NCBI GenBank assembly: GCA_903828655.1
Contig: CAIKMX010000023.1
Coordinates: 1 to 50,617 of the forward strand
Direction of reading: 5' to 3'
From: an uncultured archaeon
GTDB taxonomy: Archaea; Nanobdellota; Nanobdellia; Pacearchaeales; GW2011-AR1
DNA length: 50,617 bases
Part shown: positions 1-50,617 of the stretch, piece after piece
How positions within the stretch are numbered: the stretch's first letter is position 1
Layout of the letters: each line of letters starts with the position of its first letter
Notes under the pieces: generated by a model
Seen by the model: the letters and a program-made list of their open reading frames with translations, nothing else
Told to the model about the DNA's origin: nothing
Databases searched by the model: none
Position numbers and translations under genes: made by a program

Positions 1-75
1 AAACACCAATTTCAAAGGAAAGTTGAACTTTAAGAAAACCTTGGTTGTCTTAAGTTTCTAAAAAGAAAAGAGTGA
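1..75 (+). repeat. Repeat module A (AAACACCAATT...TTCTAAAAAGAAAAGAGTGA) with a module F copy (16..54) nested in its left hairpin arm. It ends at the stop codon of 76..642.
   Basis: Flanks match module A at 18947..18996, 36164..36216 and (reverse) 48914..48967. The inner 39 nt matches F copies at 2863..2901 and 23786..23824. Confidence 0.75.
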
Positions 76-642
76 TTACATCCCCTCAATAAGCTTCGCG
101 TCATTAAACTTTCCTAAAGATTTGTAAATCTCAAGAAGCTTTTCCTTAACCTGTCTCTTCTCAAGCTCATCAAGGTTCATCTTTATTAGATGCTCATAAA
201 ATCTCATAGCATTTCCCCTCTTTCCCTTCCTTTCCAAATCTTGTGCAGCAAGCATATAGATATTCTTTCTTGCAAGTTTAACATTAGCTCTCTGAGGATC
301 ACTTGCTTCCCTCATTGCACGAACAAACATTTGCTCACTCTCATCAATTCTTCCAACTTTTGAATAAAGCTCAGCAGCCTTAAGATAGCTCTCAATTTTA
401 TCCTTATAAGTTATGTCAATCCCTGCACCATTCTCATAAGCCTTTGCAGCCTTATCCCACAACTTTTGTTCCTCATATAGCTCTCCAAGTGTCCTCCATA
501 AAAATCTCTTCACTTCGAATGTAAACGCCTTGTATCCCAGTGCACTCTCTAGATAAGAAATCTTGTTTAAAGGAGTGAGCATCGCTCTAAGTTTCTCTTT
601 TATCTCACCTACAGTAGTCTCTCTAACTTGTATCACCATCAC
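76..642 (-). CDS. TPR-like helical repeat protein (hypothetical)
   Basis: 188-aa ORF with repeated A/Y/L-rich helix pairs (WDKAAKAYE, AAELYSKVGRIDESEQMF, AMRFYEHLI). TTAAATA (minus sense of 661..667) lies about 20 nt upstream of the ATG. Confidence 0.55.
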   Translation of the reverse strand: MMVIQVRETTVGEIKEKLRAMLTPLNKISYLESALGYKAFTFEVKRFLWRTLGELYEEQKLWDKAAKAYENGAGIDITYKDKIESYLKAAELYSKVGRIDESEQMFVRAMREASDPQRANVKLARKNIYMLAAQDLERKGKRGNAMRFYEHLIKMNLDELEKRQVKEKLLEIYKSLGKFNDAKLIEGM

Positions 643-698
643 CTAGAAACTTTTAGTGGTTATTTAAGGATTTATGTTCTGCAGAACAACTATCTAGA

Positions 699-759
699 AG
701 GAAGGTGAAGCCAGTCATGTGACCGAAGTCTTGCATTATAAAAACCTTGGTTTCCTGGG
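699..759 (+). repeat. Repeat module F, extended variant (AGGAAGGTGAAG..GTGACCGAAGTC..AAAACCTTGGTTTCC)
   Basis: Same head and tail as other F copies. It also carries the same about 24-nt internal insert as 2191..2252, containing a GAC-CGAA-GTC mini-hairpin. Confidence 0.7.
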
Positions 760-830
760 CAAAGGATTTATGTGGTGAAATGCTATGGAGAAATATAAAA
801 ATGAAACAGAAAATAAGTTACCAACACGTT

Positions 831-899
831 AAGAACCACAAACATTCATAAAAAGTCAGATAAGAGCGAGGTGTCTTGACGAAGTCAGACATCGAGCGA
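831..899 (+). repeat. Repeat modules B + C. The C hairpin at 865..899 ends 4 nt from the stop of the RelE pseudogene.
   Basis: AAGAACCACAAACATTCATAAAAA, then AGCGAG-GTGTCT-T-GAC-GAA-GTC-AGACAT-CGAGCGA. Confidence 0.8.
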
Positions 900-902
900 A
901 GT

Positions 903-1169
903 TCATTTCCCATAAACTACATCATGGTGATCATAATCTAAAAGTCTTACAATCTTCAAGGGTTCAAGTATTTCATAAACTATGACAAAATGCCTTACAT
1001 GAACACCTCTCTGCCCCGCCATGTTTGCGGTTAGTGGCTCTCCAATTTGAGGATTTTCAAGAATTTCCTTGATCTTCCTGCTTAAAATTTCAAACTGCAG
1101 CCTATCTCTTTTAGAAATCTTAAAAAACAGTTTATCAAGATGTTTAGGAATTTAGACTCTATAACTCAT
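903..1169 (-). pseudogene. RelE/ParE-family toxin gene with an in-frame TAA at codon 6
   Basis: Minus-strand frame reads MSYRV*IPKHLDKLFFKISKRDRLQFEILSRKIKEILENPQIGEPLTANMAGQRGVHVRHFVIVYEILEPLKIVRLLDYDHHDVVYGK*. The ATG at 1169 is 8 nt after the antitoxin stop, and the TAA is the complement of 1152..1154. Size and layout are typical of RelE/ParE. Confidence 0.65.
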
Positions 1170-1176
1170 AGCAAGT

Positions 1177-1413
1177 CTATTTGTACCTCTTCTCAAAATC
1201 TGAGAAGCCACCAATATTGATAAATTTTCCCTTTCTTATAGAATCTAATCTTTGCAAATATTCCGCTCTTACTTTTGGCTTTTCTTCAATCTGTGCTTTT
1301 ATAAAAATATCAACCTGCTTGCTCATGCTCATACCATTCTGCTTGCAAAAATCAGAGAACTTCCTATAAGTTTCTTCTTCTATATTAAACGTTTTTAATA
1401 CCATAAATAACAT
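1177..1413 (-). CDS. Ribbon-helix-helix (CopG/RelB-like) antitoxin
   Basis: 78 aa. The N-terminal strand-helix-helix pattern KTFNIEEETYRKFSDFCKQNGMSMSKQVDIFIK lies directly upstream of the RelE-like frame. The true start may be the ATG at 1404. Confidence 0.6.
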   Translation of the reverse strand: MLFMVLKTFNIEEETYRKFSDFCKQNGMSMSKQVDIFIKAQIEEKPKVRAEYLQRLDSIRKGKFINIGGFSDFEKRYK

Positions 1414-1466
1414 TAAATAACATTATTTAAATAGTTTTCGGATGAAAAAGTCCTAGAGCGTAGATA

Positions 1467-1530
1467 GTTTGGTAATGTTCCAATCCGTTGACATACTTGT
1501 CCATTCAGTTTTAAGACCCGGCAACTTAAA
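1467..1530 (+). repeat. Repeat module D (GTTTGGTAATG..CAATCCGTTGACATACTTG..TTTTAAGAC..GGCAACTTAA)
   Basis: Core CAATCCGTTGACATACTTG is shared with 31590.., 32486.. and 49086... Confidence 0.8.
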
Positions 1531-1572
1531 ATGTTTTGAATAAAAAAAGCATTTTACATATAAAGAATTAAA

Positions 1573-1656
1573 CCCTACAAAGATGTTAAAATTTTAGCAC
1601 ATTCATAAAAATCGTCCATGCGAGCGCGAGAGCGACAGAGGAGCGGAGCGCGAGCA
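1573..1656 (+). repeat. Repeat modules B + C-prime (GCGAG-rich variant)
   Basis: GATGTTAAAATTTTAGCACATTCATAAAAA matches 22722.. and 23722... It is followed by GCGAGCGCGAGAGCGACAGAGGAGCGGAGCGCGAGCA, as at 23762../23829... Confidence 0.75.
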
Positions 1657-1712
1657 TCAATTACACCTTTCATCACAATAATTATTATAAACCTCATTCA
1701 ACTTACTAAAAG

Positions 1713-2114
1713 ATGCCCTATAAACCAACCCCCACAAGAGGAGAACAACTAGAAGACAATGGATTACAATTATTTCTTCAAACGGGTTTAGGCGAACTAG
1801 AACCGGGTAACCGCCCAAGAGAAGCCCTTCAAAAAATGGCTGAAGAACTAGAGAGATACGGTACCCAAAACCCAAGAAATTATGCATTTAAAGTTTTTAA
1901 CACATACCATTCTTTCTGTCATCTAAGAGGATTCGCAGAAAGACTAGGACAACCAAGACTGCAAAAAGTAGCAGAAGCATACAGAAGATTAGCTTCCGGA
2001 AAAAAATTAAACCCTGACTTAAGGAGAGTTAGAGAATTTGTTAAAGGACTTAGTAATTATATTGCTAACGGTTCTTGTTTTTCCGATGATTCTAGAAGAA
2101 AAGCAGTAGCGTAA
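1713..2114 (+). CDS. Hypothetical protein (Arg-rich orphan)
   Basis: 133-aa ORF between two repeat blocks. No recognisable motif. It was chosen over the overlapping minus ORF 1657..1887 because it is longer. Confidence 0.45.
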   Translation: MPYKPTPTRGEQLEDNGLQLFLQTGLGELEPGNRPREALQKMAEELERYGTQNPRNYAFKVFNTYHSFCHLRGFAERLGQPRLQKVAEAYRRLASGKKLNPDLRRVREFVKGLSNYIANGSCFSDDSRRKAVA

Positions 2115-2160
2115 AAAAATATTCTAAAAAGTCTTAACAAAAAAGTTGAACAAGTCGTTA

Positions 2161-2340
2161 AAGAATTAGCACATTCACAAACCATCTTAAAGGAAAGTTG
2201 AACCGGTGATTTTGACCGAGGTCTTGCTTTCTAAAACCTTGGTTTTCTTAGGAAAGCGAGCATCGTGACGAATGTCCGATGCGAGCGAAAATCGTTTAGT
2301 AACACTACAATTAGTTCACAATTCAACAGCTCCAAAATTA
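2161..2340 (+). repeat. Composite repeat B - F(extended, 2191..2252) - C (2255..2288) - D (2294..2340)
   Basis: AGCACATTCACAAACC; AGGAAAGTTGAAC..AAAACCTTGGTTTTCTTAGG; AGCGAG-CATCG-T-GAC-GAAT-GTC-CGATG-CGAGCGA; GTTTAGTAACAC. Confidence 0.8.
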
Positions 2341-2358
2341 ATCAAGCAAATACAGCAT

Positions 2359-2820
2359 CTACCTAGACTTTTTTTCTTGGATATATAATGCAACTTCTGC
2401 ATCAGACCCAGAATCCTTAATATTAGCCCGAATATAAGGATCAAAAGGTTGTGGAACAATTACCCAAGGATGACTGCCCCTAACCTTAACCTCTAATCGA
2501 CGCCCTCCATCTCCTTCAAAGATATAAGCACGCCTTCCCGGTTCAAGAGATTCCTTATCTGAATCTTCCCCTGCGATATGTGAAGCAGAAACTTTATACT
2601 TCCCATTACCTAACGCAAAACCAAAATCCCTGCAAGAACGACGAACTACTAAATTCGCTTGAATTTCTTGAGTGATTGGAACACGAGTAGAAGAGACCAT
2701 ACTACCCAGTCGATTCAATTCTCCCGCAATCTGTCCTAAGAGCGAATAATCATTCGTAGTATCCATACTTTCCGCAGTATTATTCAATTTATAAACTTTA
2801 TCCCAGAATTTCGTCACCAA
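2359..2820 (-). CDS. Hypothetical protein
   Basis: 153-aa ORF with no recognisable motif. It occupies the position downstream of tuf where many archaea encode S10, but it is not S10-like. Confidence 0.45.
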   Translation of the reverse strand: MVTKFWDKVYKLNNTAESMDTTNDYSLLGQIAGELNRLGSMVSSTRVPITQEIQANLVVRRSCRDFGFALGNGKYKVSASHIAGEDSDKESLEPGRRAYIFEGDGGRRLEVKVRGSHPWVIVPQPFDPYIRANIKDSGSDAEVALYIQEKKSR

Positions 2821-2862
2821 CCAGAAACAAAGTTCCCACTAATCATTCATTCCTACATTAAC

Positions 2863-2901
2863 AGGAGAGTTGACCTTCAAGAGAACCTTGGTTCTCTTAA
2901 G
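2863..2901 (+). repeat. Repeat module F (AGGAGAGTTGACCTTCAAGAGAACCTTGGTTCTCTTAAG)
   Basis: Contains a perfect AAGAGAACC/GGTTCTCTT inverted repeat. It aligns with 16..54 and 23786..23824. Confidence 0.8.
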
Positions 2902-2945
2902 AAAGAGATAGGATATAAATAAAAAAATATCCAAAATAAAAAAAA

Positions 2946-4241
2946 TTACTTAGTAATAAGCTTTTTCTCTACGAGAGACTTGCAAACGCCTGCAGCTACT
3001 GTAACACCAGCATCTCTAATAGCAAATCTTGACATGTTTGGATTGTCCACTGCGGTTTCCAAAACAAGATTTCCTATAGGCTTGATTCTTACAATCGCTA
3101 CATCTCCATTCTTCAAAAAGTCTGGATTTTGCTGAGCAACCTGTCCTGTAGCTGGATCTAGTCTTGCTTGTAGTTCTATGAACTGGCAAGGCACCTGAGC
3201 TGTATGTACATGAAATACCGGAGTATAGCCCTTAGCAATAACAGTTGGGTGATTGATTACTGCAATTTGTGCTGTAAACTCTTCAACTATCTTCGCTGGC
3301 TTTGTTGCATCGCAGATTACATCACCACGAGCAACGTCCTTCTTTCCAATACCTCGTAAGTTGATTCCAACATTGTCTCCAGCTTCAGCTTCTGATAATT
3401 GTTCGTGATGAGCTTCGATACTTCGAACTTCACCCTCAATTCCAGTTCCGCTTCTTCCGGGTAATACAATAACCTTCTGTCCAACTTTCATGGTACCAGT
3501 CTCAATTTTTCCAACAGGAACAGTTCCAATTCCAGTGATTTCATATACATCCTGGATTGGCATACGCAAAGGTAAGTTTGTTGGCTTAGATGGTGCAGGA
3601 AATTTATCTATCTGTTCGAAAACAGTAGGTCCCTTATACCAAGCCATATGCTCAGATCGTTTCTTAACGTTATCGCCTTTCAAAGCTGATGCTGCAACGA
3701 ATTCTGTAGTGTCAGGTTTATAACCTGCTTGCTTCAAAACTGCTGAAACATCTTCCTTGACTTTCTTATACTTAGCTTCATCATAGCCAACAACGTCCAT
3801 CTTGTTGACGATTACTGCCAAGTTTTTTACACCCATAGTTCTTAACAACCATACGTGTTCTTTTGTCTGTGGCTGGACTCCGCCATCAGCTGCGACAACT
3901 AAAAAAGCTGCATCTGCCTGTGAAGCACCTGTAATCATGTTCTTAACGAAGTCTTTGTGACCTGGAGCATCGATTATAGTAACTTCAAAGTTAGGTGTCA
4001 TGATTTTCTTGTAGGAAAGATTGATTGTAACTCCTCTCTCTCTTTCTTCCTTAAGATTATCCATGACGTAAGCAAACTCAAAACCAGCCTTATTGTGCTT
4101 TGCTGCCTCTTCCCTGTGTTTTGTCATTTCCTGTTCAGACACCATACCACTATCGTAGAAAAGTCTACCTATCATAGTAGATTTTCCATGGTCTACGTGC
4201 CCTACGAAAACGACATTCATTATTGGTTTTTGTTTCGCCAT
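2946..4241 (-). CDS. tuf: Translation elongation factor EF-1 alpha
   Basis: GHVDHGKST, DAPGH and NKMD GTPase motifs over the full length. The start is placed at ATG 4241 (MAKQKPIMNVVFVGHVDHGKST) because the track start at 4274 is TTG. Confidence 0.95.
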   Translation of the reverse strand: MAKQKPIMNVVFVGHVDHGKSTMIGRLFYDSGMVSEQEMTKHREEAAKHNKAGFEFAYVMDNLKEERERGVTINLSYKKIMTPNFEVTIIDAPGHKDFVKNMITGASQADAAFLVVAADGGVQPQTKEHVWLLRTMGVKNLAVIVNKMDVVGYDEAKYKKVKEDVSAVLKQAGYKPDTTEFVAASALKGDNVKKRSEHMAWYKGPTVFEQIDKFPAPSKPTNLPLRMPIQDVYEITGIGTVPVGKIETGTMKVGQKVIVLPGRSGTGIEGEVRSIEAHHEQLSEAEAGDNVGINLRGIGKKDVARGDVICDATKPAKIVEEFTAQIAVINHPTVIAKGYTPVFHVHTAQVPCQFIELQARLDPATGQVAQQNPDFLKNGDVAIVRIKPIGNLVLETAVDNPNMSRFAIRDAGVTVAAGVCKSLVEKKLITK

Positions 4242-4332
4242 TTGAATTATATTTAATTTAGTTATAATACACAATAAAGTGTATGAATATCAAGTGTAAT
4301 TGCCATTTAAAAATCTAATGGTTTTAAATTAA

Positions 4333-4503
4333 TCACATTCCTTCTAATGAGTCCCTTGCTTCTTTACATAAATCTCTTACTGAAACTACTTCGCCTCTTC
4401 CACGCATTAAAAATTGATCAGGCAAAAGTTCATCACCACCAACCCGAGAATCATCAATACCAAAATAACCGCTGCCCACACTGTTTTGATTATTATATTT
4501 CAT
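4333..4503 (-). CDS. Possible small ORF (56 aa) between EF-2 and EF-1 alpha
   Basis: My own translation is MKYNNQNSVGSGYFGIDDSRVGGDELLPDQFLMRGRGEVVSVRDLCKEARDSLEGM*. The ATG lies 6 nt after the fusA stop. It falls below the ORF-track size cutoff and I recognise no homolog. Confidence 0.3.
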   Translation of the reverse strand: MKYNNQNSVGSGYFGIDDSRVGGDELLPDQFLMRGRGEVVSVRDLCKEARDSLEGM

Positions 4504-4508
4504 TATAC

Positions 4509-6701
4509 CTACTGATTCTCCTCCAATCCTTTTCTCTCTCTAATTTGTTTTATAATTCTTGCTTGCAGTTCTCCAGGCAATTTCTTGAAATTCTGATCCA
4601 TCAAACTACTTATTCCACGACCTTCAGTAGCGCTTCTCAAATCAGAACTCCATCCCAACATTTCAGCAACAGGCAATTCTGCTTTTACTGTAACTCCAGA
4701 TTCTTCTTGTATAACATCTGCTAACATTCCTCTCTTCGTTGAAACTAATTGTGTAACTGTAGACATGAAATCATTTGGTGCTTCAATCTGATGAGTCTGT
4801 ACTGGCTCAAAAATTGCAGGTGTAGCCTTTGAGAATGCCTCTCTTATTGACTCTCTTATTGCAGGATAAACTTGAGCTGGCCCTCTATGAATTGCATCTT
4901 CGTGAAGTTTCATATCAACCATTGAAATCTTTAATCTATAACATGGCTCTCTTGCCAAAGGTCCTTGATCCATAACATTCTCAAATGAATCCAAAATCAA
5001 TTCGATAACCTCTCCGATATGAACTTCTCCTTTTGTTTTATCAAGGAAAACATTTCCTTTGTAAATATCTCTGTATTGCTGGGCTTCATCTCTTGAAATT
5101 CCTAATGAAACCAATGTCTCATCGAGCTTCTTATCTTTTTTCTTAATTCTTACTTCTGGCAAAGTTCCTTCATCAATAGCTTTTGTTATCGCTTCCTCTA
5201 ATGGCTCAACAACAATGTAGAACTTATTGTGCCCGTTAGGAGAACGTCCTTCCGCAGGGGGGGATTGTTTCATAACCGACTCTCGATAAACTACAATCGG
5301 AGCAGAAGTTTCTACTTCTAATCCCTTTTCAGTTTTAATTCTGTTCTCGATAATTTCAAGATGTAATTCACCCATGCCGGATATTAAAGATTCTCCAGTC
5401 TCCTCGTTAATATTAACTTCTAATGAAGGATCTTCCTTAGCTACCTTCTTCAATATCTCAATTAATTTGGGCAAATCTGCAGATCTCTTTACACTTATTG
5501 CCTTTGTAATAACTGGTTTGAAGATATGTTTTATTTCTTGGAAAGGAGTTTGTTCACTAATAGTTATAGTCTCTCCAACTTCCGAAACAATTCCAGAGAT
5601 GGCCAAAACATTTCCACAAGGAACATTCTCGACCTGTTCAGGTTTTACACCATCATAAACCAAAACCTGTTGTATTCTTTGATGTTTTTTAGCAAGATTA
5701 AGATAAACTTCCTGTCCAACCCTTAAGGTTCCAGAAAACAATCTTCCCGCAGAAATTTCTTTTCCAGAACGAGGATCAATAACAATTCGGGTGATAACAA
5801 AAGCTGTCTCGCCATTTGGATTGCAAGTCATCAAATCTTTTCCAAATGAACTATCTAAATCGCCCTTCCATATTTTTGGGATTCTATATTTTTGAGCTTC
5901 TAAAGGCGACGGCAAGTGTTTTACTACTACATCCATCATTACTTCAAACAATGAAGCATTTTTCCAAACCCAATCTTTTCTTTCTTCTTCAGATAATTTC
6001 TCATCATATATTTTATAGATATCTGCAAATGAAACTCCTTTCTTCTTCATATAAGGAATTGTTAAAGCCCAATTATCTCTTGCAGAACCGAATGCAACGC
6101 TTCCATCATTAACACTAGCCTGCCACTTTACTCTAAATTCTGGCTCCGCCAATTTTGTAACTAAAGTATTAAACTCATGTATAATCTTAACAAATCTTGC
6201 CTGCATCTGCTCCGGCGTAAGTTTCAATTCTTTAATCAGTCTATCAACTTTGTTAATAAAAAGTACGGGCTTTACTCTTTCCCTTAAAGCCTGTCTTAAA
6301 ACAGTTTCTGTCTGAGGCATTATTCCCTCTGAAGCACAAACTAAAACCATCGTTCCATCAATAGCTCTCATTGCTCTTGTAACATTTCCTGAAAAATCAA
6401 CGTGCCCGGGAGTATCAATCAAGTTGACGAGATACTCTTCTCCAGCAAAATCGTGAACCATAGATACATTCGCAGCATCTACCGTTAAAAGCCTCTCCTG
6501 TTCATCCGCATGCTGCCATGTCGCCATTCCTTCATCTAAATCCCCTGCATTTTTAGCCGCCAATTTTCCAGCAGCAGCAAGCAAGTTATCGGTAAAAGCA
6601 GTTTTTCCATGGTGAATATGAGCAGAAGTAGCGATGTTTCTGATATAGTTCTGATTCATAATAATTCTCTTTATTTTATCAAAGTTTTTTTCGCCTGCCA
6701 T
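4509..6701 (-). CDS. fusA: Translation elongation factor EF-2
   Basis: 730 aa with AHIHHGKT, DTPGH and NKVD motifs. The C-terminal region containing the diphthamide-site His is present (EDAIHRGPAQ). Confidence 0.95.
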   Translation of the reverse strand: MAGEKNFDKIKRIIMNQNYIRNIATSAHIHHGKTAFTDNLLAAAGKLAAKNAGDLDEGMATWQHADEQERLLTVDAANVSMVHDFAGEEYLVNLIDTPGHVDFSGNVTRAMRAIDGTMVLVCASEGIMPQTETVLRQALRERVKPVLFINKVDRLIKELKLTPEQMQARFVKIIHEFNTLVTKLAEPEFRVKWQASVNDGSVAFGSARDNWALTIPYMKKKGVSFADIYKIYDEKLSEEERKDWVWKNASLFEVMMDVVVKHLPSPLEAQKYRIPKIWKGDLDSSFGKDLMTCNPNGETAFVITRIVIDPRSGKEISAGRLFSGTLRVGQEVYLNLAKKHQRIQQVLVYDGVKPEQVENVPCGNVLAISGIVSEVGETITISEQTPFQEIKHIFKPVITKAISVKRSADLPKLIEILKKVAKEDPSLEVNINEETGESLISGMGELHLEIIENRIKTEKGLEVETSAPIVVYRESVMKQSPPAEGRSPNGHNKFYIVVEPLEEAITKAIDEGTLPEVRIKKKDKKLDETLVSLGISRDEAQQYRDIYKGNVFLDKTKGEVHIGEVIELILDSFENVMDQGPLAREPCYRLKISMVDMKLHEDAIHRGPAQVYPAIRESIREAFSKATPAIFEPVQTHQIEAPNDFMSTVTQLVSTKRGMLADVIQEESGVTVKAELPVAEMLGWSSDLRSATEGRGISSLMDQNFKKLPGELQARIIKQIRERKGLEENQ

Positions 6702-6736
6702 GTTAAATTAACTCAATATCAAAACAAACTCTAAGC

Positions 6737-7333
6737 TTATCTCGCAGCATCAGCCTGCTTCTCTAAATCATTCTTCTTAGAAATTGCGAAACTCTCTGAA
6801 GAATTTTCAGCAGCAAACATCAACTCTTTTGCAAGTGCCTCAGTCATTGTAGTTTTTTTATTGAATGCCTTATCATAAGCTCCATGAACAAAGAATCTCA
6901 AAACAAGATTTATTCTTCTTCTTGGTGAAATATCAACTGCCTGAGGATAACGAGCTCCGCCATATTCTATCGCAGTAACTTCTTCTCTTGGTGCAGCATT
7001 ATCCAATGCCTTAGCGAAAACTTCAATTGGATTCTTTCCAGTTTTCTTCTCAATCATCTTTAATGCTTCAATAACAATTTTGGCATTCTTAGAATAGTTT
7101 CCAGTTGCCCATCCAGTAATTATTTTATGTTTCTTTCCTCTACTTCCAGGAACTCCGACAAGATTAATCAATCTCTCAACAATATTTACTTTCTGTTTTG
7201 AAGGATCCCATTTAATTCTTCCATGAGACTTCAAAAGTAATTTAGAATCAAAATTAACAACTCTCTTCAACCCCGGATCTTCTACTCTTACCTTCGTAGA
7301 GTCAAACAAACCAAATACTTTCATCATTACCAT
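6737..7333 (-). CDS. rps7: 30S ribosomal protein S7 (uS7)
   Basis: 198 aa in the conserved position after S12. S7-like motifs are present (VERLINLVG..PGSRGKK, IEALKMIEKKTGKNPIEV, ARYPQAVDISPRRRINLVLR). Confidence 0.9.
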   Translation of the reverse strand: MVMMKVFGLFDSTKVRVEDPGLKRVVNFDSKLLLKSHGRIKWDPSKQKVNIVERLINLVGVPGSRGKKHKIITGWATGNYSKNAKIVIEALKMIEKKTGKNPIEVFAKALDNAAPREEVTAIEYGGARYPQAVDISPRRRINLVLRFFVHGAYDKAFNKKTTMTEALAKELMFAAENSSESFAISKKNDLEKQADAAR

Positions 7334-7340
7334 GTTATTT

Positions 7341-7571
7341 TTATAATGAAGCCTCTGCCATTACTTCCCTTCGACAAGCACTATTTAATTTGGATTCTCC
7401 AGTCAACCTTATTCTTTCAGCACTATCTCTTGGTCCCCTAAATACTTCATAAACTCCTCTAACAACGATACCCAAAGAATAAGCTGCCCTGCCAAGAACT
7501 CCTCTATCGGATAAATCTTCCTGAGGAACTAATCGACCCCTATAACTCCTTGAATCTGCAAATGCTATCAT
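7341..7571 (-). CDS. Hypothetical 76-aa Arg/Gly-rich ORF between S12 and S7
   Basis: The ATG overlaps the S12 stop (ATGA at 7568..7571) and the stop lies 7 nt before the S7 ATG. I recognise no motif. It could instead be structured RNA. Confidence 0.4.
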   Translation of the reverse strand: MIAFADSRSYRGRLVPQEDLSDRGVLGRAAYSLGIVVRGVYEVFRGPRDSAERIRLTGESKLNSACRREVMAEASL

Positions 7572-7990
7572 CTTCTACCCTTCTCAATGATTCCCTTCCA
7601 TAGTCTTCTCAATGGCTGGTCATTTACTTTAATTACTTGGAATCTAACTCCAGACAAATCTCCCTTTGTTTTTCCCTGTTGTCCACCGATTCTTTCAATT
7701 ATAACTTCGTCATGCTCATCAACAAATTTCTGTGCTAAATTTCCTGGAATAAATGCTGTAACCTCTCGTCCATTCTTAATCAACTGAACTCTGCAGCACT
7801 TTCTCATAGCAGAGTTAGGCTGCTTAGCTTCTTTTTGAATTTTCTTAATAACAATTCCTTTTGCTTGAGCAGACCCTCCAATTGAATCAAACTTCAAAGT
7901 AATTCCAAGTTTCTTTTTTCGATAAACCTTATTGTTCATCCTATTCTTTTCTCGGTTATTCTTCAACTTCCTAGCATTCATTAATCCCAT
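7568..7990 (-). CDS. rps12: 30S ribosomal protein S12 (uS12)
   Basis: 140 aa with PNSAMRKCCRVQLIKNG..VTAFIPG and GVRFQVIKVN motifs. Confidence 0.93.
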   Translation of the reverse strand: MGLMNARKLKNNREKNRMNNKVYRKKKLGITLKFDSIGGSAQAKGIVIKKIQKEAKQPNSAMRKCCRVQLIKNGREVTAFIPGNLAQKFVDEHDEVIIERIGGQQGKTKGDLSGVRFQVIKVNDQPLRRLWKGIIEKGRR

Positions 7991-8058
7991 GATTATTATT
8001 GTGAAAATTTGATTTAAAAATCTTTAGGTGATAACGTTAACCACCCAAAAAGCGAAAA

Positions 8059-8484
8059 TCAGGCAACTCTTAACCCCTTTACGTTAAAAAGTACCTTTAG
8101 AACGTTCGAAAGCTCTTTTTCTCTTGTTCTTCCCCGACCAATCAAAGCAGCCTTATTAGCTCTTCCAGCACTAATTACAACGAACCCTTCTCTTATCTCA
8201 ATTTTATTAAATGTTATTGGGTCAACAACGTCCGAAACAAATTTTTGTAAATCTGCATCCTCATGAGCAATTGCAACAACCTTTACTCTTCTTCTTAATA
8301 TCTCTGCAAGTCTCTTCATATTCACGCCCTCCTTACCAACAGCCTTTGAAATCATAGGTTTAGGTACGGCAAAAACAATAACGTTGTTATAGATAAAACA
8401 ATTTTTTGTAGAAACACCAGAAACTCTTTCAAATAAGTTGATATATCTCATCAACCTCATATCAATTGTGTTTATCATTCCCAT
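8059..8484 (-). CDS. nusA: Archaeal NusA-like KH-domain transcription termination factor
   Basis: 141 aa with two KH-like segments (GKEGVNMKRL, ALIGRGRTREKEL). It sits in the conserved position between L30e and S12. Confidence 0.85.
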   Translation of the reverse strand: MGMINTIDMRLMRYINLFERVSGVSTKNCFIYNNVIVFAVPKPMISKAVGKEGVNMKRLAEILRRRVKVVAIAHEDADLQKFVSDVVDPITFNKIEIREGFVVISAGRANKAALIGRGRTREKELSNVLKVLFNVKGLRVA

Positions 8485-8485
8485 C

Positions 8486-8737
8486 TTACTTTAAAGAAAA
8501 AACTTCACAGTCAAAATCCAAATTTAAATCGTGCTTCACAGTCACTCGATCCTTCAACATTTCAAACTCGATTTTAGAATCACCAAGTTTTTTCAAAGTT
8601 TCAGGTCTAGCATCTTTAACAACAAAAAGTTTCTTTATCTTTCCCTTGCTCTTGCCAGAAGAATGTTTGAAAAACTCTTTCAATCCAAACAAAACTTTCC
8701 CTTCATTTATTCCCTCTTCAATTTCTTTTAAGCTCAT
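8486..8737 (-). CDS. rpl30e: 50S ribosomal protein L30e (short form)
   Basis: 83 aa in the conserved position after rpoA. The pattern is L7Ae/L30e-like (GKVLFGLKE...KLFVVKDARPE). Confidence 0.7.
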   Translation of the reverse strand: MSLKEIEEGINEGKVLFGLKEFFKHSSGKSKGKIKKLFVVKDARPETLKKLGDSKIEFEMLKDRVTVKHDLNLDFDCEVFSLK

Positions 8738-8844
8738 TTTAATATTTTTTTAGTAATTTTAACTTTATTTCCCGATGATTAATGTTGACTTTAATCATTT
8801 TTAAATGTTCGTAAATAACAACCAAAACTTTTGAGTTGCCAATA

Positions 8845-8910
8845 CGATTCCTCCACAAGAGATACCAAACCAGTTAGGTATCCTCTCATCCGTTGACATA
8901 ATTAATAGCA
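8845..8910 (+). repeat. Repeat modules E (CGATTCCTCCACAAGAGATACCAAACCA) + D, inside the rpoA-L30e spacer
   Basis: E recurs at 36043..36071 and 42714..42740. The D core is TCATCCGTTGACATAA. Confidence 0.8.
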
Positions 8911-8951
8911 TAGTTTATTTTAATAGCAAATAGATTTATACAAAAAAACGT

Positions 8952-11900
8952 TTACTTCTTCTCCTTTTTAACTTCAGCTTTTTTAACCTTAACAACAAGT
9001 TTTCCAGATTTATCTTTCTGATCTGCCAAAGGTCCAGTAACTTTTACTAACAATCCTGGCAATCCTGTTCCAACTGGAACGGGTTGATTTAATATTATAT
9101 TTTCTATAACACTCGCCAACTTATCTTTCTTACCTGTTCTTGTAGCATTTACAAAATGTTTAACTGGAGTCTCAAATGATGCTCTAGCCAAAACCGAACT
9201 CTTGTCAGATATAATCCCCATTCTTGTTATACCCTTAACAATTCCTGAAGTGGTCATTGTATCTGCAACAAGCATTAAATGTCTTATGTTAATATCAGAA
9301 CCTTGTGAAGAAATAACTTTCTTTATCTCTTCAATTATCGCCTGTCTTGCAGCCTCAACTCCTAAAACGGAAGAAATCTCATGTAAGTCATTTGTGAATA
9401 CCTTATCAGGATTAACTCCCTTGAAATTTAATATATCCTTTAAGTTTGAACCTGCAGTTAAAACAACATAATCTCTTTCTTTCTTAACAACTAAAACTTG
9501 AGAGATTCCTTTAACTCCCGATAAAATAACTTCCTTTATCTTTTCCTTTGTTTTGTATATCTCTTTGTAAGTTTCATTTGCAGAATCAACAGAAATTCCG
9601 TCGCTCTTCTTCTTCACATTGAATCCTTTGTCTTTCAAAACTTCAATAACCGTATCTAAATTGATATGAACTCTCTTCAAAGCCTCATCATCAATAGCAA
9701 TATTAATTCTTTTATTTGTAAAATCAATAGCAATTTCAGACATAATATTCTTCAACTTTACTTCCTTTATCTTTTCAGCAATAACTCTTGAGTCCTTTTC
9801 ATTGTTTGACTTACCTTCCAAATAAATCTCCATACTTGGAGTTGAAGGAGTCTTTCTAGCATCGAGAATTTCAATAATTCTTGGAAGACCTTGTGTAACC
9901 TGCATCTCAGCGACTCCTGCGGAGTGGAATACGTTCAGTACCATTTGTGTTGAAGATTCTCCAAATGATTGTGCAGTAACAACTCCAATTGCCTCTCCAG
10001 AAGCAATCTTCTGTCCCTTATGCTCATTTGTAACATCAACACCATCAACACCATAAACAAACTGGACAACATCATTTGAAGCGTCTCTTACAGTTCCATC
10101 ATAAGCAATAATCAGGTCCTGTAATGCATTAGCCAATCTTCTGTATAAATAACCTGATTTAGGTGTTCTCAAAGCAGTATCCATAAGTCCATCTCTTCCT
10201 GTTATCGCTCCAAAGAAAAATTCTTCAGGTCTCAATCCCTTCAAGAATGAATTATAGATAAATCCCTTAGATATTGGAGATAGATCGCCTTTCTTGAATG
10301 TAGATAATGTTCTTCCAGTATAACCAAAATCAATTCTTCTTCCATTAAGTACCTGCTGCCCTACGGAACAAGCAATCTGTGTAATATTCATCATACTTCC
10401 TCTAGATCCAGAACTAATCATCTTATTAACCGGATTATCTTTTGGAAATTCTTTCTTAACTGCCTCACCAATCTTTGTTCTAACTTCATTTAAAGATTGT
10501 AAAATTCTAATTTCTCTGGTCTCTTCCATTGTCTTTCCAGGAAGCTGCTCAAGTGTTCCGTCATAAAATTCTTCAATAAACTTTTGTGTTTTCTTTTCTG
10601 CCTCTTCTATAATAGTTTCTGTCATTTGTTTAACATGTTTAGGTACGTCTAAATCAGAAACTGAAATTGTAAATCCTGTTCTGGATAAGAAAGTTACACC
10701 AAGAGTATAAACTGTTTTTAAAACATCAATTGTAGTTCGTCTGTCATATTCTTTATCTATCTTCTTTATCATCTCTCCCTCTTCAACACCGAAAGTTTTT
10801 GCGCCTAAAGAAGCAAATTTCATTGACTGCATTTCTTTAGGTAACGCTTTAGCCCAAACATCCTTTCCAGAATTTTCCTTATTCAATGAAACATGCATAA
10901 CTCCAGCCTCATGTAAAAGTTGTATCGCATCTGCTTTGCTCAATTCGCTTTCACCAAGAACAAAATTTCCGGTAATAGCATCGTCGTTACATCCAACAAG
11001 ATTCATATTATTCTTAGGAGAAAAGATATTTTGTTCTACGTTCAATAAAACTTCAGCTTCAGCTCTTGCTTCTTCAGTTTGAGGTCCGTGAATATTCATT
11101 TCATCTCCATCAAAATCCGCGTTGTAAGGATTACAAACAGAAGGATGCATTCTAAATGTCCTATAAGGTAAAACTTTAACATAATGTGCCATTAATGATG
11201 CACGATGCAAGGAAGGATGTCTGTTGAACAAAACAATATCTCCATCAACAAGATGTCTCTCAACAATATACCCTGTGTCTATCTCTTCAGAAAGTTCACT
11301 TCTCAAATCAGCGGTAATTCTTTTTCTCTTCCCATCAGGTCTTATAATATAATTTGCAGCAGGATATTCTTCTTTCAAGATAATCTTTTTCAATCTTTCT
11401 TTATTTAACGTAGTAACCTTTTCAGCAACGGTAAGTATCTTTGCAATCTCAAATGGAATACCTACTTCATTTATCTTTAAGTTTGGATCTGGAGAAATAA
11501 CCGTTCTCGCAGAGAAATTAACTCTCTTACCGGCCAAATTCTTTCTTATTCTTCCTTCCTTACCCTTAATTCTTTCAGCGATAGTCTTTAATGGCTGTCC
11601 ACTTCTATGTCTTGCTGGAGGAATTCTAGCGATAGAGTTATCAAAGAAAGTTGTAACGTGATATTGCAATAAATCCCACAAGTCTTCAATAATAACTTCT
11701 GGTGCACCCGCATTCAAATTTTCCCATAATCTCTGATTCGCCCTAATAATATCAGACAACTTATGAGTTAAATCGTCCTCACTTCTCTCTCCTGTTTCAA
11801 GAGTAATACTAGGACGCACCGTTACTGGAGGAACAATAAGCAAAGTTAAAATTGCCCATTCCGGTCTTAAAGTTTTTCCATTAATTCCTAAAAGTTTCAA

Positions 11901-12422
11901 ATCATCATCAGAAACTTTAACAAGTCTCTCTCTTATTTCAGAAGGAAATAATCTTCTTCTTCCTATTCTAAATGTAGAAGGTTTTTCTAGTTTAACTTTT
12001 TCCTGAACAATACCACAGAAAGGACATTTCTTTATATCTCTTGATTTCTTTATTCTTGTCTTCAAATCTTTATCATAAAACTTTTGATCAAGTAAAATCT
12101 TCCCACAAGCTTCACAAGTTGAACGTAAAACTAAATCAATAATTGGTAAATATTTTATGTGTAAAGTAGGACGAGCCATCTCAATCATCCCCGGATGTCC
12201 GAGGCATTCTTTTAATCTTCCACCGCAAGTTCTACATCTTACCCCTGGATCGATAGCACCAAGTCTCAAATCCATCAAACCGCCGTCTACTGGATAACCA
12301 TCAACATCATATAATTCCGGCGTTACGATTTTAGCAACAGCCATCTTTTTGATTTGTTCTGGACTTGCAAGTACAAATCTCATTGCTTTCATCTGTTTTC
12401 TTATTGGTTTATTACTTGACAT
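8952..12422 (-). CDS. rpoA: DNA-directed RNA polymerase subunit A, unsplit (A-prime and A-double-prime regions in one 1156-aa ORF)
   Basis: N-terminal zinc motifs and NADFDGDEMN are present. The trigger-loop region GEAIGVVTAQSFGESSTQMVLNVFHSAGV, which normally lies near the start of A-double-prime, is in the same frame. Confidence 0.93.
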   Translation of the reverse strand: MSSNKPIRKQMKAMRFVLASPEQIKKMAVAKIVTPELYDVDGYPVDGGLMDLRLGAIDPGVRCRTCGGRLKECLGHPGMIEMARPTLHIKYLPIIDLVLRSTCEACGKILLDQKFYDKDLKTRIKKSRDIKKCPFCGIVQEKVKLEKPSTFRIGRRRLFPSEIRERLVKVSDDDLKLLGINGKTLRPEWAILTLLIVPPVTVRPSITLETGERSEDDLTHKLSDIIRANQRLWENLNAGAPEVIIEDLWDLLQYHVTTFFDNSIARIPPARHRSGQPLKTIAERIKGKEGRIRKNLAGKRVNFSARTVISPDPNLKINEVGIPFEIAKILTVAEKVTTLNKERLKKIILKEEYPAANYIIRPDGKRKRITADLRSELSEEIDTGYIVERHLVDGDIVLFNRHPSLHRASLMAHYVKVLPYRTFRMHPSVCNPYNADFDGDEMNIHGPQTEEARAEAEVLLNVEQNIFSPKNNMNLVGCNDDAITGNFVLGESELSKADAIQLLHEAGVMHVSLNKENSGKDVWAKALPKEMQSMKFASLGAKTFGVEEGEMIKKIDKEYDRRTTIDVLKTVYTLGVTFLSRTGFTISVSDLDVPKHVKQMTETIIEEAEKKTQKFIEEFYDGTLEQLPGKTMEETREIRILQSLNEVRTKIGEAVKKEFPKDNPVNKMISSGSRGSMMNITQIACSVGQQVLNGRRIDFGYTGRTLSTFKKGDLSPISKGFIYNSFLKGLRPEEFFFGAITGRDGLMDTALRTPKSGYLYRRLANALQDLIIAYDGTVRDASNDVVQFVYGVDGVDVTNEHKGQKIASGEAIGVVTAQSFGESSTQMVLNVFHSAGVAEMQVTQGLPRIIEILDARKTPSTPSMEIYLEGKSNNEKDSRVIAEKIKEVKLKNIMSEIAIDFTNKRINIAIDDEALKRVHINLDTVIEVLKDKGFNVKKKSDGISVDSANETYKEIYKTKEKIKEVILSGVKGISQVLVVKKERDYVVLTAGSNLKDILNFKGVNPDKVFTNDLHEISSVLGVEAARQAIIEEIKKVISSQGSDINIRHLMLVADTMTTSGIVKGITRMGIISDKSSVLARASFETPVKHFVNATRTGKKDKLASVIENIILNQPVPVGTGLPGLLVKVTGPLADQKDKSGKLVVKVKKAEVKKEKK

Positions 12423-12423
12423 T

Positions 12424-15400
12424 TTATTCGTATTTATTCTTTAATTCATATTTAGTTAAAACATGCAAACCTTGTAATTCCTCTGCAAGCAACTTGAATG
12501 CATATGAAATTTCAACAGGTTCAATTTGATTTGAATTACATAATGGGCATATAATCTTGTTGTGTATCTGGTCATCACAAGCAAGCGAGCCACATCTTGA
12601 ACAAACATGTAATATAACTTTATCAGAATCATATCTTTCCTTTAACAATAAAGCAGCGCCATGCCCAACTAATGCTTCCTGCTCCATCTCTCCAAGTCTC
12701 AAAGCACCACCACGAGAACGACCCTCAATAGGCTGTCTTGTTAATAATGCAATCTTACCTGAAGCTCTAGCGTGCATTTTATCTGCTACCATATACTTCA
12801 ACTTCAAATAATACATATTTCCAATGTAAATCTTAACAGGCATTTTCTTTCCCGTAATTCCATTATACATTATTTCCTTCCCATTATATCTAAATCCTAA
12901 CTTTCTCATATTATTTTCCAAACTATCCAATGTAGTTCCAGAGAATGCAGAAGCATCAACAATCGTTCCAGATAAAGAAGCAATCTTTCCAGATAACAAT
13001 TCTAACAAATAACCCACAGTCATACGAGATGGAATACCGTGAGGATTAAACATTAAGTCTGGCTTTATTCCTCTAGATGTAAATGGAATATCTGCTTCAG
13101 GTGCAATGAATCCCACAACTCCCTTCTGTCCGTGTGGTGTTGAAAACTTATCTCCTAATTCGGGGATTCTTAAATCTCTTAATCTAACCTGGACAATTCT
13201 GTTTCCTTCTTTATCATGTGTAATAAAAACTCCATCAACAATTCCCTTCTCTTCTTGCTTTACTGCAGAACTGTTTTCTTTCTTTGTCTGTATTGAAATA
13301 TCCCTGGCTTCAGACAAGAATTTTGGAGGAGAAACCTTTCCGATAACAACATCTCCCTCATTCATATCTGCTTCAGGATAAACAATTCCATCATCTTCCA
13401 AGAATCTATAACTCTCTTCTAGTCTATATCCAGAAACATCTTTCTCAGGTATAGAAATCTCATCTCTTAAACCGCCTGCATAATTCAATTCAACGGAAGT
13501 ATAAGGTCTAAATCTGGAGCTTCTTCCAAATCCTCTATCAACTGAAGCTCTATTCAAAACCAAAGCGTCCTCGATATTATATCCTTCATAAGGCATAATA
13601 GCAACAATAATATTCTGTCCAGAAGGATGTATATCCAAGGTATCATAAACAAAACTTCTAACAATAGGTTTTTGTGGATAGTGTAAAATTGAAACATCTG
13701 TGTCCATTCTTACAGGAAAATTAGCGGCATAAATACCCAAAGACTGTTTTTGAGTCTTGCTTCCACGCATAAGTCTAGCAGACTGATCGTGATTACTATA
13801 AGGTACAAGCGATGTAACTAATCCAAGACTTGCAACAGGATCAATTTCAACGTGAGTATGTTCAGGGGTAAGCTCATCTTCATACATTGCAATGAAACAA
13901 TCATCTTCTTCAGCAGCATCAATATACTCAATTACTCCTTCCTTAATCAAATCACTCCAATGCATATCTCCCTTTTCAACAAGTGCAATATGTTCTGGTT
14001 TTAATCTTGATACCCCGTTGTCAACAACTATAACAGGTCTCAATACTCTCCCAACTTCGCTTGATAAAAATACACTATTTAAAAAATCATCATGCTTAAC
14101 ACTGGTCTCCATTGAAAGCTTGCCCTCCCTTCTTGCTTCCTTAACTGCCCGTACAAAATCTTTTGTAGAATCTGTTCCGCCAATAAATCTTCCATTATAG
14201 AAAACATCTACCTTTCCTTCCTCATTCAATCCAATACCCTCTAAGATTTTAACAATAACTTCATAATCTGAAACAGAACGTGTTGAAATTCTAGCAAGCA
14301 ATGATAAATTTTTTCTTAAACCAATTTCAGTTCCTTCAGGAGATTCAACAGGACAAAATCTTCCATAATGTGTAGGATGTAAAGTTCTTGCAGGGAAATT
14401 TTCTTGTTCTCCAGGCAATGAAGAAGCAACTCTCTGTAGTTGAGATAAAATAGCAAGATAGTTTGTCTTATCCATATTCTGTGTAACTCCAGAACGCTCT
14501 CCAATCCAACTTCCAGTAGCAATAGCCGATTCAATTCTTCTTGAAAATAACGTAGACTTTGCAATAGTCTTTATTGAATAAAACTTTCTTCTCTTAACAG
14601 TCTTTTGCAAAGAATGCTGTATTTCTCTTAATAAAATATTCAAATGAACTCTAAATAAATCAGCCAATAAATCTCCAGACAATCTAACTCTCTTATTTGC
14701 ATAATGATCTTTATCAGTTATAGAATCTTCAGGATGCTCTTTTGCAACATAAAATTGTTTTATGAACTTGCAAAGTGTTCTTGCTTTCTCTATTCTATCT
14801 TCTTTTGTAAGTCCAATATGCGGCAAGAAATAAGAATCTATTCTCTGCTTTACTCTATCAAGCATCTCCTTAGCAGTTCCTTGCAAAGAACTTTTTTCAG
14901 CAATAGACATTAATGCTTCTTCAGATTTTCCTATTGTTGCATATTCATATAAATTAACAATCAAAGAATCATTCTGCTTTCCAATTAACTTAGATATTTC
15001 TGCATCAGATGTTAATCCTAATGCTTTCAATAAAACAATTGCCGGCAAATCTCTAAATCTTGAAAAGGAAACTTCTAAAATTCCTTCTTTATTCTCTGCC
15101 AAAGAAACAGGAATCTTATATGCTCCTCGTTGAGAAAACAATCTTAGCATTAATCTGTTTCTTGATTTCTGATGTTCAATAAATGCCTGATTAGATGCTA
15201 AATCCTCTGATAAAACCATAACTCTTTCATTCCCGTTAACAATAAAATAACCACCCTGATCCTTAGGGTCAATATAATTTTCAATCAACTCCTGCTCATT
15301 CATTCCTTCAAGATTACATGCCTTACTCTTAACAATAACTGGAATTCTTCCCAAATCAACTTCTGCGTTTTCAACCTGTCCTGCATAATTAATTGTAATC

Positions 15401-15717
15401 TCTATTTTAACTGGAGCAGAATAAGTTAAATCTCTCAGTCTAGCTTCAGCAGGGTTAATGAATTTTGTAGAACCATCAGCTTCAGTGATATTTGGTTTTC
15501 CTACAGAAATCTTTCCAAGTGAAATTTCAAAATCTTCTTTGGGTAAATTCGCAGAAAGATCATTAACAATTTCCTGCATTCTATTTTCAATAAAATCATT
15601 AAAAGAACGAATATTAGACTCAACAAGCGAATGACTTTTCAAGAAACTCTTAACAAGAGCGTGATTTACTTTTTTAACTTCACTCACCTTAGAACTAATC
15701 TTCTGTTCTGCCATCAT
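12424..15717 (-). CDS. rpoB: DNA-directed RNA polymerase subunit B (unsplit)
   Basis: 1097 aa with the GDKFSTPHGQKGV and LGEMEQEALVGHGAA motifs and a C-terminal Cys4 zinc ribbon. Confidence 0.95.
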   Translation of the reverse strand: MMAEQKISSKVSEVKKVNHALVKSFLKSHSLVESNIRSFNDFIENRMQEIVNDLSANLPKEDFEISLGKISVGKPNITEADGSTKFINPAEARLRDLTYSAPVKIEITINYAGQVENAEVDLGRIPVIVKSKACNLEGMNEQELIENYIDPKDQGGYFIVNGNERVMVLSEDLASNQAFIEHQKSRNRLMLRLFSQRGAYKIPVSLAENKEGILEVSFSRFRDLPAIVLLKALGLTSDAEISKLIGKQNDSLIVNLYEYATIGKSEEALMSIAEKSSLQGTAKEMLDRVKQRIDSYFLPHIGLTKEDRIEKARTLCKFIKQFYVAKEHPEDSITDKDHYANKRVRLSGDLLADLFRVHLNILLREIQHSLQKTVKRRKFYSIKTIAKSTLFSRRIESAIATGSWIGERSGVTQNMDKTNYLAILSQLQRVASSLPGEQENFPARTLHPTHYGRFCPVESPEGTEIGLRKNLSLLARISTRSVSDYEVIVKILEGIGLNEEGKVDVFYNGRFIGGTDSTKDFVRAVKEARREGKLSMETSVKHDDFLNSVFLSSEVGRVLRPVIVVDNGVSRLKPEHIALVEKGDMHWSDLIKEGVIEYIDAAEEDDCFIAMYEDELTPEHTHVEIDPVASLGLVTSLVPYSNHDQSARLMRGSKTQKQSLGIYAANFPVRMDTDVSILHYPQKPIVRSFVYDTLDIHPSGQNIIVAIMPYEGYNIEDALVLNRASVDRGFGRSSRFRPYTSVELNYAGGLRDEISIPEKDVSGYRLEESYRFLEDDGIVYPEADMNEGDVVIGKVSPPKFLSEARDISIQTKKENSSAVKQEEKGIVDGVFITHDKEGNRIVQVRLRDLRIPELGDKFSTPHGQKGVVGFIAPEADIPFTSRGIKPDLMFNPHGIPSRMTVGYLLELLSGKIASLSGTIVDASAFSGTTLDSLENNMRKLGFRYNGKEIMYNGITGKKMPVKIYIGNMYYLKLKYMVADKMHARASGKIALLTRQPIEGRSRGGALRLGEMEQEALVGHGAALLLKERYDSDKVILHVCSRCGSLACDDQIHNKIICPLCNSNQIEPVEISYAFKLLAEELQGLHVLTKYELKNKYE

Positions 15718-15962
15718 ATCACTACCCTGTAATAAACTTCTTCCACGTCGCCTTTTCTTTCAATTTTCACGACGTCGCCTTTCTCACAATTTTCCGGCAA
15801 AGCAGGATCTCTCTTCGCTATTTTAGGCAATTGCGACAAGGAAATATCAAACTTCTTTAGAATTTTCTGAACCTCTTCATCTTTCACCTTGGTATGTTTT
15901 GGTTGTAGCACGTGCATTTTATCTTCAGGTGGAAGGATAGCAGCATAAAGCAGAATATCCAT
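15714..15962 (-). CDS. rpoH: DNA-directed RNA polymerase subunit H
   Basis: 82 aa with HVLQPKHTKV..LPKI...DP......GDVVKIER....YYRVV. It overlaps the rpoB start by 4 nt. Confidence 0.85.
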   Translation of the reverse strand: MDILLYAAILPPEDKMHVLQPKHTKVKDEEVQKILKKFDISLSQLPKIAKRDPALPENCEKGDVVKIERKGDVEEVYYRVVI

Positions 15963-15986
15963 TACAATTTAGATACTAAATACATC

Positions 15987-16067
15987 AAAAAGTTGGTTTA
16001 AAAACCTTTTGATTTTCGCCATTATGTAGTGGTTTAGGGCGAAAACGGATGTTTTTAACCAACTTTT
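15987..16067. promoter_or_regulatory. About 80-bp imperfect palindrome carrying two outward-facing TTTAAAAAC TATA-like boxes upstream of rpoH
   Basis: Left arm AAAAGTTGGTTTAAAAACCTTTTGATTTTCGCC (15987..16020). Right arm GGCGAAAACGGATGTTTTTAACCAACTTTT (16038..16067). Confidence 0.5.
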
Positions 16068-16148
16068 ATGAATTTTATTAAATTTTCCAATTATCCTTGA
16101 AATCTCCGTATAAAACAAATTAAACCAAACCCTGGCAAATCACAAAAC

Positions 16149-16157
16149 TTTATAAAA
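16149..16157 (+). promoter_or_regulatory. TATA box candidate for tRNA-Lys
   Basis: TTTATAAAA ends 24 nt upstream of tRNA position 1. Confidence 0.5.
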
Positions 16158-16180
16158 CAAATTCGCCCCCATAAAATTGA

Positions 16181-16255
16181 GGCTCCGTAGCTCAGCCCGG
16201 TTAGAGTACTGGACTTTTAATCCAGGTGTCGCGGGTTCAAATCCCGTCGGAGCCA
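16181..16255 (+). tRNA. tRNA-Lys (anticodon UUU), no intron, CCA not encoded
   Basis: Acceptor GGCTCCG/CGGAGCC, D arm GCTC..GAGT, anticodon arm CTGGA-CTTTTAA-TCCAG, T arm GCGGG-TTCAAAT-CCCGT, discriminator A. Confidence 0.9.
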
Positions 16256-16307
16256 TAATGTTATTGAACAAAGTGAAATAACATTAATTCTGATTTGAAA
16301 ACGCGAC

Positions 16308-16394
16308 TGTCGCGGGCGAGTTTAGAGCTTTTTGACAATCTTAGAGTATATACAAAATGGTCTAGACGAGTAAAATCCACGTCGGAGCCATAAT
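16308..16394 (+). pseudogene. Degenerate duplicate of the tRNA-Lys 3' part, interrupted by about 56 nt
   Basis: TGTCGCGGG (16308..16316) equals tRNA 16227..16235. AAATCC-A-CGTCGGAGCCATAAT (16373..16394) equals tRNA plus trailer 16239..16259 except for one inserted A. No 5' half is present. Confidence 0.7.
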
Positions 16395-16466
16395 CGCAAT
16401 TCTATCATCCAGATATATATATCAAACAACAATAGTTTTTATAAAGCCCAATAATTAAAACAAAAC

Positions 16467-17483
16467 ATGGGTGATGAAGAGAAACCTTTTGATGGTGATA
16501 TTCCTACTATATCTGTTAGAGGCAATAGTCCTGCAGAAGCTTGGGAGAAATCTATACTTGCACTAAACCAGGGCGGAATATGGTATGCCCGAGGCGGTGA
16601 AAAGGACAAGGGCGGAATGCAAGTCGATTCTACAATGATTATTACTATAAAAGATCCCAGAGCAAGACACTTAATTCATAAATTTCCAAAGGTACCTACA
16701 GATAGTTTACTTGAATATGGTTATGAATTCTTGGGCGCAAAAGATGGACTCGTTGTCAATCCAGCTTATGGAGAATCTTTAGAAACGGACACTCGTTGGC
16801 CATATGATTATCATGGAAGACTTGTTGCATGGGGAAAGGACATAGGCCTACCCCCCGTTGATCAGATTGAAGAAGTAATAAACAGACTTGCAAATCATCC
16901 AGATAAAAGAAACGGACAAATGATAACTTGGCAGCCTCCAACAGATCTAGGATCTGCTGATCCCGCATGCATGCAAAGGGTTTGGTGTTTCTTAGTTCCA
17001 ATGCCCGATGGTTCATTTAGATTAAACACAAACTATAGTTTCAGAAGTAGAAATCCAATGACCGCCGCTCCAATGAATCTCTTCGGAGAATCAGTTTTAC
17101 AAGATTATATGGCTGAACAAATCGGCCTAAGAATGGGCAAGGTAGTTACTGCGGGAAGACTAGTAGACATGAGTGATTCCTACCACATCTCGAATCGTGA
17201 TCAACCCTTATTCCAGGATTTTCTAAGAATACATAGAGAAGATTTTGCTGCTGGAAAAACTATTGAAGATAGATCTTACGAGAGGGGTTGGGCATTCGGA
17301 TATATGGAAACAATAACTGAAGAAATAAATGCAAAGATAGCCGGACAAATAAAAGATAGACACGAAGAAAGATTAGTAAGAAATCCAGACAAAAGAGGAA
17401 GACTTGAAGAAGAGTTAGGAACACAAATGGGAAATCTAGGAAAAATACATGATTGGATGACTAAATACATCGCAAAAGGATAA
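16467..17483 (+). CDS. Thymidylate synthase (ThyA)-fold protein, archaeal type, with a C-terminal extension
   Basis: 338 aa. TS-fold landmarks: AWEKSILAL..GG, PYDYHGRL, DQIEEVINRL..HP..R, ITWQPP, DPACMQ (Cys in Pro-x-Cys context), FRSRN, PMN, DSYHISN. Confidence 0.75.
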   Translation: MGDEEKPFDGDIPTISVRGNSPAEAWEKSILALNQGGIWYARGGEKDKGGMQVDSTMIITIKDPRARHLIHKFPKVPTDSLLEYGYEFLGAKDGLVVNPAYGESLETDTRWPYDYHGRLVAWGKDIGLPPVDQIEEVINRLANHPDKRNGQMITWQPPTDLGSADPACMQRVWCFLVPMPDGSFRLNTNYSFRSRNPMTAAPMNLFGESVLQDYMAEQIGLRMGKVVTAGRLVDMSDSYHISNRDQPLFQDFLRIHREDFAAGKTIEDRSYERGWAFGYMETITEEINAKIAGQIKDRHEERLVRNPDKRGRLEEELGTQMGNLGKIHDWMTKYIAKG

Positions 17484-17484
17484 A

Positions 17485-18255
17485 ATGATAAGTAGAATAG
17501 AAATAACAAACAGATTTGGAATAAATGAACTCGACGCAAGACTTAGAAGAGTACAACTAAGAGGATTTCCAAACGTAAGAGCCTATGAAAAGTCCGATAT
17601 TACTATCCAAAGATTCACTCCCACGAGAATCGCATCAGAAGTTTTCACGCCACAACCTTCAGTTTACGCTCCAGAATTAAAAAAGGTAGAAGAAATAGCT
17701 GCATTATTCCAGCAGCAAGGAGTTGACATTTTCAGACTAGACGGTGGAGTTGATTATGTCGCATTTGATGAAAAAGGTGAAGCAACAGAATGGACGGTAG
17801 TCCCTCCAGTAGTTGAAGTTGCAAGAATAAGACACTTAGAAGGAATGGGCCTTGACTTTGATAGTTTCATCGGTCCAGAACTAAGAGCCGTAATGAGAGA
17901 AAAAGGTTACAGGCCAAATCCGGAACTAGGGCAATTAAATCATCCAGAATATCCAAACACCGGAGCAGCTACAGACGTTTTAGAAATTTGCGACGGCTCA
18001 CACAGAATTGAAGTCGCAAGAAGAAGAATAATCAACCAACATGTTTTAGTAATAGGAAACACTGCTCCAGGATTTCCATACTACGCAGCTCCAAAACCTT
18101 ACAGACTAGTTCACGTAGAACAAGTAAGAGACGAAGAAAGGCTCGATAAAACTCACATTCTAACTAACCCTGGACATAAAACTCTCTATAGAGTTTTCCC
18201 AACGGGCGGAATAAAAAGTGGAAATATTAGACCTACAAAAGAGAAGGTGGATTAA
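17485..18255 (+). CDS. ParB/sulfiredoxin-fold domain protein of unknown function
   Basis: 256 aa with VVPPVVEV followed by ICDGSHRIEVARRR (DGxHR core of the ParB/Srx/DndB-type fold). It starts 1 nt after the ThyA-like stop. Confidence 0.6.
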   Translation: MISRIEITNRFGINELDARLRRVQLRGFPNVRAYEKSDITIQRFTPTRIASEVFTPQPSVYAPELKKVEEIAALFQQQGVDIFRLDGGVDYVAFDEKGEATEWTVVPPVVEVARIRHLEGMGLDFDSFIGPELRAVMREKGYRPNPELGQLNHPEYPNTGAATDVLEICDGSHRIEVARRRIINQHVLVIGNTAPGFPYYAAPKPYRLVHVEQVRDEERLDKTHILTNPGHKTLYRVFPTGGIKSGNIRPTKEKVD

Positions 18256-18912
18256 ATGAATTCTCAAATTAGCGTTGTAGGATTAGATCTTGATGGAACG
18301 CTCTATCCTTCAACAGCAGAAACTCAAAAGAGGATTAGAGGAAAGATTTACGAAAAACTTGCAAAATATTTTAAGATCCCGGTACAAACTGCAACAGAAT
18401 TATTCGAACAAGGTTACTCAAGAACTTCCTCAGGTTCACAAACAATCGCAGAGATAGCAACAAATCTTCGGAGACCGTTGCCAAAAGAAGATATAGTTCA
18501 ACGTTCTCTTGAACAAGCAGACATTCTTGATTTAATACAACAAAATCCTGAACTTGCAGAAATGCTAAAAAGAATTTCAAAAAAAAGAAGATTAGATCTT
18601 CTTACCGGCTCAGCAAGAAAACTTGCAATCCAAAAATTAGAAAAAATAGGAATTTCTCAAGACACGTTCAACACTCTTTATACAGATGAAGATGGTTCAA
18701 AATCAAATGGAGATTTGTACAGAAAGTGGACAAGAGATACAAAAAAACCAAGAGACCAACATCTCTACGTCGGAGATAACAAGAAAACAGACATTGATGT
18801 TCCAAACGGATTAGGAATTAAAACGGCTTTTATTGGAGCATACAGCGCAGCAACAATTCAACTCGCAGGCATTCTAGATTTAGAAGAAGTTTTAATGAGA
18901 CAAAAAGAATAA
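18256..18912 (+). CDS. HAD-superfamily hydrolase (phosphatase-like)
   Basis: Motif I GLDLDGTLY, motif II LLTGS, motifs III/IV K...YVGDNKKTDI. There is no gap to the upstream gene. Confidence 0.8.
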   Translation: MNSQISVVGLDLDGTLYPSTAETQKRIRGKIYEKLAKYFKIPVQTATELFEQGYSRTSSGSQTIAEIATNLRRPLPKEDIVQRSLEQADILDLIQQNPELAEMLKRISKKRRLDLLTGSARKLAIQKLEKIGISQDTFNTLYTDEDGSKSNGDLYRKWTRDTKKPRDQHLYVGDNKKTDIDVPNGLGIKTAFIGAYSAATIQLAGILDLEEVLMRQKE

Positions 18913-18946
18913 AACTACTTTTTTATATTAATTTTATTTTGCTAAA

Positions 18947-18996
18947 TTAGTTTCTTTCGCCCACCAATTCTTTCTTTTCTAAAGAAAGAAGAGTGA
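18947..18996 (+). repeat. Repeat module A, ending 2 nt from the nrdJ stop codon
   Basis: TTAGTTTCTTTCGCCCACCAATTCTTTCTTTTCTAAAGAAAGAAGAGTGA, containing a 10-bp hairpin TTCTTTCTTT/AAAGAAAGAA. Confidence 0.8.
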
Positions 18997-18998
18997 AA

Positions 18999-21947
18999 CT
19001 ACCCGCCGCCACACTCACCCTTAATTTCTTGTTTACAACTTCCAGTACATCTCTTATCGCACTTTCCTGATTTGACTAAAGCACCGCCACAAACCTTACA
19101 AACACCAATTACCCCTTCCATTTTAGGAGAATCTGAATTGGACGCTCCGTTAGTCCCATTTTGCGTCGCCTGGTCATGCACATCACTAACATCATCATGA
19201 TGATTTTTTCCATTCTTTTTTCCCTCAACAAAATGATCTCCTATCCAATGGAATATATAATCAATTACTGAAGTCGCATCGTTAATAGTTTCAAATCCTT
19301 CTTCTAAGGATCCGCGATCTTTTGAATTGTTAGTCCATCCTTGAGGATCAAACTTTTGGAATCTAAACTTAGATACTAAGTCCTCTAAAGGAACACCATA
19401 CTGCAAGTTCAAACTAATTGACGTTCCAAACGCATCCATAACTCCTCCCATAAAACCTCCTTCCTTAGACATACTTACAAAAAGCTCTCCAGGAGTACCA
19501 TCATCATAAAGCCCGACGTGAATATAACCCTCATGACCTGCCACATCAAACTTATGCCTTATAGTAGATGCAGTTTGAGGAAGCTTTCTTCGATAAGGTT
19601 TACCAACAACTCCTTGCGCACCCCCTACTTTTCCTTCAAGGCCCTTTACATCTTTTTGTTCCTTTGTATTAAGAGGCTGTATCTTTTTACTATTATTTCT
19701 ATAGATTGCAACTGCCTTTAAACCCATTCTCCATCCGTCCATGTAGATATCTGAAATTTCCTTCACAGTAGTTTCTTCAGGAACATTAACCGTCTTAGAA
19801 ATGGCCCCAGACAAAAATGGTTGGGCAGCCTGCATCATTCTCAAATGCCCCTTGTAGTGTATACTTCTTTTTCCATTATCTGGTTTGAAAGAGCAATCAA
19901 AAACTGGAAGATGTTCCTCCCTCAGATGTGGAGCACCCTCGATAGTTCCTGTTTTCTGCATATGTTCAATCATAGAATCCACCTGAGCAGGAGTATACCC
20001 CAGGGTACTAAGAGCTAGAGGAACAGTTTGATTAACAAGTTTCATTCCTCCTCCTCCAACAAGTTGTTTATATTTAATCAATGCAATATCCGGCTCTATT
20101 CCAGTAGTATCACAATCCATAAAGAATCCTATAGTTCCTGTAGGAGCAAGAACTGTTGACTGAGCATTTCTAAATCCAACCTTCGCCCCTTCAGAAACAA
20201 CATAACTCCAATTTTCCGCAACAACTCTCTTAAGATCTTTGTTAACGCCAAGCCTAGAGTCATCTATTCCCCCGACAGCATCCTTATGCATAACCATTAC
20301 TTCAAGCATTGATTTTTTATTTTCTTCAAATCGATTAAAAGTTCCAAGATGTCTAGCAATGTCAATAGATGCTTTGTAAGCCTCCGAGGTCAAAAGGGCA
20401 GTCACAGCCGAACCAACTGCCCTTGCTTCATCAGAGTCATAAGGTAAACCTAAAGACATCACTAAAGCACCAAGATTACCATACCCCAAACCAAGAGGAC
20501 GGAACTCGTGAGAATTTAGAGCAACCTTTCGAGAAGGATAACTCCCTGCATCAACAAGAATATCCTGCGCAATGATAAATGTTCTCGCAGCCCTGGCCAT
20601 TCTCCCATGATCTATTCTTCCATCTGGAAGTCTAAACTTCATCAAGTTTAGCGAAGCAAGATTACAAGCTGAATCGTTCAAGAACATATATTCCGAGCAA
20701 GGATTAGAAGCCATAATCTCTCCAGAAGTCTTACAAGTATGCCATCTGTTTATTGTAGTATGATACTGCATTCCAGGATCGCCGCACAAATGAGCCGCTG
20801 CGGCGATAGCGTCCATCATATCTGGAGCAGGCCAGTGAGGCATCACATCTGCTAAATCCTTGCTATGAACGGGAGTAGTCTGCCACTCTTTCTTTTCTTC
20901 AACAGCTTTCATAAATTCATCAGTCGCTCTAACAGAAAGATTTGCATTCTGCAAACCAACAGAAGAATAAGCTTCACCACCAAAACTACCATCAACACCA
21001 CCAGCAATAAGTATATGCGCAAGTTCCTCCTGCCTTTTCTTAGCACCAATAAATTTCATTATATCTGGATGAGAGGTAAGCAAACTGAACATTTCTGCAG
21101 CTCTTCTTGTTTTCCCTCCAGATTTAACAACACCCCCAATAACATCATAAATATTAAGAAAAGACATAGGCCCCGAAGGATTTCCTCCCCCCTCAAGTCT
21201 TTCATGCGAACTTCTTAAGGGCGAAAGATCAATACCAGAACCAGAACCCCCCTTAAACAACATTGCCTGCTCTTTAGCAACATCCATTATTCTGTCCATA
21301 CTGTCCTCTTCACCTAAAATAAAACACGCAGAAGGTTGAGGGAACTCATACGACTCTCCTCTCTCCATCTCAACAACTTTTTCAAGTTTGTTATCCCATC
21401 TATAATGTCCCCTGCTTCCAGAACGAACACCATACTCATGAAATATCCCCGCATTAAACAACGTGGGAGAATTAAAACATCCGACTTGATTAACCATCAA
21501 AACTTCAACATCATCTCTAAATCTATCAGCATCTTCCTGTGTTGCAAAATATCCCATTTCTTGTCCCCTCTGAGAAATAAACTTGGCAACTCTTCCAACA
21601 ACTTGCTTTAATGAACGCTCTCTTTCTTGAGGCTTATCAACATCCCCATAAAAATATTTTCCTGCAAGAACGTTAGTTGCATTCAAGCTCCATGAAGCTG
21701 GAACCTCCACATCTTTTTGCTCTACTTTACGTTCCTCCTCTCCTCTATGAAATGTTGCAGTTCTTAATTCATATTCAAGAGGACTTCCATCAGTATAATT
21801 TGTATGAAAAGGATCCTGCCCATCTCTAGAAAAAAGTCTATCCCATTTCATCCCTCTTCTTTCCGCAGCCCCAGTAGGCATTATCGCCCCGCCACCAGCA
21901 CCCGAACTTGTAGGATAAGCATCTCCAACACCATCACCGGTTACCAT
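18999..21947 (-). CDS. nrdJ: Ribonucleotide reductase, class II (adenosylcobalamin-dependent) type
   Basis: 982 aa. Active-site block NPCSEYMFLNDSACNLASLNL, N-terminal WSLNATNVLAGKYFYG, and a Cys-rich C-terminal tail CKVCGG...CDKRCTGSC. Confidence 0.85.
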   Translation of the reverse strand: MVTGDGVGDAYPTSSGAGGGAIMPTGAAERRGMKWDRLFSRDGQDPFHTNYTDGSPLEYELRTATFHRGEEERKVEQKDVEVPASWSLNATNVLAGKYFYGDVDKPQERERSLKQVVGRVAKFISQRGQEMGYFATQEDADRFRDDVEVLMVNQVGCFNSPTLFNAGIFHEYGVRSGSRGHYRWDNKLEKVVEMERGESYEFPQPSACFILGEEDSMDRIMDVAKEQAMLFKGGSGSGIDLSPLRSSHERLEGGGNPSGPMSFLNIYDVIGGVVKSGGKTRRAAEMFSLLTSHPDIMKFIGAKKRQEELAHILIAGGVDGSFGGEAYSSVGLQNANLSVRATDEFMKAVEEKKEWQTTPVHSKDLADVMPHWPAPDMMDAIAAAAHLCGDPGMQYHTTINRWHTCKTSGEIMASNPCSEYMFLNDSACNLASLNLMKFRLPDGRIDHGRMARAARTFIIAQDILVDAGSYPSRKVALNSHEFRPLGLGYGNLGALVMSLGLPYDSDEARAVGSAVTALLTSEAYKASIDIARHLGTFNRFEENKKSMLEVMVMHKDAVGGIDDSRLGVNKDLKRVVAENWSYVVSEGAKVGFRNAQSTVLAPTGTIGFFMDCDTTGIEPDIALIKYKQLVGGGGMKLVNQTVPLALSTLGYTPAQVDSMIEHMQKTGTIEGAPHLREEHLPVFDCSFKPDNGKRSIHYKGHLRMMQAAQPFLSGAISKTVNVPEETTVKEISDIYMDGWRMGLKAVAIYRNNSKKIQPLNTKEQKDVKGLEGKVGGAQGVVGKPYRRKLPQTASTIRHKFDVAGHEGYIHVGLYDDGTPGELFVSMSKEGGFMGGVMDAFGTSISLNLQYGVPLEDLVSKFRFQKFDPQGWTNNSKDRGSLEEGFETINDATSVIDYIFHWIGDHFVEGKKNGKNHHDDVSDVHDQATQNGTNGASNSDSPKMEGVIGVCKVCGGALVKSGKCDKRCTGSCKQEIKGECGGG

Positions 21948-21953
21948 ATTTTA

Positions 21954-22394
21954 CTATTTCAACTCCTTTAATTCTTTTTTAAAATCCTCAATGTCTGCGA
22001 ACTCTCTATACACACTTGCGAACCTTATGTATGCAATCTTATCAACCATTTTTAGTTTTGCCATCACAATTTCCCCAATTTTATCTGAAGCTATCTCCTT
22101 ATCTTTTGCAACCCTATGAATCTTAGCTTCAACCTCCGAAACAACCTGATCAATCTTCTCAACACTCACGGGCCTCTTTTCAAATGCTTTTTCAACGCCT
22201 ACCTTAAGTTTATCGCGATCAAACTTTTGTCTGCGTCCGTCTTTTTTAACAACAGTCAAATCAAACTCAACTCGCTCATATGTTGTAAACCTTTTTTCGC
22301 ACTTTAAGCACTCTCTTCTACGTCTTGTAACGCCTTCGCTATCACGTTTATCAGTAACTTTCGTCTCAGCATGACCGCAGTATGGACATAGCAT
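21954..22394 (-). CDS. nrdR: NrdR transcriptional repressor (zinc ribbon + ATP-cone)
   Basis: MLCPYCGHAETKVTDKRDSEGVTRRRRECLKCEKRFTTYERVE is the canonical NrdR N-terminus. The protein is 146 aa and ends 6 nt upstream of nrdJ. Confidence 0.9.
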   Translation of the reverse strand: MLCPYCGHAETKVTDKRDSEGVTRRRRECLKCEKRFTTYERVEFDLTVVKKDGRRQKFDRDKLKVGVEKAFEKRPVSVEKIDQVVSEVEAKIHRVAKDKEIASDKIGEIVMAKLKMVDKIAYIRFASVYREFADIEDFKKELKELK

Positions 22395-22405
22395 TTATTC
22401 AACAC

Positions 22406-22421
22406 ATACAATATATTGTAT
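22406..22421. promoter_or_regulatory. NrdR-box candidate 1 (perfect 16-bp palindrome ATACAATATATTGTAT)
   Basis: Lies 12 nt upstream of the nrdR ATG. It fits the A/T-rich palindromic NrdR-box pattern acaCwAtATaTwGtgt. Confidence 0.6.
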
Positions 22422-22440
22422 ACTGTACCTCTTTTTAACA

Positions 22441-22456
22441 CAACTAGTGGTAGTTG
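22441..22456. promoter_or_regulatory. NrdR-box candidate 2 (CAACTAGTGGTAGTTG)
   Basis: The 6-bp arms CAACTA/TAGTTG are palindromic. The centre is 35 bp from box 1. This is a weaker match. Confidence 0.35.
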
Positions 22457-22716
22457 CAAACCATTACAAAAAAAGGGGCTATTTAAATATTTCTGTGATG
22501 AAGTATATAATTGAAAATTTTAAAAAATAAAAATAAAAATAAAAAATAATTTTCAAGAATCAACATTTACTTTTTCAAAATGACATAATAAGCGCAATCC
22601 AATTTACGCTCGCCCTGATTTTGATGCACGATTGCATCTTGCAAGTTAGAGGCTCGCTTTTAGGTAACTGCACTGTCCAAGGTTGTGGCAAAGCAGAACA
22701 TAAACAGTAAAATGCA

Positions 22717-22792
22717 GCCAAGATGTTAAAATTTAACACATTACCAAAATAAAAAAGAGCGGAGCATCGTGACGAAGTCCGATGCATAGCGA
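22717..22792 (+). repeat. Repeat modules B + C. C (22758..22792) ends 4 nt from the stop of 22796..23632.
   Basis: GCCAAGATGTTAAAATTTAACACATTACCAAAA, then AGCGGA-GCATCG-T-GAC-GAA-GTC-CGATGC-ATAGCGA. Confidence 0.8.
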
Positions 22793-22795
22793 CAA

Positions 22796-23632
22796 CTAAT
22801 CACACTCTCTAAAACTTTCAAATATCTTGCAAGCATTGCAAACATTTCCTGTAGAGGGCTCACCACAAACATCACACTTCTTTATCTCAAATCCTTCTTC
22901 TGCTCTCTTGCTTCTTAGCTTAGGCGCAATCTTTTGAAAGTTATTAACAATCTTTAGCTTTTGTTTAGCAGATAAATCCAGGGCTTTCAACCACGCCCTT
23001 GTATCAGTTCTATAAGTTTCAAAGGCACAAGGACATTTATCATAATTTATTTTAAATTTCTTTTTCAAAGAATAACTTCTAATCTCTTCTTCAGGAATGA
23101 AGAACAACGGCTTAACTCTCTGAACAAAGCCAATTTGTTTAACTCCCGTAGACGGCGCAGAATTAGCTCCAAGTAAAATATTTCCCTTAAGAAAGTTCAT
23201 CAAAACATTTTGAACCTCATCATCAAGGTTATGGCCCGTAACTAACACGTCAGCCCCAAGCTTCTTAGCATATTTATTTAATATCCACCTCTTAATAATT
23301 CCACAAACAGTACATCCCGTAAGATTTTTCTTTTTCTTCAGAACAGCCTTGATAAAACAAATCCCTTGCCCAAGCTCTTTCTTCAGATCTACTATATGCA
23401 ACTTAACACGAAGATTAGAACAAAACTCTACCATATTCTTCAAGTGAAGTTTACTCCACTCCCCAAGATGCAAATCAATCATCAATCCCTCAACGTTATA
23501 TCCAAGCTTGTGCAATATATACAATACGGAAGTAGAATCCTTTCCACCAGATAAGGCTACAAAAACTCTATCTTCCTTGCTAAAAAGTTTATACTTCACA
23601 ATTGTCTCGGATACTTTCTTCTCAATGTCCAT
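22796..23632 (-). CDS. PP-loop ATP pyrophosphatase, TtuA/NcsA/TtcA-like tRNA thiolation enzyme
   Basis: SGGKDS PP-loop, CTVCGIIKR...VTGHNLDDEVQNVLMNFLKG, and C-terminal Cys pairs CPCA and CDVCGEPSTGNVCNAC. Confidence 0.8.
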   Translation of the reverse strand: MDIEKKVSETIVKYKLFSKEDRVFVALSGGKDSTSVLYILHKLGYNVEGLMIDLHLGEWSKLHLKNMVEFCSNLRVKLHIVDLKKELGQGICFIKAVLKKKKNLTGCTVCGIIKRWILNKYAKKLGADVLVTGHNLDDEVQNVLMNFLKGNILLGANSAPSTGVKQIGFVQRVKPLFFIPEEEIRSYSLKKKFKINYDKCPCAFETYRTDTRAWLKALDLSAKQKLKIVNNFQKIAPKLRSKRAEEGFEIKKCDVCGEPSTGNVCNACKIFESFRECD

Positions 23633-23710
23633 AATATAATTTAGAATTACAACTTTTTAAAGATGAAGGAGAAAGAAAAAATAAACTGCTCCTAACAAAT
23701 TTAAACAAAA

Positions 23711-23840
23711 AACTTAGCCCACGATGTTAAAACATAGCACATTCACAAAACTCGCCCGTGCGAGCGCGGGAGTCTAACTTAACAGGAAGGTTGAACTTCA
23801 AGGGAACCTTGGTGCCCTTAAGGAACGGAGCGCGAGCAAC
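23711..23840 (+). repeat. Composite repeat: B, then C-prime split by a nested F copy (23786..23824)
   Basis: GCGAGCGCGGGAGTC (23762..23776), then F, then GGAGCGCGAGCA (29..40 of 238xx). Compare the uninterrupted C-prime at 1619..1656. Confidence 0.75.
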
Positions 23841-23848
23841 ACATACAA

Positions 23849-24238
23849 TCATTGATCTCTAACCGAATCCGCAATATCCCTATAAGAATCAAAATCTTTA
23901 TCATAAACTCCAAGTTCTCTTTTCAAAGCAATCTCCACCTTCTGAATTTCAAGCCGAAGCTTTCTAGTTTTTTCATCTGAATGAGAATATTCTTCAGATT
24001 GCTTAGGGGACATAATGGTTAATCCATGAATGACCCAACGGATATCATACATCCTCAATCCGACATCAACACCATAAAGTATTCCATAAGAAGAATCCAT
24101 ATTTTGCAGAGACTCAAAAAAAGTTTTAATCTTCTTTGAATCAATACTATCAAATTGTATCTCTTTTATGAAATTACTCAACACCCTATATAAAGAACTA
24201 TAGGCCTCCAACCTCTTTTCAAAAATCTTCTCTTCCAT
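23849..24238 (-). CDS. Hypothetical protein
   Basis: The ORF extends to 24307. The internal ATG at 24238 (MEEKIFEKRLE) has TTTATAAG about 30 nt upstream, so the shorter form is preferred. Confidence 0.45.
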   Translation of the reverse strand: MEEKIFEKRLEAYSSLYRVLSNFIKEIQFDSIDSKKIKTFFESLQNMDSSYGILYGVDVGLRMYDIRWVIHGLTIMSPKQSEEYSHSDEKTRKLRLEIQKVEIALKRELGVYDKDFDSYRDIADSVRDQ

Positions 24239-24335
24239 ATAACAAAAAAGATTATAGAACTTATAAACATTTTTAATAAAAATAAATGAACTAAACTTCC
24301 ACAACATTTATAAATACCCCAAAATAAAACATTAC

Positions 24336-25316
24336 ATGGCTGATGATGATGCAAAAAAAGCAGGCAAGGAAGTTAAAAAATTCTTTAGAAACTACTGGGC
24401 TATTGCTGCTGTTGTTCTAGCTATATTACTTGCACTTTCTTATTTCATTGGTCCTTTTGGAAACATTAGTGGAAAATCCGCAGGACAAAAGATTGTTGAT
24501 TTTGCTAAATCCCAAGGAGTCGATGCACAAGTCGTTAACGTTACAAGTCAAGGAAGCCTATATGAAGTGATTGTATCTATCGGAAATCAGACAGTTCCAA
24601 CTTATATCACAAAAGACGGAAAATATTTTATTTCCGCGCAAGGGATGGTTCCTCTAAGTGAAATATCTAGTCCAACAGATACTTCAGACAGTTCAACTTC
24701 AACTACCGAAATTCCTCAAACTGATAAACCTAAAGTAGAGCTATATGTATTCAGCTACTGCCCTTATGGAACTCAATCAGAAAAAGGATTAATCCCTGCA
24801 GCAAAATTACTAGGCGACAAGATAGACTTTAAGATAAGACAAATAGGAGCAATGCATGGAGAATTTGAAGCAATTGAAGCTCAAAGACAACTATGTATTG
24901 AACAAAACTATCCTACAAAATACCTCGACTATGCTCTTAAGTTTGCACTTGATGCAGGCGTTGGAACATGCGGCGGAGAAGCAACATGTGTAGCACCAAA
25001 GATAAATGCGATATACACAAGCTTAAGCATTGACAAGAACAAGATAGATTCATGTATGAACAAGAACGGAGCAGCATTATATTCTGCAGAAGAAGCAAAC
25101 GCACAAGCAAAGAGCGTCAGCGGCTCACCTACATTAATAATAAACGGTGTTGATGCACAAGCAGGAAGAGATTCCGCTTCATATCTTAAAGCTATCTGTT
25201 CTGCATTCACAACAGCACCCGCAGAGTGTTCACAAACACTTTCAGCAGTACAACCTTCAGCAGGATTTGGTTCATCCACATCTTCTGATGCGGCAAGTGC
25301 AGCTAGCTGCGGTTAA
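24336..25316 (+). CDS. Membrane-anchored DsbA/thioredoxin-fold protein with a monothiol CPYG site
   Basis: N-terminal TM segment (WAIAAVVLAILLALSYFIG), Ser/Thr-rich linker, YVFSYCPYGTQ at 24759..24770, and a cis-Pro region GSPTLIINGV. Confidence 0.65.
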   Translation: MADDDAKKAGKEVKKFFRNYWAIAAVVLAILLALSYFIGPFGNISGKSAGQKIVDFAKSQGVDAQVVNVTSQGSLYEVIVSIGNQTVPTYITKDGKYFISAQGMVPLSEISSPTDTSDSSTSTTEIPQTDKPKVELYVFSYCPYGTQSEKGLIPAAKLLGDKIDFKIRQIGAMHGEFEAIEAQRQLCIEQNYPTKYLDYALKFALDAGVGTCGGEATCVAPKINAIYTSLSIDKNKIDSCMNKNGAALYSAEEANAQAKSVSGSPTLIINGVDAQAGRDSASYLKAICSAFTTAPAECSQTLSAVQPSAGFGSSTSSDAASAASCG

Positions 25317-25432
25317 AAAGAATTTTTTAATTTTTAAAAAAGTTAATTGAACTGTCAATAGGACATTTGTATGTTTTAATGTATATTTTACAAAACAATA
25401 ATCCTTAATAAGTCTTTTAAGATAAGAACTAC

Positions 25433-25843
25433 ATGTCATTGAAAAGAGTAACCTATTATGCCGCGGATTTCTTAGGAACAGTAGTCCATGAAATGAGAGA
25501 CCCTCACCGAGAAAGAGCAAATAATGATAAAACCCGTGAATGGATGACTGAAAATGCAAGGGGAACGTATGAGGAAGATATTTATAATTTTAGTGGAGAA
25601 AATGGAGCACAATGCGAAATAAGACTTATTGGAGAAGCAGAAACGGGAGATATAATGAGTATAAGCCATCAAATTGAGCAAAATCCCAAAGCAAGAATCC
25701 CTGCCCCTTATTCAAAAGTTATTTGCATCGACTCCCAACCAGCAAAACTTCCTATCCCCGATGAACTCGTTAGAGGACTAACCGATCTGGGATTTAAGGA
25801 AATCCCCAAAGATAGCAAATTAATCAGAATGGCACGTGGCTAA
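25433..25843 (+). CDS. Hypothetical protein
   Basis: 136-aa ORF with no recognisable motif. Confidence 0.4.
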   Translation: MSLKRVTYYAADFLGTVVHEMRDPHRERANNDKTREWMTENARGTYEEDIYNFSGENGAQCEIRLIGEAETGDIMSISHQIEQNPKARIPAPYSKVICIDSQPAKLPIPDELVRGLTDLGFKEIPKDSKLIRMARG

Positions 25844-25850
25844 AAATCCG

Positions 25851-27050
25851 TTACACCGCCAGCGGTTTCTCTAAATATTCTATTTCCTCGTCAGAGATTT
25901 TAAGCCTTTTACGAATATCATCGCCCTTCAAAAGAATTCTAATCATAAGCCAGTCTTTCATTGCTTGTTTTGTTGAAATATGTGTATGCTTTGCAAACTT
26001 CTCACATATAGTTTTCTTTTTTTTCGCGCGTTGATTCTGCAACCAGATTTTTAAAATTCTCGTTGGTTTCTTATAAGAGGTCCATCCCGCACGATTATAT
26101 TTTTTAACCCCCGCAATTCCCCCACTTAAAAAAAAGTTTTCATAAACCAAAAACCTCCAGTGTCTCTGCCTCATAATCCTCCCACGGAAAACATCTGCCT
26201 TACTTAATGCCTCAAAAGCCTTAAACAGCTCCTCTCCTTTATACTCCGTAGGAATATTTTCCTCAACCCATAAAAATATTTCATCGATAGGCATATTCAC
26301 CTCATCATATATTTTAGTCATCTTATCATCAATCTTTGAATTCTTGAATACATACTGCAATGCAGCAAAGATACTTTGTTCTTTATTTCTCTCTCCAATC
26401 TCCCTTATAAGCTGCGGAGAGTCCATTTTAGAAAGTATCTGCAAGTCATTTAACGCTGCCCTTATATCTCCCCTAGCCTTTATCGCAATACTTGTTAGTA
26501 TATCTCTAGAAACAACAATATTCTCTTTTCTGCAGATATCATCCATCAAGGTTAAAACAACCTTATAATCCACATCTTTCAATTGAACCATCTCCGCCTT
26601 TTGTCTAAGCAATCCAAACTTCTGCTGCCATATATCGTTTGCAGTGATAATAACCGGAAAAGCAGTCTTCTCAATTACAACTAACAATTCTCCCAATCCT
26701 CCTCGGTCAGAACCAGAAATCCCATCGACTTCATCAACGAGAATTATTTTGTTCTTTCTAAATAAACTTCTTTGTTGCGAAGCAGGCCCAATTATTTCAG
26801 CAATCTTTTGCTTATCTCTTAAGTCAGATGCATTCAATTCCAATATCTCCGCATCCATCTCAAATGCAATTGCATAAGCAAGTGAAGTTTTACCCGTTCC
26901 CGGCCCACCATAAAGAATTACAGACTTCTTCTTTGGAAAACTTCTCAAGAATAGTTTAACCTTGTCTATCGCAAGCTCCTGTCCTTTCACGTCAGCAAAA
27001 CAGCTCGCCCTATGTTTCTCACACCAAGGCATGTTTTCTTGATTTATCAT
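25851..27050 (-). CDS. rfcL: Replication factor C large subunit
   Basis: MPWCEKHR..F.DV.GQ, Walker A GGPGTGKTS, and DEVD. 399 aa. Confidence 0.88.
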   Translation of the reverse strand: MINQENMPWCEKHRASCFADVKGQELAIDKVKLFLRSFPKKKSVILYGGPGTGKTSLAYAIAFEMDAEILELNASDLRDKQKIAEIIGPASQQRSLFRKNKIILVDEVDGISGSDRGGLGELLVVIEKTAFPVIITANDIWQQKFGLLRQKAEMVQLKDVDYKVVLTLMDDICRKENIVVSRDILTSIAIKARGDIRAALNDLQILSKMDSPQLIREIGERNKEQSIFAALQYVFKNSKIDDKMTKIYDEVNMPIDEIFLWVEENIPTEYKGEELFKAFEALSKADVFRGRIMRQRHWRFLVYENFFLSGGIAGVKKYNRAGWTSYKKPTRILKIWLQNQRAKKKKTICEKFAKHTHISTKQAMKDWLMIRILLKGDDIRKRLKISDEEIEYLEKPLAV

Positions 27051-27409
27051 CTTCGTTCATCTCCATCCACACCAACACGAGCATAGCTTTCAAACTGAAT
27101 CGTTGGATCTTTAGGATCAAAAACTTCTACAACTTCATAAAACCCAAAAGTAGTGGGCTTTCCCTTGAATAATTGGTGAGTATATTCACAAATTACAATA
27201 CTTGCCAAAGGTCTGGATAATCTTTGCCTACCTTTTGTTTCTAAAAGAGGAACCTCTCCCTCTAACCAATAATTTCTTTGTCCAGATTTCATAAACTCAT
27301 AACTCCTTCCTTTTTCTAATTTTTCTGGAAGACACTCATTATCCATACGACCACGAGTTCCAAAAACTCTTAAGGCTAAATCAGGATTAAACTCTACAGA
27401 AATTCCCAT
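27047..27409 (-). CDS. Hypothetical 120-aa protein embedded between rfcS and rfcL
   Basis: Starts 2 nt after the rfcS stop and its stop overlaps the rfcL ATG (ATGA). I recognise no motif. Confidence 0.5.
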   Translation of the reverse strand: MGISVEFNPDLALRVFGTRGRMDNECLPEKLEKGRSYEFMKSGQRNYWLEGEVPLLETKGRQRLSRPLASIVICEYTHQLFKGKPTTFGFYEVVEVFDPKDPTIQFESYARVGVDGDERR

Positions 27410-27411
27410 CC

Positions 27412-28407
27412 CTACACACCTCCAAGAGTTGTAGACTTTCCTTCCCCCGCCAAAACAAAACTAGCTAATAAAGATTCTAATTGTATAAATTCATCACTTC
27501 CTTCAACTAATCTAAACTCAATCTCTCCTGTCTTCTCTGTTAAACGCACTTTCAAAGAATTATCAATTGGTAACGTCCATATCTCTTTTTGTATAGCTTT
27601 TATAACATCTTGCCCTGAAATAGACTCTTTCAGCATTATATCTAACAACTTGCCTCTAGCCCCATTAAAGTCTCCTGCAAGAGCATAATCTAAAACAATC
27701 TTTATATCACTCGGCTTTGCCCTCGCTACAATCGTATTAATCAAATCAGGAGTTATATTCGGAGATATTGATGAAGTTGCCTGTAATAGGTTTATAACCC
27801 TTCTACAATCGCCCTCCGAGGACTCGTGCAATACATCAAACGCCTCCGGCGTTATAGTTAAACCCTCATTTCTAGCAATTAAATCAATTCTTCTCTTAAT
27901 ATCTTTCTTTTCCAAAAGCTGAAATCTAAAAACTACACATCTAGATTGAATCGGATCTAAAATCTTAGAAGAATAGTTACAGGACAAAATAAATCTACAT
28001 GTAGAAGTATAATTCTCCATAGTTCTTCTTAATGCCTGTTGTGCCTCTCTCGTAAGAGCATCTGCCTCATCTAAGAATATAACTTTGAAAGGAACATTCC
28101 CTATAGCCTTAGTTCTAGCGAAGTCTTTAACTTTTTGTCTTACAACATCAATTCCTCTCTCATCAGAAGCATTCAATTCCAAGTAGTTTTCTCTCCAAGA
28201 CTCTCCAAAAAGCTGATGAACAACAATTAAAGCAAGAGTAGACTTCCCCGTTCCAGCAGGTCCAGCAAACAATAAATGGGGGATATTATTTGAATTAGTA
28301 AGAGCTTTCACTCTCTTAAGAACTTCCTCTTGCCCAACCATATCTTCAAATTTCTTAGGCCTATACCTCTCGGTCCACACCTCAGAATTAAACTCACCAT
28401 CTGCCAT
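27412..28407 (-). CDS. rfcS: Replication factor C small subunit
   Basis: WTERYRPKKFEDMVGQ, GPAGTGKST, DEAD and SRC motifs. 331 aa with no intein. Confidence 0.92.
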   Translation of the reverse strand: MADGEFNSEVWTERYRPKKFEDMVGQEEVLKRVKALTNSNNIPHLLFAGPAGTGKSTLALIVVHQLFGESWRENYLELNASDERGIDVVRQKVKDFARTKAIGNVPFKVIFLDEADALTREAQQALRRTMENYTSTCRFILSCNYSSKILDPIQSRCVVFRFQLLEKKDIKRRIDLIARNEGLTITPEAFDVLHESSEGDCRRVINLLQATSSISPNITPDLINTIVARAKPSDIKIVLDYALAGDFNGARGKLLDIMLKESISGQDVIKAIQKEIWTLPIDNSLKVRLTEKTGEIEFRLVEGSDEFIQLESLLASFVLAGEGKSTTLGGV

Positions 28408-28478
28408 ATAGGGGTATCATAAATTTGGTTTATAAGGATTTATGTTGTAAAATATACATAACCATAAACTACAAGTTC

Positions 28479-28970
28479 TCAACCACCTAAAGCTGAAACT
28501 AAGTTTCTAAAGAATCCTTTTTTCTTAGGTGGCCTCATGGGGGGTTTTCTACCCAGCATTTCCCTCGCAACCCTGTCCAATGCACTCTCTTCTCTAATCT
28601 CTCTCTTATGATCATCATATTCACAAATAATTCTGTCAAAAGACTCTCTAACTAATCGCTTGTATTTTCCAAAGCAAAAAAACTCCGCCTCAATCAAAAC
28701 CTGCATCGCCTCGGCCCAATCTTTTCTTGCTTCTTCAGAAACATAAGGACTATTTGAGTTAAACATCGCAGAAAAATAATGACTTCCCAAACAAATTTCT
28801 TCTTGATCCTCTATAGAAATCTCCCCGCACCCAGATTTATTTCTAACCCTCTCAATACTCTCCGCTAATTTTGCATAAGCTTCCCAGGTAGGATGATCAT
28901 AAAAAGAACCTTCAAATCTAAATCTACTCTTTATTCTATCCAAATCTGAACCCATAAAAATACTAATCAA
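28479..28970 (-). CDS. Hypothetical protein
   Basis: 163-aa ORF with no recognisable motif. Confidence 0.4.
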   Translation of the reverse strand: MISIFMGSDLDRIKSRFRFEGSFYDHPTWEAYAKLAESIERVRNKSGCGEISIEDQEEICLGSHYFSAMFNSNSPYVSEEARKDWAEAMQVLIEAEFFCFGKYKRLVRESFDRIICEYDDHKREIREESALDRVAREMLGRKPPMRPPKKKGFFRNLVSALGG

Positions 28971-29013
28971 AGCTCCTTTATAAAAATTTAGATTATATTT
29001 TTCTACTACAGAA

Positions 29014-29124
29014 CTATCTACTTCTCTTAAGTTTTCTTTTCCTTTTTTCTTTCTTTAATCTTTTACGTTGCCACTTCCATCTCATTTGGCCTTTCTTCTT
29101 CCAACGTCTAGAACTTCTTTTCAT
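29014..29124 (-). CDS. rpl41e: Probable ribosomal protein L41e (eL41), 36 aa, not in the ORF track
   Basis: My own translation is MKRSSRRWKKKGQMRWKWQRKRLKKEKRKRKLKRSR*. The RRWKKKG.MRWKW.RKR pattern matches archaeal L41e as I remember it. TTTTATA (minus sense of 29149..29155) lies about 25 nt upstream. Confidence 0.55.
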   Translation of the reverse strand: MKRSSRRWKKKGQMRWKWQRKRLKKEKRKRKLKRSR

Positions 29125-29148
29125 AGTTATTCAATTCAAAAATTGGTT

Positions 29149-29219
29149 TATAAAACTTCCGATGAAGGTTTATATAAGACGTTTTTGAACGTCGCCATAT
29201 AAAACTTCCGATGAAGGTT
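29149..29219 (-). promoter_or_regulatory. Tandem duplication of a 22-nt promoter-like unit (minus sense AACCTTCATCGGAAGTTTTATA) flanking a small hairpin
   Basis: Perfect direct repeats at 29149..29170 and 29198..29219. The hairpin GACGTT-TTTG-AACGTC lies at 29178..29193. Confidence 0.55.
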
Positions 29220-29227
29220 ATCTAAAG

Positions 29228-29506
29228 CTATCTTCCACTCGCAGAACGGTCCTTATGCATAAGTTTTGAAGGTTTATAGATCAAATCATAGATCCCTGCA
29301 GCTCTGTAGAATTCATCTAAATGCTCTTTAGAAGCATAAGGCAAACCAATGTTGCTCTGTACACCCCGACCCTCAAGAACTCTTTGACCACATCCACAAC
29401 TGCAAGTTGCAATCTCTCCACGAATAAAAGGCATATTGAAACCGTCCACAGAACAAGCCAAATCTTCCCTAGTTATTTCGGTTTTTTCATTAATATTTGT
29501 AGGCAT
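29228..29506 (-). CDS. Hypothetical Cys-containing protein
   Basis: 92-aa ORF containing CSCGCG. Not otherwise recognisable. Confidence 0.4.
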   Translation of the reverse strand: MPTNINEKTEITREDLACSVDGFNMPFIRGEIATCSCGCGQRVLEGRGVQSNIGLPYASKEHLDEFYRAAGIYDLIYKPSKLMHKDRSASGR

Positions 29507-29589
29507 AAATGGAGCCTCTCATTAAAAACAAAAAATCCTTTTTAAGCATTTAGATTATCCAGGATATAGTTCAATATACAAAAAGGTAA

Positions 29590-29697
29590 ATAGCCCCGCC
29601 AGGATTCGAACCTGGGTCACCGGCTTCAGAGGCCAGTATCCATAGTCTCCATTACACCTTTATTGGCTTCATGAATTTGACCGCTAGACTACAGGGC
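29590..29697 (-). tRNA. tRNA-Gln (anticodon CUG) with an about 35-nt intron at a non-canonical D-arm position
   Basis: Minus-strand read: AGCCCTG-TA-GTCT-AGCGGTCAA-[ATTCATGAAGCCAATAAAGGTGTAATGGAGACTAT]-GGAT-A-CTGGC-CTCTGAA-GCCGG-TGAC-CCAGG-TTCGAAT-CCTGG-CGGGGCT-A. The anticodon and T arms are canonical. The exact intron borders are uncertain. Confidence 0.7.
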
Positions 29698-29955
29698 TAG
29701 ACCTGCTTACGCAGATAAAACATCTCTAGTCTATGAAGATGCTTCAAACTAACGAACCTGACTAGTTTTAAAAATCTTGCTAATTCAAACTTTTTAGTAA
29801 TGTAACACCACCCTTAACATCTTGGCAACATTAACAAAGTAGTTTAGGCAAAATTGTGAGTGAATTTATGAGCGGAGATTTTGCTATTAAAATACTCATC
29901 TTTCAAAGTTTTTTATTTTAAAAAACTTTATAACTACAAAATTCATCAATTAATC

Positions 29956-30483
29956 ATGGTAACAGAAAAAATAGCTGCAAACCTTATTGGGGATAGGATA
30001 TTCTCAAACTCCAAAGAAGCTCAAAACCTTTTTGCAAGTCAAAGATTCGGAGAGCAAATTGGAGAGAAAATATTCTATTCAATGTCTGAAGCACTCTTCC
30101 TAGTTGAACAAGGAAAGATGCAAATAAACGATTTTAAGAACAAGAAAATATCTCAAAAGGATTTAATGACAAAACTTCAAAGGATAGATAAAAAATTTAA
30201 AACAAAATACATGGTTTTCAAAGATCTAAGAGAAAAGGGATACATTGTAAAAACCGCATTAAAGTTCGGAGCAGAGTTTCGTGTCTACGAGAAAGGAAAA
30301 TCAATAGGAAAAGATCACGCGAAGTGGATTTTATTTCCAGTCTCAGAAACCGAACAATTGACCTGGCATGATTTTTCCGCGAAAAATCGTGTAGCCCATA
30401 GCACAAAGAAAAACCTTCTAATCGCAATAGCCGATGACGAAGGCGACGTTTCTTACTATGAAGTCAAATGGATAAGGCCGTAA
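29956..30483 (+). CDS. endA: tRNA-splicing endonuclease
   Basis: C-terminal catalytic domain LKFGAEFRVYEKG....DHAKWILFPV....W.DF....RVAHSTKKNLLIAI.D..GDVSYYEVKWIRP. The start is placed at ATG 29956 because the track start at 29881 is TTG. Confidence 0.88.
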   Translation: MVTEKIAANLIGDRIFSNSKEAQNLFASQRFGEQIGEKIFYSMSEALFLVEQGKMQINDFKNKKISQKDLMTKLQRIDKKFKTKYMVFKDLREKGYIVKTALKFGAEFRVYEKGKSIGKDHAKWILFPVSETEQLTWHDFSAKNRVAHSTKKNLLIAIADDEGDVSYYEVKWIRP

Positions 30484-30547
30484 ATATGAATTTTTCATAA
30501 TCCCCCACAACATAAATATTTAAAATCTTAATATTCCCTCAAATTAG

Positions 30548-31561
30548 ATGATTGACGTACAAGAGGTAAAACAGAAAATACTAAAGCTTCTGGATGAAAA
30601 GGGGCCAAGTCTTCCAATGCATTTATCCAAAGATGTCCAGCTATCCACGATATTTACATCAGCAATTCTAGCAGAACTTATTCATGAAAAGAAGGTAAGT
30701 CTATCAAAACTAAGAATCGGCTCATCACACCTATACCTCCTTCCAGGTCAAGAAAAGAAACTAGAAGAATTCTCAGACAATCTTTCAGGAGTAGAAAAAG
30801 AAGCCTACATGATACTAAAAGAAAGAAGGGTTTTAGATGATGAAAAACAAACCCCTGCAATCCGTGTCGCCCTTAGAGCAATAAAAGATTTTGCCACACC
30901 ATTAAGATATCAAGAAAAGATAGTTTGGAAGTACACTTTCGCACCAACAGAAGAAATACAAGAAATCCTTAAGAACAGAAAACCTGCGCAACAAGAAATT
31001 CCCCGAGAAAAAATAACTCCCCCCACTAATGAACAATTACCTCAAGATCCTATTCCAGCAATAATTGAAAAACCCGCTATCGAAGAAAAAGCAGAAAAAG
31101 AGATTGAAAAAATAGTAGAAGTTATTGAGAAACCTTTGGAGAAAAAAATTGAGCAAATCTTCGAAAAGCCAATTGAAACAAAAATCCACATAGAAAAACT
31201 AACTCAAAGGAAAGGTGAACTTCAGGAAAACCTTGGTTTGCATAAGAAGGACAAAAAATCAATTAACTTCCTTGAAGAAATCCGCGCTTACTTATATGGG
31301 AAAAACATCGAAATGCTCAACACTTTAGACATAAAAAAGGACGAGATAACTGCAATAATAAGGCAAAAAGAACGAGAACACCTCCTTGTAGCATATAATA
31401 GAAAGAGGGTATCTGAAAAAGACATTCTAAAGGCATACAAAAAAGCCCAATCCCTTAACCTCCCATATTATATACTTTTCAAGGGTTCTACAACAAAAAA
31501 GATGCTTGACACGATTAATGCCTATAAACAACTACTTGAAATCGATAACCTGGAACCCTAG
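30548..31561 (+). CDS. Winged-helix-like protein with an IEKP-rich low-complexity linker (hypothetical)
   Basis: 337 aa. The N-terminal region (ILKLLDEKGPSLPMHLSKDV...SHLYLLPGQE) looks wH-like. The central linker is EKPAIEEKAEKEIEKIVEVIEKPLEKKIEQIFEKPIE. The function is not recognised. Confidence 0.6.
   Translation: MIDVQEVKQKILKLLDEKGPSLPMHLSKDVQLSTIFTSAILAELIHEKKVSLSKLRIGSSHLYLLPGQEKKLEEFSDNLSGVEKEAYMILKERRVLDDEKQTPAIRVALRAIKDFATPLRYQEKIVWKYTFAPTEEIQEILKNRKPAQQEIPREKITPPTNEQLPQDPIPAIIEKPAIEEKAEKEIEKIVEVIEKPLEKKIEQIFEKPIETKIHIEKLTQRKGELQENLGLHKKDKKSINFLEEIRAYLYGKNIEMLNTLDIKKDEITAIIRQKEREHLLVAYNRKRVSEKDILKAYKKAQSLNLPYYILFKGSTTKKMLDTINAYKQLLEIDNLEP
31208..31246 (+). repeat. Repeat module F copy lying in frame inside CDS 30548..31561
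   Basis: AGGAAAGGTGAACTTCAGGAAAACCTTGGTTTGCATAAG aligns with the intergenic F copies and is translated as RKGELQENLGLHK. Confidence 0.7.
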
Positions 31562-31576
31562 AACATACTGCTAATT

Positions 31577-31749
31577 TTAGGTAACAACACAATCCGTTAA
31601 CATACTTGGCAATATAATTTTAAAGACTTAGCAATTCAGCATATTAAGCATATCATATACAAATAAAACATTGCCAAGCCATCAAACCACAACACATTAC
31701 CTAATCGTCCGTAAAGCGAGGCATCTTGACAAAGTCAGATGCCGAGCAG
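31577..31749 (+). repeat. Composite repeat D - spacer - B - C
   Basis: TAGGTAACAACACAATCCGTTAACATACTTGGCAAT..TTTTAAAGACTTAGCAAT; AACATTGCCAAGCC..ACATTACC; AGCGAG-GCATCT-T-GAC-AAA-GTC-AGATGC-CGAGCAG. Confidence 0.8.
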
Positions 31750-31801
31750 CAAAACCAATAACAATAATCTTTAAAAACCATCATTCTTAACCTATCTTAA
31801 G

Positions 31802-32005
31802 ATGGGACGTATTAAAATAATGCTTGCAAAGAGAACCTCAAGAAGACTCATAGAGAAATCTTCAGATTCATTTGCAAAGACTTTTGACCAGAACAAGAAG
31901 GTACTTGGAAGTACGATGCCCAGCAAGAGAATGAGGAATATTATCGCAGGATATATAACTCGACTCAAAAGAAACGCAAAGACAATAATCAGTGACACTC
32001 AATAA
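31802..32005 (+). CDS. rps17e: 30S ribosomal protein S17e
   Basis: MGRIK....KR..R.LIEK......F..NK........PSKRMRN.IAGYITRL. 67 aa. Confidence 0.85.
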   Translation: MGRIKIMLAKRTSRRLIEKSSDSFAKTFDQNKKVLGSTMPSKRMRNIIAGYITRLKRNAKTIISDTQ

Positions 32006-32026
32006 CTAAATTAAAACAGAGGACAA

Positions 32027-32353
32027 ATGACAACAGAGACTAATATAAGTGAAAAATCTAAATCGTCAAACAAGATGGATGATGGAATTGTTTTCATAGG
32101 CGCAAAGCCTTTTATGAACTATGTTACGGGAGTAGTTGTTCAATTTAACAACAATATTGCCAAAGAAGTAACTATCAAAGCAAGAGGAAAATTCATCTCC
32201 AAGGCTGTAGACGTAGCAGAAGTAGTAAGAAGAAAGTTCCTAAAAGAACAAGGCGTTTCTATTGGTAAAATCAAGATAGAAAGTGAAGAGTTCGAAAATA
32301 AAGAAGGAAAGCAAGTTAACGTTTCCACAATTGAAATAACACTTAAGAAATGA
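32027..32353 (+). CDS. albA: Alba DNA/RNA-binding protein
   Basis: IVFIGAKPFMNYVTGVVVQFNN..AKEVTIKARGKFISKAVDVAEVVRRKF...VSTIEITL. The start may instead be the internal ATG at 32075. Confidence 0.85.
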   Translation: MTTETNISEKSKSSNKMDDGIVFIGAKPFMNYVTGVVVQFNNNIAKEVTIKARGKFISKAVDVAEVVRRKFLKEQGVSIGKIKIESEEFENKEGKQVNVSTIEITLKK

Positions 32354-32365
32354 TTGCTTCTAGAA

Positions 32366-32533
32366 AATCCGTTAATTGAATAAAATTGCCCACAACAGTG
32401 TAAAAAAGTTGTGCAGTTACCAAAAAAGCCGTAAAGCGAGAAACTGCGGCGAAGCCCAGTTTCGAGCATAGTTTAGTAACATCTCAATCCGTTGACAGTA
32501 TTGTCCATTTAATTTTAAGACTTAGCAACTTAA
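32366..32533 (+). repeat. Composite repeat B-like - C (32435..32468) - D (32471..32533), ending at the stop codon of 32534..32848
   Basis: GTTACCAAAAAA; AGCGAG-AAACTG-C-GGC-GAA-GCC-CAGTTT-CGAGCA; GTTTAGTAACATCTCAATCCGTTGACAGTATTGTCCATTTAATTTTAAGACTTAGCAACTTAATT. Confidence 0.85.
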
Positions 32534-32848
32534 TTACTTCTTCTTATCCTTACTTAATTTATCAGAAGATCTTTTTCCGAGAAGCCTATCCAGCTTATCA
32601 TCAATTTCATCTAATCTTTGCTCAATATTCTTCAAGCGATTTCTATCTTTAATAGACACTATACCTCTCCAGATTCTATAAATCACATAAATTAAAACAA
32701 TAACCCCTACAGTCTTAAACACGGTAGTAAACGGCTTAAGCTGATCAAGTAAATATGACCACGCCTGCCCCGTCAAATCCTTACTAACGCTCGCAGTTGC
32801 TTCAACAGTTTTGTTCGCAATTTCCTGCAAAGACTCATTTATCACCAT
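32534..32848 (-). CDS. Small membrane protein with a C-terminal charged helix (hypothetical)
   Basis: 104 aa with one clear TM segment (FTTVFKTVGVIVLIYVIYRIW). Confidence 0.5.
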   Translation of the reverse strand: MVINESLQEIANKTVEATASVSKDLTGQAWSYLLDQLKPFTTVFKTVGVIVLIYVIYRIWRGIVSIKDRNRLKNIEQRLDEIDDKLDRLLGKRSSDKLSKDKKK

Positions 32849-32911
32849 TAAAGCACAAGGAACTTGTGCTTTTTAATTGTTTTCACATGCATGCTATCAC
32901 CTAGACAAAGA

Positions 32912-33058
32912 GACTTAGCCAAAAACATTAAAACCCCTCACATTCGAAAAAAGTCTGGGAAGCGAAGCGCCGTGACGAAGTCCGGCGCGGAGCGGTAGTA
33001 AGTAATACCCCCCTGCTTTCACATCATTGGCAACTTAAATTAAAGGTATTGGCAACAC
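32912..33058 (+). repeat. Composite repeat B - C (32961..32995) - D
   Basis: GACTTAGCCAAAAACATTAAAACCCCTCACATTCGAAAAAA; AGCGAA-GCGCCG-T-GAC-GAA-GTC-CGGCGC-GGAGCGG; ..CATCATTGGCAACTTAAATTAAAGGTATTGGCAAC. Confidence 0.8.
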
Positions 33059-33109
33059 ATCACCAGCTTTTCAATAAACTTTTAAACCGACTAAAATAAG
33101 AAATATGAA

Positions 33110-33181
33110 GGCTGCATAGCTCAGTGGTAGAGCGCCTGTCTCATAAGCAGGAGGTCCCGAGCTCAATTCTCGGTGCAGCCA
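33110..33181 (+). tRNA. tRNA-Met (anticodon CAU; elongator or Ile2-type), with atypical T-loop CTCAATT
   Basis: GGCTGCA-TA-GCTC-AGTGGTA-GAGC-G-CCTGT-CTCATAA-GCAGG-AGGTC-CCGAG-CTCAATT-CTCGG-TGCAGCC-A. Confidence 0.85.
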
Positions 33182-33831
33182 TAATACCTCCCTAGTTTTT
33201 CTATTTGTTTAGGATTTATGAATCCAATTTCTTTAACAAATTTTTTGAGATTTTCTTTTCCATTCATTTGGAGTCTATACTGGTCTTGACGCATAAGAGG
33301 ATTCCCAAGTCCATCAAACTTGCGACGTTTAGATTTATAGAATTTACAATTGATTCCTCTAGAATTAAGAAAAATGCCTATTTCATTAATCAACCTTCTT
33401 GCGATACCATTAGCCTCAACCCGGGGATAAAGAGTTCCATTATTATCCGTTAAAACCAAAGAACCATCCGTAGCAAAAAACCCACTAATTACATACTTCA
33501 CAAGATTTTTTTCATAAAAAACTTTAGGGATAAATAACTTGTCTCCTTTCTTTCCAATAGGAAATCCAAAACTAGAAACAAAATCAAATAAAGAGTTTTT
33601 TATAAAGTGTAGATTAATAGCCCCCATCGAGGGTCTAAATCTGATTGGAATATCTTTGTCTATCAGTTTTTTTACACAAGGAATAAGCACCTCTTCAAAA
33701 AAAGGGATATCATCAGCCATACTACCTGCAACAAATACGGTCTTCCTCCTCTTACAGCCCAAACTCAAACAGCCATCTCCCAGCATTACCCCATAAAAAA
33801 ACGCAAAGTTTTTAGTTAATTTAAGAGACAT
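33163..33831 (-). CDS. Free-standing double-motif LAGLIDADG homing endonuclease
   Basis: Two LAGLIDADG motifs (FFYGVMLGDGCL and VISGFFATDGSL). 222 aa. The last 6 codons overlap the 3' end of tRNA-Met on the opposite strand. Confidence 0.8.
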   Translation of the reverse strand: MSLKLTKNFAFFYGVMLGDGCLSLGCKRRKTVFVAGSMADDIPFFEEVLIPCVKKLIDKDIPIRFRPSMGAINLHFIKNSLFDFVSSFGFPIGKKGDKLFIPKVFYEKNLVKYVISGFFATDGSLVLTDNNGTLYPRVEANGIARRLINEIGIFLNSRGINCKFYKSKRRKFDGLGNPLMRQDQYRLQMNGKENLKKFVKEIGFINPKQIEKLGRYYGCTEN

Positions 33832-33904
33832 ACTAAATAAAATACCCTTAAGTATAAATACTTTGCGCTCATAAACATCGAAGACAAAAAGTTAAAAATC
33901 ATAA

Positions 33905-34053
33905 GGCAGAGGTCGGGAGCGAGCTTTTAGGTCTGGACAAAAGTTCAGTGCAAGATTCTCACAGACCTAAATGCGAGTCGGCACCGAGCAATTCGCTTTG
34001 AGCGACTAGAGAATTAAGATAATCGCGAAATGCAAATTGCGAGACCCAGAGCC
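33905..34053 (+). other. G+C-enriched, helix-rich about 150-nt segment. Candidate structured RNA or an expanded module C derivative.
   Basis: Closing pairs GGC..GGTC (33905..33914) with GACC..GCC (34043..34053). There is a perfect 10-bp stem TTTAGGTCTG (33926..33935) / CAGACCTAAA (33962..33971). AGCGAG and CGAG motifs flank the stem. Confidence 0.3.
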
Positions 34054-34103
34054 ATTTAGCATACCGAAGATATAATTATAAACCTCAAAACTCAATAATC
34101 TGT

Positions 34104-34475
34104 ATGTTAAAAGACGAGGCGACAAGCTCAAATAGATTTGCCAAGATAATTCTTTTATTAACAATTATACTCTATATTGTAACTTTTGGATACAGCCTTT
34201 ATTATACCGAAGATTTTTCAGGGATAATAGTAGGATTTACCGCCCTTTCTATATTCAAACCTTTATTTGCAGTAATCGTTCTGGGAATAAATGTAACACT
34301 CCTTACCATGTCCATAGTCTATATAGTAAAACTCAAAAGACAAAATCAAAAAACCAAGATAACCAAAATATCTCTTATACTGAATATTATCCTTTTCTTG
34401 TTTGTGACTATTTCGCTAGCCCTAGGAATCTACATAATAAAACATTTCAAACAGATTTCTCCATTTTTCTCATAA
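34104..34475 (+). CDS. Small integral membrane protein (hypothetical)
   Basis: 123 aa with 3-4 hydrophobic segments. Confidence 0.5.
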   Translation: MLKDEATSSNRFAKIILLLTIILYIVTFGYSLYYTEDFSGIIVGFTALSIFKPLFAVIVLGINVTLLTMSIVYIVKLKRQNQKTKITKISLILNIILFLFVTISLALGIYIIKHFKQISPFFS

Positions 34476-34495
34476 CATCAATAATCCAAAAATAG

Positions 34496-34843
34496 CTAAA
34501 CTCTCGTATTAAACCCGTCTCCCTCTTTTCTTGGAAGAACATGCAAGTGAGCATGCATCACAACTTGCCCTGCAACAGGATTGTTATTCATCATTAAATT
34601 AAAGCCTTCCGAGGAAGTTTCTTCCATTAACTTCAAAGAAACATTTTTTGCCGTCTCAAGCAATTCCTTATTCAAATAAGCAGGAATGTCCAAAAGATTC
34701 TTGTAATGCTCTTTAGGAATAATAAGTGAATGCCCTTCGGTTTTAGGATTAACATCCCTTATAGCAATAAAATTTTCAGTTTCAAGAATCTTTTCAGCAG
34801 GTATCTCTCCCTTAACGATTTTGCAAAAAATACAGTTTTCCAT
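34496..34843 (-). CDS. HIT-family (histidine triad) nucleotide hydrolase
   Basis: CIFCKI at the N-terminus and the HAHLHVLPR triad. 115 aa. Confidence 0.88.
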   Translation of the reverse strand: MENCIFCKIVKGEIPAEKILETENFIAIRDVNPKTEGHSLIIPKEHYKNLLDIPAYLNKELLETAKNVSLKLMEETSSEGFNLMMNNNPVAGQVVMHAHLHVLPRKEGDGFNTRV

Positions 34844-34895
34844 TTTAATTTTTATTAAAATGTATGGATGTCTTTACGACATACTTCCATTTTAT

Positions 34896-35639
34896 TTATC
34901 TCAAAACTAAAACAGGTTTATAATCATTTCTCCAAGGTTTTTCTGGCGGAATTGGAGGAAGAGGAATCACCGGTTGAGCGGGCGGAATCTGCTTTGGAGG
35001 CAAGGGCAAAAGATCTCTAGGCCTAGTTTGTGGTATCAGAAAATCCAACTTCTTTTCAACATAAGGCTCTCCATTTTTATTGTTAACATAGTGCATCATC
35101 ATCCTATAATTCAGCCAAGTTTTAGGATCTATGGGCATTCTTCGAGAATCTACATAAGACACAACAGAATTTTTAGTATCAAAATTAACCCGCAAGGGAA
35201 AATTTAGAGGCACTCCCTTTATCTCATTTATCTCATTTCCAGAACGATCAAAAATTTTAGTTTTAAACGGATACAATTCCCCCTTATCTATAACAGAATA
35301 AGTTTCAAACCCCCATAGTTGAGATCTATCCATCCCCCGCACATCAACTCTTACTCGGGCCTGTTTAGCCAAAAAGTCAATTTTGGCATGGACTCCAAAA
35401 GAAGCCAAAACTCGCGTCTTTTCAAGATTTGTTAAATCATGATCCGCGTCATACCATCCATTAAGAGGAGTAGTATAGGGCCCTCTATAAGAAAACCTCT
35501 CAATCTCAGAATCAAATCTTCCCCCACATCCCCCAACTCCAGAACTCAAACCAACAGCACCAGCACAAAGCGCCGCAGACAATGCCAATCCTCTTGCAGT
35601 TTTTTTAACTAACTCAACCAATCCCATAAAAAAGCACAC
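34896..35639 (-). CDS. Putative lipoprotein/secreted protein with a Pro-rich C-terminus
   Basis: N-terminus MGLVELVKKTARGLALSAALCAGAVGLSSGVGGC (signal plus Cys) and C-terminal LPLPPKQIPPAQPVIPLPPIPPEKP. The start could be GTG 35639 or ATG 35627. Confidence 0.55.
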   Translation of the reverse strand: MCFFMGLVELVKKTARGLALSAALCAGAVGLSSGVGGCGGRFDSEIERFSYRGPYTTPLNGWYDADHDLTNLEKTRVLASFGVHAKIDFLAKQARVRVDVRGMDRSQLWGFETYSVIDKGELYPFKTKIFDRSGNEINEIKGVPLNFPLRVNFDTKNSVVSYVDSRRMPIDPKTWLNYRMMMHYVNNKNGEPYVEKKLDFLIPQTRPRDLLPLPPKQIPPAQPVIPLPPIPPEKPWRNDYKPVLVLR

Positions 35640-35666
35640 ATCAAGAATTATTTAAACATTATGATA

Positions 35667-35963
35667 CTAATCTTCCTTTATAAGATTCCCTTTTGAATCA
35701 TAATTTTCAACCCTCGTCTTAACCTCTCCAGTAATCCCATTATACTCCCCTATCTCTTTTCTAATAACCCGATTACTTTTCTCATTTTCATAAGTTTCCA
35801 AAATAGCACCACCCATCCAAACAGTCGCTCTAGTGTCACCTTGCCTCACAGAAATACATCCAGATTGAGTTGCAGCAACGGGGAGATAAAAAGCGCCAGC
35901 CAAAGCTAAACCTCTTCCAAAATTTTTAAGTTTATCAACCAAACTCATAAAACAAAGAAACAT
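35667..35963 (-). CDS. Putative small lipoprotein, N-terminally paralogous to 34896..35639
   Basis: MSLVDKLKNFGRGLALAGAFYLPVAATQSGC shares the LV[ED]..K...RGLAL signature with the neighbouring gene. Confidence 0.5.
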   Translation of the reverse strand: MFLCFMSLVDKLKNFGRGLALAGAFYLPVAATQSGCISVRQGDTRATVWMGGAILETYENEKSNRVIRKEIGEYNGITGEVKTRVENYDSKGNLIKED

Positions 35964-36042
35964 TAAGCATATTTAAAGATTATTGTACCCAAGAATACAA
36001 ATCAAAACCCTCATTAAAAATTAAAAAAATACTCCTACCAGT

Positions 36043-36216
36043 GCGATTCCTCCACAAGAGATACCAAACCATTATCGCTCGCCCTTCGGGCTCGCTTCTC
36101 AGTATCGTCTCACTCCCTTAACATCTTTGTCCATTCAGAATTTAAAGCATTGGCAACACTAACTTAGTTTCTTTCTTGAAACACCAATTCTTTCTTTTCT
36201 AAAGAAAGAAGAGTGA
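36043..36216 (+). repeat. Composite repeat E - C(minimal, reverse orientation, 36075..36096) - D - A, ending at the stop codon of 36217..37083
   Basis: GCGATTCCTCCACAAGAGATACCAAACCA; TCGCTCGCCCTTCGGGCTCGCT; ..CCTTAACATCTTTGTCCATTCAGAATTTAAAGCATTGGCAAC; CTTAGTTTCTTTCTTGAAACACCAATTCTTTCTTTTCTAAAGAAAGAAGAGTGA. Confidence 0.85.
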
Positions 36217-37083
36217 TCACATCTGCTCTTCATACATATTCTGTCTCATTATTTCTCTATTAACCTCTTCTTTCTTGAACAAATCTCTGAATGGCAGCAA
36301 TCTATCAAAAAATCCTCTTGGCTTTTCTGGCGTTCCGCATAAAGCAGAAGCAAAATTTCTTATTTCATGAGAAATAACATTACCTTCATCATGAATCGTC
36401 ATAGGCTCTTTATGATAAGTTGCCGCAGCAATTTTATCATGATCTTTTATTCTTGCAACAACAGGAATTCCAGAAGCTTTTTCTATTTCATCCAAATCCA
36501 TCTCGTGTTTAGGACTTCTTATTCTATTTACAATAATTCCCGCAACAGGCGTTTGCTGTTGCCTCGCAATCTTTGCAGCCTTCAAGGAAGTAATAAGTGT
36601 CGGTTCATCAGGAGTCGTAACAACAAATACCTTATCAGCAGCCGCAATTATTGGTTTCATCTCCTCATAATTTGGTGAAGAATCAAGTATTATAAAATCA
36701 TACCTATACCTCATTTTATTCAAAATCTTCTCGAGTCTATAAACGTCAATATCGTTCTTATACTCTTGAGCAGCAGGAACTACATCAAATCCATGAGACT
36801 CATAAATAGCATTGTGCAATCCAACACCAAAAAGTGCGTCATGTAATGTAACATCGTACCTATCTTTATCCGTTAAATCAAGATAAAGCCCAATAGTCGG
36901 AGCAGAAAAGTTTCCATCAACCAATAAAACTCGCTTCCCAAAATGATTAGCAAGTGAAGACGCAGTTTCAATTGCAAGTGTCGTTTTACCGACGCCCCCC
37001 TTTATAGAAACAAACGCAAGGATAGGAGCTTTTTTTACACTTTTTACACTCTCTTTTTCATCAAATTCCTGAATATAATTCAT
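36217..37083 (-). CDS. ParA/MinD-family P-loop ATPase
   Basis: Deviant Walker A SIKGGVGKTT and the DG..S..T region. 288 aa. Confidence 0.85.
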   Translation of the reverse strand: MNYIQEFDEKESVKSVKKAPILAFVSIKGGVGKTTLAIETASSLANHFGKRVLLVDGNFSAPTIGLYLDLTDKDRYDVTLHDALFGVGLHNAIYESHGFDVVPAAQEYKNDIDVYRLEKILNKMRYRYDFIILDSSPNYEEMKPIIAAADKVFVVTTPDEPTLITSLKAAKIARQQQTPVAGIIVNRIRSPKHEMDLDEIEKASGIPVVARIKDHDKIAAATYHKEPMTIHDEGNVISHEIRNFASALCGTPEKPRGFFDRLLPFRDLFKKEEVNREIMRQNMYEEQM

Positions 37084-37153
37084 TCTTTCTCATCACCTCA
37101 AGATAACTAACAAATCTGAATATATAAAGATTACTTTAAGAAAAAAACTATTC

Positions 37154-38947
37154 TTACTCACAAACTTCTTCGCCTTTCACTCTCGTCTCAACAACTTTTC
37201 CAGCCTTCTCAAACTTCAACTCTCCAGATATCATCTTCCTAAAAACATCTCTCAACTCAGAGATTTTAACACGAATCTGTTTCGTGCTATCCCGATCTCT
37301 AATTGTTACATCCTTTCCAGCAAATGAATCAGAATCAATTGTAACACAATATGGTGTCCCCAACTCATCATTTCTTGCATATCTTCTTCCAACGCTTCCA
37401 CTCTCGTCGTACAAAACACTCCAATCTTCCCGAAGCATTTCATAAACTTCTCTAGACATTTTAACAAGAACTTTATCATTCTTAACTAATGGAAAAACTG
37501 CCGCTTTTATTGGTGCAAGTCTTGGATTCAATTTTAAAATAATATTCTGCCTCTTCTCATCAAAATGATAAGCATCAAACATAAAAACCAAAAATGCTCT
37601 TTCAACTCCAAGTGAAGGCTCAGCAACCACCATCGGCAAAATCTTTCTTGGCTTCTGCCCAGGTTCTCCAGATTCTTCAACAACCTTCAAATCCTTCCCC
37701 GAAAATTTCTCATGTTGAGATAAATCATACGTGCCACGATCTGCAACTCCTTGTAACTCCTGCCATCCAAATGGAAACTTATACTGAACATCCCAAGTAT
37801 CTGTCGCATAATGGCTTCTCTCTTCAGGAAGATGTTGTCTTACCCTTAGTTTTTCAGGATTAGCACCTAGACTCAAAAAGAACTTTGTTTCATTAGCCAA
37901 CCAATATCCATGCCATCCAAGTTTTATTATTCCTTTTTTTAATGCATCACGAACTTTCATTCTCTCCATTTCCTTTTCATGTTTCTGCATATCTGCAGAG
38001 TAAACATTCAATTCAAAGTCCTCAACCTCATCAAGATAAGGACACTCATCTTTTTTATCCGGATCAATAAAATATTCAATCTCCATCTGTTCAAACTCTC
38101 TACTTCTAAATAAAAAGTTTCTTGGAGCAATTTCATTTCTAAATGATTTTCCCATTTGGGCAATTCCAAAAGGCAATTTTAATCTTGCATTCTCAACAAC
38201 CTGCTTAAAATCAGCGAATATTAACTGTGCAGTTTCAGGCCTAAGATAAGCTTCCGTAGAATCACTCTTCACAGGCCCAACTTGAGTTGTAAACATCGGA
38301 TTAAACTCTCCTTTATCTTCCCACTCTCCACCGCACTTTTCACATCTCGCATCACCTTTTTTTAATTCAAACTTATCCACTTTAGATTTATTCTTGCATT
38401 TTTTACAAACAACAGCAACATCAACAAAAGAATCCACATGTCCCGAAGCTTTCCAAACTTTTGGATTAGTTATAATAGAACCATCAATACCAACAATATC
38501 TTCTCTAGATTGTATGTGATATTTCCACCAAGCATCTTTCAAGTTCTTCTTCATCTCGCTACCATAAGGCCCAAAATCCCAAAAGCCAGCCAATCCTCCA
38601 TACAATTCACCCGAAGCATAAACAAATCCCTTTCTCTTACAAAAGTTCGCCATCTCATCTATAGAAATTTCACTTAAATTTTTCTTTTCATTTCCTTTTT
38701 CCTTTTTATCACTCATATTTATCTCTGATTTTACCGGTTTATTAACTTTATCACTATTTTTAACACCTGTAGTTTTATTCAAAATCTCTTTCATTTTTCT
38801 CTCCGCCTCAGATTTAGTTTTGCCAAGATAAGCAATAGTCTTCGCAACAACTCTTCCCTTTTTATCTCCTTTAGATTTCTCTCTCTTCGATTCCCTAAGA
38901 TAATAATATTCTTTCCCAGAAATTTTCTTCTTAACAATAAATGCCAT
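37154..38947 (-). CDS. glyS: Glycyl-tRNA synthetase (archaeal/eukaryotic alpha2 type) with an about 95-aa N-terminal extension
   Basis: ELYGGLAGFWDFGPYG, FRNEIAPR and class II motifs. An inserted Cys4 ribbon is present (CKKCKN...CEKCGG). The N-terminal residues 1-95 are Lys-rich and contain GKEYYYLRES...IAYLGK. Confidence 0.88.
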   Translation of the reverse strand: MAFIVKKKISGKEYYYLRESKREKSKGDKKGRVVAKTIAYLGKTKSEAERKMKEILNKTTGVKNSDKVNKPVKSEINMSDKKEKGNEKKNLSEISIDEMANFCKRKGFVYASGELYGGLAGFWDFGPYGSEMKKNLKDAWWKYHIQSREDIVGIDGSIITNPKVWKASGHVDSFVDVAVVCKKCKNKSKVDKFELKKGDARCEKCGGEWEDKGEFNPMFTTQVGPVKSDSTEAYLRPETAQLIFADFKQVVENARLKLPFGIAQMGKSFRNEIAPRNFLFRSREFEQMEIEYFIDPDKKDECPYLDEVEDFELNVYSADMQKHEKEMERMKVRDALKKGIIKLGWHGYWLANETKFFLSLGANPEKLRVRQHLPEERSHYATDTWDVQYKFPFGWQELQGVADRGTYDLSQHEKFSGKDLKVVEESGEPGQKPRKILPMVVAEPSLGVERAFLVFMFDAYHFDEKRQNIILKLNPRLAPIKAAVFPLVKNDKVLVKMSREVYEMLREDWSVLYDESGSVGRRYARNDELGTPYCVTIDSDSFAGKDVTIRDRDSTKQIRVKISELRDVFRKMISGELKFEKAGKVVETRVKGEEVCE

Positions 38948-39036
38948 TCCTCATTAATACTTCCTTATATCTTACCCACTACAAAATACTATTTAAATCT
39001 TTCTTTAGGCACTACGGAAGAACTTCAAGAAATAAA

Positions 39037-39107
39037 AGCAGACACCAGGAATTGCACCTGGGATCAGAGGGTTGCAGCCTCTTGCCTTACTACTTGGCTA
39101 TGCCTGC
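39037..39107 (-). tRNA. tRNA-Cys (anticodon GCA), discriminator U, with atypical T-loop TGCAATT
   Basis: Minus-strand read: GCAGGCA-TA-GCC..GGC-A-AGAGG-CTGCAAC-CCTCT-GATC-CCAGG-TGCAATT-CCTGG-TGTCTGC-T. Confidence 0.75.
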
Positions 39108-39170
39108 GACGTGTCAATGCAATTGACTTGCATACGACCTAAGTTTTGGTGGTTGTTAGACTTTTTAAGA

Positions 39171-39467
39171 TTATTTGTTCTGTACTTTCAACCATATCAC
39201 CTTATATTTGTTACCGCTATACTTCTTTCCAAGTTTTATGCTTTCCTTCATTTGCTTCGTTAATAATCTATAAAATGGATGTTCCGAAAGGTTTTCATAA
39301 GTTTTTATCTTCACAACCTTAAGATTTAGTCTCTTAAACTTATACGCTCGACCTAATTTAAACCTAACAAATTCTTTTGCCGTCCTGGTTGTTGTAATCA
39401 TCCCGTCCTTTTCCAATATCCTTAGAACTTTTTTCTCTTCATTTTTTGGAAATTTTATAGAATCCAT
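39171..39467 (-). CDS. Hypothetical 98-aa basic protein sandwiched between tRNA-Arg and tRNA-Cys
   Basis: ORF only. No motif recognised. Confidence 0.4.
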   Translation of the reverse strand: MDSIKFPKNEEKKVLRILEKDGMITTTRTAKEFVRFKLGRAYKFKRLNLKVVKIKTYENLSEHPFYRLLTKQMKESIKLGKKYSGNKYKVIWLKVQNK

Positions 39468-39479
39468 TTTAGCAACACA

Positions 39480-39598
39480 CGCCCATGACAGGATTTGAAC
39501 CTGCGACCCCTGACTTTCTTTGTTCTACGAACGAAGAACGAGCGAACTCGCTTCGCACTTAGAAGGCCAGTGCTCTATCCAGGCTGAGCTACACGGGC
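39480..39598 (-). tRNA. tRNA-Arg (anticodon UCU) with a 44-nt intron at the canonical 37/38 position
   Basis: Minus-strand read: GCCCGTG-TA-GCTC-AGCCTGGATA-GAGC-A-CTGGC-CTTCTAA-[GTGCGAAGCGAGTTCGCTCGTTCTTCGTTCGTAGAACAAAGAAA]-GTCAG-GGGTC-GCAGG-TTCAAAT-CCTGT-CATGGGC-G. Confidence 0.85.
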
Positions 39599-39677
39599 AT
39601 GAATATAATTGGTTTTGATGGGTTTTAAAGTTTTGTTATTTCGATAGAAATAAAAAGCAGAACAATAAGAAACAAAC

Positions 39678-39989
39678 ATGAATGAACAACAATTCGATGA
39701 AGCATATGCACAAAGAAGATTAAGAGACGTTTCAAGAGCTCTTAGAATGTTTCGAGATCTTGGATTAGAATATCAAAATCCAGAAAGAGTTGATTGTCTA
39801 AGCATAGATATCGGAGAATCTGTTCTCATACATAAAATGGCAAAAACAACAGGCATAGCAGAGGATTTAGACAATCATGCAAAAAGTGTTCAGACATTTG
39901 AAGAATTAAGACAAAGAGAGCCAGAAGCATACCAAAGTGTAAGAACAGATATAATGAAATTTCATAATGATTATCATTTCAGAGGATAG
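39678..39989 (+). CDS. Hypothetical protein
   Basis: 103-aa ORF with no motif recognised. Confidence 0.4.
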   Translation: MNEQQFDEAYAQRRLRDVSRALRMFRDLGLEYQNPERVDCLSIDIGESVLIHKMAKTTGIAEDLDNHAKSVQTFEELRQREPEAYQSVRTDIMKFHNDYHFRG

Positions 39990-40037
39990 TCATCACTCAA
40001 AACAAATAAAAACCCCCTTCTCTTTCTATTAACAATC

Positions 40038-40955
40038 ATGGAAAAAATTAAGCTGACTTTTTTAGGAACTGGAAGCGCGATTCCAACATCAAGAAGGAAT
40101 CACACAGCCATGCTTCTATCATACAAGGATGAAAACATTTTATTTGATTGCGGTGAAGGAACTCAAAGACAGTTCAGACATGCAAGACTAAATCCCTGCA
40201 AAGTTACAAAAATCTTTATCACACACTGGCACGCAGATCACGTCCTAGGAATTCCTGGTCTATTGCAAACACTAATGCTAAATGGCTACAATAAAACCCT
40301 TAAAATTTATGGTCCAGAAGGAACAAAAAGAATGATGCAGTTATACATAGGATTATTTGCACATAAAGGAACTAATTTTCCAATTGAAGTTCACGAAGTC
40401 TTATCAGGCAAACAACCCGTAATTGAAGAAAAAGAATTCAAAATAGAAGCACAACAAATGTCTCATGACACCCCAACACTGGCATATTCTTTCATTATAA
40501 AAGAAAAAAACAGAATAGACAAAGACAAACTCAAAAAGTTAAAGATAGAAAACTCCCCTCTAATTGGAGAACTTGCGAAGGGAAAAACAGTTACAATTGC
40601 AGGAAAAAAGATAGACGGTAAAAAACTGATCTATAGAGAAGAACAAAGAAAGTTAACTTTCGTTTTAGACACAAGAGAAAATGCAAATGCAATAAGCTTA
40701 GCAAAAGATTCAGACTTGTTAGTCTGCGAATCAAGTTATTCTGCAGAGGAAACCGAACTTGCAAAAGAACATGCACATCTTACATCTGCACAAGCAGCAG
40801 ATATTGCAAAGAAATCAAAATCAAAAAAGTTAATTTTGACTCATCTAAGTCAAAGATACGAAACAAAAGCCCAATCAAAGCAAATTCTGGAAGAAGCAAA
40901 AAAAGTCTTCAAGAACACCGAACTAGCCGAAGATCTAATGAGTCTAGAGATTTAA
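40038..40955 (+). CDS. rnz: Ribonuclease Z (tRNA 3' endonuclease, metallo-beta-lactamase fold)
   Basis: LGTGSAIPT and ITHWHADHVLGIPGLL (HxHxDH), with C-terminal LTHLSQRY. 305 aa. Confidence 0.88.
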   Translation: MEKIKLTFLGTGSAIPTSRRNHTAMLLSYKDENILFDCGEGTQRQFRHARLNPCKVTKIFITHWHADHVLGIPGLLQTLMLNGYNKTLKIYGPEGTKRMMQLYIGLFAHKGTNFPIEVHEVLSGKQPVIEEKEFKIEAQQMSHDTPTLAYSFIIKEKNRIDKDKLKKLKIENSPLIGELAKGKTVTIAGKKIDGKKLIYREEQRKLTFVLDTRENANAISLAKDSDLLVCESSYSAEETELAKEHAHLTSAQAADIAKKSKSKKLILTHLSQRYETKAQSKQILEEAKKVFKNTELAEDLMSLEI

Positions 40956-41377
40956 GCTTGTGAAGGATTTCTATCAAAAGCTAATTCAATTAACTTTTTT
41001 GCGGGAAATAAAACATTAATCCCTGCTACCTTCTTAGGCCTCAAATACTTTCTTTGTGTCAAAGACCCATAATCCCACGTCTTTCCAAAAAGACAACGAG
41101 TGCTAAAATAGCTAGATTTTCCAATGTTAAGCAAATCTTCCTGATCAAAACCCACAACATTTCTAACAAGATGGCACACTCTAATTATAGAATCTGCAGC
41201 AGTTTCTAACTCGGTCTCACCCAAACCCCCAATTCTCCTTGGAGGAGCACCTAGACTGTAGGCCGCACTCAATGCCTGAGAAGCATCATCAACATAAAGA
41301 TGCGAAAAGAAAGGAACAATTATCACATGATTTCCATCTTCATCCTGCCACTCCCCTTTAGCTCTTACATCTTCCAT
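40952..41377 (-). CDS. Hypothetical protein
   Basis: 141-aa ORF. Its stop overlaps the rnz stop region (convergent). No motif recognised. Confidence 0.4.
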   Translation of the reverse strand: MEDVRAKGEWQDEDGNHVIIVPFFSHLYVDDASQALSAAYSLGAPPRRIGGLGETELETAADSIIRVCHLVRNVVGFDQEDLLNIGKSSYFSTRCLFGKTWDYGSLTQRKYLRPKKVAGINVLFPAKKLIELAFDRNPSQA

Positions 41378-41551
41378 CTCAATCCAATTGCTATACAGTT
41401 TTTAAACACATAACAAACTCAAAAGTATATGTTTCACTTAATCCGGAGAGTTACCAAAAGTTTAGTATCTACATTCCCTCTTGGAAAAGTTCAACATTAT
41501 TTTTAAGTAAAATATTTTTTTGGTTTAAAAAATTAAAAGTTACCACAATGT

Positions 41552-41622
41552 CAAGAACCCAAAACATTACCAAAAAAAGTTCCGTAAAGCGAAGCATTGT
41601 GACGAAGTCCAATGCGGAGCGA
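41552..41622 (+). repeat. Repeat modules B + C. C (41588..41622) ends 4 nt from the stop of 41626..42060.
   Basis: CAAGAACCCAAAACATTACCAAAAAAA, then AGCGAA-GCATTG-T-GAC-GAA-GTC-CAATGC-GGAGCGA. Confidence 0.85.
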
Positions 41623-41625
41623 CAA

Positions 41626-42060
41626 TTATTCTTTATCTCTTTGAGGTTTAGATTGAAAACGCACCGTCATAACAGAACCCGCCAAGAGATTTCTAGTCGG
41701 AGGAATTTCTCCAGCACGAATAGAATAATTTTGAAGCAGTGCCGCTGTTTTGTTTGGCCCGCGTTTTGTTCCAGAATGTTCCCTCAACCATTCAACCTTC
41801 CCAGGAACAGGTTCAAAATCCTCATCGCGAGGGATAGATAAACCCTGATGGTAAGGTCTCGAAGAATCATAAACAACGTCTCTAGAAGAATACCTGCACG
41901 GAAAAACAAGCCCTTCTGCCAAATGAGCAGTACAACACGTCACTACCTCCCCAACCTTATAATCTCTAAAAACACCACTCTTATCATCATTAACCGCATT
42001 CATCTGACATTTGCACCAAAAATCTCCTGAATCTATCTTTGTTTTTCCATCAACCATCAT
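41626..42060 (-). CDS. Hypothetical Cys-rich protein
   Basis: 144-aa ORF (WCKCQ, TCCTAH). No motif recognised. Confidence 0.4.
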   Translation of the reverse strand: MMVDGKTKIDSGDFWCKCQMNAVNDDKSGVFRDYKVGEVVTCCTAHLAEGLVFPCRYSSRDVVYDSSRPYHQGLSIPRDEDFEPVPGKVEWLREHSGTKRGPNKTAALLQNYSIRAGEIPPTRNLLAGSVMTVRFQSKPQRDKE

Positions 42061-42120
42061 TTCAGTATAAGATTAAAGATTATAAAGATTTAGATAACAA
42101 AGAATATAATAAACAACTCA

Positions 42121-42238
42121 CCAAGTATGCCAAAGAACCCCGGGTATTACCAAAAAGTTCCGTGAAGCGAGCATCGTGGCAAAGCCCGATGCGAGCGACA
42201 TTTAGTCTCTCCACTCTCCAAGATTTAAGCAACTTAGG
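42121..42238 (+). repeat. Composite repeat B - C (42166..42198) - D-like, with a further truncated B/C fragment at about 42290..42325
   Basis: CCAAAGAACCCCGGGTATTACCAAAAA; AGCGAG-CATCG-T-GGC-AAA-GCC-CGATG-CGAGCGA; ATTTAGTCTCTCC..AGATTTAAGCAACTTAGG. Confidence 0.8.
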
Positions 42239-42345
42239 TTTTATACATTTTAGGTTTTCGCACAAACAGAGTTCACACTAATATCATTAACACCAAGAAC
42301 CCGGTGCCGTAGCGAAAACCAAAACGACTAACGCTATTACTCTTA

Positions 42346-42588
42346 TTATTCTTTTACAGCTGAAGGGCTAATGAAGATTATTGTATCTCCACGCAAAAAA
42401 GTCAGGCCATAGCTTCTTGTCTGTTCTCCGTTTTCTACTTCCTTTGCGCTGTCTAATACCACATTAATGTGGATATCAAAAGCTAGCAAAGTTCCAACAA
42501 GTTGCTTACCGCTTTTCAACTGTACAAGAATCTCTTTACCCTTGGCTGAATTCAGCAAATCAAGTGGTCTTTCTATTCCATGTACCAT
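42346..42588 (-). CDS. Sm-like (LSm/SmAP) RNA-binding protein
   Basis: The Sm1/Sm2 pattern ILVQLKSGKQLVGTLLAFDIHINVVLDSAKEV......YGLTFLRGDTIIFISP. 80 aa. Confidence 0.88.
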   Translation of the reverse strand: MVHGIERPLDLLNSAKGKEILVQLKSGKQLVGTLLAFDIHINVVLDSAKEVENGEQTRSYGLTFLRGDTIIFISPSAVKE

Positions 42589-42713
42589 AAAGATAACTAA
42601 TAGAACTAGTTTTTAAACCTTCCTAAAAATAAAATTATCGACGGAGAAATAGACAAAAAGAAAAAACTTAAAATAAAAAACTTAGCCAAGGACAACAACT
42701 GCTCCTAAAACAA

Positions 42714-42800
42714 CGACTCCTCCACAAGAGATACCGAACAGTTTAGTAACAATCAAAGCGTTTACACACTTGGCAATTCAAATTTTAAGCATTGGCAGAT
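42714..42800 (+). repeat. Repeat modules E + D, ending about 12 nt from the stop of 42813..46235
   Basis: CGACTCCTCCACAAGAGATACCGAACA, then GTTTAGTAACAATCAAAGCGTTTACACACTTGGCAATTCAAATTTTAAGCATTGGCAG. Confidence 0.8.
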
Positions 42801-42812
42801 TAATCAAAATTA

Positions 42813-45800
42813 TCAATTAAATAACATCTTCGCTTTTCTCTGTATTTCCTGTTCAAGTGCAACCTTCTTAGCATCCAACTCAGCTTCCTTCTTCTTCATC
42901 TCAGTCTTAAGTTTATCCTTATACTCTTCTCTCAATTCCTCTTTAAGCTTAATCGCTCTCTCCCCCAACTCTCTTCTTATCTGCGCTTCCTTTTCAGCCT
43001 CAAGTTTTGCTCTCAAAGCAGTCTCTTTAAATCCTAACTCTTCAACTTTGTTATCAACTTCCTTTTTCTTTCTATCATAATCTTCCTTAAGTGAATTTTT
43101 CAAGAACAAATATGCCTCATTATGTTTCTGTTTCATCTTATCAAACTCTCCTTTTTCTTGAGCAACCGTTCCCTCTATCTCCTTTTCTTTTTCCTTCAAA
43201 ACCTTTTTTAATTTTTCTTGTTCTTCCAACATCTTTTGAACTCTTCTCTTTAGAAGCATTTCTTTAAAACCCAAACTCTTTTTCTTTTCCAAAATCTTCA
43301 TCATAGACATCCTCTCACGAGCGTCCTCTCTTCTTTCTCTCATCTTAACCGCCCGAATCATTTCCCTCTCCACGGCTTTTTTATGCGCCTGCTCTCTCAT
43401 CTTTCTAATCTCCGCACTCTTCATCATTGCCTGCTCCTTTTCAGCGAGCTTCTTTTTGAGATGCTCTTCTCCCTCAGCGAGCTTCTTTTTGAACGTTTTT
43501 TCTTCTTCAGCAATTTTTTTATTCAATGCTTCGTGTTCCTCCGCAGATTTTTTTCTAATTTCCTCTCTTCTCTTCTCAAGTTCATTAATCTTCTTTTGAA
43601 CCTCTTCATGCAATGCCTTTTTCCTGCCTAAAACAACCTTATCCATCTTATCCCCTTTCTTCCTTGCCTCTTCCTCTGCTTCTTTCTTTATATTTTGAGC
43701 TTCATCTATCTCCTTAGCAACTTTGCTATTGAGTTCTTTTTCTTTTTCTCTCAAATCAGTTTTTAACTTTTCTTGATCATCTAACATCTTCTTTACTTTC
43801 TTTTTAAGAAGATTTTCTTTAAGAATCAAATTTTTCTTTTGTTCTATGATTTTTCTCATAGAAGTCCTTTCATGAACCTCTTCATGTTTCTTCATCGCAA
43901 CAAAATCCCTCATCATCTCCTTTTCTCTTACCGAAAGATCTTTTCTAAGCCCCTCTTCTCTTTCTGCAAAACTCTCCCTCAAGGCTTCCTCTTTCTCTGC
44001 AAGACTCTTTCTAAACTCTCTTTCTTCCTCGGCCAACTTTATACTCAATGCTTCGTGTTCCTCCGCAGATTTTTTCCTTGCCTCCAATTTTTCTTTCTGA
44101 AGCTCTTCTACTTTTCTTTTAACCTGTTCTTCAAGTTCATTAATCCTATGAGAAATAACCTTCTGCGCTTCCCTTTCAGCTCCCGCCTTCACTCTTCTAG
44201 CATCTTCAATCTCAAGAGCCATCCTTCTCTCAAGTTCAATCTCTTTCTCTTTAGAAGCCCTTTTTAGTCTAGCCTGCTCCTCTAATATTTTTTTAACTCT
44301 TCTCTTTAGAAGCATTTCTTTCAGACCCAAATTTTTTTTCTTTTCCAAAATCTTCATCATAGACATCTTCTTAAGAATATGCTCTTTTTTCTTCTCTATT
44401 TCAAGAGCTTTCATCATTTTCTGTTCTTTTCTTGCAAGATCTTCTTTGGCTATTCTTTCTTCCTTAGAAAGTTTCTCCATAAATGCTTTTTCTTTTTCTT
44501 TAGAATCCTTTTCCTGGGATGAAAGACCCTTCTTCATCTCAATTTGTTTCTTTAAAAATTCGGCCCTTATCTTACTCTCTTCATTTGAAAGACCCTCTCT
44601 CATCTTCTTCTCTTCTTCAGATTTTTTCCTTTCAAGCTCTTTTTCTTCTTCCAAAAGTTTTTTCTTAAATTCTTTCTCCTCTACGGCAAGCTTTCTCTCA
44701 AGAATCTCATGCTCGGAAGCAAACTTTTTCTTTGCCTCTTCCTTCTCATTCTCTATACGAGCTTTTGTTTTCTTAATCCTTTCTTCAAGTTCTTTTTCCT
44801 TATGGGAAGAAATCTTCCTTGCCTCCTCCTCCGCCTGTTTCTTTATCCTCTCGGCTCTCTCTTTCACACTAACAATATGCATCTCAAGCTCTTTTTCTTT
44901 TTCCTTTAAAGCTTTCTTTAATTTTTTCTGCGCATCCTCACGTAGTTTAATAGAATCAGAATTTTTCCTAACTTCATTCTCTTTCTCCATAATCTTCTTT
45001 CTCAAGATTTCTTCTTTTTCAAACAACTCTCTTCTAAACCCTCTTTCTTCTTCAGCTAACTTCTTATTCAACGCGTTATGCTCCGCAGCAGATTTTTTTC
45101 TCACTTCCAATTTCTCCTTTTCAAGCTCAGAAAGCCTCTTTTGAATCTGTTCCTCGATTTCTCTTTTTTTCTGAAGAACTATCTCATTAAGTCTCTCATT
45201 TTTCTTTCTCGAGTTCTCTTCAGCTTCCCTTTTTACTTTATGAGCCTCCCGTATCTCCCTATCAACTTGCTCATTAAGTTGCTTCTCTCGATTATAATGA
45301 AGTTTATTTAATCTTGCAACTTCCAAGGCAATCTCCTTCTCAAATCTCTCATGTAACTCATTCTTATGCAACAAGGATTCTTCATCAAACTTCTGCCTTA
45401 ATTTCTTTCTTTCATCAGTCAATTCTTGGACCATTCTCTTTTTCAAAGCAACTTTTGCATCCTCAAACTCTTTTTCTGCACGATGTCTAAGAATTGTTGT
45501 CTCTTCCTTTGTAAGCTTAACCTTTTGATCTTTCAATGCTTTATCCAATAAACTCTTAAATCTCCTCTCAACATCTTTCTTCAAAGTAGTTTCAACTCTA
45601 TTTTCATAATCCTCATGATACTTCTGTTCTAATGCACGATATTTTTCATTAAAGATTTTTTCATTAGAGATTAAATCTTCATGCAACTGCTTCTGAATCA
45701 TAGACTCTTTATTTTTTATTTTATCAGATAATGCAATCTTTATGTCATTTAATGACATATCAAAAGCTTCATTAGTAAGCAAATTAACTGAAGGATCTAT

Positions 45801-46235
45801 TCTCTTAAGGATTTCCTTCTTTCTCTCCTCCTCCCCCTTATGAGCCTCTAATTCCCTATGAAGCTTATTTAATTCCGAATGCAACAAATCCATTTCCTTC
45901 TCATAAGCTTTATTTTTAACGCTAACATGTTTTTTATTCTCAATCTCTTCTTTTAATGCCCTTATTTTCTTATCTACTTCAAGTTTAACATTAACAGTTT
46001 TCCTATGTTTTGGTTTATATCTTCCAGAAATTTTAGCTTTTAGAATTTTAAGCTCTCTCTCAATAATAGGAATATCAGAAACACTCTTTAATCTCGAACG
46101 AATCACTGACGCCTCAGCTTCATGCCCTCTAACGTTCAGCCCATTCAACTCTACCTTTAATTCCTCAAGTCTCTGAACGCCCTTACTAAAGATTTCAAAG
46201 TCCTTCCTCAAACTAGATTCAGCAGTTTTCACCAT
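42813..46235 (-). CDS. 1140-aa Glu/Lys-rich coiled-coil protein with 3-4 long internal tandem repeats
   Basis: No TM segment or NTPase motif is seen. Repeated blocks include KKSAEEHEALNKK[LI]AEEE..F.K.L.E.EE (four copies) and MSMMKILEKKK.LG.KEMLLKRRV.K.LEEQ (three copies). Confidence 0.8.
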   Translation of the reverse strand: MVKTAESSLRKDFEIFSKGVQRLEELKVELNGLNVRGHEAEASVIRSRLKSVSDIPIIERELKILKAKISGRYKPKHRKTVNVKLEVDKKIRALKEEIENKKHVSVKNKAYEKEMDLLHSELNKLHRELEAHKGEEERKKEILKRIDPSVNLLTNEAFDMSLNDIKIALSDKIKNKESMIQKQLHEDLISNEKIFNEKYRALEQKYHEDYENRVETTLKKDVERRFKSLLDKALKDQKVKLTKEETTILRHRAEKEFEDAKVALKKRMVQELTDERKKLRQKFDEESLLHKNELHERFEKEIALEVARLNKLHYNREKQLNEQVDREIREAHKVKREAEENSRKKNERLNEIVLQKKREIEEQIQKRLSELEKEKLEVRKKSAAEHNALNKKLAEEERGFRRELFEKEEILRKKIMEKENEVRKNSDSIKLREDAQKKLKKALKEKEKELEMHIVSVKERAERIKKQAEEEARKISSHKEKELEERIKKTKARIENEKEEAKKKFASEHEILERKLAVEEKEFKKKLLEEEKELERKKSEEEKKMREGLSNEESKIRAEFLKKQIEMKKGLSSQEKDSKEKEKAFMEKLSKEERIAKEDLARKEQKMMKALEIEKKKEHILKKMSMMKILEKKKNLGLKEMLLKRRVKKILEEQARLKRASKEKEIELERRMALEIEDARRVKAGAEREAQKVISHRINELEEQVKRKVEELQKEKLEARKKSAEEHEALSIKLAEEEREFRKSLAEKEEALRESFAEREEGLRKDLSVREKEMMRDFVAMKKHEEVHERTSMRKIIEQKKNLILKENLLKKKVKKMLDDQEKLKTDLREKEKELNSKVAKEIDEAQNIKKEAEEEARKKGDKMDKVVLGRKKALHEEVQKKINELEKRREEIRKKSAEEHEALNKKIAEEEKTFKKKLAEGEEHLKKKLAEKEQAMMKSAEIRKMREQAHKKAVEREMIRAVKMRERREDARERMSMMKILEKKKSLGFKEMLLKRRVQKMLEEQEKLKKVLKEKEKEIEGTVAQEKGEFDKMKQKHNEAYLFLKNSLKEDYDRKKKEVDNKVEELGFKETALRAKLEAEKEAQIRRELGERAIKLKEELREEYKDKLKTEMKKKEAELDAKKVALEQEIQRKAKMLFN

Positions 46236-46290
46236 CTTTTATTTATCACTATTAACAAGTATTTTTATTTTATAAATCTTCTCAATATCC

Positions 46291-47520
46291 TCAATTCTTC
46301 AGCACACTAGTATCATATCCCTTTTTCTTCCACATATTAATCTGCCTTCTAATATCTCCTACATCAGGTATCTTTGTCTCTCCCTGCAAGACCGAAGTAT
46401 TATAACCCTCATTCTTCCATTTTTCAATTTGAGACTTCATTGTATCAACAGGCTTCTTCGCCTTCTTCATCTGTTTATATTTTTTGACTCTCTCAACATG
46501 AAGTTTTTTTATCGCCTTCACTCTTTCCTTCTTAACTTTAGCAAATATCTTCTTGCTTACCTTCTTCTCTTCAGGAGTTTTAAGCTTAACCTCTACAGTA
46601 TGTTCCTTCTCATGGATATAATCAACCTGCCTTCTCAATTCATTTCTATATTGATTCTTTAGTTCATCGAGTAACTTATCTCTTGAAAAAACCGAATAGA
46701 AAACAAATAATAACAGAACTAAAACCAAGGCTGCGAATATTAGCAAAACAAAAAAGTACATATTATCAAAAGCCCCCGCAAATAAAGGCTTCTTTTCAAC
46801 GCTAAAAAATGAACTAGATGTTCCAGTAGAATTATTATATCTTACAATGGCCCCAAATACATAATCCTGTTGCTTTGCACCTTTAGGGATCTCAAAAGAC
46901 TTTGTAAATGAAGTGTCTTTATCAACCGGAACAGTCTCTTTTTCAGAAAAGATTTTTCCACCATAAAAGTCTCTCACAAAATATTCAAACTCAACAACTG
47001 CCGAGCCTAAAAAAGTTAAATCATTTACTTTTATTTCAGCATTAACCCTCTCACCAGGCTGAACAACTCCCGAAGGAAATAAAGATACACTATTATCAAA
47101 TAAAACCTTATCAGACTCAATCTCTAAAATTATAGGAAGAGTTTTCTTTTCATCTCCAGATGAAACTTCTAAAACCCCCACATAAATTCCCTCACTAACA
47201 CTCAAATTAACAAAAGAAACCTTTATCGCCTTAGTTTCGTAGGCCGATAAAACAAGCTCTTGTGTTATCGGTTCAGTTAAGCCCTGAACGTCAGAAAGAA
47301 ACATATTCACCTTATTCTCAGAATCTTTCAAATTCGTCACTCTAACGTCAGTTTCATAACTGCCACCAATTTTTATGTTAGACTTTATCAAAATAGAATC
47401 AACATCAAAATTTGGAGAATTTTTTGGACTAAAGTAAGAATAACTCCCCCAACCCGCAAGACCTAAAAAAACTAAAACTAAAACAATAATAACAATTTTC
47501 TTAGTTTTACTAATTGCCAT
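46291..47520 (-). CDS. Bitopic membrane protein: N-terminal anchor, two beta-rich ectodomains, TM segment, Lys-rich cytoplasmic tail with a duplicated WK..GY.TSVL motif
   Basis: The ATG at 47520 overlaps the upstream stop (ATGA). TM segments are IVIIVLVLVFLGLAGW and MYFFVLLIFAALVLVLLLFVFYSVF. The ectodomain is paralogous to that of 47520..48854. Confidence 0.7.
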   Translation of the reverse strand: MAISKTKKIVIIVLVLVFLGLAGWGSYSYFSPKNSPNFDVDSILIKSNIKIGGSYETDVRVTNLKDSENKVNMFLSDVQGLTEPITQELVLSAYETKAIKVSFVNLSVSEGIYVGVLEVSSGDEKKTLPIILEIESDKVLFDNSVSLFPSGVVQPGERVNAEIKVNDLTFLGSAVVEFEYFVRDFYGGKIFSEKETVPVDKDTSFTKSFEIPKGAKQQDYVFGAIVRYNNSTGTSSSFFSVEKKPLFAGAFDNMYFFVLLIFAALVLVLLLFVFYSVFSRDKLLDELKNQYRNELRRQVDYIHEKEHTVEVKLKTPEEKKVSKKIFAKVKKERVKAIKKLHVERVKKYKQMKKAKKPVDTMKSQIEKWKNEGYNTSVLQGETKIPDVGDIRRQINMWKKKGYDTSVLKN

Positions 47521-48854
47521 CAAGCTCTCCTTAAAATAATTTTCTTCTTCTTTCCAATTCTAATAATAAAATAAACTATAAGTCCCATAACTACCACGCT
47601 AGCCACAATAAGACTTATTAATATAGTCTTAAAACTTATAGGGATATTCTCCGCTATCTCAAAATGAGAACTAGACGTGGCCACGCCATTAGGATAAACT
47701 AATTCCAAACCAAGAATATAGTTTCCTGTAGGCAAATCCTTAGTATAAAATTGTTTCTTAAAACTCTTCTGTTGATCTACCAAAACGGTCTCACTCTCCT
47801 TCAAATAAACCTTCCCATTATAGTCTTTTACAATGTAATTTAAGGTAACGTCAACTCGAGGATTATCTCCCATAGGGATAAGAGTAACTTGAGCATTTAC
47901 CTTACTATTCGGTTTTATCTGCTTGCTAGAGTCAGGAATAACAATCATCGCATCAAATAGTAACTTCTGTGATTTAACATTCACCGCAAGAAGAATTTCC
48001 TTTCCACCAATGTTCAACTTTCCAGTAAGAATCTCTGCTTTATCTCCCCCAGAAATGAATATCTTCAAGTCTTTACTCTCTCCAGGTTTCAAAACAAAAG
48101 ATTTATCCGCAAACACAACCTTCTCACCAAAATCCCCCGAAGAAGTTTCAATCTTTGCATCAGCAGTTCCAGTGTTTGTAACTCTTATAACTTTCTCCCT
48201 TATAGAACTAACAACCATATCAAGAGTTATCTCATTAGTATCAAGCTCCAAACCTGTTATAACAGGAATAACAACCGTGGGTGCGCCGCCACCGCCTCCG
48301 CCGCCACCGCCACCGGCACCGCCAACGACTTTACAGTCGGCAGAACAAGTTGCCGTAGTCTCGCCCCCATTACAAGTTCCATCACCGCAATAAGTTCCAC
48401 CACCACAAGTTCCACAATCTGTAACACAAGTTGAACAATTCTCCACCCCGTTACAACTACGGTCTCCACAATAAGTGTAATCAATAGAATACGAAAGCCC
48501 AGCATTATCAATAAACGTCGCATAAGTCAAATTCAACGCGCCATCATGGGTTACCGTAAACAAAGTCCCAGAACCACTTACTCCAGTTTTAGAAGAGTCA
48601 AGTTTAGATTCATAAACATAAAAGATAGTATTTTTTGTGTTGGTTCCAGAAGAAGTTGTTCCACCTAAAAAGGTTCCAAAGCTCGCGCTCGCACTCCCCG
48701 TATAATCAAATTGGACTTCATATGCATAAAGGTTTTCAGCTCCACTAACCGAAGTAACTCCCGCATCAGAAACGCTAACACTAGGACTTGCAGAAACAAA
48801 ACTAGCTAAAAATACTAATACAAAAACGCCAACAAACACCCTCTTTTCTAACAT
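47520..48854 (-). CDS. Secreted/anchored surface protein: signal peptide, cohesin-like domain, CGDxxCNG Cys-rich repeats, poly-Gly linker, two beta-sandwich domains, C-terminal TM anchor
   Basis: MLEKRVFVGVFVLVFLASFVSASPS; CGDRSCNGVENCSTCVTDCGTCGGGTYCGDGTCNGGETTATCSADC; GGAGGGGGGGGGGAP; C-terminal ILISLIVASVVVMGLIVYFII-RIGKKKK. The start is placed at ATG 48854 because the track start is TTG. Confidence 0.7.
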   Translation of the reverse strand: MLEKRVFVGVFVLVFLASFVSASPSVSVSDAGVTSVSGAENLYAYEVQFDYTGSASASFGTFLGGTTSSGTNTKNTIFYVYESKLDSSKTGVSGSGTLFTVTHDGALNLTYATFIDNAGLSYSIDYTYCGDRSCNGVENCSTCVTDCGTCGGGTYCGDGTCNGGETTATCSADCKVVGGAGGGGGGGGGGAPTVVIPVITGLELDTNEITLDMVVSSIREKVIRVTNTGTADAKIETSSGDFGEKVVFADKSFVLKPGESKDLKIFISGGDKAEILTGKLNIGGKEILLAVNVKSQKLLFDAMIVIPDSSKQIKPNSKVNAQVTLIPMGDNPRVDVTLNYIVKDYNGKVYLKESETVLVDQQKSFKKQFYTKDLPTGNYILGLELVYPNGVATSSSHFEIAENIPISFKTILISLIVASVVVMGLIVYFIIRIGKKKKIILRRA

Positions 48855-48913
48855 AAAAAACAAAGTAATTCAAACTATTTAAATCTTAACATCGAACAAT
48901 ACCGACGAGAAAA

Positions 48914-49115
48914 TCACTCTTTTCTTTTTAGAAAAAAGAAAATTGGTGTTTCAAAAGAAAAACTAAGATAGCAAAACAAAAAACATTGCCAAGCCACCAA
49001 AGAACCAGACATATTACCAAAAATTTAGGCAAGAGCGAGCATTGTGACGAATGTCCGATTTCGAGCGACAGTTTGGTATCCTCTCAATCCGTTGACATAC
49101 TTGGCAACTCAAATA
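48914..49115 (+). repeat. Composite repeat A (reverse orientation) - B - C (49034..49068) - D
   Basis: TCACTCTTTTCTTTTTAGAAAAAAGAAAATTGGTGTTTC; AACATTGCCAAGCCACCAAAGAACCAGACATATTACCAAAAA; AGCGAG-CATTG-T-GAC-GAAT-GTC-CGATT-T-CGAGCGA; GTTTGGTATCCTCTCAATCCGTTGACATACTTGGCAAC. Confidence 0.85.
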
Positions 49116-49183
49116 AATAATAAACCAAAAAGTTTAAATACACACCTTTACTTTAACTAACATAAATACTTGAAGGAGTCAAA

Positions 49184-49354
49184 ATGCCTAAAATCACAAT
49201 ATCTGTTCCAAATGAGTTATTAGCAAAATTTAAAGAAGAATTTCCTGAGATAAACGTAGCAGAAGTAGCCCGTAGAGTAATAAAAAAGAAGATTGAGGAA
49301 CTTAAAAAGCTTGAAGAACTAAGTCCCAAGGAAGAGTATAAATGGCATCAATAA
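49184..49354 (+). CDS. Ribbon-helix-helix antitoxin-like protein (56 aa, not in the ORF track)
   Basis: My own translation is MPKITISVPNELLAKFKEEFPEINVAEVARRVIKKKIEELKKLEELSPKEEYKWHQ*. GGAG lies 7 nt upstream. It overlaps the next ORF by 13 nt. Confidence 0.55.
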   Translation: MPKITISVPNELLAKFKEEFPEINVAEVARRVIKKKIEELKKLEELSPKEEYKWHQ

Positions 49355-49641
49355 CTTTCGCAATAGATGAAGAATTGAACAAAGAAATAAAAAAGTTTCT
49401 ATGGCTGAATCTATCCGCATTAGTTAAACAGGAGTTATTGAGAAGACATGAATTGCTTGAGAAATTAAAGAAACAGCTGAATTCAAAAGAAGAACAGGAC
49501 TTAGTCAGATGGTCTGTTGAACTTGGAAGAAGAGCAAAAAAAGGAAGATTCAAAAAACTACTATCTGAGCTTTCTCCTGAAAAAAGAGAAGAATTACTAA
49601 GATCTATATCTTCTGAAAAAAAAGAAAAATTATTAAACTAA
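49342..49641 (+). CDS. Second RHH-like antitoxin candidate (VapB-like)
   Basis: ITFAIDEELNKEIKKF strand-helix start followed by a charged helical tail. 99 aa, directly upstream of the PIN gene. Confidence 0.5.
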   Translation: MASITFAIDEELNKEIKKFLWLNLSALVKQELLRRHELLEKLKKQLNSKEEQDLVRWSVELGRRAKKGRFKKLLSELSPEKREELLRSISSEKKEKLLN

Positions 49642-49659
49642 TTCTTCCTAACGAGTAAA

Positions 49660-50076
49660 ATGAGGGTGATATTAGATAATAACATATTCTTTTCATTAAT
49701 GAACCCTAACTCGGTAGCTTCATATATATTCTCAATTATGGATGTTGACTTCTTTGCTCCCGAGTACATAAAACAGGAGTTAAAAGAGCATAGAGAAGAG
49801 TGCATGATTAAATCCAAACTCTCAGAGCATGAATTTGAGCTTAGGCAGACAGAGGTTGAAGAACTTATTAAGTTCATTAAATCTTCAGACTATGAAAATT
49901 TTCTTAAACAATCCGCAGACTTAATATCGGACATTGATGATATTGATTTTCTGGCATTGGCACTATCACTTAATGCTTCAATCTGGTCCAACGACCAGCA
50001 TCTTAGAGAACAATCATTAGTTGAGGTATACAAAACAGAAGATTTATTTAACATGATGTTGAATAAGGGATTATAA
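49660..50076 (+). CDS. PIN-domain (VapC-like) toxin
   Basis: MRVILDNNIFF (first acidic residue), E at about position 40, and DDIDFLALALSLNASIWSNDQH (distal acidic residues). 138 aa. Confidence 0.7.
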   Translation: MRVILDNNIFFSLMNPNSVASYIFSIMDVDFFAPEYIKQELKEHREECMIKSKLSEHEFELRQTEVEELIKFIKSSDYENFLKQSADLISDIDDIDFLALALSLNASIWSNDQHLREQSLVEVYKTEDLFNMMLNKGL

Positions 50077-50204
50077 GCTCTCTCCCAGAACTCTCTTCAC
50101 AACTTCAGTTCAAGCCCGCTTTGCTTTGTTCTTCCAGCCATCCTTCTCTTTCCAAGTACAGCAAGACCAATTCCGCCGATTAGAACAGATATGAAATAAG
50201 TATC

Positions 50205-50537
50205 TCAATTACTTCTTATCTTCTCAATTTCTCTTTTAAGATGAGGCAAATCCTTTTCCAATACATTCCAAACTCTTTCTAAATCCACACCAAAATAATG
50301 ATGCACTAGTTTGTCTCTAAATCCTGCAATAAGCCTCCATTCAACAGCCCCATATTTATTTTTAAAATCCTCAGAAAGATTTTTACTTGCCTCCCCTATA
50401 ACTTCCAGTTCTCTAATAATCGCGCTTTGTCTCATCTTGTCTCCTATAATCTCTTCTTTAGAGACTCCCTTCGAAAATTCTTCTATATTTTTTATAGAAT
50501 CCAAAATATGCCCTATGAATATCATATCGTCTTTCAT
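50205..50537 (-). CDS. HEPN (DUF86/HepT-like) toxin
   Basis: RDKLVHHY is the Rx4-6H HEPN motif. 110 aa. The ATG overlaps the stop of the upstream partial gene. Confidence 0.8.
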   Translation of the reverse strand: MKDDMIFIGHILDSIKNIEEFSKGVSKEEIIGDKMRQSAIIRELEVIGEASKNLSEDFKNKYGAVEWRLIAGFRDKLVHHYFGVDLERVWNVLEKDLPHLKREIEKIRSN

Positions 50538-50617
50538 ATTATTCTAGCCTCCTCTTTCAAAACCCTTTCTCTTAAAAGAGGATGCAAGGCAGAATACTCT
50601 ACTAAATCTACTTTCTT
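50534..50617 (-). CDS. Nucleotidyltransferase (MNT-like) antitoxin, C-terminal fragment cut by the window edge
   Basis: Minus frame reads ..KKVDLVEYSALHPLLRERVLKEEARII*, with its TGA overlapping the HEPN ATG. This is a typical MNT C-terminus and a typical MNT-HEPN gene order. Confidence 0.6.
   Translation of the reverse strand, partial: KKVDLVEYSALHPLLRERVLKEEARII

Follow-up and report, generated by a model that had tools for sequence, protein, structure and literature searches.

Over half of the larger gene spacers in the window, the 50.6 kb stretch of DNA analysed here, are occupied by one shared set of short modules (A–F). It is reasonably likely that these are lineage-specific, non-autonomous, hairpin-centred repeat elements, repeatedly copied into the AT-rich gene boundaries of a Pacearchaeota-like genome. 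The copies are polymorphic for insertion, co-oriented, without terminal inverted repeats and associated with duplications of variable length, and the stem of hairpin C is under structural selection. The window is archaeal. Its closest relatives are Pacearchaeota/Woesearchaeota MAGs, and the host is described as a small-genome archaeon of that group.

A repeat family in the gene spacers

On a corrected gene map, the window has 27 spacers longer than 80 nt. Strong profile matches (E < 1e-3) to modules A–F were obtained in 16 of these, in line with the at least 16 of about 24 reported in the initial annotation. Weaker copies are located at 1–75 and 29790–29835. A repeat search of the window recovered repeat families corresponding to all six modules. 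With nhmmer, profiles derived from the module copies found nine copies of D, nine of C, three of E, five or six of F, four or five of B and three of A, and a covariance model of C returned nine strong + strand copies and one weak − strand copy. All-against-all BLAST of the spacers produced 36 HSPs of at least 35 bits, 33 of them on the same strand, compared with none in each of 20 dinucleotide-preserving shuffles. The C pattern was matched five times, with 0.00 matches expected. The modules are thus real and far above chance, and the proposal that they form a genuine mosaic repeat system, dense and co-oriented, is supported (Table 1). Copies are 62–83% identical to each other, with no recent donor–recipient pair seen among them, and C hairpins occur about once per 5 kb.

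Table 1. Module loci in the window (CM, covariance model; F*, F with an inserted mini-hairpin)
Position	Strand	Modules and context	Evidence
1–75	+	Split A (AAACACCAATT ... TTTCTAAAAAGAAAAGAGTGA) with F (6–55) nested at the A hairpin tip	nhmmer F match 6–55, repeat search, sequence
699–762	+	F*, mini-hairpin TGACCGAAGTC	Sequence reading, fold
821–862		B-like segment 5′ of the C copy at 865–898	
865–898	+	C: AGCGAG, 6–7 bp stem, bulged T, GAC-GAA-GTC, CGAGCG	CM R1 48.6 bits, nhmmer
1465–1656	+	D (1465–1526), linker, B (1577–1611), C2 variant (1613–1656; GCGAGCGCGAGAG...GGAGCGCGAGCA)	nhmmer, sequence
2150–2350	+	B (2150–2183), F* (2187–2253), C (2255–2287), D (2292–2350); convergent-gene spacer	nhmmer, CM 32.2 bits
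2853–2903	+	Solo F hairpin, downstream of EF-1alpha gene	nhmmer 7e-16, fold
8836–8922	+	E (8836–8871), D (8871–8922); rpoA–L30e spacer	nhmmer
18946–18996	+	A hairpin, 10 bp stem, 2 nt downstream of ribonucleotide reductase stop codon	nhmmer 8.8e-14, fold z = -4.69
22655–22791	+	D-like (~22655–22700), B (22716–22749), C (22758–22791)	nhmmer, CM, relative R1
23681–24277	.	597-nt segment: B (23717–23752), C2 variant split by nested F (23774–23824), accessory orf152 (− strand, own TATA box)	Absent in L212, L213
29790–29835	+	Solo D-like copy (TTTAGTAATG...CTTAACATCTTGGCAAC)	TTRGYAA boxes at 29794, 29822; below nhmmer D threshold
31203–31247	+	F-like segment in frame within orf337 coding sequence; hairpin not kept	nhmmer 1.6e-8, alignment; absent from orf337 orthologues
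31557–31759	+	203-nt D–linker–B–C insertion; orf337–S17e spacer	Absent in L210, L211
32366–32533	+	D fragment, B, C (32435–32467), D (32469–32530); convergent Alba/orf104 spacer	nhmmer, CM, relatives
32886–33067	+	182-nt B–C–D insertion, C at 32961–32994	Absent in L211; flanking direct duplication TTTTCA
36035–36216	+	E (36035–36070), inverted mini-C (36072–36100, − strand), D (36099–36158), A (36166–36216)	nhmmer, CM, fold
41552–41621	+	B 3′ part, C (41588–41621); ends 4 nt from ORFan orf144 stop codon	CM 63.5 bits
42121–42240	+	B, C (42166–42197), degenerate D start	CM
42705–42799	+	E (42705–42740), D (42739–42799)	nhmmer
48914–49127	+	Inverted A (48914–48964, − strand), B, C (49034–49067), D (49069–49127)	Repeat search, nhmmer, CM

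Module structures

Modules A, C and F are hairpins. The other three, the arms B, D and E, are AT-rich and unstructured. The A hairpin has a 10 bp A/T stem. The C hairpin consists of a 6 bp stem, a bulged T and GAC-GAA-GTC, flanked by AGCGAR and SGAGCG. In the C alignment 97.5% of cells are paired, seven of nine pairs show double changes, and none of 500 shuffles reached the observed score; two compensatory double changes separate the window and relative L210 at the Alba/orf104 site. The arms are rich in TTGGYAA/TTRCCAA boxes, and 18 of the 30 TTGGYAA occurrences fall in spacers (14% of the sequence). Module B, first described as one unit, lumps two subtypes, GATGTTAAAAnnTAGCACATTCA and ..TTGCCAAGCC..CATTACCAAAAA.

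A long imperfect B–C–D cruciform had also been suggested. Complementarity between B and D is present in some copies (e.g. 48986/49101) but is not conserved. RNAalifold retained hairpin C alone and the best B–C–D unit folded no better than its shuffles (z = 0.11), so the cruciform is not supported. Hairpins are nested: F inside A, F inside C2 and a mini-hairpin inside F. In addition, C or its inverted form C′ is placed at E|D and B|D junctions.

Insertions relative to close relatives

In contigs of two relatives with about 75–88% protein identity, sites that hold 182–597 nt of modules in the window are empty; in one case the extra segment also includes an accessory ORF. At the S17e insertion (31557–31759) the spacers of L210 and L211 measure 34–35 nt, and the ancestral gene end AACAATAA is retained on the right side. 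The Alba/orf104 spacer, occupied in the window, is 0 nt long in L211 and holds a related B–C–D–A copy in L210. The 3′ spacer of the PP-loop gene has an extra B–C of about 75 nt in the window, and the orthologous spacer of R1 has E–C′–D. The rpoA–L30e spacer is 214 nt long (median across 32 relatives, 1 nt), and the EF1a–TPR spacer, with three small ORFs, spans 2303 nt compared with a median of 604 nt. Same-species assemblies obtained from other samples are interrupted where modules lie, and one such contig ends exactly at 42165.

This comparison gives the decisive evidence. Because close relatives lack the modules at the same sites, the modules are read as recent insertions. The empty orthologous spacers support the view that they behave as elements of the REP/BIME, BOX or MITE type. 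Insertion junctions carry the direct duplications AGAAATAA (8 bp), TTTTCA (6 bp) and AAC or AACAATAA, giving lengths of 3, 6 and 8 bp. The three insertions with definable ends have no terminal inverted repeats. A fixed-end cut-and-paste or copy-paste element is not demonstrated, since no defined termini were found and independent insertions differ in order (D–B–C versus B–C–D).

Orientation and order

The strand counts of the initial annotation were confirmed: all copies of B, D, E and F, nine of ten C copies and three of four A copies are on the + strand of the window, the lone exceptions being C at 36072–36100 and A at 48914–48964. That the bias holds whatever the orientation of the flanking genes is formally true, as divergent, convergent and tandem spacers all show it, but informative spacers are few; only one tandem (+ +) spacer, 31562–31801, separates gene direction from chromosome direction, giving little statistical power. 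Genes on the − strand are in 3:1 excess in the window, and the bias could still reflect this excess, with the single (+ +) spacer arguing otherwise. Cumulative GC skew is monotonic along the window, which makes a single replichore plausible for all copies. On the short contigs of other lineages, C orientation did not follow skew or gene strand in any consistent way.

Module order, first described as a preferred B–C–D, is in fact cyclic (D–linker–B–C–D...). B precedes C in every copy, D follows C in five of nine, and the D–linker–B–C arrangement occurs three times.

Distribution

Module sets were found in the near relatives L124, L125, L210 and L212, and the Pacearchaeota loci L005 and L065 have co-oriented spacer repeats of their own. 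The rpoA regions of 80 related species (1.28 Mb) contained no module copies. Hairpin C also occurs elsewhere, in about 12 low-GC metagenome contigs. Three of these were shown to be archaeal by SSU rRNA (L143) or by archaeal-type uS10 and GluRS (L097 and L202). That the C loop and flanks are so deeply conserved across lineages suggests a function at the host or RNA level, one that the repeat-element reading leaves unspecified. Searches of phage, plasmid and IMG/VR collections gave no module match, nor did Rfam, even at E ≤ 1, leaving the modules distinct from its described ncRNA families. The initial annotation had proposed a search for a mobilising gene; Pfam/NCBIfam analysis of the approximately 40 ORFs of the window found no transposase, RAYT or integrase, which counts against the repeat-element reading.

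Alternative explanations

The modules might be host cis-regulatory cassettes, duplicated passively and kept for regulating flanking genes, with B promoter-like, D supplying protein-binding boxes and A, C and F forming 5′ or 3′ UTR hairpins (terminators, RNA-stability elements or insulators). Hairpins A and C often lie 2–8 nt from − strand stop codons (18996/18999, 22791/22796, 41621/41626, 23840/23849), as they do in L124, and some B copies have a TATA-like TTAAAA 24–26 nt before AGCG, the spacing of real leaderless promoters here. Selection on the C stem and the concentration of TTGGYAA boxes in spacers fit such roles. Nevertheless, close relatives express the essential genes for S17e, Alba, the PP-loop ATPase and tRNA-Met from module-free spacers of 0–35 nt, and orientation is fixed by the chromosome, not by the genes. 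On sequence inspection, a TATA-like box lies upstream of only three to four of nine C copies. No module hairpin in the window scores as a hairpin plus T-run, terminator-like sites are not enriched (7 observed versus 11 expected), and copies are also found between divergent genes, where a terminator would have no use. We regard regulatory cassettes as unlikely.

Each B–C unit could also be a small non-coding RNA gene, transcribed from B to give a hairpin RNA starting at AGCGAG; the copies would then make up a multi-copy family whose stems vary and whose members may target, as antisense or guide RNAs, the genes into which they point. Such a family would account for the strong stem covariation with invariant loop and flanks, and for the presence of the hairpin in at least 12 other low-GC contigs, including the three archaeal ones; four of these 12 or more contigs have a TTTAT...TTAAYA box about 25 nt upstream. 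Most B–C units in the window are aimed at the 3′ end of a gene on the opposite strand. The missing Rfam match counts against this, as do the lack of a TATA-like box at the right distance in most window copies and the use of either orientation beside D (C–D and C′–D junctions). The units are dispensable, given their absence from orthologous sites of close relatives. Almost no G–U pairs (one among 162 cells) are available to mark a transcribed strand, and a DNA hairpin accounts for the data equally well. RNA genes are thus distinctly doubtful.

Archaeal integrons and CALINs have been described, including in Nanoarchaeota (PMC9668308), and the modules resemble attC sites, as found in CALINs including those of archaeal MAGs, in being a co-oriented, structure-defined, lineage-specific family with extrahelical bases. 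The intervening small ORFans would then be cassettes of a dispersed integron- or CALIN-like system, of the kind reported for some DPANN MAGs. Small ORFan and toxin–antitoxin genes adjoin the sites: orf152 and orf144 are module-flanked and missing in relatives, RHH78, orf133 and orf153 lie in an insert of 2.3 kb, rich in modules, that separates EF1a from the TPR gene, and a toxin–antitoxin pair adjoins a module cluster. On the other hand, the R″/R′ core consensus (RYYYAAC...GTTRRRY) was not found around B–C–D, B/D pairing is not conserved, and the window has no IntI-like gene. The sites are spread among essential genes (rpoA, EF-1alpha, RNR, S17e) rather than in a cassette array, many insertions have no ORF, and short direct duplications are not a product of attC recombination. 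Recombination sites of this kind are very improbable.

The idea that the repeats arose by chance in AT-rich spacers or through misassembly deserves virtually no credit; it has no point in its support and is ruled out by the shuffles, the C pattern expectation and independent assemblies from other samples (99.9–100% identity), besides the related module sets of other organisms.

Proposed mechanism

If the modules are non-autonomous elements, their mosaics would have two sources. Modules or short composites would be inserted as units (B–C of about 75 nt, D–linker–B–C or B–C–D of about 180–200 nt, or modules with an accessory ORF), and new hairpins would preferentially insert at the tips of those already present. 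Copying is probably strand-specific, via single-stranded DNA at the replication fork. It may depend on an enzyme, either HUH/RAYT-like or a recombinase, that acts in trans on specific structures and whose gene lies in another part of the genome. Alternatively, it may depend on hairpin-provoked template switching that returns to its departure point by microhomology. Template switching would explain why duplications vary from 3 to 8 bp, why segment boundaries are arbitrary and why copies within one replichore share an orientation.

Comparison with known systems

A likeness to REP/BIME, Correia and Rickettsia palindromic elements had been noted. The element-like behaviour stands, as empty orthologous spacers show, but membership of a named family is not supported. 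The modules are unlike Correia elements in having no terminal inverted repeats. Rickettsia palindromic elements share palindromic repeats, a reduced genome and, through the F-like segment of orf337, an in-frame copy within a protein-coding gene. Here that copy is a single case that does not retain the hairpin, nearly all others are intergenic, and the sequences are unrelated.

MITEs (Correia of Neisseria; in archaea, those of Sulfolobus and haloarchaea) are likewise non-autonomous 100–200 nt insertions at gene boundaries, with presence/absence polymorphism and possible promoter-like sequences, but the three insertions with definable ends lack terminal inverted repeats, and duplication length is not fixed. 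The IS200/IS605-derived palindrome-associated elements (PATEs) have an extrahelical-T hairpin, no terminal inverted repeats and strong single-strand bias within a replichore; one empty site here keeps TTGTC directly beside the inserted hairpin. They differ in having distinct left- and right-end hairpins rather than one conserved type, and some insertions here are duplication-flanked, with neither TnpA nor TnpB in the window.

REP/BIME of Enterobacteria and Pseudomonas are mobilised by RAYT, an IS200/IS605-like Y1 HUH transposase. They share with the modules a confinement to extragenic DNA, an imperfect, bulged palindrome (about 35 nt) whose flanking bases are conserved, mosaics with other short conserved motifs, high density, no terminal inverted repeats and definition by structure more than by sequence. 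The hairpins here are single and co-oriented, not alternating or inverted pairs, lack a GTAG-type head, show short direct duplications at insertions and have an archaeal host. Since the window has neither inverted REP pairs nor a RAYT, membership is not demonstrated. The BOX elements of Streptococcus pneumoniae (boxA–boxB–boxC) are also intergenic, hairpin-forming short modules of preferred order and variable content in a small genome, with an unknown mobilising enzyme; their host is bacterial, their sequence unrelated, and they have defined A and C ends where the order here is cyclic or permuted and modules are nested. Membership of neither family is claimed, but by analogy the system would functionally resemble REP/BIME or pneumococcal BOX.

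Source genome and gene map

The window has a GC content of about 36% and carries genes for EF-1alpha, EF-2, S7, S12, RpoA, RpoB, class II ribonucleotide reductase, NrdR, RFC subunits, tRNA-splicing endonuclease, S17e, Alba, an Sm-like protein and tRNase Z. RpoA identity reaches at most 78% in the closest genomes, which are Pacearchaeota/Woesearchaeota ("Nanoarchaeota") MAGs. Mechanical ORF calls were corrected before the spacers were counted.

Features of the window and of compared contigs (coordinates on the forward strand of the window unless a contig is named)
Feature	Coordinates	Strand	Remarks
EF-1alpha-TPR interval	643-2945		2.3 kb
Ribbon-helix-helix (RHH) protein	1177-1413	-	corrected ORF call
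RpoA	8952-12422	-	one 1156-aa ORF, Rpb1 domains 1-5
tRNA-Lys	16181-16255		
Extra segment, PP-loop ATPase-thioredoxin-like gene	23681-24277		597 nt
Candidate tRNA gene, apparent non-canonical intron	29590-29705	-	sub-threshold Rfam match only, 26.7 bits at 29597-29656; not called by ARAGORN
F-like segment in orf337	31203-31247	+	45 nt
Insertion, orf337-S17e	31557-31759		203 nt
S17e	31802-32005	+	corrected ORF call
Alba	32027-32353	+	corrected call; overlapping - strand ORF 32140-32469 is not the gene
Insertion, orf104-tRNA-Met	32886-33067		182 nt
tRNA-Met	33110-33181		
Free-standing LAGLIDADG-domain ORF	33163-33831	-	3' end overlaps tRNA-Met by 19 nt; same layout in L211
Candidate ncRNA	33885-34075	-	intergenic
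Intron-containing tRNA gene	39480-39598	-	119 nt; Rfam 50.9 bits; not called by ARAGORN
Sm-like protein	42346-42588	-	corrected ORF call
1140-aa ORF	42813-46235	-	no Pfam match; internal repeats of about 500-555 nt
RHH-PIN pair	49183-50076		adjoins a module cluster
95-nt repeat element	L005 4875-18914		four co-oriented copies
37-nt repeat element	L065 5472-14064		five co-oriented copies
GluRS ORF	L202 2111-3331		406 aa
Defined insertion in L210	L210 3372-3648		

In most archaea RpoA is split into A' and A''; the single ORF of the window is paralleled at 80 related loci, which likewise match as one stretch. The 1140-aa ORF probably encodes a repetitive coiled-coil protein. Read by eye, the candidate tRNA gene with a non-canonical intron resembles a tRNA-Gln(CUG) whose D-arm region carries an insert. 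Both ends of the 119-nt tRNA gene are about 85-88% complementary to tRNA-Lys, so that it is probably a second, intron-containing tRNA-Lys. The candidate unannotated ncRNA is strongly structured on the - strand (fold z = -3.46, vs -1.39 on the + strand), shares about 75% identity with the relative L211, holds several GCGAG motifs and matches no Rfam family.

Repeat modules of the spacers

The initial annotation had placed six short module families (A-F) in the intergenic spacers. Their positions were correct for all six, and each family was recovered by repeat search. Profiles built from the window copies gave nine nhmmer matches for D, nine for C, five or six for F, four or five for B and three each for A and E, all on the + strand except one A. 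A covariance model scored nine + strand copies of hairpin C strongly (25-64 bits) and one inverted copy (36072-36100) weakly; all 10 are intergenic. Strong module matches occupy 16 of the 27 spacers longer than 80 nt in the corrected gene map, and further copies lie outside those 16 at 1-75 and 29790-29835. Only one match falls inside a gene, the F-like segment of orf337, a conserved hypothetical protein.

The module alignments are better than chance, as had been supposed: 36 inter-spacer BLAST HSPs of at least 35 bits were obtained, against none in 20 dinucleotide-preserving shuffles. The claimed strand bias was borne out within the window, with 33 of the 36 HSPs on the same strand. The pattern of hairpin C matched five times in the window (0.00 expected). 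Independent assemblies of the same species, from other samples, agree with the window sequence at 99.9-100% identity. The repeats break up metagenome assemblies, and short same-species contigs end at module loci, one of them exactly at 42165, where hairpin C starts. Taken as a whole, the initial observation was confirmed.

Given the co-orientation of about 18 independent loci, random orientation is very unlikely. The bias can be explained by a strand-tied mechanism at the replication fork or by a link to the prevailing gene direction; about three-quarters of the coding sequence lies on the - strand, and cumulative GC skew declines monotonically along the window. The spacer that argues against gene direction is the single (+ +) spacer, 31562-31801. 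In other lineages, on contigs that are short, the orientation of hairpin C showed no pattern with GC skew or gene strand. CCTAGA or CTAG occurs near the left edge of several insertions, with total counts that show no enrichment.

Hairpin A has a 10 bp stem (z = -3.1 to -4.7 vs shuffles), and hairpin F a stem of 8-9 bp with exchanges of A-T for G-C among copies. Folding revealed no structure of their own in the AT-rich arms B, D and E. These arms hold several copies of TTGGYAA/TTRCCAA boxes, 18 of whose 30 occurrences fall in the intergenic 14% of the window. Module B is real, but the initial definition had lumped two subtypes together. The preferred order B-C-D stood insofar as B always precedes C and D follows C in five cases; the order is nevertheless cyclic rather than a simple B-C-D, the series D-linker-B-C occurring three times in the window and again in the related contig L124. 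C or its inverted copy C' sits at E|D and B|D junctions. Modules are also nested, with F inside A at 1-75, F inside the GC-rich variant C2 at 23750-23840, and the mini-hairpin TGACCGAAGTC inside two F copies. The long B-C-D cruciform that had been envisaged was not supported: RNAalifold keeps hairpin C alone, and the best unit is no better than shuffles (z = 0.11).

Two functional candidates were rejected for the arms. The - strand of E and D (E'/D') could be read as a peptide (..FGISCGG with a hydrophobic tail); in the copy at 36043 a stop directly precedes the motif and a start codon is lacking, and the ATG of D' is not conserved. B as a general promoter of C was set aside with a TATA-like box at the right distance in only 3-4 of 9 copies. 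Separately, E with the adjoining GTATTGGCAAC is identical at 36 of 36 positions between the window (8834-8869) and L125 (139-174), a contig of another metagenome whose neighbouring genes differ and in which it has the opposite orientation relative to C. This match is conserved far better than the other modules.

Structure and distribution of hairpin C

Hairpin C consists of a stem of 6 bp, a single bulged T and a short GAC/GTC helix of 3 bp that closes a GAA loop, and it lies between 5' AGCGAR and 3' SGAGCG flanks. The stem covaries, and the loop and AGCG flanks are fixed. In an alignment of 18 sequences, whose metagenome members were chosen partly for having a stem and whose window members were not, 97.5% of cells are paired and double changes occur at 7 of 9 pairs. 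No shuffle or slid register came close to the observed pairing score.

Scanning metagenomes with the pattern AGCG-N8-TGACGAAGTC-N8-AGCG gave at least 120 matches. Most of those listed are chance occurrences in high-GC coding DNA, such as the YADDFVI codons of reverse transcriptases, and about 12 of those listed lie on low-GC (28-38%) contigs with perfectly complementary 6 bp stems of differing sequence. Archaeal origin was demonstrable for three of these low-GC contigs: L143, with an archaeal SSU rRNA; L097, with a uS10 of archaeal/eukaryal type; and L202, with an archaeal-type GluRS. Hairpin C is thus under structural selection and older than the window's lineage. Its distribution is patchy: the rpoA surroundings of 80 related species, 1.28 Mb in all, contain no copy. 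The GluRS ORF of L202, which directly adjoins a C hairpin, matches only the first 390 or so of the 560-567 positions in archaeal GluRS models and may represent a synthetase gene that is split or truncated.

No Rfam family matched the modules even at E <= 1, and tRNAs alone were returned at gathering thresholds; the modules match no described RNA family, as presumed initially. A conserved regulatory RNA common to the family was rejected, with no module matches in the 80 related rpoA neighbourhoods. Judged by eye, none of K-turn/K-loop, bulge-helix-bulge, hammerhead or group II intron domain V fits the conserved positions of C. A viral or plasmid origin was likewise rejected: the IMG/VR pattern matches of D and E are chance hits inside coding regions, the C and A patterns gave 0 matches there, and BLAST found no matches in plasmid or phage collections. 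The modules might instead be small RNA genes, a reading that draws on the stem covariation and wider distribution of C, but they have no consistent promoter, and the occurrence of C in either orientation beside D would be left unexplained.

Insertions relative to close relatives

Syntenic short contigs were reached through homologues of two window proteins and represent two close relatives. R1 comprises L210 and L212, both from sample ERZ27300140, with 76-88% protein identity; R2 is L211, at 74%. Between orf337 and S17e, both relatives have a spacer of 34-35 nt (GGAACAATAA|TCTTTAAAAACC), into which the window has gained D-linker-B-C. The ancestral AACAATAA is kept on the right, and the left junction now supplies the stop codon of orf337, so that insertions make new gene ends. 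Alba and orf104 are separated by 0 nt in R2, by D fragment-B-C-D in the window and by B-C-D-A in R1, with a duplication of 8 bp, AGAAATAA, flanking the last. The C copies of the window and R1 at this site have in common a rare GGCGRAGCC loop, and their stems differ by two compensatory double substitutions. The B-C-D insertion between orf104 and tRNA-Met is flanked by TTTTCA and corresponds to an empty site in R2.

Neither R1 nor a TARA relative has the extra segment at the PP-loop ATPase-thioredoxin-like gene. It consists of B, C2 with nested F, and orf152, which has its own TATA box and distant, unannotated homologues only; at least this one accessory ORF was gained along with modules, and several other small or ORFan ORFs adjoin module clusters. 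The spacer 3' of the PP-loop gene contains E-C'-D in R1 and C' fragment-D-B-C in the window; in the latter, the B-C unit of about 75 nt abuts a TTGTC that is itself present in the empty site. The rpoA-L30e spacer, which holds E-D, measures 214 nt in the window vs a median of 1 nt in 32 relatives. The EF-1alpha-TPR interval likewise exceeds the median of the ten relatives measured, about 0.6 kb (range 382-2,262 nt). Modules bound each of its three small ORFs; it holds an RHH antitoxin-like gene, downstream of which lies a decayed ORF, and also orf133 and orf153, which have no family matches. For orf144, which is flanked by C and B-C, 5.8 billion proteins yielded no homologue.

At three sites the insertions are flanked by direct duplications, one of about 3 bp (or 8 bp with divergence), one of 6 bp and one of 8 bp. 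Within orf337, the F-like segment lies in frame in a lysine/glutamate-rich linker and has lost its hairpin; at that position the L210 and L211 orthologues carry a stretch that is equally long and unrelated in sequence.

The modules were inserted in the recent history of the window's lineage and are not ancestral regulatory DNA, since the same essential genes function in close relatives that lack them. A and C often lie within a few nt of stop codons and some B copies hold a TATA-like box, as cis-regulatory cassettes might; that reading is contradicted by the empty sites in relatives, by an orientation fixed on the chromosome and by the absence of terminator-like architecture at the modules, where no bacterial-type intrinsic terminators were flagged.

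Family context and mechanism

Spacer repeats are lacking in 21 of 25 related rpoA loci of at least 20 kb. Two Pacearchaeota/Woesearchaeota MAG loci carry repeat families of their own in the conserved rpo-EF gene cluster. The element of L005 has TTGGTAA and TAGCAA boxes and a long hairpin; that of L065 is of the form AGCGA...GCGAG, with three copies in tandem at 33-nt spacing. From these two loci, such systems seem to arise repeatedly in Pacearchaeota.

We infer that strand-specific copying through single-stranded DNA is the most likely mechanism for the gain of the modules. Hairpins may provoke template switching at the replication fork, followed by a microhomology-mediated return. Such switching would give variable duplications of 3-8 bp, arbitrary segment boundaries and a permuted module order, together with nesting at hairpin tips and a shared orientation. 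The same features are also compatible with a trans-acting, structure-specific enzyme whose substrate is single-stranded DNA. It is conceivable, although we consider it unlikely, that C is the recognition element of an undescribed strand-specific copying system common to several low-GC, ultrasmall (DPANN-type) archaeal lineages, which could be an archaeal counterpart of REP-RAYT or hairpin-triggered template switching at the fork. If so, otherwise streamlined genomes would be seeded by this system with promoter-like and hairpin modules and now and then with an accessory gene, and all of these would point the same way relative to replication.

The genomes of DPANN archaea have a reputation for extreme streamlining, and to our knowledge mobile or repetitive DNA has barely been described in them. 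In this Pacearchaeota-like genome, modular repeats of recent gain fill about half of the larger spacers. The family is a tractable system in which to ask how small genomes acquire DNA and how strand-specific, structure-dependent elements move in archaea. Its value lies mainly in the group to which the host belongs, in the clean evidence for insertion and in conserved hairpin C, a concrete probe for the responsible enzyme that could lead to the copying machinery.

Comparison with known element families

A literature search found no description of such co-oriented spacer repeat systems in Pacearchaeota; the nearest reported phenomenon is archaeal integrons (PMC9668308). The modules could be taken for attC-like cassettes from their ORFan genes and co-orientation, a reading that fails on core sites and on array structure. 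No R'' (RYYYAAC)/R' (GTTRRRY) cores with paired L''/L' boxes in a site of 57-141 nt were found: B ends in ..TTACCAAAAA and D starts with GTTTRGT, the B/D pairing is not conserved, and ACCAAAC/GTTAGGT occur only at E|D junctions, 2 nt apart. Integrons and CALINs are tandem arrays of mostly promoterless cassettes, whereas the modules lie between essential genes across 50 kb. The window has no tyrosine recombinase.

Rickettsia palindromic elements insert in frame in protein-coding genes; the one module match inside a gene of the window, the F-like segment of orf337, is in frame but without its hairpin. PATEs, palindrome-associated elements derived from IS200/IS605, have distinct subterminal hairpins at both ends, whereas only hairpin C recurs among the window modules. 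Their insertions leave no duplication and lie 3' of a fixed target of 4-5 nt; TTGTC abuts C at one empty site and in several copies, but other module insertions are flanked by duplications. PATE orientation follows replication, and the modules are co-oriented under a monotonic cumulative GC skew within the 50.6-kb window. MITEs such as Correia share presence/absence polymorphism at orthologous sites with the modules. They differ in their terminal inverted repeats, none of which was found at the three insertions with defined ends (two in the window, one in L210), and in a fixed-length target-site duplication, the duplications here being of variable length.

Hairpin C resembles REP/BIME in being a short imperfect palindrome with conserved flanks, extragenic and in many copies. 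It lacks their alternating or inverted pairs (REPINs), its copies being single, on the same strand in 9 of 10 cases and free of inverted doublets. No RAYT (Y1 HUH transposase) was present among about 40 ORFs scanned with Pfam/NCBIfam in the window, and this one contig of the genome has no transposase or integrase. The window repeats fail the defining tests of MITE, BIME and attC. The interpretation offered in the initial annotation was supported in part: mosaic repeats resembling REP/BIME stood, and the cruciform was not supported. Membership in any named family was not supported either. The window repeats are a new variety of an already known kind of element: their core is structured, their accessory motifs form mosaics, and they are extragenic and dense, as in REP/BIME and pneumococcal BOX, while their presence/absence polymorphism is that of MITEs.

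What the first reader, a model, noticed from the sequence alone, without database searches (positions are those of the whole stretch)
16467..18912. Tightly coupled ThyA-fold / ParB-Srx-fold / HAD-phosphatase operon of unclear pathway
Three plus-strand genes with 1-nt and 0-nt gaps:
- A thymidylate-synthase-fold protein with the catalytic-type Cys (DPACMQ), FRSRN and PMN motifs, plus an about 90-aa C-terminal extension.
- A 256-aa protein with the ParB/sulfiredoxin DGxHR core (ICDGSHRIEVARRR).
- A HAD phosphatase (DLDGT).

The operon is visibly more G+C- and Arg-rich than its surroundings. It converges on nrdJ-nrdR, so the whole 16.4-22.5 kb region concerns deoxynucleotide supply.

A ParB/Srx-fold protein inside a metabolic operon is unusual. 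This fold is known to act as a small-molecule kinase (ADP-dependent serine kinase SerK of Thermococcus), as CTPase/NTPase switches, and as partners in DNA-modification systems (DndB, DpdB).

The combination could be a salvage route (kinase, methylase, phosphatase) or a pyrimidine/DNA base-modification module. I do not recognise it as a described pathway.
Basis: partly seen in the sequence, partly recalled or inferred. Interest (0 to 1): 0.65.

Follow-up and report, generated by a model that had tools for sequence, protein, structure and literature searches.

The report
Conserved thymidylate synthase, ParB-like, phosphatase module
Three tightly packed genes (an unusual thymidylate synthase, a sulfiredoxin/ParB-fold protein of unknown function and a HAD phosphatase) form a module that recurs in every related DPANN archaeon checked and in some bacteria. 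It is almost certainly about making the DNA base T, by a variant route that I found described nowhere.

Summary
**Observation.** It holds. Three + strand genes lie at 16467-18912 with 1-nt and 0-nt gaps, and every quoted motif is present. The G+C claim is marginal.

**Not a chance neighbourhood.**
- All 26 species-representative DPANN loci with the ParB-like gene also carry the TS-like gene. All but one contig-truncated locus also carry the HAD gene, on the same strand.
- The wider ParB-like family (Pfam PF24392, ~200 aa, no assigned function) sits near a TS-like, HAD or dCMP deaminase gene in 34 of 42 sequence clusters, bacteria included.
- One protein fuses the ParB-like domain to dCMP deaminase.
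- The family is absent from the plasmid, phage and defence libraries searched, and has no HTH or ParA partner.
- A model of a bacterial member matches sulfiredoxin, SerK, SbnI and ParB.

**New finding.** The TS residue that binds the folate pterin (E. coli Asp169) is Asn in 43 of 44 module-linked enzymes. It is Asp in all 13 relatives found by similarity; the five checked lack the module.

**Best reading (about 0.35).** A housekeeping dTMP-supply module:
- The ParB-like enzyme and HAD set the phosphate level of dC/dU nucleotides that feed dCMP deaminase and a non-canonical ThyA.

**Rivals.** Salvage kinase, nucleotide-sensing activator, or synthesis of a C5-modified dUMP.

**Novelty.** I found no description of this module.

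The parts
16181..16255 (+). tRNA-Lys(UUU), immediately upstream of the module. It marks the 5' boundary and is not part of the module's function.
   Evidence: Rfam tRNA at 71.4 bits; ARAGORN.
16425..16466 (+). Probable archaeal promoter region. A TTTTTATAAAG box lies about 30 nt before the TS start codon.
   Evidence: Read directly from the sequence. Inference only; it is an AT-rich genome.
16467..17483 (+). Archaeal-type ThyA-fold enzyme, 338 aa. The TS core spans residues 16-246, followed by a C-terminal extension of about 90 aa.
   Evidence: Pfam PF00303 at 2e-9; TIGR03283 at 86.8 bits, below its 174.55 cut-off. A family profile against PDB gives ThyA as best hit at 1e-10.
16959..16976 (+). 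DPACMQ. Cys168 is the catalytic nucleophile (E. coli C146). Asp165 is at the E. coli L143 position.
   Evidence: Cys168 is invariant in 31 homologues. In the profile alignment, PPC aligns with L. casei PPC.
17040..17054 (+). FRSRN. Arg193 corresponds to E. coli R166, the phosphate ligand. Asn196 occupies the position of E. coli Asp169, the pterin ligand.
   Evidence: Alignments. This position is Asn in 43 of 44 ParB-CE-linked TS genes and Asp in 13 of 13 relatives found by similarity; the five checked are unlinked.
17070..17078 (+). PMN. Asn204 corresponds to E. coli N177, the determinant of uracil specificity.
   Evidence: Invariant in the family; alignments.
17485..18255 (+). ParB-CE protein, 256 aa. 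It has a sulfiredoxin/ParB-type nucleotide-binding core with N- and C-terminal additions and a lineage-specific insert at about residues 113-165.
   Evidence: Pfam PF24392 at 2e-15. 90 homologues, all about 255 aa and all from DPANN MAGs where a source names them. AF2 model with pLDDT 92. A bacterial family member's model matches Srx, SerK, SbnI and ParB.
17986..18027 (+). ICDGSHRIEVARRR. This is the DGxHR phosphate-binding motif on a strand-helix-strand unit. Ser172 sits where sulfiredoxin has its catalytic Cys and where ParB has the Glu of GERR.
   Evidence: D170, G171 and R174 are invariant; S172 and H173 are at least 90% conserved. Secondary structure E162-170, H172-180, E185-191.
18256..18912 (+). 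HAD-IA phosphatase, 218 aa, with all four catalytic motifs: DLDGT 11-15, LLTGS 115-119, Lys149, GDNKKTD 173-179.
   Evidence: Pfam HAD_2 at 1.2e-9. Nearest NCBIfam models are TIGR02253 and pyrimidine 5'-nucleotidases, all below their cut-offs. Motif positions.
18913..18998 (.). Convergent intergenic spacer with oligo-T runs. It probably acts as a terminator for both the module and nrdJ.
   Evidence: Read from the sequence. Inference only.
18999..22394 (-). nrdJ (class II ribonucleotide reductase with a TSCPD domain) and nrdR. These form the functional context, supplying deoxynucleotides.
   Evidence: Pfam Ribonuc_red_lgC at 2.5e-125, Ribonuc_red_2_N, TSCPD; ATP-cone plus Zn_ribbon_NrdR.

Best explanation
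The three genes are a housekeeping thymidylate-supply module.

**Step 1, inferred.** The class II reductase next door makes deoxycytidine and deoxyuridine nucleotides as di- or triphosphates.

**Step 2, inferred.** This is the least certain step.
- The ParB-CE protein is a sulfiredoxin/SerK-like enzyme that binds a nucleoside triphosphate through its DGSHR motif.
- Together with the HAD phosphatase it sets the phosphate level of these pyrimidine deoxynucleotides.
- Most simply, the pair strips dCTP/dCDP (and dUTP/dUDP) down to the monophosphate.
- That is the job done in phage T4 by the dCTPase-dUTPase gp56.

**Step 3, supported by gene linkage and one fusion.** dCMP deaminase, encoded elsewhere in this genome and next to the module in many others, converts dCMP to dUMP.

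**Step 4, supported by active-site residues.**
- The ThyA-fold enzyme attacks C6 of dUMP with Cys168.
- It holds the uracil with Asn204 and adds the one-carbon unit at C5 to give dTMP.
- It lacks the Asp that canonical ThyA uses to hold the folate pterin and open the methylene bridge (Asn196 instead).
- It therefore probably handles its one-carbon donor or reductant differently from textbook ThyA.
For: **Co-conservation**
- 26 of 26 GTDB-representative DPANN loci with the ParB-CE gene have the TS-like gene adjacent on the same strand. 25 also have HAD; the exception, L008, is cut by the contig end.
- Further loci show the same arrangement.
- Pairwise identities of the three proteins co-vary across 27 loci, rho 0.67-0.82.

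**Link to pyrimidine deoxynucleotides beyond DPANN**
- 34 of 42 ParB-CE clusters (60% identity) have a TS-like, HAD or dCMP deaminase gene within 2.5 kb.
- A Gaiellaceae locus reads TS-HAD-ParB-CE.
- L168 reads TS, then HAD, then a ParB-CE::dCMP deaminase fusion.
- dCMP deaminase, dUTPase and nrdD/G/R or nrdJ/R flank the module.

**The TS looks active on dUMP**
- Cys, Arg and Asn204 are invariant.
- Its closest Asp-type relatives are stand-alone genes in housekeeping contexts, next to dUTPase or mutL-miaA.

**ParB-CE has a nucleotide-binding ParB/Srx core**
- Foldseek gives human sulfiredoxin with ATP at E 7e-4, probability 1.0, followed by SbnI, SerK, Noc and ParB-CDP.
- The DGxHR motif is invariant.

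**HAD is catalytically complete**
- All four motifs are present. Its nearest models are pyrimidine nucleotidases, though below their cut-offs.

**Not a mobile, phage or defence element**
- No hits in plasmids, phages, PADLOC or PHROGs.
Against: - No activity was measured, and the roles of ParB-CE and HAD are inferred only from fold and neighbourhood.
- The ParB-type catalytic Glu (GERR) is missing. The closest folds (Srx, SerK, SbnI) are phosphotransferases, not hydrolases, which favours a kinase.
- HAD enzymes usually cleave monoesters, not NDPs.
- A canonical dUTPase co-occurs near the module in L001, so the module does not simply replace Dut.
- Asn at the Asp169 position is a strong warning sign. 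In E. coli and L. casei ThyA, as I recall from the literature on PDB 1DNA, this change blocks opening of the methylene-folate ring. In phage ThyA homologues the same change marks flavin-dependent C5 hydroxylases (PMC13326640).
- So the product, or at least the cofactor, may not be the textbook one. ParB-CE and HAD might serve the cofactor rather than the substrate.
- Whether these genomes have another TS (thyX or thyA) could not be checked.
- One large bacterial ParB-CE lineage (35 loci) is almost never next to TS, HAD or the deaminase: one TS-like gene within 2.5 kb in the 35 loci.
Confidence: 0.35

Rival explanations
1. **Salvage or activation kinase.** ParB-CE is an NTP- or ADP-dependent kinase, like SerK and SbnI but for a deoxynucleoside or dNMP (dC/dU/dT to the monophosphate, or dTMP to dTDP). 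HAD is a 5'-nucleotidase that forms a pool-controlling substrate cycle with it around the TS.
For: - The closest solved folds are phosphotransferases: sulfiredoxin, SbnI and SerK.
- The family shares Srx's G-x-H-R and lacks ParB's hydrolytic Glu.
- The conserved C-terminal part is rich in aromatic and basic residues (PYYAxP, W, KKxYR, FRDFN, R). That would suit a second, phosphate-bearing nucleotide.
- DPANN archaea live on salvaged nucleotides (general knowledge).
- HAD resembles pyrimidine 5'-nucleotidases, weakly.
Against: - A kinase and a phosphatase translationally coupled in one operon look futile unless they act on different substrates.
- No sequence similarity to SerK or SbnI at E up to 10.
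- No catalytic base has been identified.
Confidence: 0.2
2. **Nucleotide-sensing partner.** ParB-CE is not an enzyme. It is an NTP-binding switch, sensing for example dCTP or dTTP, that activates or gates the TS and dCMP deaminase. The precedent is a ParB-like protein that activates a phage thymine dioxygenase.
For: - The ParB fold is best known as a CTP switch. A ParB-like activator of a pyrimidine-C5 enzyme has been shown (PMC13229309).
- The fold binds CTP, ATP or GTP in different families (PMC12704722).
- Fusion to dCMP deaminase, an allosterically controlled enzyme.
- ParB-CE is the most conserved of the three proteins, at 45% mean identity against 31% for TS.
Against: - The family has no dimerisation or clamp domains.
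- This reading gives no role to the equally conserved HAD.
- The many invariant polar residues (Q, E, D, H, R, K, R, R) look more like an active site.
Confidence: 0.15
3. **Non-canonical pyrimidine nucleotide.** The Asn-type ThyA homologue makes a C5-modified dUMP (5-hydroxy- or 5-hydroxymethyl-dUMP) rather than dTMP. ParB-CE is its dedicated kinase. HAD removes the competing canonical nucleotide. This mirrors the phage toolkits that replace T or C in DNA.
For: - D169N is proposed as diagnostic of flavin-dependent 5-hydroxy-dCMP synthases among phage ThyA homologues (PMC13326640).
- The E. coli L143 position is Asp165 here, the 'not-methyl' signature in that paper.
- The set of dCMP deaminase, TS homologue, kinase-like protein and phosphatase matches phage T-replacement pathways such as SPO1 and PBS2 (from memory).
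- One ParB-CE lineage sits next to an HhH-GPD glycosylase-like gene.
Against: - The module is chromosomal and lies in housekeeping loci of very small genomes. It is absent from phages, plasmids and defence models.
- No glycosyltransferase, NDK, polymerase or restriction partner is nearby.
- Asn204 is kept, so the substrate is uracil, unlike the phage enzymes.
- Asp at the L143 position is also found in the stand-alone housekeeping relative P0107 (EDPPCLQ).
- Flavin hydroxylation needs O2, yet one module sits beside the strictly anaerobic reductase nrdD-nrdG.
Confidence: 0.15
4. **Sulfiredoxin-like repair.** ParB-CE uses ATP to repair an over-oxidised catalytic cysteine of the TS, or a zinc-ligand cysteine of the deaminase.
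For: The best structural match is sulfiredoxin bound to ATP. TS depends on a reactive Cys. Thioredoxin or glutaredoxin genes flank two loci.
Against: - Srx's catalytic Cys is Ser or Met in this family.
- The hosts are mostly anaerobes.
- HAD has no role in this reading.
- This is pure analogy.
Confidence: 0.04
5. **Ordinary chromosome or plasmid partition ParB.** The gene merely happens to lie next to metabolic genes.
For: Only the DGxHR motif and the fold.
Against: - No HTH: HTH_39 at E 0.15, 12.4 bits against a 21.3 cut-off.
- No ParA-like ORF in 161 loci.
- GERR Glu absent.
- No PF24392-family member found in 72,556 plasmids.
- Strict linkage to TS and HAD.
Confidence: 0.01

Closest known systems
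Archaeal-type thymidylate synthase (NCBIfam TIGR03283, methanogen ThyA) and its stand-alone bacterial relatives
   Same: - Full-length match to the model (residues 16-246 onto positions 2-198 of 201).
- The catalytic Cys, the phosphate-binding Arg and the uracil-specifying Asn are present.
- 33-44% identity to stand-alone TS genes that lie next to dUTPase or mutL-miaA.
   Different: - The score is half the equivalog cut-off (86.8 against 174.55).
- Asn replaces the pterin-binding Asp (FRSRN against FRSRD/FRSND).
- It has a C-terminal extension of about 90 aa.
- It is always coupled to ParB-CE, and to HAD in every complete DPANN locus.
- A sister form in other loci adds an MtrA-like N-domain and a PF14251 pterin-binding C-domain.
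Sulfiredoxin (Srx)
   Same: It is the best structural match to the family core (3cyi, E 7e-4, TM 0.52 on the Srx side). It shares the PP(I/V)xV strand and the G-x-H-R phosphate-binding motif, and it is a small ATP-using enzyme without a DNA-binding domain.
   Different: - The catalytic Cys of GCHR is Ser172 here and Met in bacteria.
- ParB-CE is twice the size, with extra N- and C-terminal elements.
- There is no peroxiredoxin partner, and the context is dTMP synthesis.
Free serine kinases SerK (Thermococcus) and SbnI (Staphylococcus)
   Same: These are ParB/Srx-fold small-molecule kinases of about 240-250 aa that work in metabolism. They share fold-level similarity with the family (6nr6 at E 0.013; 5x0e at E 0.026).
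   Different: No detectable sequence similarity. The neighbours differ: there are no cysteine- or siderophore-pathway genes. The acceptor substrate is unknown.
ParB/Noc/KorB/PadC CTP-dependent switches
   Same: They have the same N-terminal nucleotide-binding fold. A Gln lies in a Box I-like position (LxPxQxY); I compared that motif by eye only.
   Different: ParB-CE has no HTH, no dimerisation domain, no ParA and no hydrolytic Glu in GERR, and it is not found on plasmids. The 2025 survey of the fold started from PF02195 and mentions neither this family nor any TS or deaminase link (PMC12704722).
Phage T4 dCTPase-dUTPase (gp56) + dCMP deaminase + thymidylate synthase
   Same: The proposed logic is the same: strip RNR products to monophosphates, deaminate, then methylate (comparison from memory).
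   Different: The proteins doing the first step are unrelated (an all-alpha NTP pyrophosphatase in T4, as I recall). The T4 genes are viral; here the module is cellular and chromosomal.
Phage D169N ThyA homologues (5-hydroxy-dCMP synthases of RB69, DLP3 and others)
   Same: They have the same Asp-to-Asn replacement at the pterin site, and an acidic residue at the L143 position (PMC13326640).
   Different: - The phage enzymes carry N177D (cytosine specificity), need O2 and FMN, and sit in glycosylation clusters.
- This enzyme keeps Asn177, belongs to a different, archaeal-type branch, and occurs in anaerobes.

Membership tests
ThyA thymidylate synthase (PF00303) | Profile match above the curated cut-off | tested here: met
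   37.4 bits against 24.3. The family profile finds ThyA structures at 1e-10.
ThyA thymidylate synthase (PF00303) | Catalytic Cys (E. coli C146), phosphate-binding Arg (R166, R126'/R127') and Asn177 for dUMP | tested here: met
   C168, R193 and N204 are invariant; R148 is at least 90% conserved.
ThyA thymidylate synthase (PF00303) | Asp169, the ligand of the folate pterin needed to open methylene-THF | tested here: not met
   Asn196. It is Asn in 43 of 44 module-linked homologues.
ThyA thymidylate synthase (PF00303) | dUMP to dTMP activity | not testable with these tools
   Needs an enzyme assay or thyA complementation.
Archaeal TS equivalog TIGR03283 | Score at or above the equivalog cut-off of 174.55 | tested here: not met
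   86.8 bits for the window protein; 82.7-118.9 bits for other module-linked TS genes.
ParB/Srx superfamily | ParB/Srx fold of the core | tested here: met
   - Model of the bacterial family member P0258 (pLDDT 93): nearly all of the top 36 PDB hits are Srx, ParB, Noc, PadC, SbnI, SerK or related; best hit E 7e-4.
- The window protein's own model (pLDDT 92) gave no PDB hit below E 0.3, and only weak ParB/Srx hits in BFVD (E 0.05, probability 0.93).
- So membership rests on the family, on Pfam PF24392 (57.5 bits against 23) and on the shared motifs.
ParB/Srx superfamily | Phosphate-binding G-x-x-R / DGxHR motif on a strand-helix unit | tested here: met
   DGSHR at residues 170-174; D, G and R invariant.
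Partition ParB (ParABS) | HTH DNA-binding domain and C-terminal dimerisation domain | tested here: not met
   No such Pfam domain. HTH_39 scores E 0.15, below its cut-off.
Partition ParB (ParABS) | Adjacent ParA ATPase | tested here: not met
   No deviant Walker A ORF in 161 loci. The nearest in the window lies 18 kb away.
Partition ParB (ParABS) | Hydrolytic Glu in GERR | tested here: not met
   Ser172, or Met in bacteria, occupies that position. I aligned the motif by eye.
Sulfiredoxin | Catalytic Cys in F-G-G-C-H-R | tested here: not met
   C-D-G-S-H-R in the window, N-D-G-M-H-R in bacteria.
SerK/SbnI free serine kinase | Sequence homology to SerK or SbnI | tested here: not met
   No PDB sequence hit at E up to 10, with either the single sequence or two profiles. 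Only fold-level similarity.
SerK/SbnI free serine kinase | Catalytic base and serine pocket | not tested
   No residue-level structural alignment was available.
HAD phosphatase superfamily | Motifs I-IV (DxDxT, S/T, K, GDxxxD) | tested here: met
   DLDGT 11-15, LLTGS 115-119, K149, GDNKKTD 173-179. HAD_2 and Hydrolase score above their cut-offs.
Pyrimidine 5'-nucleotidase families (TIGR01993, YjjG) | Score above the equivalog cut-off | tested here: not met
   45.7 against 142.9, and 22.3 against 159.9. These are nearest neighbours only.
Flavin-dependent 5-hydroxy-dCMP synthase (phage ThyA homologues) | D169N together with N177D | tested here: not met
   D169N is present but N177 stays Asn. Definition taken from PMC13326640.
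Flavin-dependent 5-hydroxy-dCMP synthase (phage ThyA homologues) | FMN binding and O2-dependent hydroxylation | not testable with these tools
   Indirect argument against: the module sits next to nrdD-nrdG in L001.
DndB/DpdB-type DNA-modification partners and defence systems | Match to defence models; dnd/dpd neighbours | tested here: not met
   PADLOC gives no hit for any of the three proteins or for P0258. No such neighbours are seen.

The most novel reading that the evidence does not exclude
The Asn-type ThyA, ParB-CE and HAD together form a previously unrecognised route to the T position of DNA. It would be the only such route in many DPANN archaea and some bacteria.

There are two versions of this reading:
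- A ThyA-fold synthase has given up the canonical folate contact. It depends on a sulfiredoxin-like phosphotransferase and a phosphatase, for example to handle a non-folate or flavin-type cofactor or an unusual substrate form.
- More radically, the module makes a C5-modified deoxyuridylate that replaces thymidine in a cellular genome.
Probability: 0.3. Interest if true: 0.9.

Novelty: new variant of a known kind. Interest (0 to 1): 0.72.

Why it matters
- **A possible third way to make dTMP.** Thymidylate synthesis is one of the best-mapped steps of metabolism, with two known solutions (ThyA and ThyX). Here a ThyA-fold enzyme lacks the residue that canonical ThyA needs to use methylene-folate. 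It is locked to two accessory enzymes in organisms that generally lack folate biosynthesis.
- **What it could explain.** If it is their only TS, it would show how ultra-small symbiotic archaea obtain T.
- **A first functional context for Pfam PF24392.** It would also add a metabolic branch to the ParB/sulfiredoxin fold beside SerK, SbnI and Srx.
- **Directly testable.** Three small soluble proteins, a thyA complementation assay and an N196D swap would suffice.

Tried and rejected
- **Partition ParB.** Rejected: no HTH, no ParA, not on plasmids.
- **Phage or defence module.** No PHROGs or PADLOC hit for ParB-CE. Only 1 of 6 viral-contig pattern hits was real, and it lies on a 287-kb contig.
- **Horizontal transfer suggested by composition.** Rejected: third-position GC is ordinary.
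- **Direct sequence link to SerK, Srx or ParB.**
  - phmmer and two profiles against PDB found nothing.
  - Foldseek of the window protein's own model against PDB found nothing. Only the insert-free bacterial member gave clear hits.
- **The search for related loci with the broad alignments.** It failed because no conserved stretch was long enough. I replaced it with a degenerate DNA pattern, MHR..YPYYA.
- **Literature searches.** 'ParB-CE', 'DUF4346', 'PterinBD' and combinations of ParB, TS, deaminase, HAD and DPANN found no description of the module. I could not establish what 'CE' in the Pfam name means.
- **L143 position as a methyl versus hydroxymethyl marker.** Not informative in this clade: the stand-alone relative P0107 also has Asp there.
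- **Serine kinase plus phosphoserine phosphatase reading of ParB-CE and HAD.** Considered and dropped: no PLP or serine-pathway partner is present.

Full report
**1. The observation**

The window encodes three + strand ORFs at 16467-17483 (338 aa), 17485-18255 (256 aa) and 18256-18912 (218 aa). They are separated by 1 nt and 0 nt. All quoted motifs are present:
- TS: DPACMQ at aa 165-170, FRSRN at 192-196, PMN at 202-204.
- ParB-like protein: ICDGSHRIEVARRR at 168-181.
- HAD: DLDGT at 11-15.

Pfam places the proteins in Thymidylat_synt, Parb-CE (PF24392) and HAD_2, all above their gathering cut-offs.

The archaeal TS model TIGR03283 covers residues 16-246 of the first protein. That leaves a C-terminal extension of about 90 aa. 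The score of 86.8 bits is far below the equivalog cut-off of 174.55.

The module's surroundings:
- Upstream are rpoA'/rpoB/rpoH on the minus strand and a tRNA-Lys.
- Downstream, convergent, are a class II ribonucleotide reductase and nrdR.
- A TATA-like box precedes the first ATG and an oligo-T run follows the last stop (inference only).

The claimed compositional anomaly is weak:
- TS and the ParB-like gene are about 1 SD above the mean gene GC.
- HAD is below the mean, and third-position GC is ordinary.
- Only the Arg/Lys ratio of the ParB-like protein is extreme.

The host is a DPANN-type archaeon. All close homologues of the ParB-like protein that carry a source name come from Nanoarchaeota, Pacearchaeota or Woesearchaeota MAGs.

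**2. The three genes are a conserved unit**

A search with the ParB-like protein found 90 homologues, all about 255 aa.

In one genome per species (GTDB representatives), 26 loci encode it. All 26 have a TS-like gene adjacent on the same strand. All have a HAD gene too, except one locus truncated by its contig end.

Two layouts exist:
- A short TS (300-350 aa) followed by ParB then HAD, as in the window.
- A long TS (480-497 aa) followed by HAD then ParB.

Pairwise identities of the three proteins co-vary across 27 loci (Spearman 0.67-0.82). ParB-CE is the most conserved and TS the least.

**3. The family is wider, and a fourth partner appears**

A profile search of 1.8 billion representative proteins found 284 relatives. 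Most are about 200 aa and lack the 113-165 insert of the DPANN form. They share these motifs: LRxVxLxG, PxQxYVL, LPPIVE, (N/C)DG(M/S)HR, YPYYAxP, KKxYR, YKxLFRDFN. They match the whole PF24392 model.

I fetched their DNA with a degenerate pattern and scored the neighbours with local profiles. Results:
- 111 ParB-CE loci fall into 42 clusters at 60% identity.
- 34 clusters have a TS-like, HAD or dCMP deaminase gene within 2.5 kb.
- The usual bacterial order is dCMP deaminase, HAD, ParB-CE, long TS.
- A Gaiellaceae MAG reads TS, HAD, ParB-CE.
- dCMP deaminase also abuts the module in seven DPANN loci.
- In L168, ParB-CE is fused to dCMP deaminase, directly after a long TS and a HAD gene.

One bacterial lineage (35 loci) has a different conserved context: HhH-GPD protein, small ORF, ParB-CE, SPFH protein, thioredoxin-like protein. 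Because these loci are closely related, this may be mere synteny.

**4. What the ParB-like protein is**

It is not a partition protein:
- No HTH or dimerisation domain.
- No ParA-like ORF in any of 161 loci.
- No family member in 72,556 plasmids or 50,697 phage records.
- No defence or phage family match.

Sequence methods find no solved relative.

Structure evidence:
- The window protein's own model is confident (pLDDT 92). It gave no significant PDB match, and only weak ParB/sulfiredoxin matches among viral models.
- The model of an insert-free bacterial member (pLDDT 93) settles the fold.
  - Its best hits are human sulfiredoxin with ATP (E 7e-4, probability 1.0).
  - Next come Atu1540 and P. 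furiosus 1vk1.
  - Then Noc, SbnI, ParB-CDP, PadC and SerK.

Motif comparison (by eye):
- The DGxHR motif corresponds to Srx's GCHR and ParB's GERR.
- The position of Srx's catalytic Cys, and of ParB's hydrolytic Glu, is Ser172 here and Met in bacteria.

So the protein is a member of the ParB/Srx superfamily with a nucleotide-phosphate site. It is neither a sulfiredoxin, nor a ParB switch of the known kind, nor a detectable SerK orthologue.

The 2025 survey of this fold started from PF02195. It mentions no thymidylate synthase, deaminase or PF24392 (PMC12704722).

**5. What the TS-like protein is**

Features consistent with an active dUMP-binding enzyme:
- The family keeps the nucleophile Cys168 (E. 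coli C146), Arg193 (R166), an Arg of the RR pair, Tyr115 (Y94) and Asn204 (N177, uracil specificity).
- Its best structural-sequence relatives are ordinary ThyA enzymes.

Its nearest stand-alone relatives (33-44% identity) sit in housekeeping contexts, without ParB-CE, HAD or deaminase:
- next to dUTPase (P0096, P0097);
- next to mutL-miaA (P0106, P0107).

There is one sharp difference. The residue aligned with E. coli Asp169 is distributed as follows:
- Asn196 in the window enzyme.
- Asn in 43 of 44 TS genes found beside ParB-CE (one has Ser).
- Asp in all 13 relatives found by similarity alone.
- Of the four Asn-type hits in that same unbiased search, three lie on contigs of the same length as contigs carrying ParB-CE hits.

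What Asp169 does:
- It binds N3 and the 2-amino group of the folate pterin.
- The top PDB sequence hit of the window enzyme is in fact the E. coli D169N mutant chain.
- As I recall from the literature on PDB 1DNA, that mutant fails to open the methylene-folate ring.
- A 2026 study proposes D169N as the diagnostic mark of phage ThyA homologues that have switched from folate to FMN and hydroxylate dCMP (PMC13326640).

How the module-linked enzymes differ from those phage enzymes:
- They keep Asn177.
- They belong to another branch of the family.
- They occur beside the anaerobic reductase nrdD-nrdG in at least one genome, which argues against O2-dependent hydroxylation there.

The long form adds a C-terminal PF14251 pterin-binding domain. 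It also adds an N-terminal domain with a weak MtrA match (E 1e-3). The window's short form has neither.

I take the Asp-to-Asn switch as solid and unexplained. It says the one-carbon donor or reductant is handled differently from textbook ThyA, and that this change travels with ParB-CE and HAD.

**6. The HAD protein**

It has all four catalytic motifs. In both archaea and bacteria its nearest curated models are TIGR02253 and pyrimidine 5'-nucleotidases (YjjG, TIGR01993), all well below their cut-offs. The only solved relatives are uncharacterised. I regard it as an active phosphatase, probably acting on a pyrimidine nucleotide. Its substrate is not shown.

**7. Mechanism**

Shown:
- Linkage of four activities: deaminase, ThyA-fold C5 enzyme, ParB/Srx-fold nucleotide binder and HAD phosphatase.
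- Their association with ribonucleotide reductase loci.
- Chromosomal, non-mobile status.
- An active-site inventory consistent with dUMP as substrate.

Inferred, best reading at about 0.35:
- ParB-CE and HAD bring reductase products (dCTP/dCDP, dUTP/dUDP) to the monophosphate level.
- dCMP deaminase makes dUMP.
- The Asn-type ThyA makes dTMP.
- The fusion of ParB-CE to the deaminase, rather than to the TS, favours a role on the nucleotide substrate over a role on the TS cofactor.

Rivals:
- A salvage or dNMP kinase paired with a nucleotidase (0.2). This is favoured by the Srx/SerK-like active-site type.
- A nucleotide-sensing activator (0.15). The precedent is PMC13229309.
- Synthesis of a C5-modified dUMP with its own kinase and a competitor-removing phosphatase (0.15). 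This is favoured by D169N and by the resemblance to phage T-replacement toolkits, and disfavoured by context, anaerobiosis and Asn177.
- Srx-like cysteine repair (0.04).
- Partition (0.01).

**8. Novelty and verdict**

- The domain family exists in Pfam without a function.
- I found no paper describing the module, the deaminase link or the Asp-to-Asn correlation. The limits are an open-access library and ten searches.
- I class it as a new variant of a known kind: thymidylate supply with new accessory enzymes and a non-canonical ThyA.
- There is roughly a 0.3 chance that it is a truly new route to T, or to a T substitute.
- The decisive tests are a genome census for other TS, tmk and dcd genes, thyA complementation with and without the partners and with N196D, and simple nucleotide assays.

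Interest: 0.72.

Noticed in passing
window 39480-39598 (-): Rfam finds a tRNA match spanning 119 nt (50.9 bits) that ARAGORN does not call. It is probably an intron-containing archaeal tRNA.
   Followed up: no
window 16181-16255 (+): tRNA-Lys(UUU) lies between rpoH and the TS gene. A TTTTTATAAAG box sits about 30 nt before the TS start codon, and an oligo-T run follows the HAD stop.
   Followed up: partly
window 18999-21947 (-): The class II ribonucleotide reductase carries a TSCPD domain and a Cys-rich C-terminal tail (CKVCGG...CDKRCTGSCKQEIKGECGGG).
   Followed up: partly
window 36217-37083 (-): A 288-aa ORF with a deviant Walker A motif (KGGxGK[ST]; MinD/ParA/Mrp-like). It is 18 kb from the ParB-like gene and is not its partner.
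   Followed up: no
window 42813-46235 (-): A 1140-aa ORF with 20% Lys, in a stretch with strong strand skews (AT skew -0.40, GC skew about -0.5).
   Followed up: no
window 25851-28407 (-), 22796-23632 (-): Replication factor C large and small subunit-like AAA+ genes and a PP-loop ATPase. DNA-replication and tRNA-modification genes share the neighbourhood.
   Followed up: partly
L003:5832-7286, L033:2868-4412 and 20 more loci: A long form of the module-linked TS. A weakly MtrA-like N-terminal domain and a C-terminal PF14251 pterin-binding domain (shared with MtrA-like and DHPS-like proteins) flank the TS core. It reads as a TS inserted into an MtrA-like frame.
   Followed up: partly
L168:1876-3264: A single 462-aa protein (P0109) fuses ParB-CE to dCMP deaminase. 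It is preceded by a long Asn-type TS and a HAD gene and followed by thioredoxin.
   Followed up: yes
L033:5672-8347, L112:1161-4718, L156:4627-8184: Proteins of 891-1185 aa with a weak ParB-CE-like domain near the C-terminus lie directly after the small ParB-CE gene in some bacterial modules. The rest of each protein matches no Pfam family.
   Followed up: no
L043-L158 (35 metagenomic loci, e.g. L103:4625-5248): One bacterial lineage of 207-211-aa ParB-CE proteins has a different fixed context: HhH-GPD (endonuclease III-like), small ORF, ParB-CE, SPFH/Band 7, thioredoxin-like. A TS-like gene lies within 2.5 kb in only one of the 35 loci, and no HAD or deaminase gene in any.
   Followed up: partly
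L034:477-2342: A HAD and ParB-CE pair without a TS gene nearby, preceded by a small protein with a PycTM (Pycsar effector-type) Pfam hit.
   Followed up: no
P0141, P0161, P0145, P0199, P0200: Further ParB-CE subfamilies (300-620 aa) carry an insert at the same place as the DPANN form and a different C-terminal motif (HYDW...GL.VS.LR). Two have an unknown N-terminal region of about 320 aa.
   Followed up: no

Follow-up and report, generated by a model that had tools for sequence, protein, structure and literature searches.

The window, as we call the whole 50,617-nt stretch of DNA analyzed here, is archaeal, has a G+C content of 36%, and carries its genes mostly on the - strand. It belongs to a Pacearchaeota-like DPANN archaeon, and the nearest named homologues are found in "Nanoarchaeota" or "Candidatus Pacearchaeota" MAGs. 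The window encodes the translation and transcription proteins aEF1A, EF2, fused RpoA and RpoB, and r-proteins S7 and S12, as well as a class II ribonucleotide reductase with NrdR, RFC subunits, RNase Z, Alba, and the tRNA-splicing endonuclease EndA (29881-30483). One of its tRNAs contains an intron. The intergenic DNA is packed with recurring hairpin modules, for which we kept the names A, B, C/C', D, and F used in a preliminary description of this DNA. DPANN genomes are tiny and streamlined, yet in this one much of the intergenic space is taken up by interlocking hairpin modules with a fast turnover between close relatives. The focal site, where a copy of F lies within a C' hairpin, and the C-type hairpins to which it was compared are as follows.

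23687-24277: 591-bp block with module B, the F-bearing C', and an ORFan gene plus its promoter
23760-23774, + strand: left half of the C' host hairpin, GCGAGCGCGGGAGTC, pairing with 23827-23838 via GC / tandem G.A / GCGC
23784-23822, + strand: nested F copy, AGGAAGGTTGAACTTCAAGGGAACCTTGGTGCCCTTAAG, 65.4 bits, inside the outer C' stem by fold and identical in assembly L043
23827-23838, + strand: right half of the C' host hairpin, GGAGCGCGAGCA, pairing with the left half
23849-24238, - strand: ORFan gene of the 591-bp block, 129 aa rather than 152 aa
1620-1656, + strand: uninterrupted C', GCGAGCGCGAGAGCGACAGAGGAGCGGAGCGCGAGCA, a paralogous "empty" version with the same outer stem and a purine-rich loop of ~12 nt in place of F
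865-898, + strand: typical module C hairpin, related to C', with a GCGAG...CGAGC clamp, a covarying stem, and a GAC-GAA-GTC apex

GCGAGC pairs with a second GCGAGC through G-C, C-G, and tandem G.A pairs, and C and C' are therefore long hairpins closed by a GCGAGC clamp. Other module C copies start at 2256, 22758, 31715, 32436, 32961, 41588, 42166, and 49034, and compensatory changes were seen at 8 of the 11 predicted pairs over ten copies. When positions 23759-23843 were folded, the C' clamp was kept (UGC/GCA, GA/GA, GCGC/GCGC) and F occupied the apical region. The focal arrangement is thus predicted to be a hairpin inserted into the loop of another hairpin. The preliminary description had reported that C' is continuous near 1619-1656 and that its halves are split by a full F at the focal site; we saw the same, except that its focal coordinates were 2 nt too high. 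F replaces about 12 nt of C' and is not a clean insertion.

Independent assemblies from other samples (L029, L030, and L043) were 100% identical to the window over F at 2191-2252, 2863-2901, and 23784-23822. Because the nested copy is among these three, the nested architecture is not an assembly artefact. These same-species contigs showed no F polymorphism, their sequences being identical over the F sites, and L029 differed from the window only within the aEF1A gene, at one contig end. Contigs of the same species stop at the C' repeat; hairpin modules of this kind break metagenome assemblies and cause mis-called gene starts.

We then compared the focal site with a sister genome (contigs L027 and L039 to L041), whose TPR protein and PP-loop ATPase are 91% and 88% identical to those of the window, and with farther relatives. 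In all of these, the PP-loop gene adjoins a thioredoxin-like gene, and the window has 591 bp extra between the two. By synteny, the whole block is absent from the sister (L027) and from the farther relatives, none of which yielded an empty orthologous C'. Since the sister is without the entire block, the focal F insertion cannot be timed relative to C', and the evidence for insertion at this site is paralogous and structural only. The ORFan cassette genes had no Pfam, NCBIfam, PHROGs, or PADLOC matches, and a scan of metagenome_contigs with the 153-aa ORFan returned no relatives. Exact-protein look-ups gave no match for 23849-24307, 22796-23632, or 24336-25316, the first having failed because the true gene is 23849-24238.

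Besides the focal copy, the window holds five copies of F, which are listed here with their neighboring genes and with the intact copies of module A.

16-54, + strand: F in module A, 67.1 bits, in place of the left arm (7 nt) of A and directly 3' of the TPR gene
76-642, - strand: TPR gene
699-759, + strand: second long form of F (F-long), upstream of the TPR gene promoter, missed by the preliminary description
2191-2252, + strand: F-long with modules B and C on either side; L029 and L030 have the identical sequence
2863-2901, + strand: solo F, 69 bits, downstream of aEF1A
2946-4274, - strand: aEF1A gene
31208-31246, + strand: diverged short F copy, 62.3 bits, in frame and stop-free in ORF 30548-31561 next to endA
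36182-36216, + strand: intact module A hairpin (reference copy), directly after the stop of a - strand gene
18962-18996: further module A copy
48914-48951: further module A copy, reversed

All six copies are on the + strand. The strict F pattern matched five times in the 50 kb, the second F-long making six; in a comparison with shuffled sequence, there were 3 pattern matches in the window versus 0 in 100 shuffles. A covariance model of F found four full-length matches in the window, all on the + strand and scoring 62 to 69 bits.

Structure and phylogenetic range of F

F measures 39 to 45 nt. It has a 5' segment (AGGARRGKTGAMC) that is purine-rich and conserved, a covarying hairpin of 8 bp whose loop is C(CTTG)G, and an outer clamp of 2 bp, also covarying, that spans a 2x1 internal loop. 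Alignment of 4 window copies with 15 copies from other genomes gave the consensus 5'-AGGA-R-R-G-KTGAMC-N1-(2 nt)-AAGxyAAC-CTTG-GTTy'x'CTT-A-N1'-G-3', in which the 5' segment and the AACCTTGGT centre are invariant while stem positions x and y covary with x' and y'. In these 19 copies from 16 genomes, 93.7% of the arm cells were paired, compared to 84.0% in shuffles, and the covariation score was 0.280 versus 0.112, a value reached by none of 500 shuffles. The outer pair N1:N1' occurred in all four Watson-Crick types (UA, 8; GC, 5; AU, 3; CG, 2). The preliminary description had noted from the window that changes in the arms of F are partly compensated, and the larger set of copies bears this out. 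This pairing and covariation show that F is under constraint to form a single-stranded fold, either as RNA or as ssDNA.

F-long consists of F with a 24-nt insert right after GTTGAAC. Since this insert contains TGACCGA(A/G)GTC, the apex motif of module C, F-long carries a module-C-like apex hairpin, and nesting therefore goes both ways. An extended F between B and C at 2191-2252 had been described before and was confirmed in the sequence.

Several known structures were considered for F and dropped. By inspection, its own fold is without the pair of 3-nt bulges 4 bp apart expected of a bulge-helix-bulge (BHB) intron. A role as an intrinsic-terminator-like 3' element was rejected because in gene sense (- strand) the hairpin is followed by GTTCAACCTTCCT, with T runs of at most 3 on inspection, and the presence of F inside tRNA introns, where termination would harm, also counts against it. 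A Shine-Dalgarno sequence combined with a hairpin was considered as well; an ATG follows F by 0 to 3 nt in L014, L015, L025, and L031 and in no window copy. In a mirror-repeat or triplex arrangement, R6 and R5 track x and y in 16/17 and 13/17 copies, but this reduces to ~6 subfamilies and is not significant. K-turn, C/D or H/ACA box RNA, T-loop, ORB origin box, and integron attC were all dropped by inspection. A scan of the whole window with Rfam 15 at the gathering threshold gave tRNA matches only, and a permissive scan of positions 1-3000, which include four F copies, gave nothing relevant.

To see how far F extends, we scanned one genome per GTDB species with the exact pattern. This gave 15 DPANN matches, in Pacearchaeota, Woesearchaeota, and Micrarchaeia with G+C contents of 26 to 54%. 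Each of these 15 other species has one locus with a strict match, no GTDB genome has more than one such locus, and among the genomes scanned, expansion of the copy number of F occurs only in the lineage of the window. The strict pattern had one locus in metagenome_contigs and no match in viral_contigs. Eleven bacterial pattern matches were missing the right arm and were put down to chance. These data show that F is an ancient family common to Pacearchaeota, Woesearchaeota, and Micrarchaeia. The window copies are mutually 76 to 85% identical, yet they are 88 to 98% identical to copies of other species, a difference that likely reflects how closely each copy stays to the constrained consensus. 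Identities of 88 to 98% between lineages of phylum rank are as compatible with a selected function as with a selfish element.

Outside the window, F was found in a wide range of contexts. It lies in introns at the canonical position (37/38) of tRNA-Ser(GCU), tRNA-Gly(GCC), and tRNA-Arg(CCU). In all three of these confirmed introns, F begins at intron nucleotide 2, antisense to the orientation of the pattern used. The Gly (L020) and Arg (L023) introns, which come from different genomes, share an identical 40-nt F core and then diverge, the divergent part being the one that must pair with each anticodon loop. Within these introns, F is thus the 5' core only, and the exon-specific 3' part differs. 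A fourth intron, in L020, probably contains an F-long-type copy with the same orientation and start, as read by eye. Furthermore, F lies 7 nt after the 16S 3' end in one 16S-tRNAAla-23S operon, and it is in frame in a Trm5b gene, where it adds 13 aa in a surface loop relative to PDB 5yac. Other copies are next to other tRNAs, directly upstream of start codons, or at assorted intergenic sites, and L014 and L022 carry head-to-tail tandem F arrays. Overall, F is a phylum-wide, structurally constrained DPANN element that is also the core of tRNA introns, and it is apparently undescribed, the literature that we searched holding no description of it.

F could be mainly a functional RNA motif, namely a protein-binding hairpin with a part in the processing or stabilization of stable-RNA and mRNA transcripts. 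It would be kept by selection, and its dispersal would be a by-product of recruitment and not of selfish mobility. We consider this the less probable view, though one to be taken seriously. Its phylum-wide conservation with covarying pairs speaks for such a motif, and so does its enrichment beside or inside tRNA and rRNA genes, 7 of the 16 non-window loci being inside or within ~100 nt of one (L002, L006, L008, L020, L021, L023, and L028). The constant orientation and start in the three confirmed and the fourth, probable tRNA intron point the same way, as does the finding that four of the six window copies lie 17 to 103 nt 3' of - strand genes, with a fifth about 400 nt from one. However, the orientation of F relative to flanking genes and tRNAs is mixed across genomes, and F is translated inside two unrelated ORFs. 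Its positions are not conserved between species, three orthologous sites being empty with no visible replacement (see below). Finally, F belongs to no Rfam family, and a count of G.U versus A.C mismatches (2 versus 3) was uninformative as to a sense strand. The proximity of F to tRNA and rRNA genes could point to a role in RNA processing.

Filled and empty sites in close relatives

We next examined whether the sites occupied by F in the window are empty in close relatives. At the 3' flank of the TPR gene, the sister (L039) has CACCAATT-TTCTTTT-TTCTAAAAAGAAAAGAGTG, so that the A hairpin is intact. At the same place, the window reads CACCAATT-[F]-TTTCTAAAAAGAAAAGAGTGA, the 7-nt left arm having been replaced by F, which sits on the loop and left-arm side of the hairpin. 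The preliminary description had recognized from the window itself, where the module A sequences AAACACCAATT and TTTCTAAAAAGAAAAGAGTGA flank F at 16-54 (positions 1-75), that F replaces an arm of A here; the flanks are indeed present, and the reversed copy at 48914-48951 has the hairpin intact.

The 3' flank of aEF1A was compared with L042, a slightly more distant relative whose TPR protein is 87% identical to that of the window. L042 aligns on both sides, with a single gap of 37 to 39 nt that matches F at 2863-2901 exactly. This is the cleanest filled/empty case, and it shows no target duplication. F-long at 699-759 is absent, together with about 40 nt of accompanying sequence, from both the sister and L042. 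It is surrounded by 12-nt repeats (AAGGATTTATGT, at 666-677 and 762-773), which are ambiguous as a target duplication since they are also a recurring promoter motif. The L031 orthologue, a distant one (44% identical), is without a stretch of 17 aa that includes the in-ORF copy at 31208-31246. A separate filled/empty pair was seen among the relatives, where an F variant in L031 lies between two genes that are adjacent in L035. No F was found in the ~8 kb of sister and L042 sequence.

Three window copies (16-54, 2863-2901, and 699-759) thus have empty counterparts in close relatives, which are the filled/empty pairs that the preliminary description had called for. The individual window insertions post-date the split from the sister, showing that F has been copied into new sites in the lineage of the window since then.

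These comparisons also bear on whether F is a separate entity at all. Alternatively, the F-containing A and C' could be longer ancestral variants, the short versions having arisen by deletion. The polarity of a single indel is unprovable from two or three genomes, and the A region of L042 is even shorter than that of the sister. On the other hand, 15 other species have F on its own and in many contexts that are unrelated, several copies of the A and C families are intact and F-free, and the host modules are lineage-restricted while F is phylum-wide. We regard this alternative as extremely improbable, since the independent occurrences of F effectively refute it. Nor did F always occur with the same flanks: orthologous empty sites exist, and the contexts in other DPANN genomes are unrelated.

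Taken together, these findings support the view that F is a module in its own right, secondarily inserted and able to move without its host modules. The preliminary description had gone further, taking F as independently mobile, now or in the past, and inserted after the other modules had spread. The empty sites uphold separate secondary insertion. That F came after its host is shown at the A site only, and mobility in the sense of a transposon found no support, since no target-site duplication recurred consistently and the window encodes no transposase. As for the families themselves, strict C-type hairpins are abundant in the window, present in the sister, and rare in other DPANN loci; these hairpins being lineage-restricted and F phylum-wide, F is thus the older of the two families and by far the more widespread. 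A comparison of divergence did not bear out the simple expectation of a younger and more uniform F, since the host modules are at least as homogeneous as F.

Spread of F among genomic sites

We searched for the machinery and the marks of transposition. Among the genes of the window there is no transposase, integrase, or reverse transcriptase, and a search of the window and of 25 related loci turned up neither an autonomous longer element nor a solo left or right end. The preliminary description had proposed looking for target-site duplications at the F boundaries, but these showed no consistent duplication across copies. A systematic search of the flanks gave significant repeats in only some of them, ranging from none to 17 nt (9 to 17 nt where present). 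These repeats were heterogeneous, including tRNA 3'-end duplications (two cases), tandem F units, and a promoter motif. Many genomes share the same sharp F boundaries, which answers an earlier concern that they might prove ambiguous. The orientation of F relative to local GC skew was uninformative across loci (11 versus 7).

The in-ORF copies, in the window ORF and in Trm5b, are in frame and stop-free, which indicates that they are translated and not spliced. Because such copies are translated and both transcriptional orientations occur, we infer that F spreads at the DNA level. On balance, we favor the view that F is probably a small, non-autonomous, non-coding dispersed element that folds as a single strand, spreads as DNA, and is recognized in trans. 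The invariant 5' segment and the shape of the hairpin would be the recognition determinant for a trans-acting protein encoded elsewhere, which may recognize F as a folded single strand, by analogy with REP sequences or the ends of IS200/IS605. Insertion would occur with small target deletions or variable duplications rather than with a target-site duplication of fixed length, and copies would survive only where an added hairpin causes no harm. The sites that F occupies in the window tolerate an extra hairpin, being the apical loop or arm of C' and A, the B-C spacer, the 3' flanks of genes, and a low-complexity protein linker; the same holds for tRNA introns, the rRNA spacer, and the Trm5b surface loop in other genomes.

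F could also have spread by no dedicated machinery, if A and C' hairpins break at the apex and repair copies an ectopic F template via microhomology or gene conversion. Such templated repair would fit the replacement of 7 nt at A and about 12 nt at C' and the absent or variable flanking repeats (0 to 17 nt), as well as the tandem head-to-tail arrays in L014 and L022. The 3' flanks are often purine-rich, like the 5' segment of F, and AGGAAAG lies on both sides of 2191-2252; this microhomology was judged by eye, without statistics. However, the insertion at 2863-2901 is clean and lies in an ordinary A/T-rich spacer with no hairpin, and sharp boundaries shared by many genomes are not predicted by random repair. 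We therefore consider this route unlikely.

Retroposition would be another source of dispersed copies, which would then be pieces of excised tRNA introns, or of other F-terminated RNAs, that were reverse-transcribed and integrated. F is indeed the invariant core of introns in different tRNAs, and in repeat-flanked inserts (L010, L021, L028, and window 699-759) it occupies a constant end, with a variable spacer on the other side. Diversity-generating retroelements and their reverse transcriptases are reported to be common in DPANN archaea. Nevertheless, the window encodes no reverse transcriptase, its F copies have no flanks derived from introns, and no intron sequence matches their 5' extensions, while the 39-nt insert at 2863 is clean and has no flanking duplication. 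We thus find retroposition very hard to sustain.

Returning to an element spread as DNA and recognized in trans, a more specific version would make F the core of a DPANN-specific mobile mini-cassette, a hairpin of ~40 nt that is recognized by a conserved protein and moves as DNA among tRNA anticodon loops (where it would create or remodel canonical introns), rRNA spacers, ORF loops, and the apices of other hairpin repeats. This version is speculative, and we hold it to be improbable as it stands. If true, F would be the first vehicle to be identified for the gain of tRNA introns in archaea, as well as the first system of REP type in ultrasmall archaea. F is in any case a defined, alignable element that joins dispersed palindromic repeats, in-frame protein insertions, and the gain or remodelling of tRNA introns. 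A partner protein, if found by co-occurrence, would make archaeal intron mobility directly testable.

Comparison with known repeat families

Among archaeal elements, the MITEs of Sulfolobus and haloarchaea resemble F in being non-autonomous dispersed repeats, sometimes nested, that are present or absent between relatives, a polymorphism that F displays as well. MITEs are 80 to 400 bp long, have terminal inverted repeats matching those of a parent IS, and generate fixed target-site duplications. In contrast, the inverted repeat of F is an internal hairpin beside an asymmetric 5' segment, and neither terminal repeats of that kind nor a fixed duplication was found for F.

Two bacterial families are similar to F in that they are small palindromic repeats found in frame in protein genes and in RNA genes at structurally tolerated positions, which allows them to persist. 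These are the Rickettsia palindromic elements (RPE), which measure 100 to 150 nt, and the Neisseria Correia elements, which have terminal inverted repeats and a TA duplication. F differs from both by its size of ~40 nt, the lack of any sequence relation, and the lack of a fixed target duplication, and only two in-ORF cases of F are known.

The REP/BIME elements of bacteria are associated with RAYT (Y1 HUH) transposases, whose genes typically have REPs on their flanks, and PATEs are derivatives of IS200/IS605. Like REPs, F is a short imperfect palindrome (about 35 to 45 nt) with a conserved single-stranded 5' sequence and a covarying stem. It is also intergenic, often 3' of genes, present in mosaics with other modules, non-coding, and putatively dependent on a factor acting in trans. 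However, REPs are species-specific and high-copy, whereas F is conserved across phylum-level lineages and mostly low-copy outside the window genome. Moreover, no RAYT or TnpA gene is present in the 50-kb window, F also occurs in tRNA introns and ORFs, and its host is an archaeon.

Finally, near-identical introns in different tRNAs have been described in Thermoproteales and ascribed to tRNA intron transposition (Fujishima et al. 2010, reviewed in PMC4090602). According to that review, archaeal tRNA-intron spread is thought to take place at the DNA level by a mechanism not yet known (PMC4090602). The 40-nt core shared by the Gly intron of L020 and the Arg intron of L023 resembles these introns in occurring in tRNAs of different identity. 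The cases nevertheless differ, since the core formed by F is a defined hairpin that is also found outside tRNA genes, all of its introns are at the canonical position 37/38, and its hosts are DPANN archaea rather than Thermoproteales.

The F-long hairpin and module C

The ~40-nt inserted hairpin repeat F is converted to its longer form, F-long (copies at 699-759 and 2191-2252), by a 24-nt insert (712-735 and 2204-2227, respectively) that contains TGACCGA(A/G)GTC. This is the apex motif of module C, another of the recurring intergenic repeats, and F-long therefore harbors a C-like mini-hairpin nested in F. The preliminary description had found F nested inside other repeat modules; here, the nesting runs in the opposite direction.

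Module C is itself a hairpin, in which GCGAGC...GCGAGC self-pairs as a closing clamp (tandem G.A) and the apex consists of GAC-GAA-GTC. We compared the copy at 865-898 with that of the sister genome, as well as with nine other C copies. The middle stems of the orthologous window and sister copies were found to be entirely different, pairing being kept in both, which reflects either an unusually fast turnover or copy replacement.

F-long is also flanked by one additional copy of the following motif:

666-677, 762-773 and 28447-28458: AAGGATTTATGT (ACATAAATCCTT on the gene strand)

In at least two minus-strand genes, AAGGATTTATGT is located immediately upstream of a TATA-like box, and it is probably a promoter element common to those genes.

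Repeat modules, ORFan genes and assembly breaks

While the TPR gene and aEF1A are separated by only ~130 nt in a slightly more distant relative (L042), their spacing reaches 2.3 kb in the window (643-2945). This interval harbors small minus-strand ORFs, modules D, B, C', F-long, C and F, and two ORFan genes:

1713-2114, plus strand: ORFan gene
2359-2820, minus strand: ORFan gene

Neither gene had a match in profile libraries, and a database search with the second one gave no homologue beyond this species. Repeat modules and new genes seem to arrive together. In another part of the window, the mechanically called ORF 23849-24307 (152 aa) was overlong, the gene called in public assemblies being 23849-24238 (129 aa); the 69 nt upstream of this gene are part of the sequence conserved with the sister.

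The repeat modules also break up assemblies and favor chimeric ones. Indeed, same-species metagenome contigs from independent assemblies (L029 and L030) stop exactly at the C' repeat, with ends corresponding to 1611-1619. The L029 end that corresponds to 3948-4140 is an aEF1A stretch of a different strain, with 36 mismatches, all in the last 190 nt.

The largest direct-repeat families of the window come from the first of three further genes, an ORF that had no Pfam match:

42813-46235: 1140-aa ORF with internal repeats spaced ~500-555 nt
49660-50076: PIN_2-domain gene, at the window end
50205-50537: HepT-like ribonuclease gene, at the window end

The last two (49660-50537) are probably of the toxin-antitoxin type.

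tRNA-associated and structured RNA candidates

Three further regions harbor tRNA-associated or structured features:

~29590-29710, minus strand: tRNA-like stretch with clear acceptor and T-arm halves, GGTTCGAATCCTGG
33110-33181, plus strand: tRNA-Met
33163-33831, minus strand: LAGLIDADG-domain ORF, overlapping the 3' end of tRNA-Met
33900-34060: GC-rich structured stretch containing a long hairpin between GCGAGC-type clamps

The first, undetected by ARAGORN and by Rfam, reads like a tRNA with more than one intron. The LAGLIDADG ORF may be a free-standing homing endonuclease adjoining a tRNA gene. No Rfam family matched the GC-rich stretch, which could represent a further ncRNA or a large C-family hairpin.

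Finally, within 16181-16405, the 3' end of tRNA-Lys (AAATCCCGTCGGAGCCATAA) recurs ~130 nt downstream as AAATCCACGTCGGAGCCATAA, and two small hairpins lie between both copies. Among F-bearing loci of other DPANN genomes, L028 harbors a small insert bounded by a tRNA 3'-end duplication (17-nt repeat) and terminating in F, and L021 likewise has a small insert bounded by such a duplication. The tRNA-Lys arrangement, which follows the same pattern, resembles the remnant, or a miniature form, of a tRNA-gene-integrating element.

Follow-up and report, generated by a model that had tools for sequence, protein, structure and literature searches.

A copy of a dispersed palindromic repeat lies in frame within the linker of a conserved DPANN archaeal protein

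The DNA analyzed here, referred to throughout as the window, is a 50,617-nt stretch of a contig from an uncultured archaeon of the Pacearchaeales (CAIKMX010000023.1). The gene of interest, at 30548..31561 on the plus strand, encodes a 337-aa protein conserved in DPANN archaea, with 287 database homologs, all unnamed or labeled Nanoarchaeota, Pacearchaeota, or similar, and no Pfam family was found for it. The gene order host gene, S17e, Alba is common to the window and to the contigs carrying the two closest homologs (L001 and L002, 76% and 74% protein identity, respectively), and a tRNA-splicing endonuclease gene lies upstream of the host gene in L001, as it does in the window (29881-30483). 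AlphaFold, supplied with a 120-sequence alignment, predicted two confident domains (residues 1-145 and 236-330), each at a pLDDT above 93, and a linker between them (residues 146-235) with a pLDDT of ~50. The N-terminal domain gave weak winged-helix-like structural matches in Foldseek (TFE-alpha, RPC62, and MarR), and the C-terminal domain is predicted to be of the alpha/beta type. The linker, encoded at 30983..31252 (+), is rich in IEKP, predicted to be disordered, and variable in length, its columns being highly gapped in alignments of 28 and 120 sequences.

A short repeat, here called F, is present in the window as four full-length copies and two long variants. F is ~49 nt long; its left arm reads CTAACTTAAnAGGAArGTTGAAC and leads into a hairpin of 27 nt, CTTyAAGrrAACC-TT-GGTyyyCTTAAG. 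Three of the full-length copies are intergenic, on the plus strand, and 22-45 nt beyond the stop codons of minus-strand genes: one at 6..54, 22 nt past the stop of the gene for a TPR protein (76..642); one at 2853..2901, 45 nt past the stop of the EF-1alpha gene (2946..4274); and one at 23774..23822, embedded between GC-rich GCGAGCGCG blocks and 27 nt past the stop of the gene at 23849..24307. The fourth is located within the host gene, and a repeat search grouped all four, as 6-57, 2853-2904, 23774-23825, and 31198-31249, into one family (D6). In the first long variant (2183..2254, +; nhmmer matches at 2183-2203 and 2233-2254), the two arms are split by ~29 extra bases (CGGTGATTTTGACCGAGGTCTTGCTTTCT); the second, at 700..767 (+), is more diverged, with a weak nhmmer match at 741-756, and belongs to repeat family D14.

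A degenerate core pattern, run once against genomes and once against metagenomes, yielded ~17 true F copies, each scoring >30 bits, on other contigs of low G+C in Pacearchaeota- and Woesearchaeota-like lineages. L003, a MAG of Pacearchaeota, and L004, a MAG of Woesearchaeota, are among them. Within the hairpin, 93% of cells are paired; three of its pairs change from AU to GC on both sides, and the loop and closing pairs are invariant. There are no G-U intermediates, so the functional strand of the hairpin is not assignable. The pattern scan gave no match in viral contigs, and an Rfam search of F and the other repeat modules, at gathering thresholds and at E <= 1, found only tRNAs. F has no obvious terminal inverted repeats, since its ends, CTAACTTAA... 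and ...CTTAAG, are not mutually inverted and the palindrome is internal. No transposase was found among ten neighboring open reading frames (ORFs) scanned.

The copy within the host gene occupies positions 31199-31246 (+) and comprises 48 nt, corresponding to 16 codons (218-233) translated as LTQRKGELQENLGLHK. A sequence-only reading of this DNA had pointed to a repeat copy at 31208-31246. Its core is correct, and its quotation of codons 221-233 (AGG AAA GGT GAA CTT CAG GAA AAC CTT GGT TTG CAT AAG), translated as RKGELQENLGLHK, agrees with our own; the similarity begins 9 nt earlier, at CTAACTCAA, making the copy 48 nt rather than 39 nt long. Its comparison with the intergenic copy at 16..54, where TAA stands in place of the genic CAG, is likewise accurate. 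The nucleotide similarity that it had proposed far exceeds that of composition-matched controls: a profile of 17 F copies built without the genic one matched it over 31200-31249 at 48.9 bits (E = 1.7e-14), compared with 53-57 bits for the three intergenic window copies and a maximum of 14.8 bits over 200 shuffled windows. A profile made from the three intergenic window copies alone gave the genic copy a score of 30.3 bits (E = 1.6e-8), with the next unrelated match at ~8 bits, and reached at best 16.8 bits in 200 dinucleotide-shuffled windows and 12.3 bits in 2000 codon-shuffled versions of the coding sequence (CDS). The 39-nt core is identical at 37 of 39 bases with intergenic copies on metagenome contigs L013, L037, and L041, which have the same diagnostic variants as the genic copy (GGTGAAC, yAGG, and CmTAAG), and its left arm, CTAACTCAAAGG, is identical with that of the second copy in L029.

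Of the six reading frames of F, three can be read without a stop, and the genic copy uses one of these. It has C at the unpaired bulge position of the repeat, a base present in 10 of 18 copies; in the others, T at this position produces TAA or TAG. The hairpin part of the genic copy (31220..31246, +) is decayed, with 9 of 11 pairs left, and its minimum free energy of -2.2 kcal/mol, for a fold that is not that of the family, compares with -8.6 to -8.9 for intact copies. Such a loss of two of the 11 pairs is expected if the structure is no longer maintained at the genic site. Profile searches of the 50.6-kb window detected F in none of its other CDSs, and no other in-frame copy was found in 45 other loci. 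A peptide-profile search with the three stop-free frames of F against 5.8 billion proteins, a search of low power, returned 14 word-sharing candidates, none with E <= 10.

Comparison with homologs indicates that the genic segment was gained. In the alignments of 28 and 120 sequences, residues 221-232 have counterparts in 0-1 of 119 homologs, and in a MAFFT alignment of the DNA, both L001 and L002 have a single clean 36-nt gap opposite 31208-31243, amounting to a net gain of 36 nt on the plus strand relative to the two closest orthologous loci. The flanks of the gap are collinear on both sides and ~80-90% identical by eye to L001 and L002. The nine bases directly before it, CTAACTCAA, agree with F and not with the TCTCCCAAG or GCACCCAAG of the relatives, so the simplest account is that the 48-nt copy replaced ~12 nt: about four codons, SPKI or APKN in the relatives, would have become 16, a net gain of 12 codons. 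There is no clear target-site duplication at the genic site, where ~12 nt were apparently replaced. As judged from these alignments, the genic segment is a lineage-specific insertion that arose after the split from the closest sampled relatives, which answers the question of ortholog coverage that the sequence-only reading had raised for its 13-codon segment. L001 and L002 also lack 206 nt located directly after the stop codon (window 31557-31762), a block that contains other repeat modules and has altered the last codon and the stop of the host gene. Together, the 36-nt and 206-nt gains show that this lineage acquired repeat DNA at several points in a neighborhood that is compact in its relatives. 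In the AlphaFold model, the insert fills the last part of the linker, ending 3-5 residues before the helix that starts at residue 236, and the earlier placement of the segment at the end of an IEKP-rich linker between two folded regions is thus borne out. All of the refuting tests proposed in the sequence-only reading favored an insertion.

Outside the window, F is found beside or within several kinds of gene. Its right end falls 0-4 nt short of the ATG in five ORFs, among them those for eL43 and the proteasome alpha subunit, and 2-3 nt short of the +1 in tRNA-Gly and tRNA-Thr. In L014 and L021, tRNA-Thr genes have a copy in the opposite orientation after their 3′ end. In L012, F lies 8 nt after the 3′ end of 16S rRNA, within the processing stem; we looked for a second F copy that might pair with it, but none is present upstream of 16S in L012, and the stem is formed from other sequences. 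The reverse complement of F makes up the first part of two tRNA introns at the canonical site, confirmed by ARAGORN with the intron option: the 59-nt intron of tRNA-Arg(GCG) in L038 and the 153-nt intron of tRNA-Lys(CTT) in L009, which contains 3.5 tandem copies.

The genes for eL43 provide a second site with filled and empty loci. In L008 and L050, an insert of ~65 nt containing F separates a canonical promoter (ATCTTTAAAAAC) from the ATG, whereas in six orthologous loci, whose proteins are 83-84% identical, the insert is absent and the promoter is ~21 nt from the ATG. The insert has TTAAG on both sides, a possible target-site duplication seen at this site only. This contrast between filled and empty loci is evidence, independent of the host gene, that F inserts. 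The genes and tRNAs of the window have a TATA box that begins ~30 nt before the ATG or +1, suggesting that transcripts in the window are leaderless, and the eL43 loci show that F can turn a predicted leaderless gene into one with an F-containing leader.

Several other explanations of the genic copy were weighed. The linker is of low complexity and purine rich, so that a chance or compositional resemblance has to be considered, and one pattern match, an apparent second genic copy in L039, did prove accidental, its sequence encoding the FDNQGFLEVQT motif of a gene similar to those for class II aminoacyl-tRNA synthetases. The score of the genic copy, however, is far above those of the shuffled controls, and the segment is missing from all 119 aligned homologs. 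The related idea that the intergenic copies derive from the gene is contradicted by the same absence: F is present in other DPANN genomes and in noncoding contexts, and the peptide is in none of the 119 homologs, so the host gene cannot be the source of the family. Chance or an origin within the gene is therefore hardly credible. Nor do we give more than slight weight to an assembly or consensus artifact, in which the repeat would have induced a mis-join in a metagenome contig. The exact host protein is found on one contig only, exact-protein look-ups for the host protein and the endonuclease found no independent assembly of the allele, and contigs of the same population in other samples, which are identical to the window and come from ERZ18624736, ERZ27313080, ERZ18626952, and ERZ27313098, end before the insertion site, near repeat modules. 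Yet the genic copy has no exact duplicate in the window; by inspection, it matches any of the others over at most ~13 consecutive bases, below usual assembler k-mers, which makes an assembly error unlikely, and the flanks are collinear with L001 and L002 and the frame is preserved. A more specific proposal is that the genic copy is part of a bulge-helix-bulge (BHB) intron that is cut from the mRNA by the tRNA-splicing endonuclease encoded at 29881-30483, leaving a mature protein that lacks the segment. The Cbf5 mRNA intron of Crenarchaeota is a precedent, F is itself BHB intron sequence in two tRNAs, and a canonical BHB can be drawn at the genic copy (outer helix UCUU/AAGA, bulge AAG, central helix CGAA/UUUG, bulge CAU, inner helix CCAA/UUGG), which predicts a 75-nt in-frame intron at 31168-31242 and a spliced product still inside the range of linker lengths of the family. 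An equally good BHB, though, arises in 9.2% of random insertions of the genic copy into CDSs of the window and an in-frame one in 3.9%, and the background density is 0.14 such motifs per 210 nt. The 5′ splice site predicted for this intron falls outside the insertion, 31 nt upstream of it, and PIETK, retained in the closest relatives, would be lost on splicing. The tRNA-intron transcripts contain the reverse complement of F, whereas the genic transcript contains the forward strand, and an open frame across all 48 nt would be a coincidence under this proposal, which we regard as improbable.

An alternative that is unlikely but deserves more attention than these is that F is mainly a functional cis-element, conserved and copied for what it does rather than selfish, and that the genic copy is accidental or exapted, for example as an internal regulatory site. 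It is conceivable that F serves as a portable promoter, as a Shine-Dalgarno-like box with a hairpin leader for leadered transcripts, or as a protein-binding hairpin. Its position directly before five ATGs and before the +1 of two tRNAs accords with such roles. F contains TATA-like boxes (TTTTAAAGG and CTTTAAGAAAACC) similar to the promoters of the window itself and an invariant AGGA..TGA box similar to GGAGGTGA sites upstream of operon-internal genes, which make a promoter or a Shine-Dalgarno-like leader role conceivable. The changes in the stem are compensatory, and F is nearly identical in sequence across contigs of 26-42% G+C, a constancy that could reflect conserved function rather than mobility. 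Against this, there is no gene on the F strand after any of the three intergenic window copies, and no start codon follows the genic copy within 60 nt. The central TTTAAG box was considered as a promoter and set aside: it is 3-4 nt too close in four of seven gene-adjacent copies when compared with the window spacing of about -30, and in the copies directly before start codons in L008 and L044, it has degenerated to CTTCAAGG. At the eL43 site, the old promoter is retained upstream of the insert, and the reverse-oriented copies in tRNA introns and behind rRNA fit poorly with a promoter.

We consider it probable that 31199-31246, a real copy of F, is a near-neutral, translated linker insertion of a small mobile repeat. 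The 48-nt copy entered the host CDS in frame, replacing about four codons. Family membership, the insertion, its linker setting, the presence of F in tRNA introns, and the second site with filled and empty loci are demonstrated by the present data; translation, neutrality, and the movement and any function of F are our inferences. We infer that the segment is translated from its open frame, and because the site lies in a disordered linker of variable length, the extra peptide is most likely tolerated as a nearly neutral passenger. F itself would be a small, insertion-prone element, probably nonautonomous and mobile, that persists at sites where its presence costs little: behind gene ends, in the 16S trailer, at canonical tRNA intron sites, from which it would be spliced out, at the junction of transcription start and ATG in leaderless genes, and, in a single case, within the reading frame of a linker. 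The distribution of F fits an element that is kept wherever it is harmless.

The nearest parallel is with the Rickettsia palindromic elements (RPEs), to which the sequence-only reading had compared the genic copy. Like RPEs, F is a short dispersed repeat with a palindromic core, and it has inserted in frame at a permissive site with the ORF left intact. To our knowledge, no sequence relationship between F and RPEs is to be expected. RPEs are ~100-150 bp long and encode a conserved peptide of 30-50 residues in dozens of unrelated bacterial ORFs, whereas F is ~49 nt long, belongs to DPANN archaea, and provides one in-frame case, being located mostly at gene boundaries and in tRNA introns. The parallel thus holds for the single event, in which a member of a palindromic family lies in frame at a permissive site in a gene whose orthologs lack it, and does not extend to recurrence in unrelated genes. 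An RPE family is also found in noncoding DNA and RNA genes, as F is (review PMC10969869).

Other short repeats share some of the features of F. Proteobacterial REP/BIME sequences, which are mobilized by RAYT transposases, are likewise imperfect palindromes of ~35-50 nt, mainly extragenic, and often located past gene ends, and like BIMEs, F joins other short modules in mosaic blocks (1440-1660, 2140-2330, 23700-23840, and 31557-31762). The tags of REPs, GTAG or CGTC at the 5′ end of the palindrome, are missing from the F consensus; neither a RAYT nor an IS200/IS605 gene was detected in the 50 kb or in the loci examined, and we know of no REPs that lie within tRNA introns or within the frame of a gene. 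MITEs of archaea (Sulfolobus SM1-4, Halobacterium, and Haloquadratum) resemble F in being small, noncoding, present in multiple copies, and variably present or absent among relatives, but classical MITEs are 80-350 bp long with terminal inverted repeats and target-site duplications, whereas F has an internal hairpin and lacks terminal inverted repeats. With Correia elements (CREE/NEMIS) of Neisseria and with mobile promoters, F shares its adjacency to start codons, its promoter-like boxes, and a hairpin predicted in transcripts. Correia elements, however, have terminal inverted repeats, a TA duplication, and experimentally demonstrated promoter and RNase III functions, and F is likened to them by sequence features.

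Transposition of BHB introns among tRNA genes has been reported in Thermoproteales. The occurrence of F in introns recalls such related BHB introns in that one sequence occupies the canonical 37/38 site of different tRNAs (Lys-CTT and Arg-GCG), a recurrence that points to a dispersed element as the source of the introns. Unlike shared BHB introns, F is not confined to introns but occurs in intergenic DNA, the rRNA trailer, and a CDS as well; we know of no published description of a tRNA-intron sequence that has spread beyond introns. Mobile elements can disrupt tRNA genes (PMC3293823).

In-frame capture of dispersed repeats is a recognized bacterial route to new protein sequence. In the literature searched, we found no archaeal case of such capture and no description for archaea of one repeat family that occurs in tRNA introns, an rRNA trailer, intergenic DNA, and a CDS. 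By analogy, the genic F copy may be regarded as an archaeal counterpart, as a single event, of the in-frame repeat insertions of Rickettsia. Insertions of this kind and repeat mosaics break metagenome assemblies and inflate the intergenic regions of otherwise very compact genomes. More tentatively, and with considerable doubt, F may be a DPANN mobile element that seeds or expands BHB introns in tRNAs, colonizes intergenic DNA and rRNA spacers, and enters protein genes in frame, and that would thus connect three phenomena dealt with separately until now; in a stronger form of this idea, the genic copy itself would be spliced from the mRNA by the tRNA endonuclease. The presence of F in introns, together with filled and empty sites, would make the gain of archaeal tRNA introns testable by comparative genomics and transcript mapping. 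If F is indeed an element that moves among introns, intergenic DNA, and coding sequences, introns gained by archaeal tRNA genes could be traced to a concrete source, and the RPEs would have their equivalent in archaea.

An AT-rich module, GATGTTAAAAyyTAGCACATTCAyAAAA, is repeated in the window at positions 1561-1609, 2150-2180, 22701-22749, and 23702-23750, and is always followed, ∼10-15 nt further on and on the same strand, by either a GC-rich module or F; it resembles a promoter that would drive small non-coding RNAs. A GC-rich module, GCGAGCGCGrGAG ... GGAGCGCGAGC, exists in two versions, at 1620-1657 and 23756-23840, one containing F within it, whereas the other has just GACAGAG at the same position. 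The two versions could be related by nested insertion of F, or one could be a deletion derivative of the other.

An occupied and an empty state were found upstream of the eL43 gene, where contigs L008 and L050 carry a ∼65-nt F-containing insert, with TTAAG on both sides, between the promoter and the ATG. The orthologous sites in contigs L051-L057 are empty, and two of these, L056 and L057, have instead a separate palindrome further upstream, TTCAACTTTA..TAAAGTTGAA, similar to the F left arm. The reverse complement of F forms the exact start of two tRNA introns on other contigs: the 153-nt intron of tRNA-Lys(CTT) (L009, 1974-2203), which contains 3.5 tandem 37-nt units, and the 59-nt intron of tRNA-Arg(GCG) (L038, 7381-7511, minus strand). 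The 44-nt intron of the window tRNA-Arg(TCT) (39479-39599, minus strand) is rich in GCGAAGCGAG, a motif that also occurs in the intergenic modules. A candidate tRNA-Ser(GGA) (29590-29699, minus strand) was reported by ARAGORN only with the intron option, and its Rfam tRNA match is weak and partial (26.7 bits, E 0.21, over 29597-29656). The 3′ end of the window tRNA-Lys(TTT), GTCGGAGCCATAAT (16246-16259), recurs 135 nt downstream (16381-16394), with a GC-rich hairpin, GCGACTGTCGCGGGCGAG, between the two repeats; a tRNA 3′ end repeated in this way is what integration of an element at a tRNA gene usually leaves behind.

The stop codon of the gene that hosts the in-frame F copy is followed at once by a 206-nt block (31557-31762) that is missing from L001 and L002, the contigs of the two closest relatives of the host protein. 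The block, which is made up in part of D4/D5 modules (31573-31638) and a D7 hairpin (31715-31748), altered the end of the host gene: its last codon, CAA, became CCC, and its TAA stop became TAG. Four other samples contain contigs identical to the window.

Besides F, a second repeat family of the window is a hairpin with flanks AGCGAG...CGAGCG, copies of which lie at 865-898, 2255-2290, 22758-22791, 31715-31748, 32417-32460, 32961-32994, 41588-41621, and 49034-49067, with another in L001 at about 3482-3523. Its inner part, YGRC-GAA-GYC, is conserved, and the outer stem varies and covaries; the hairpin behind the Alba gene, common to the window and L001, shows compensatory changes (GAAACTG/CAGTTTC versus GATATTG/CAATATC). 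No Rfam match was found for this family, which may represent a structured RNA. A 1140-aa ORF (42813-46235, minus strand), which probably encodes a coiled-coil protein, harbours longer internal repeats, ∼500-555 nt in length (families D1-D3 and D10-D13 of the repeat search).

An intergenic stretch of >1 kb in L004, a contig of the Woesearchaeota MAG (4665-5900), is full of its own dispersed and tandem modules, such as GATGAACGAGCGATAGCGAGTGAA, and includes two copies of F; mosaic repeat blocks are therefore not restricted to the organism of the window.
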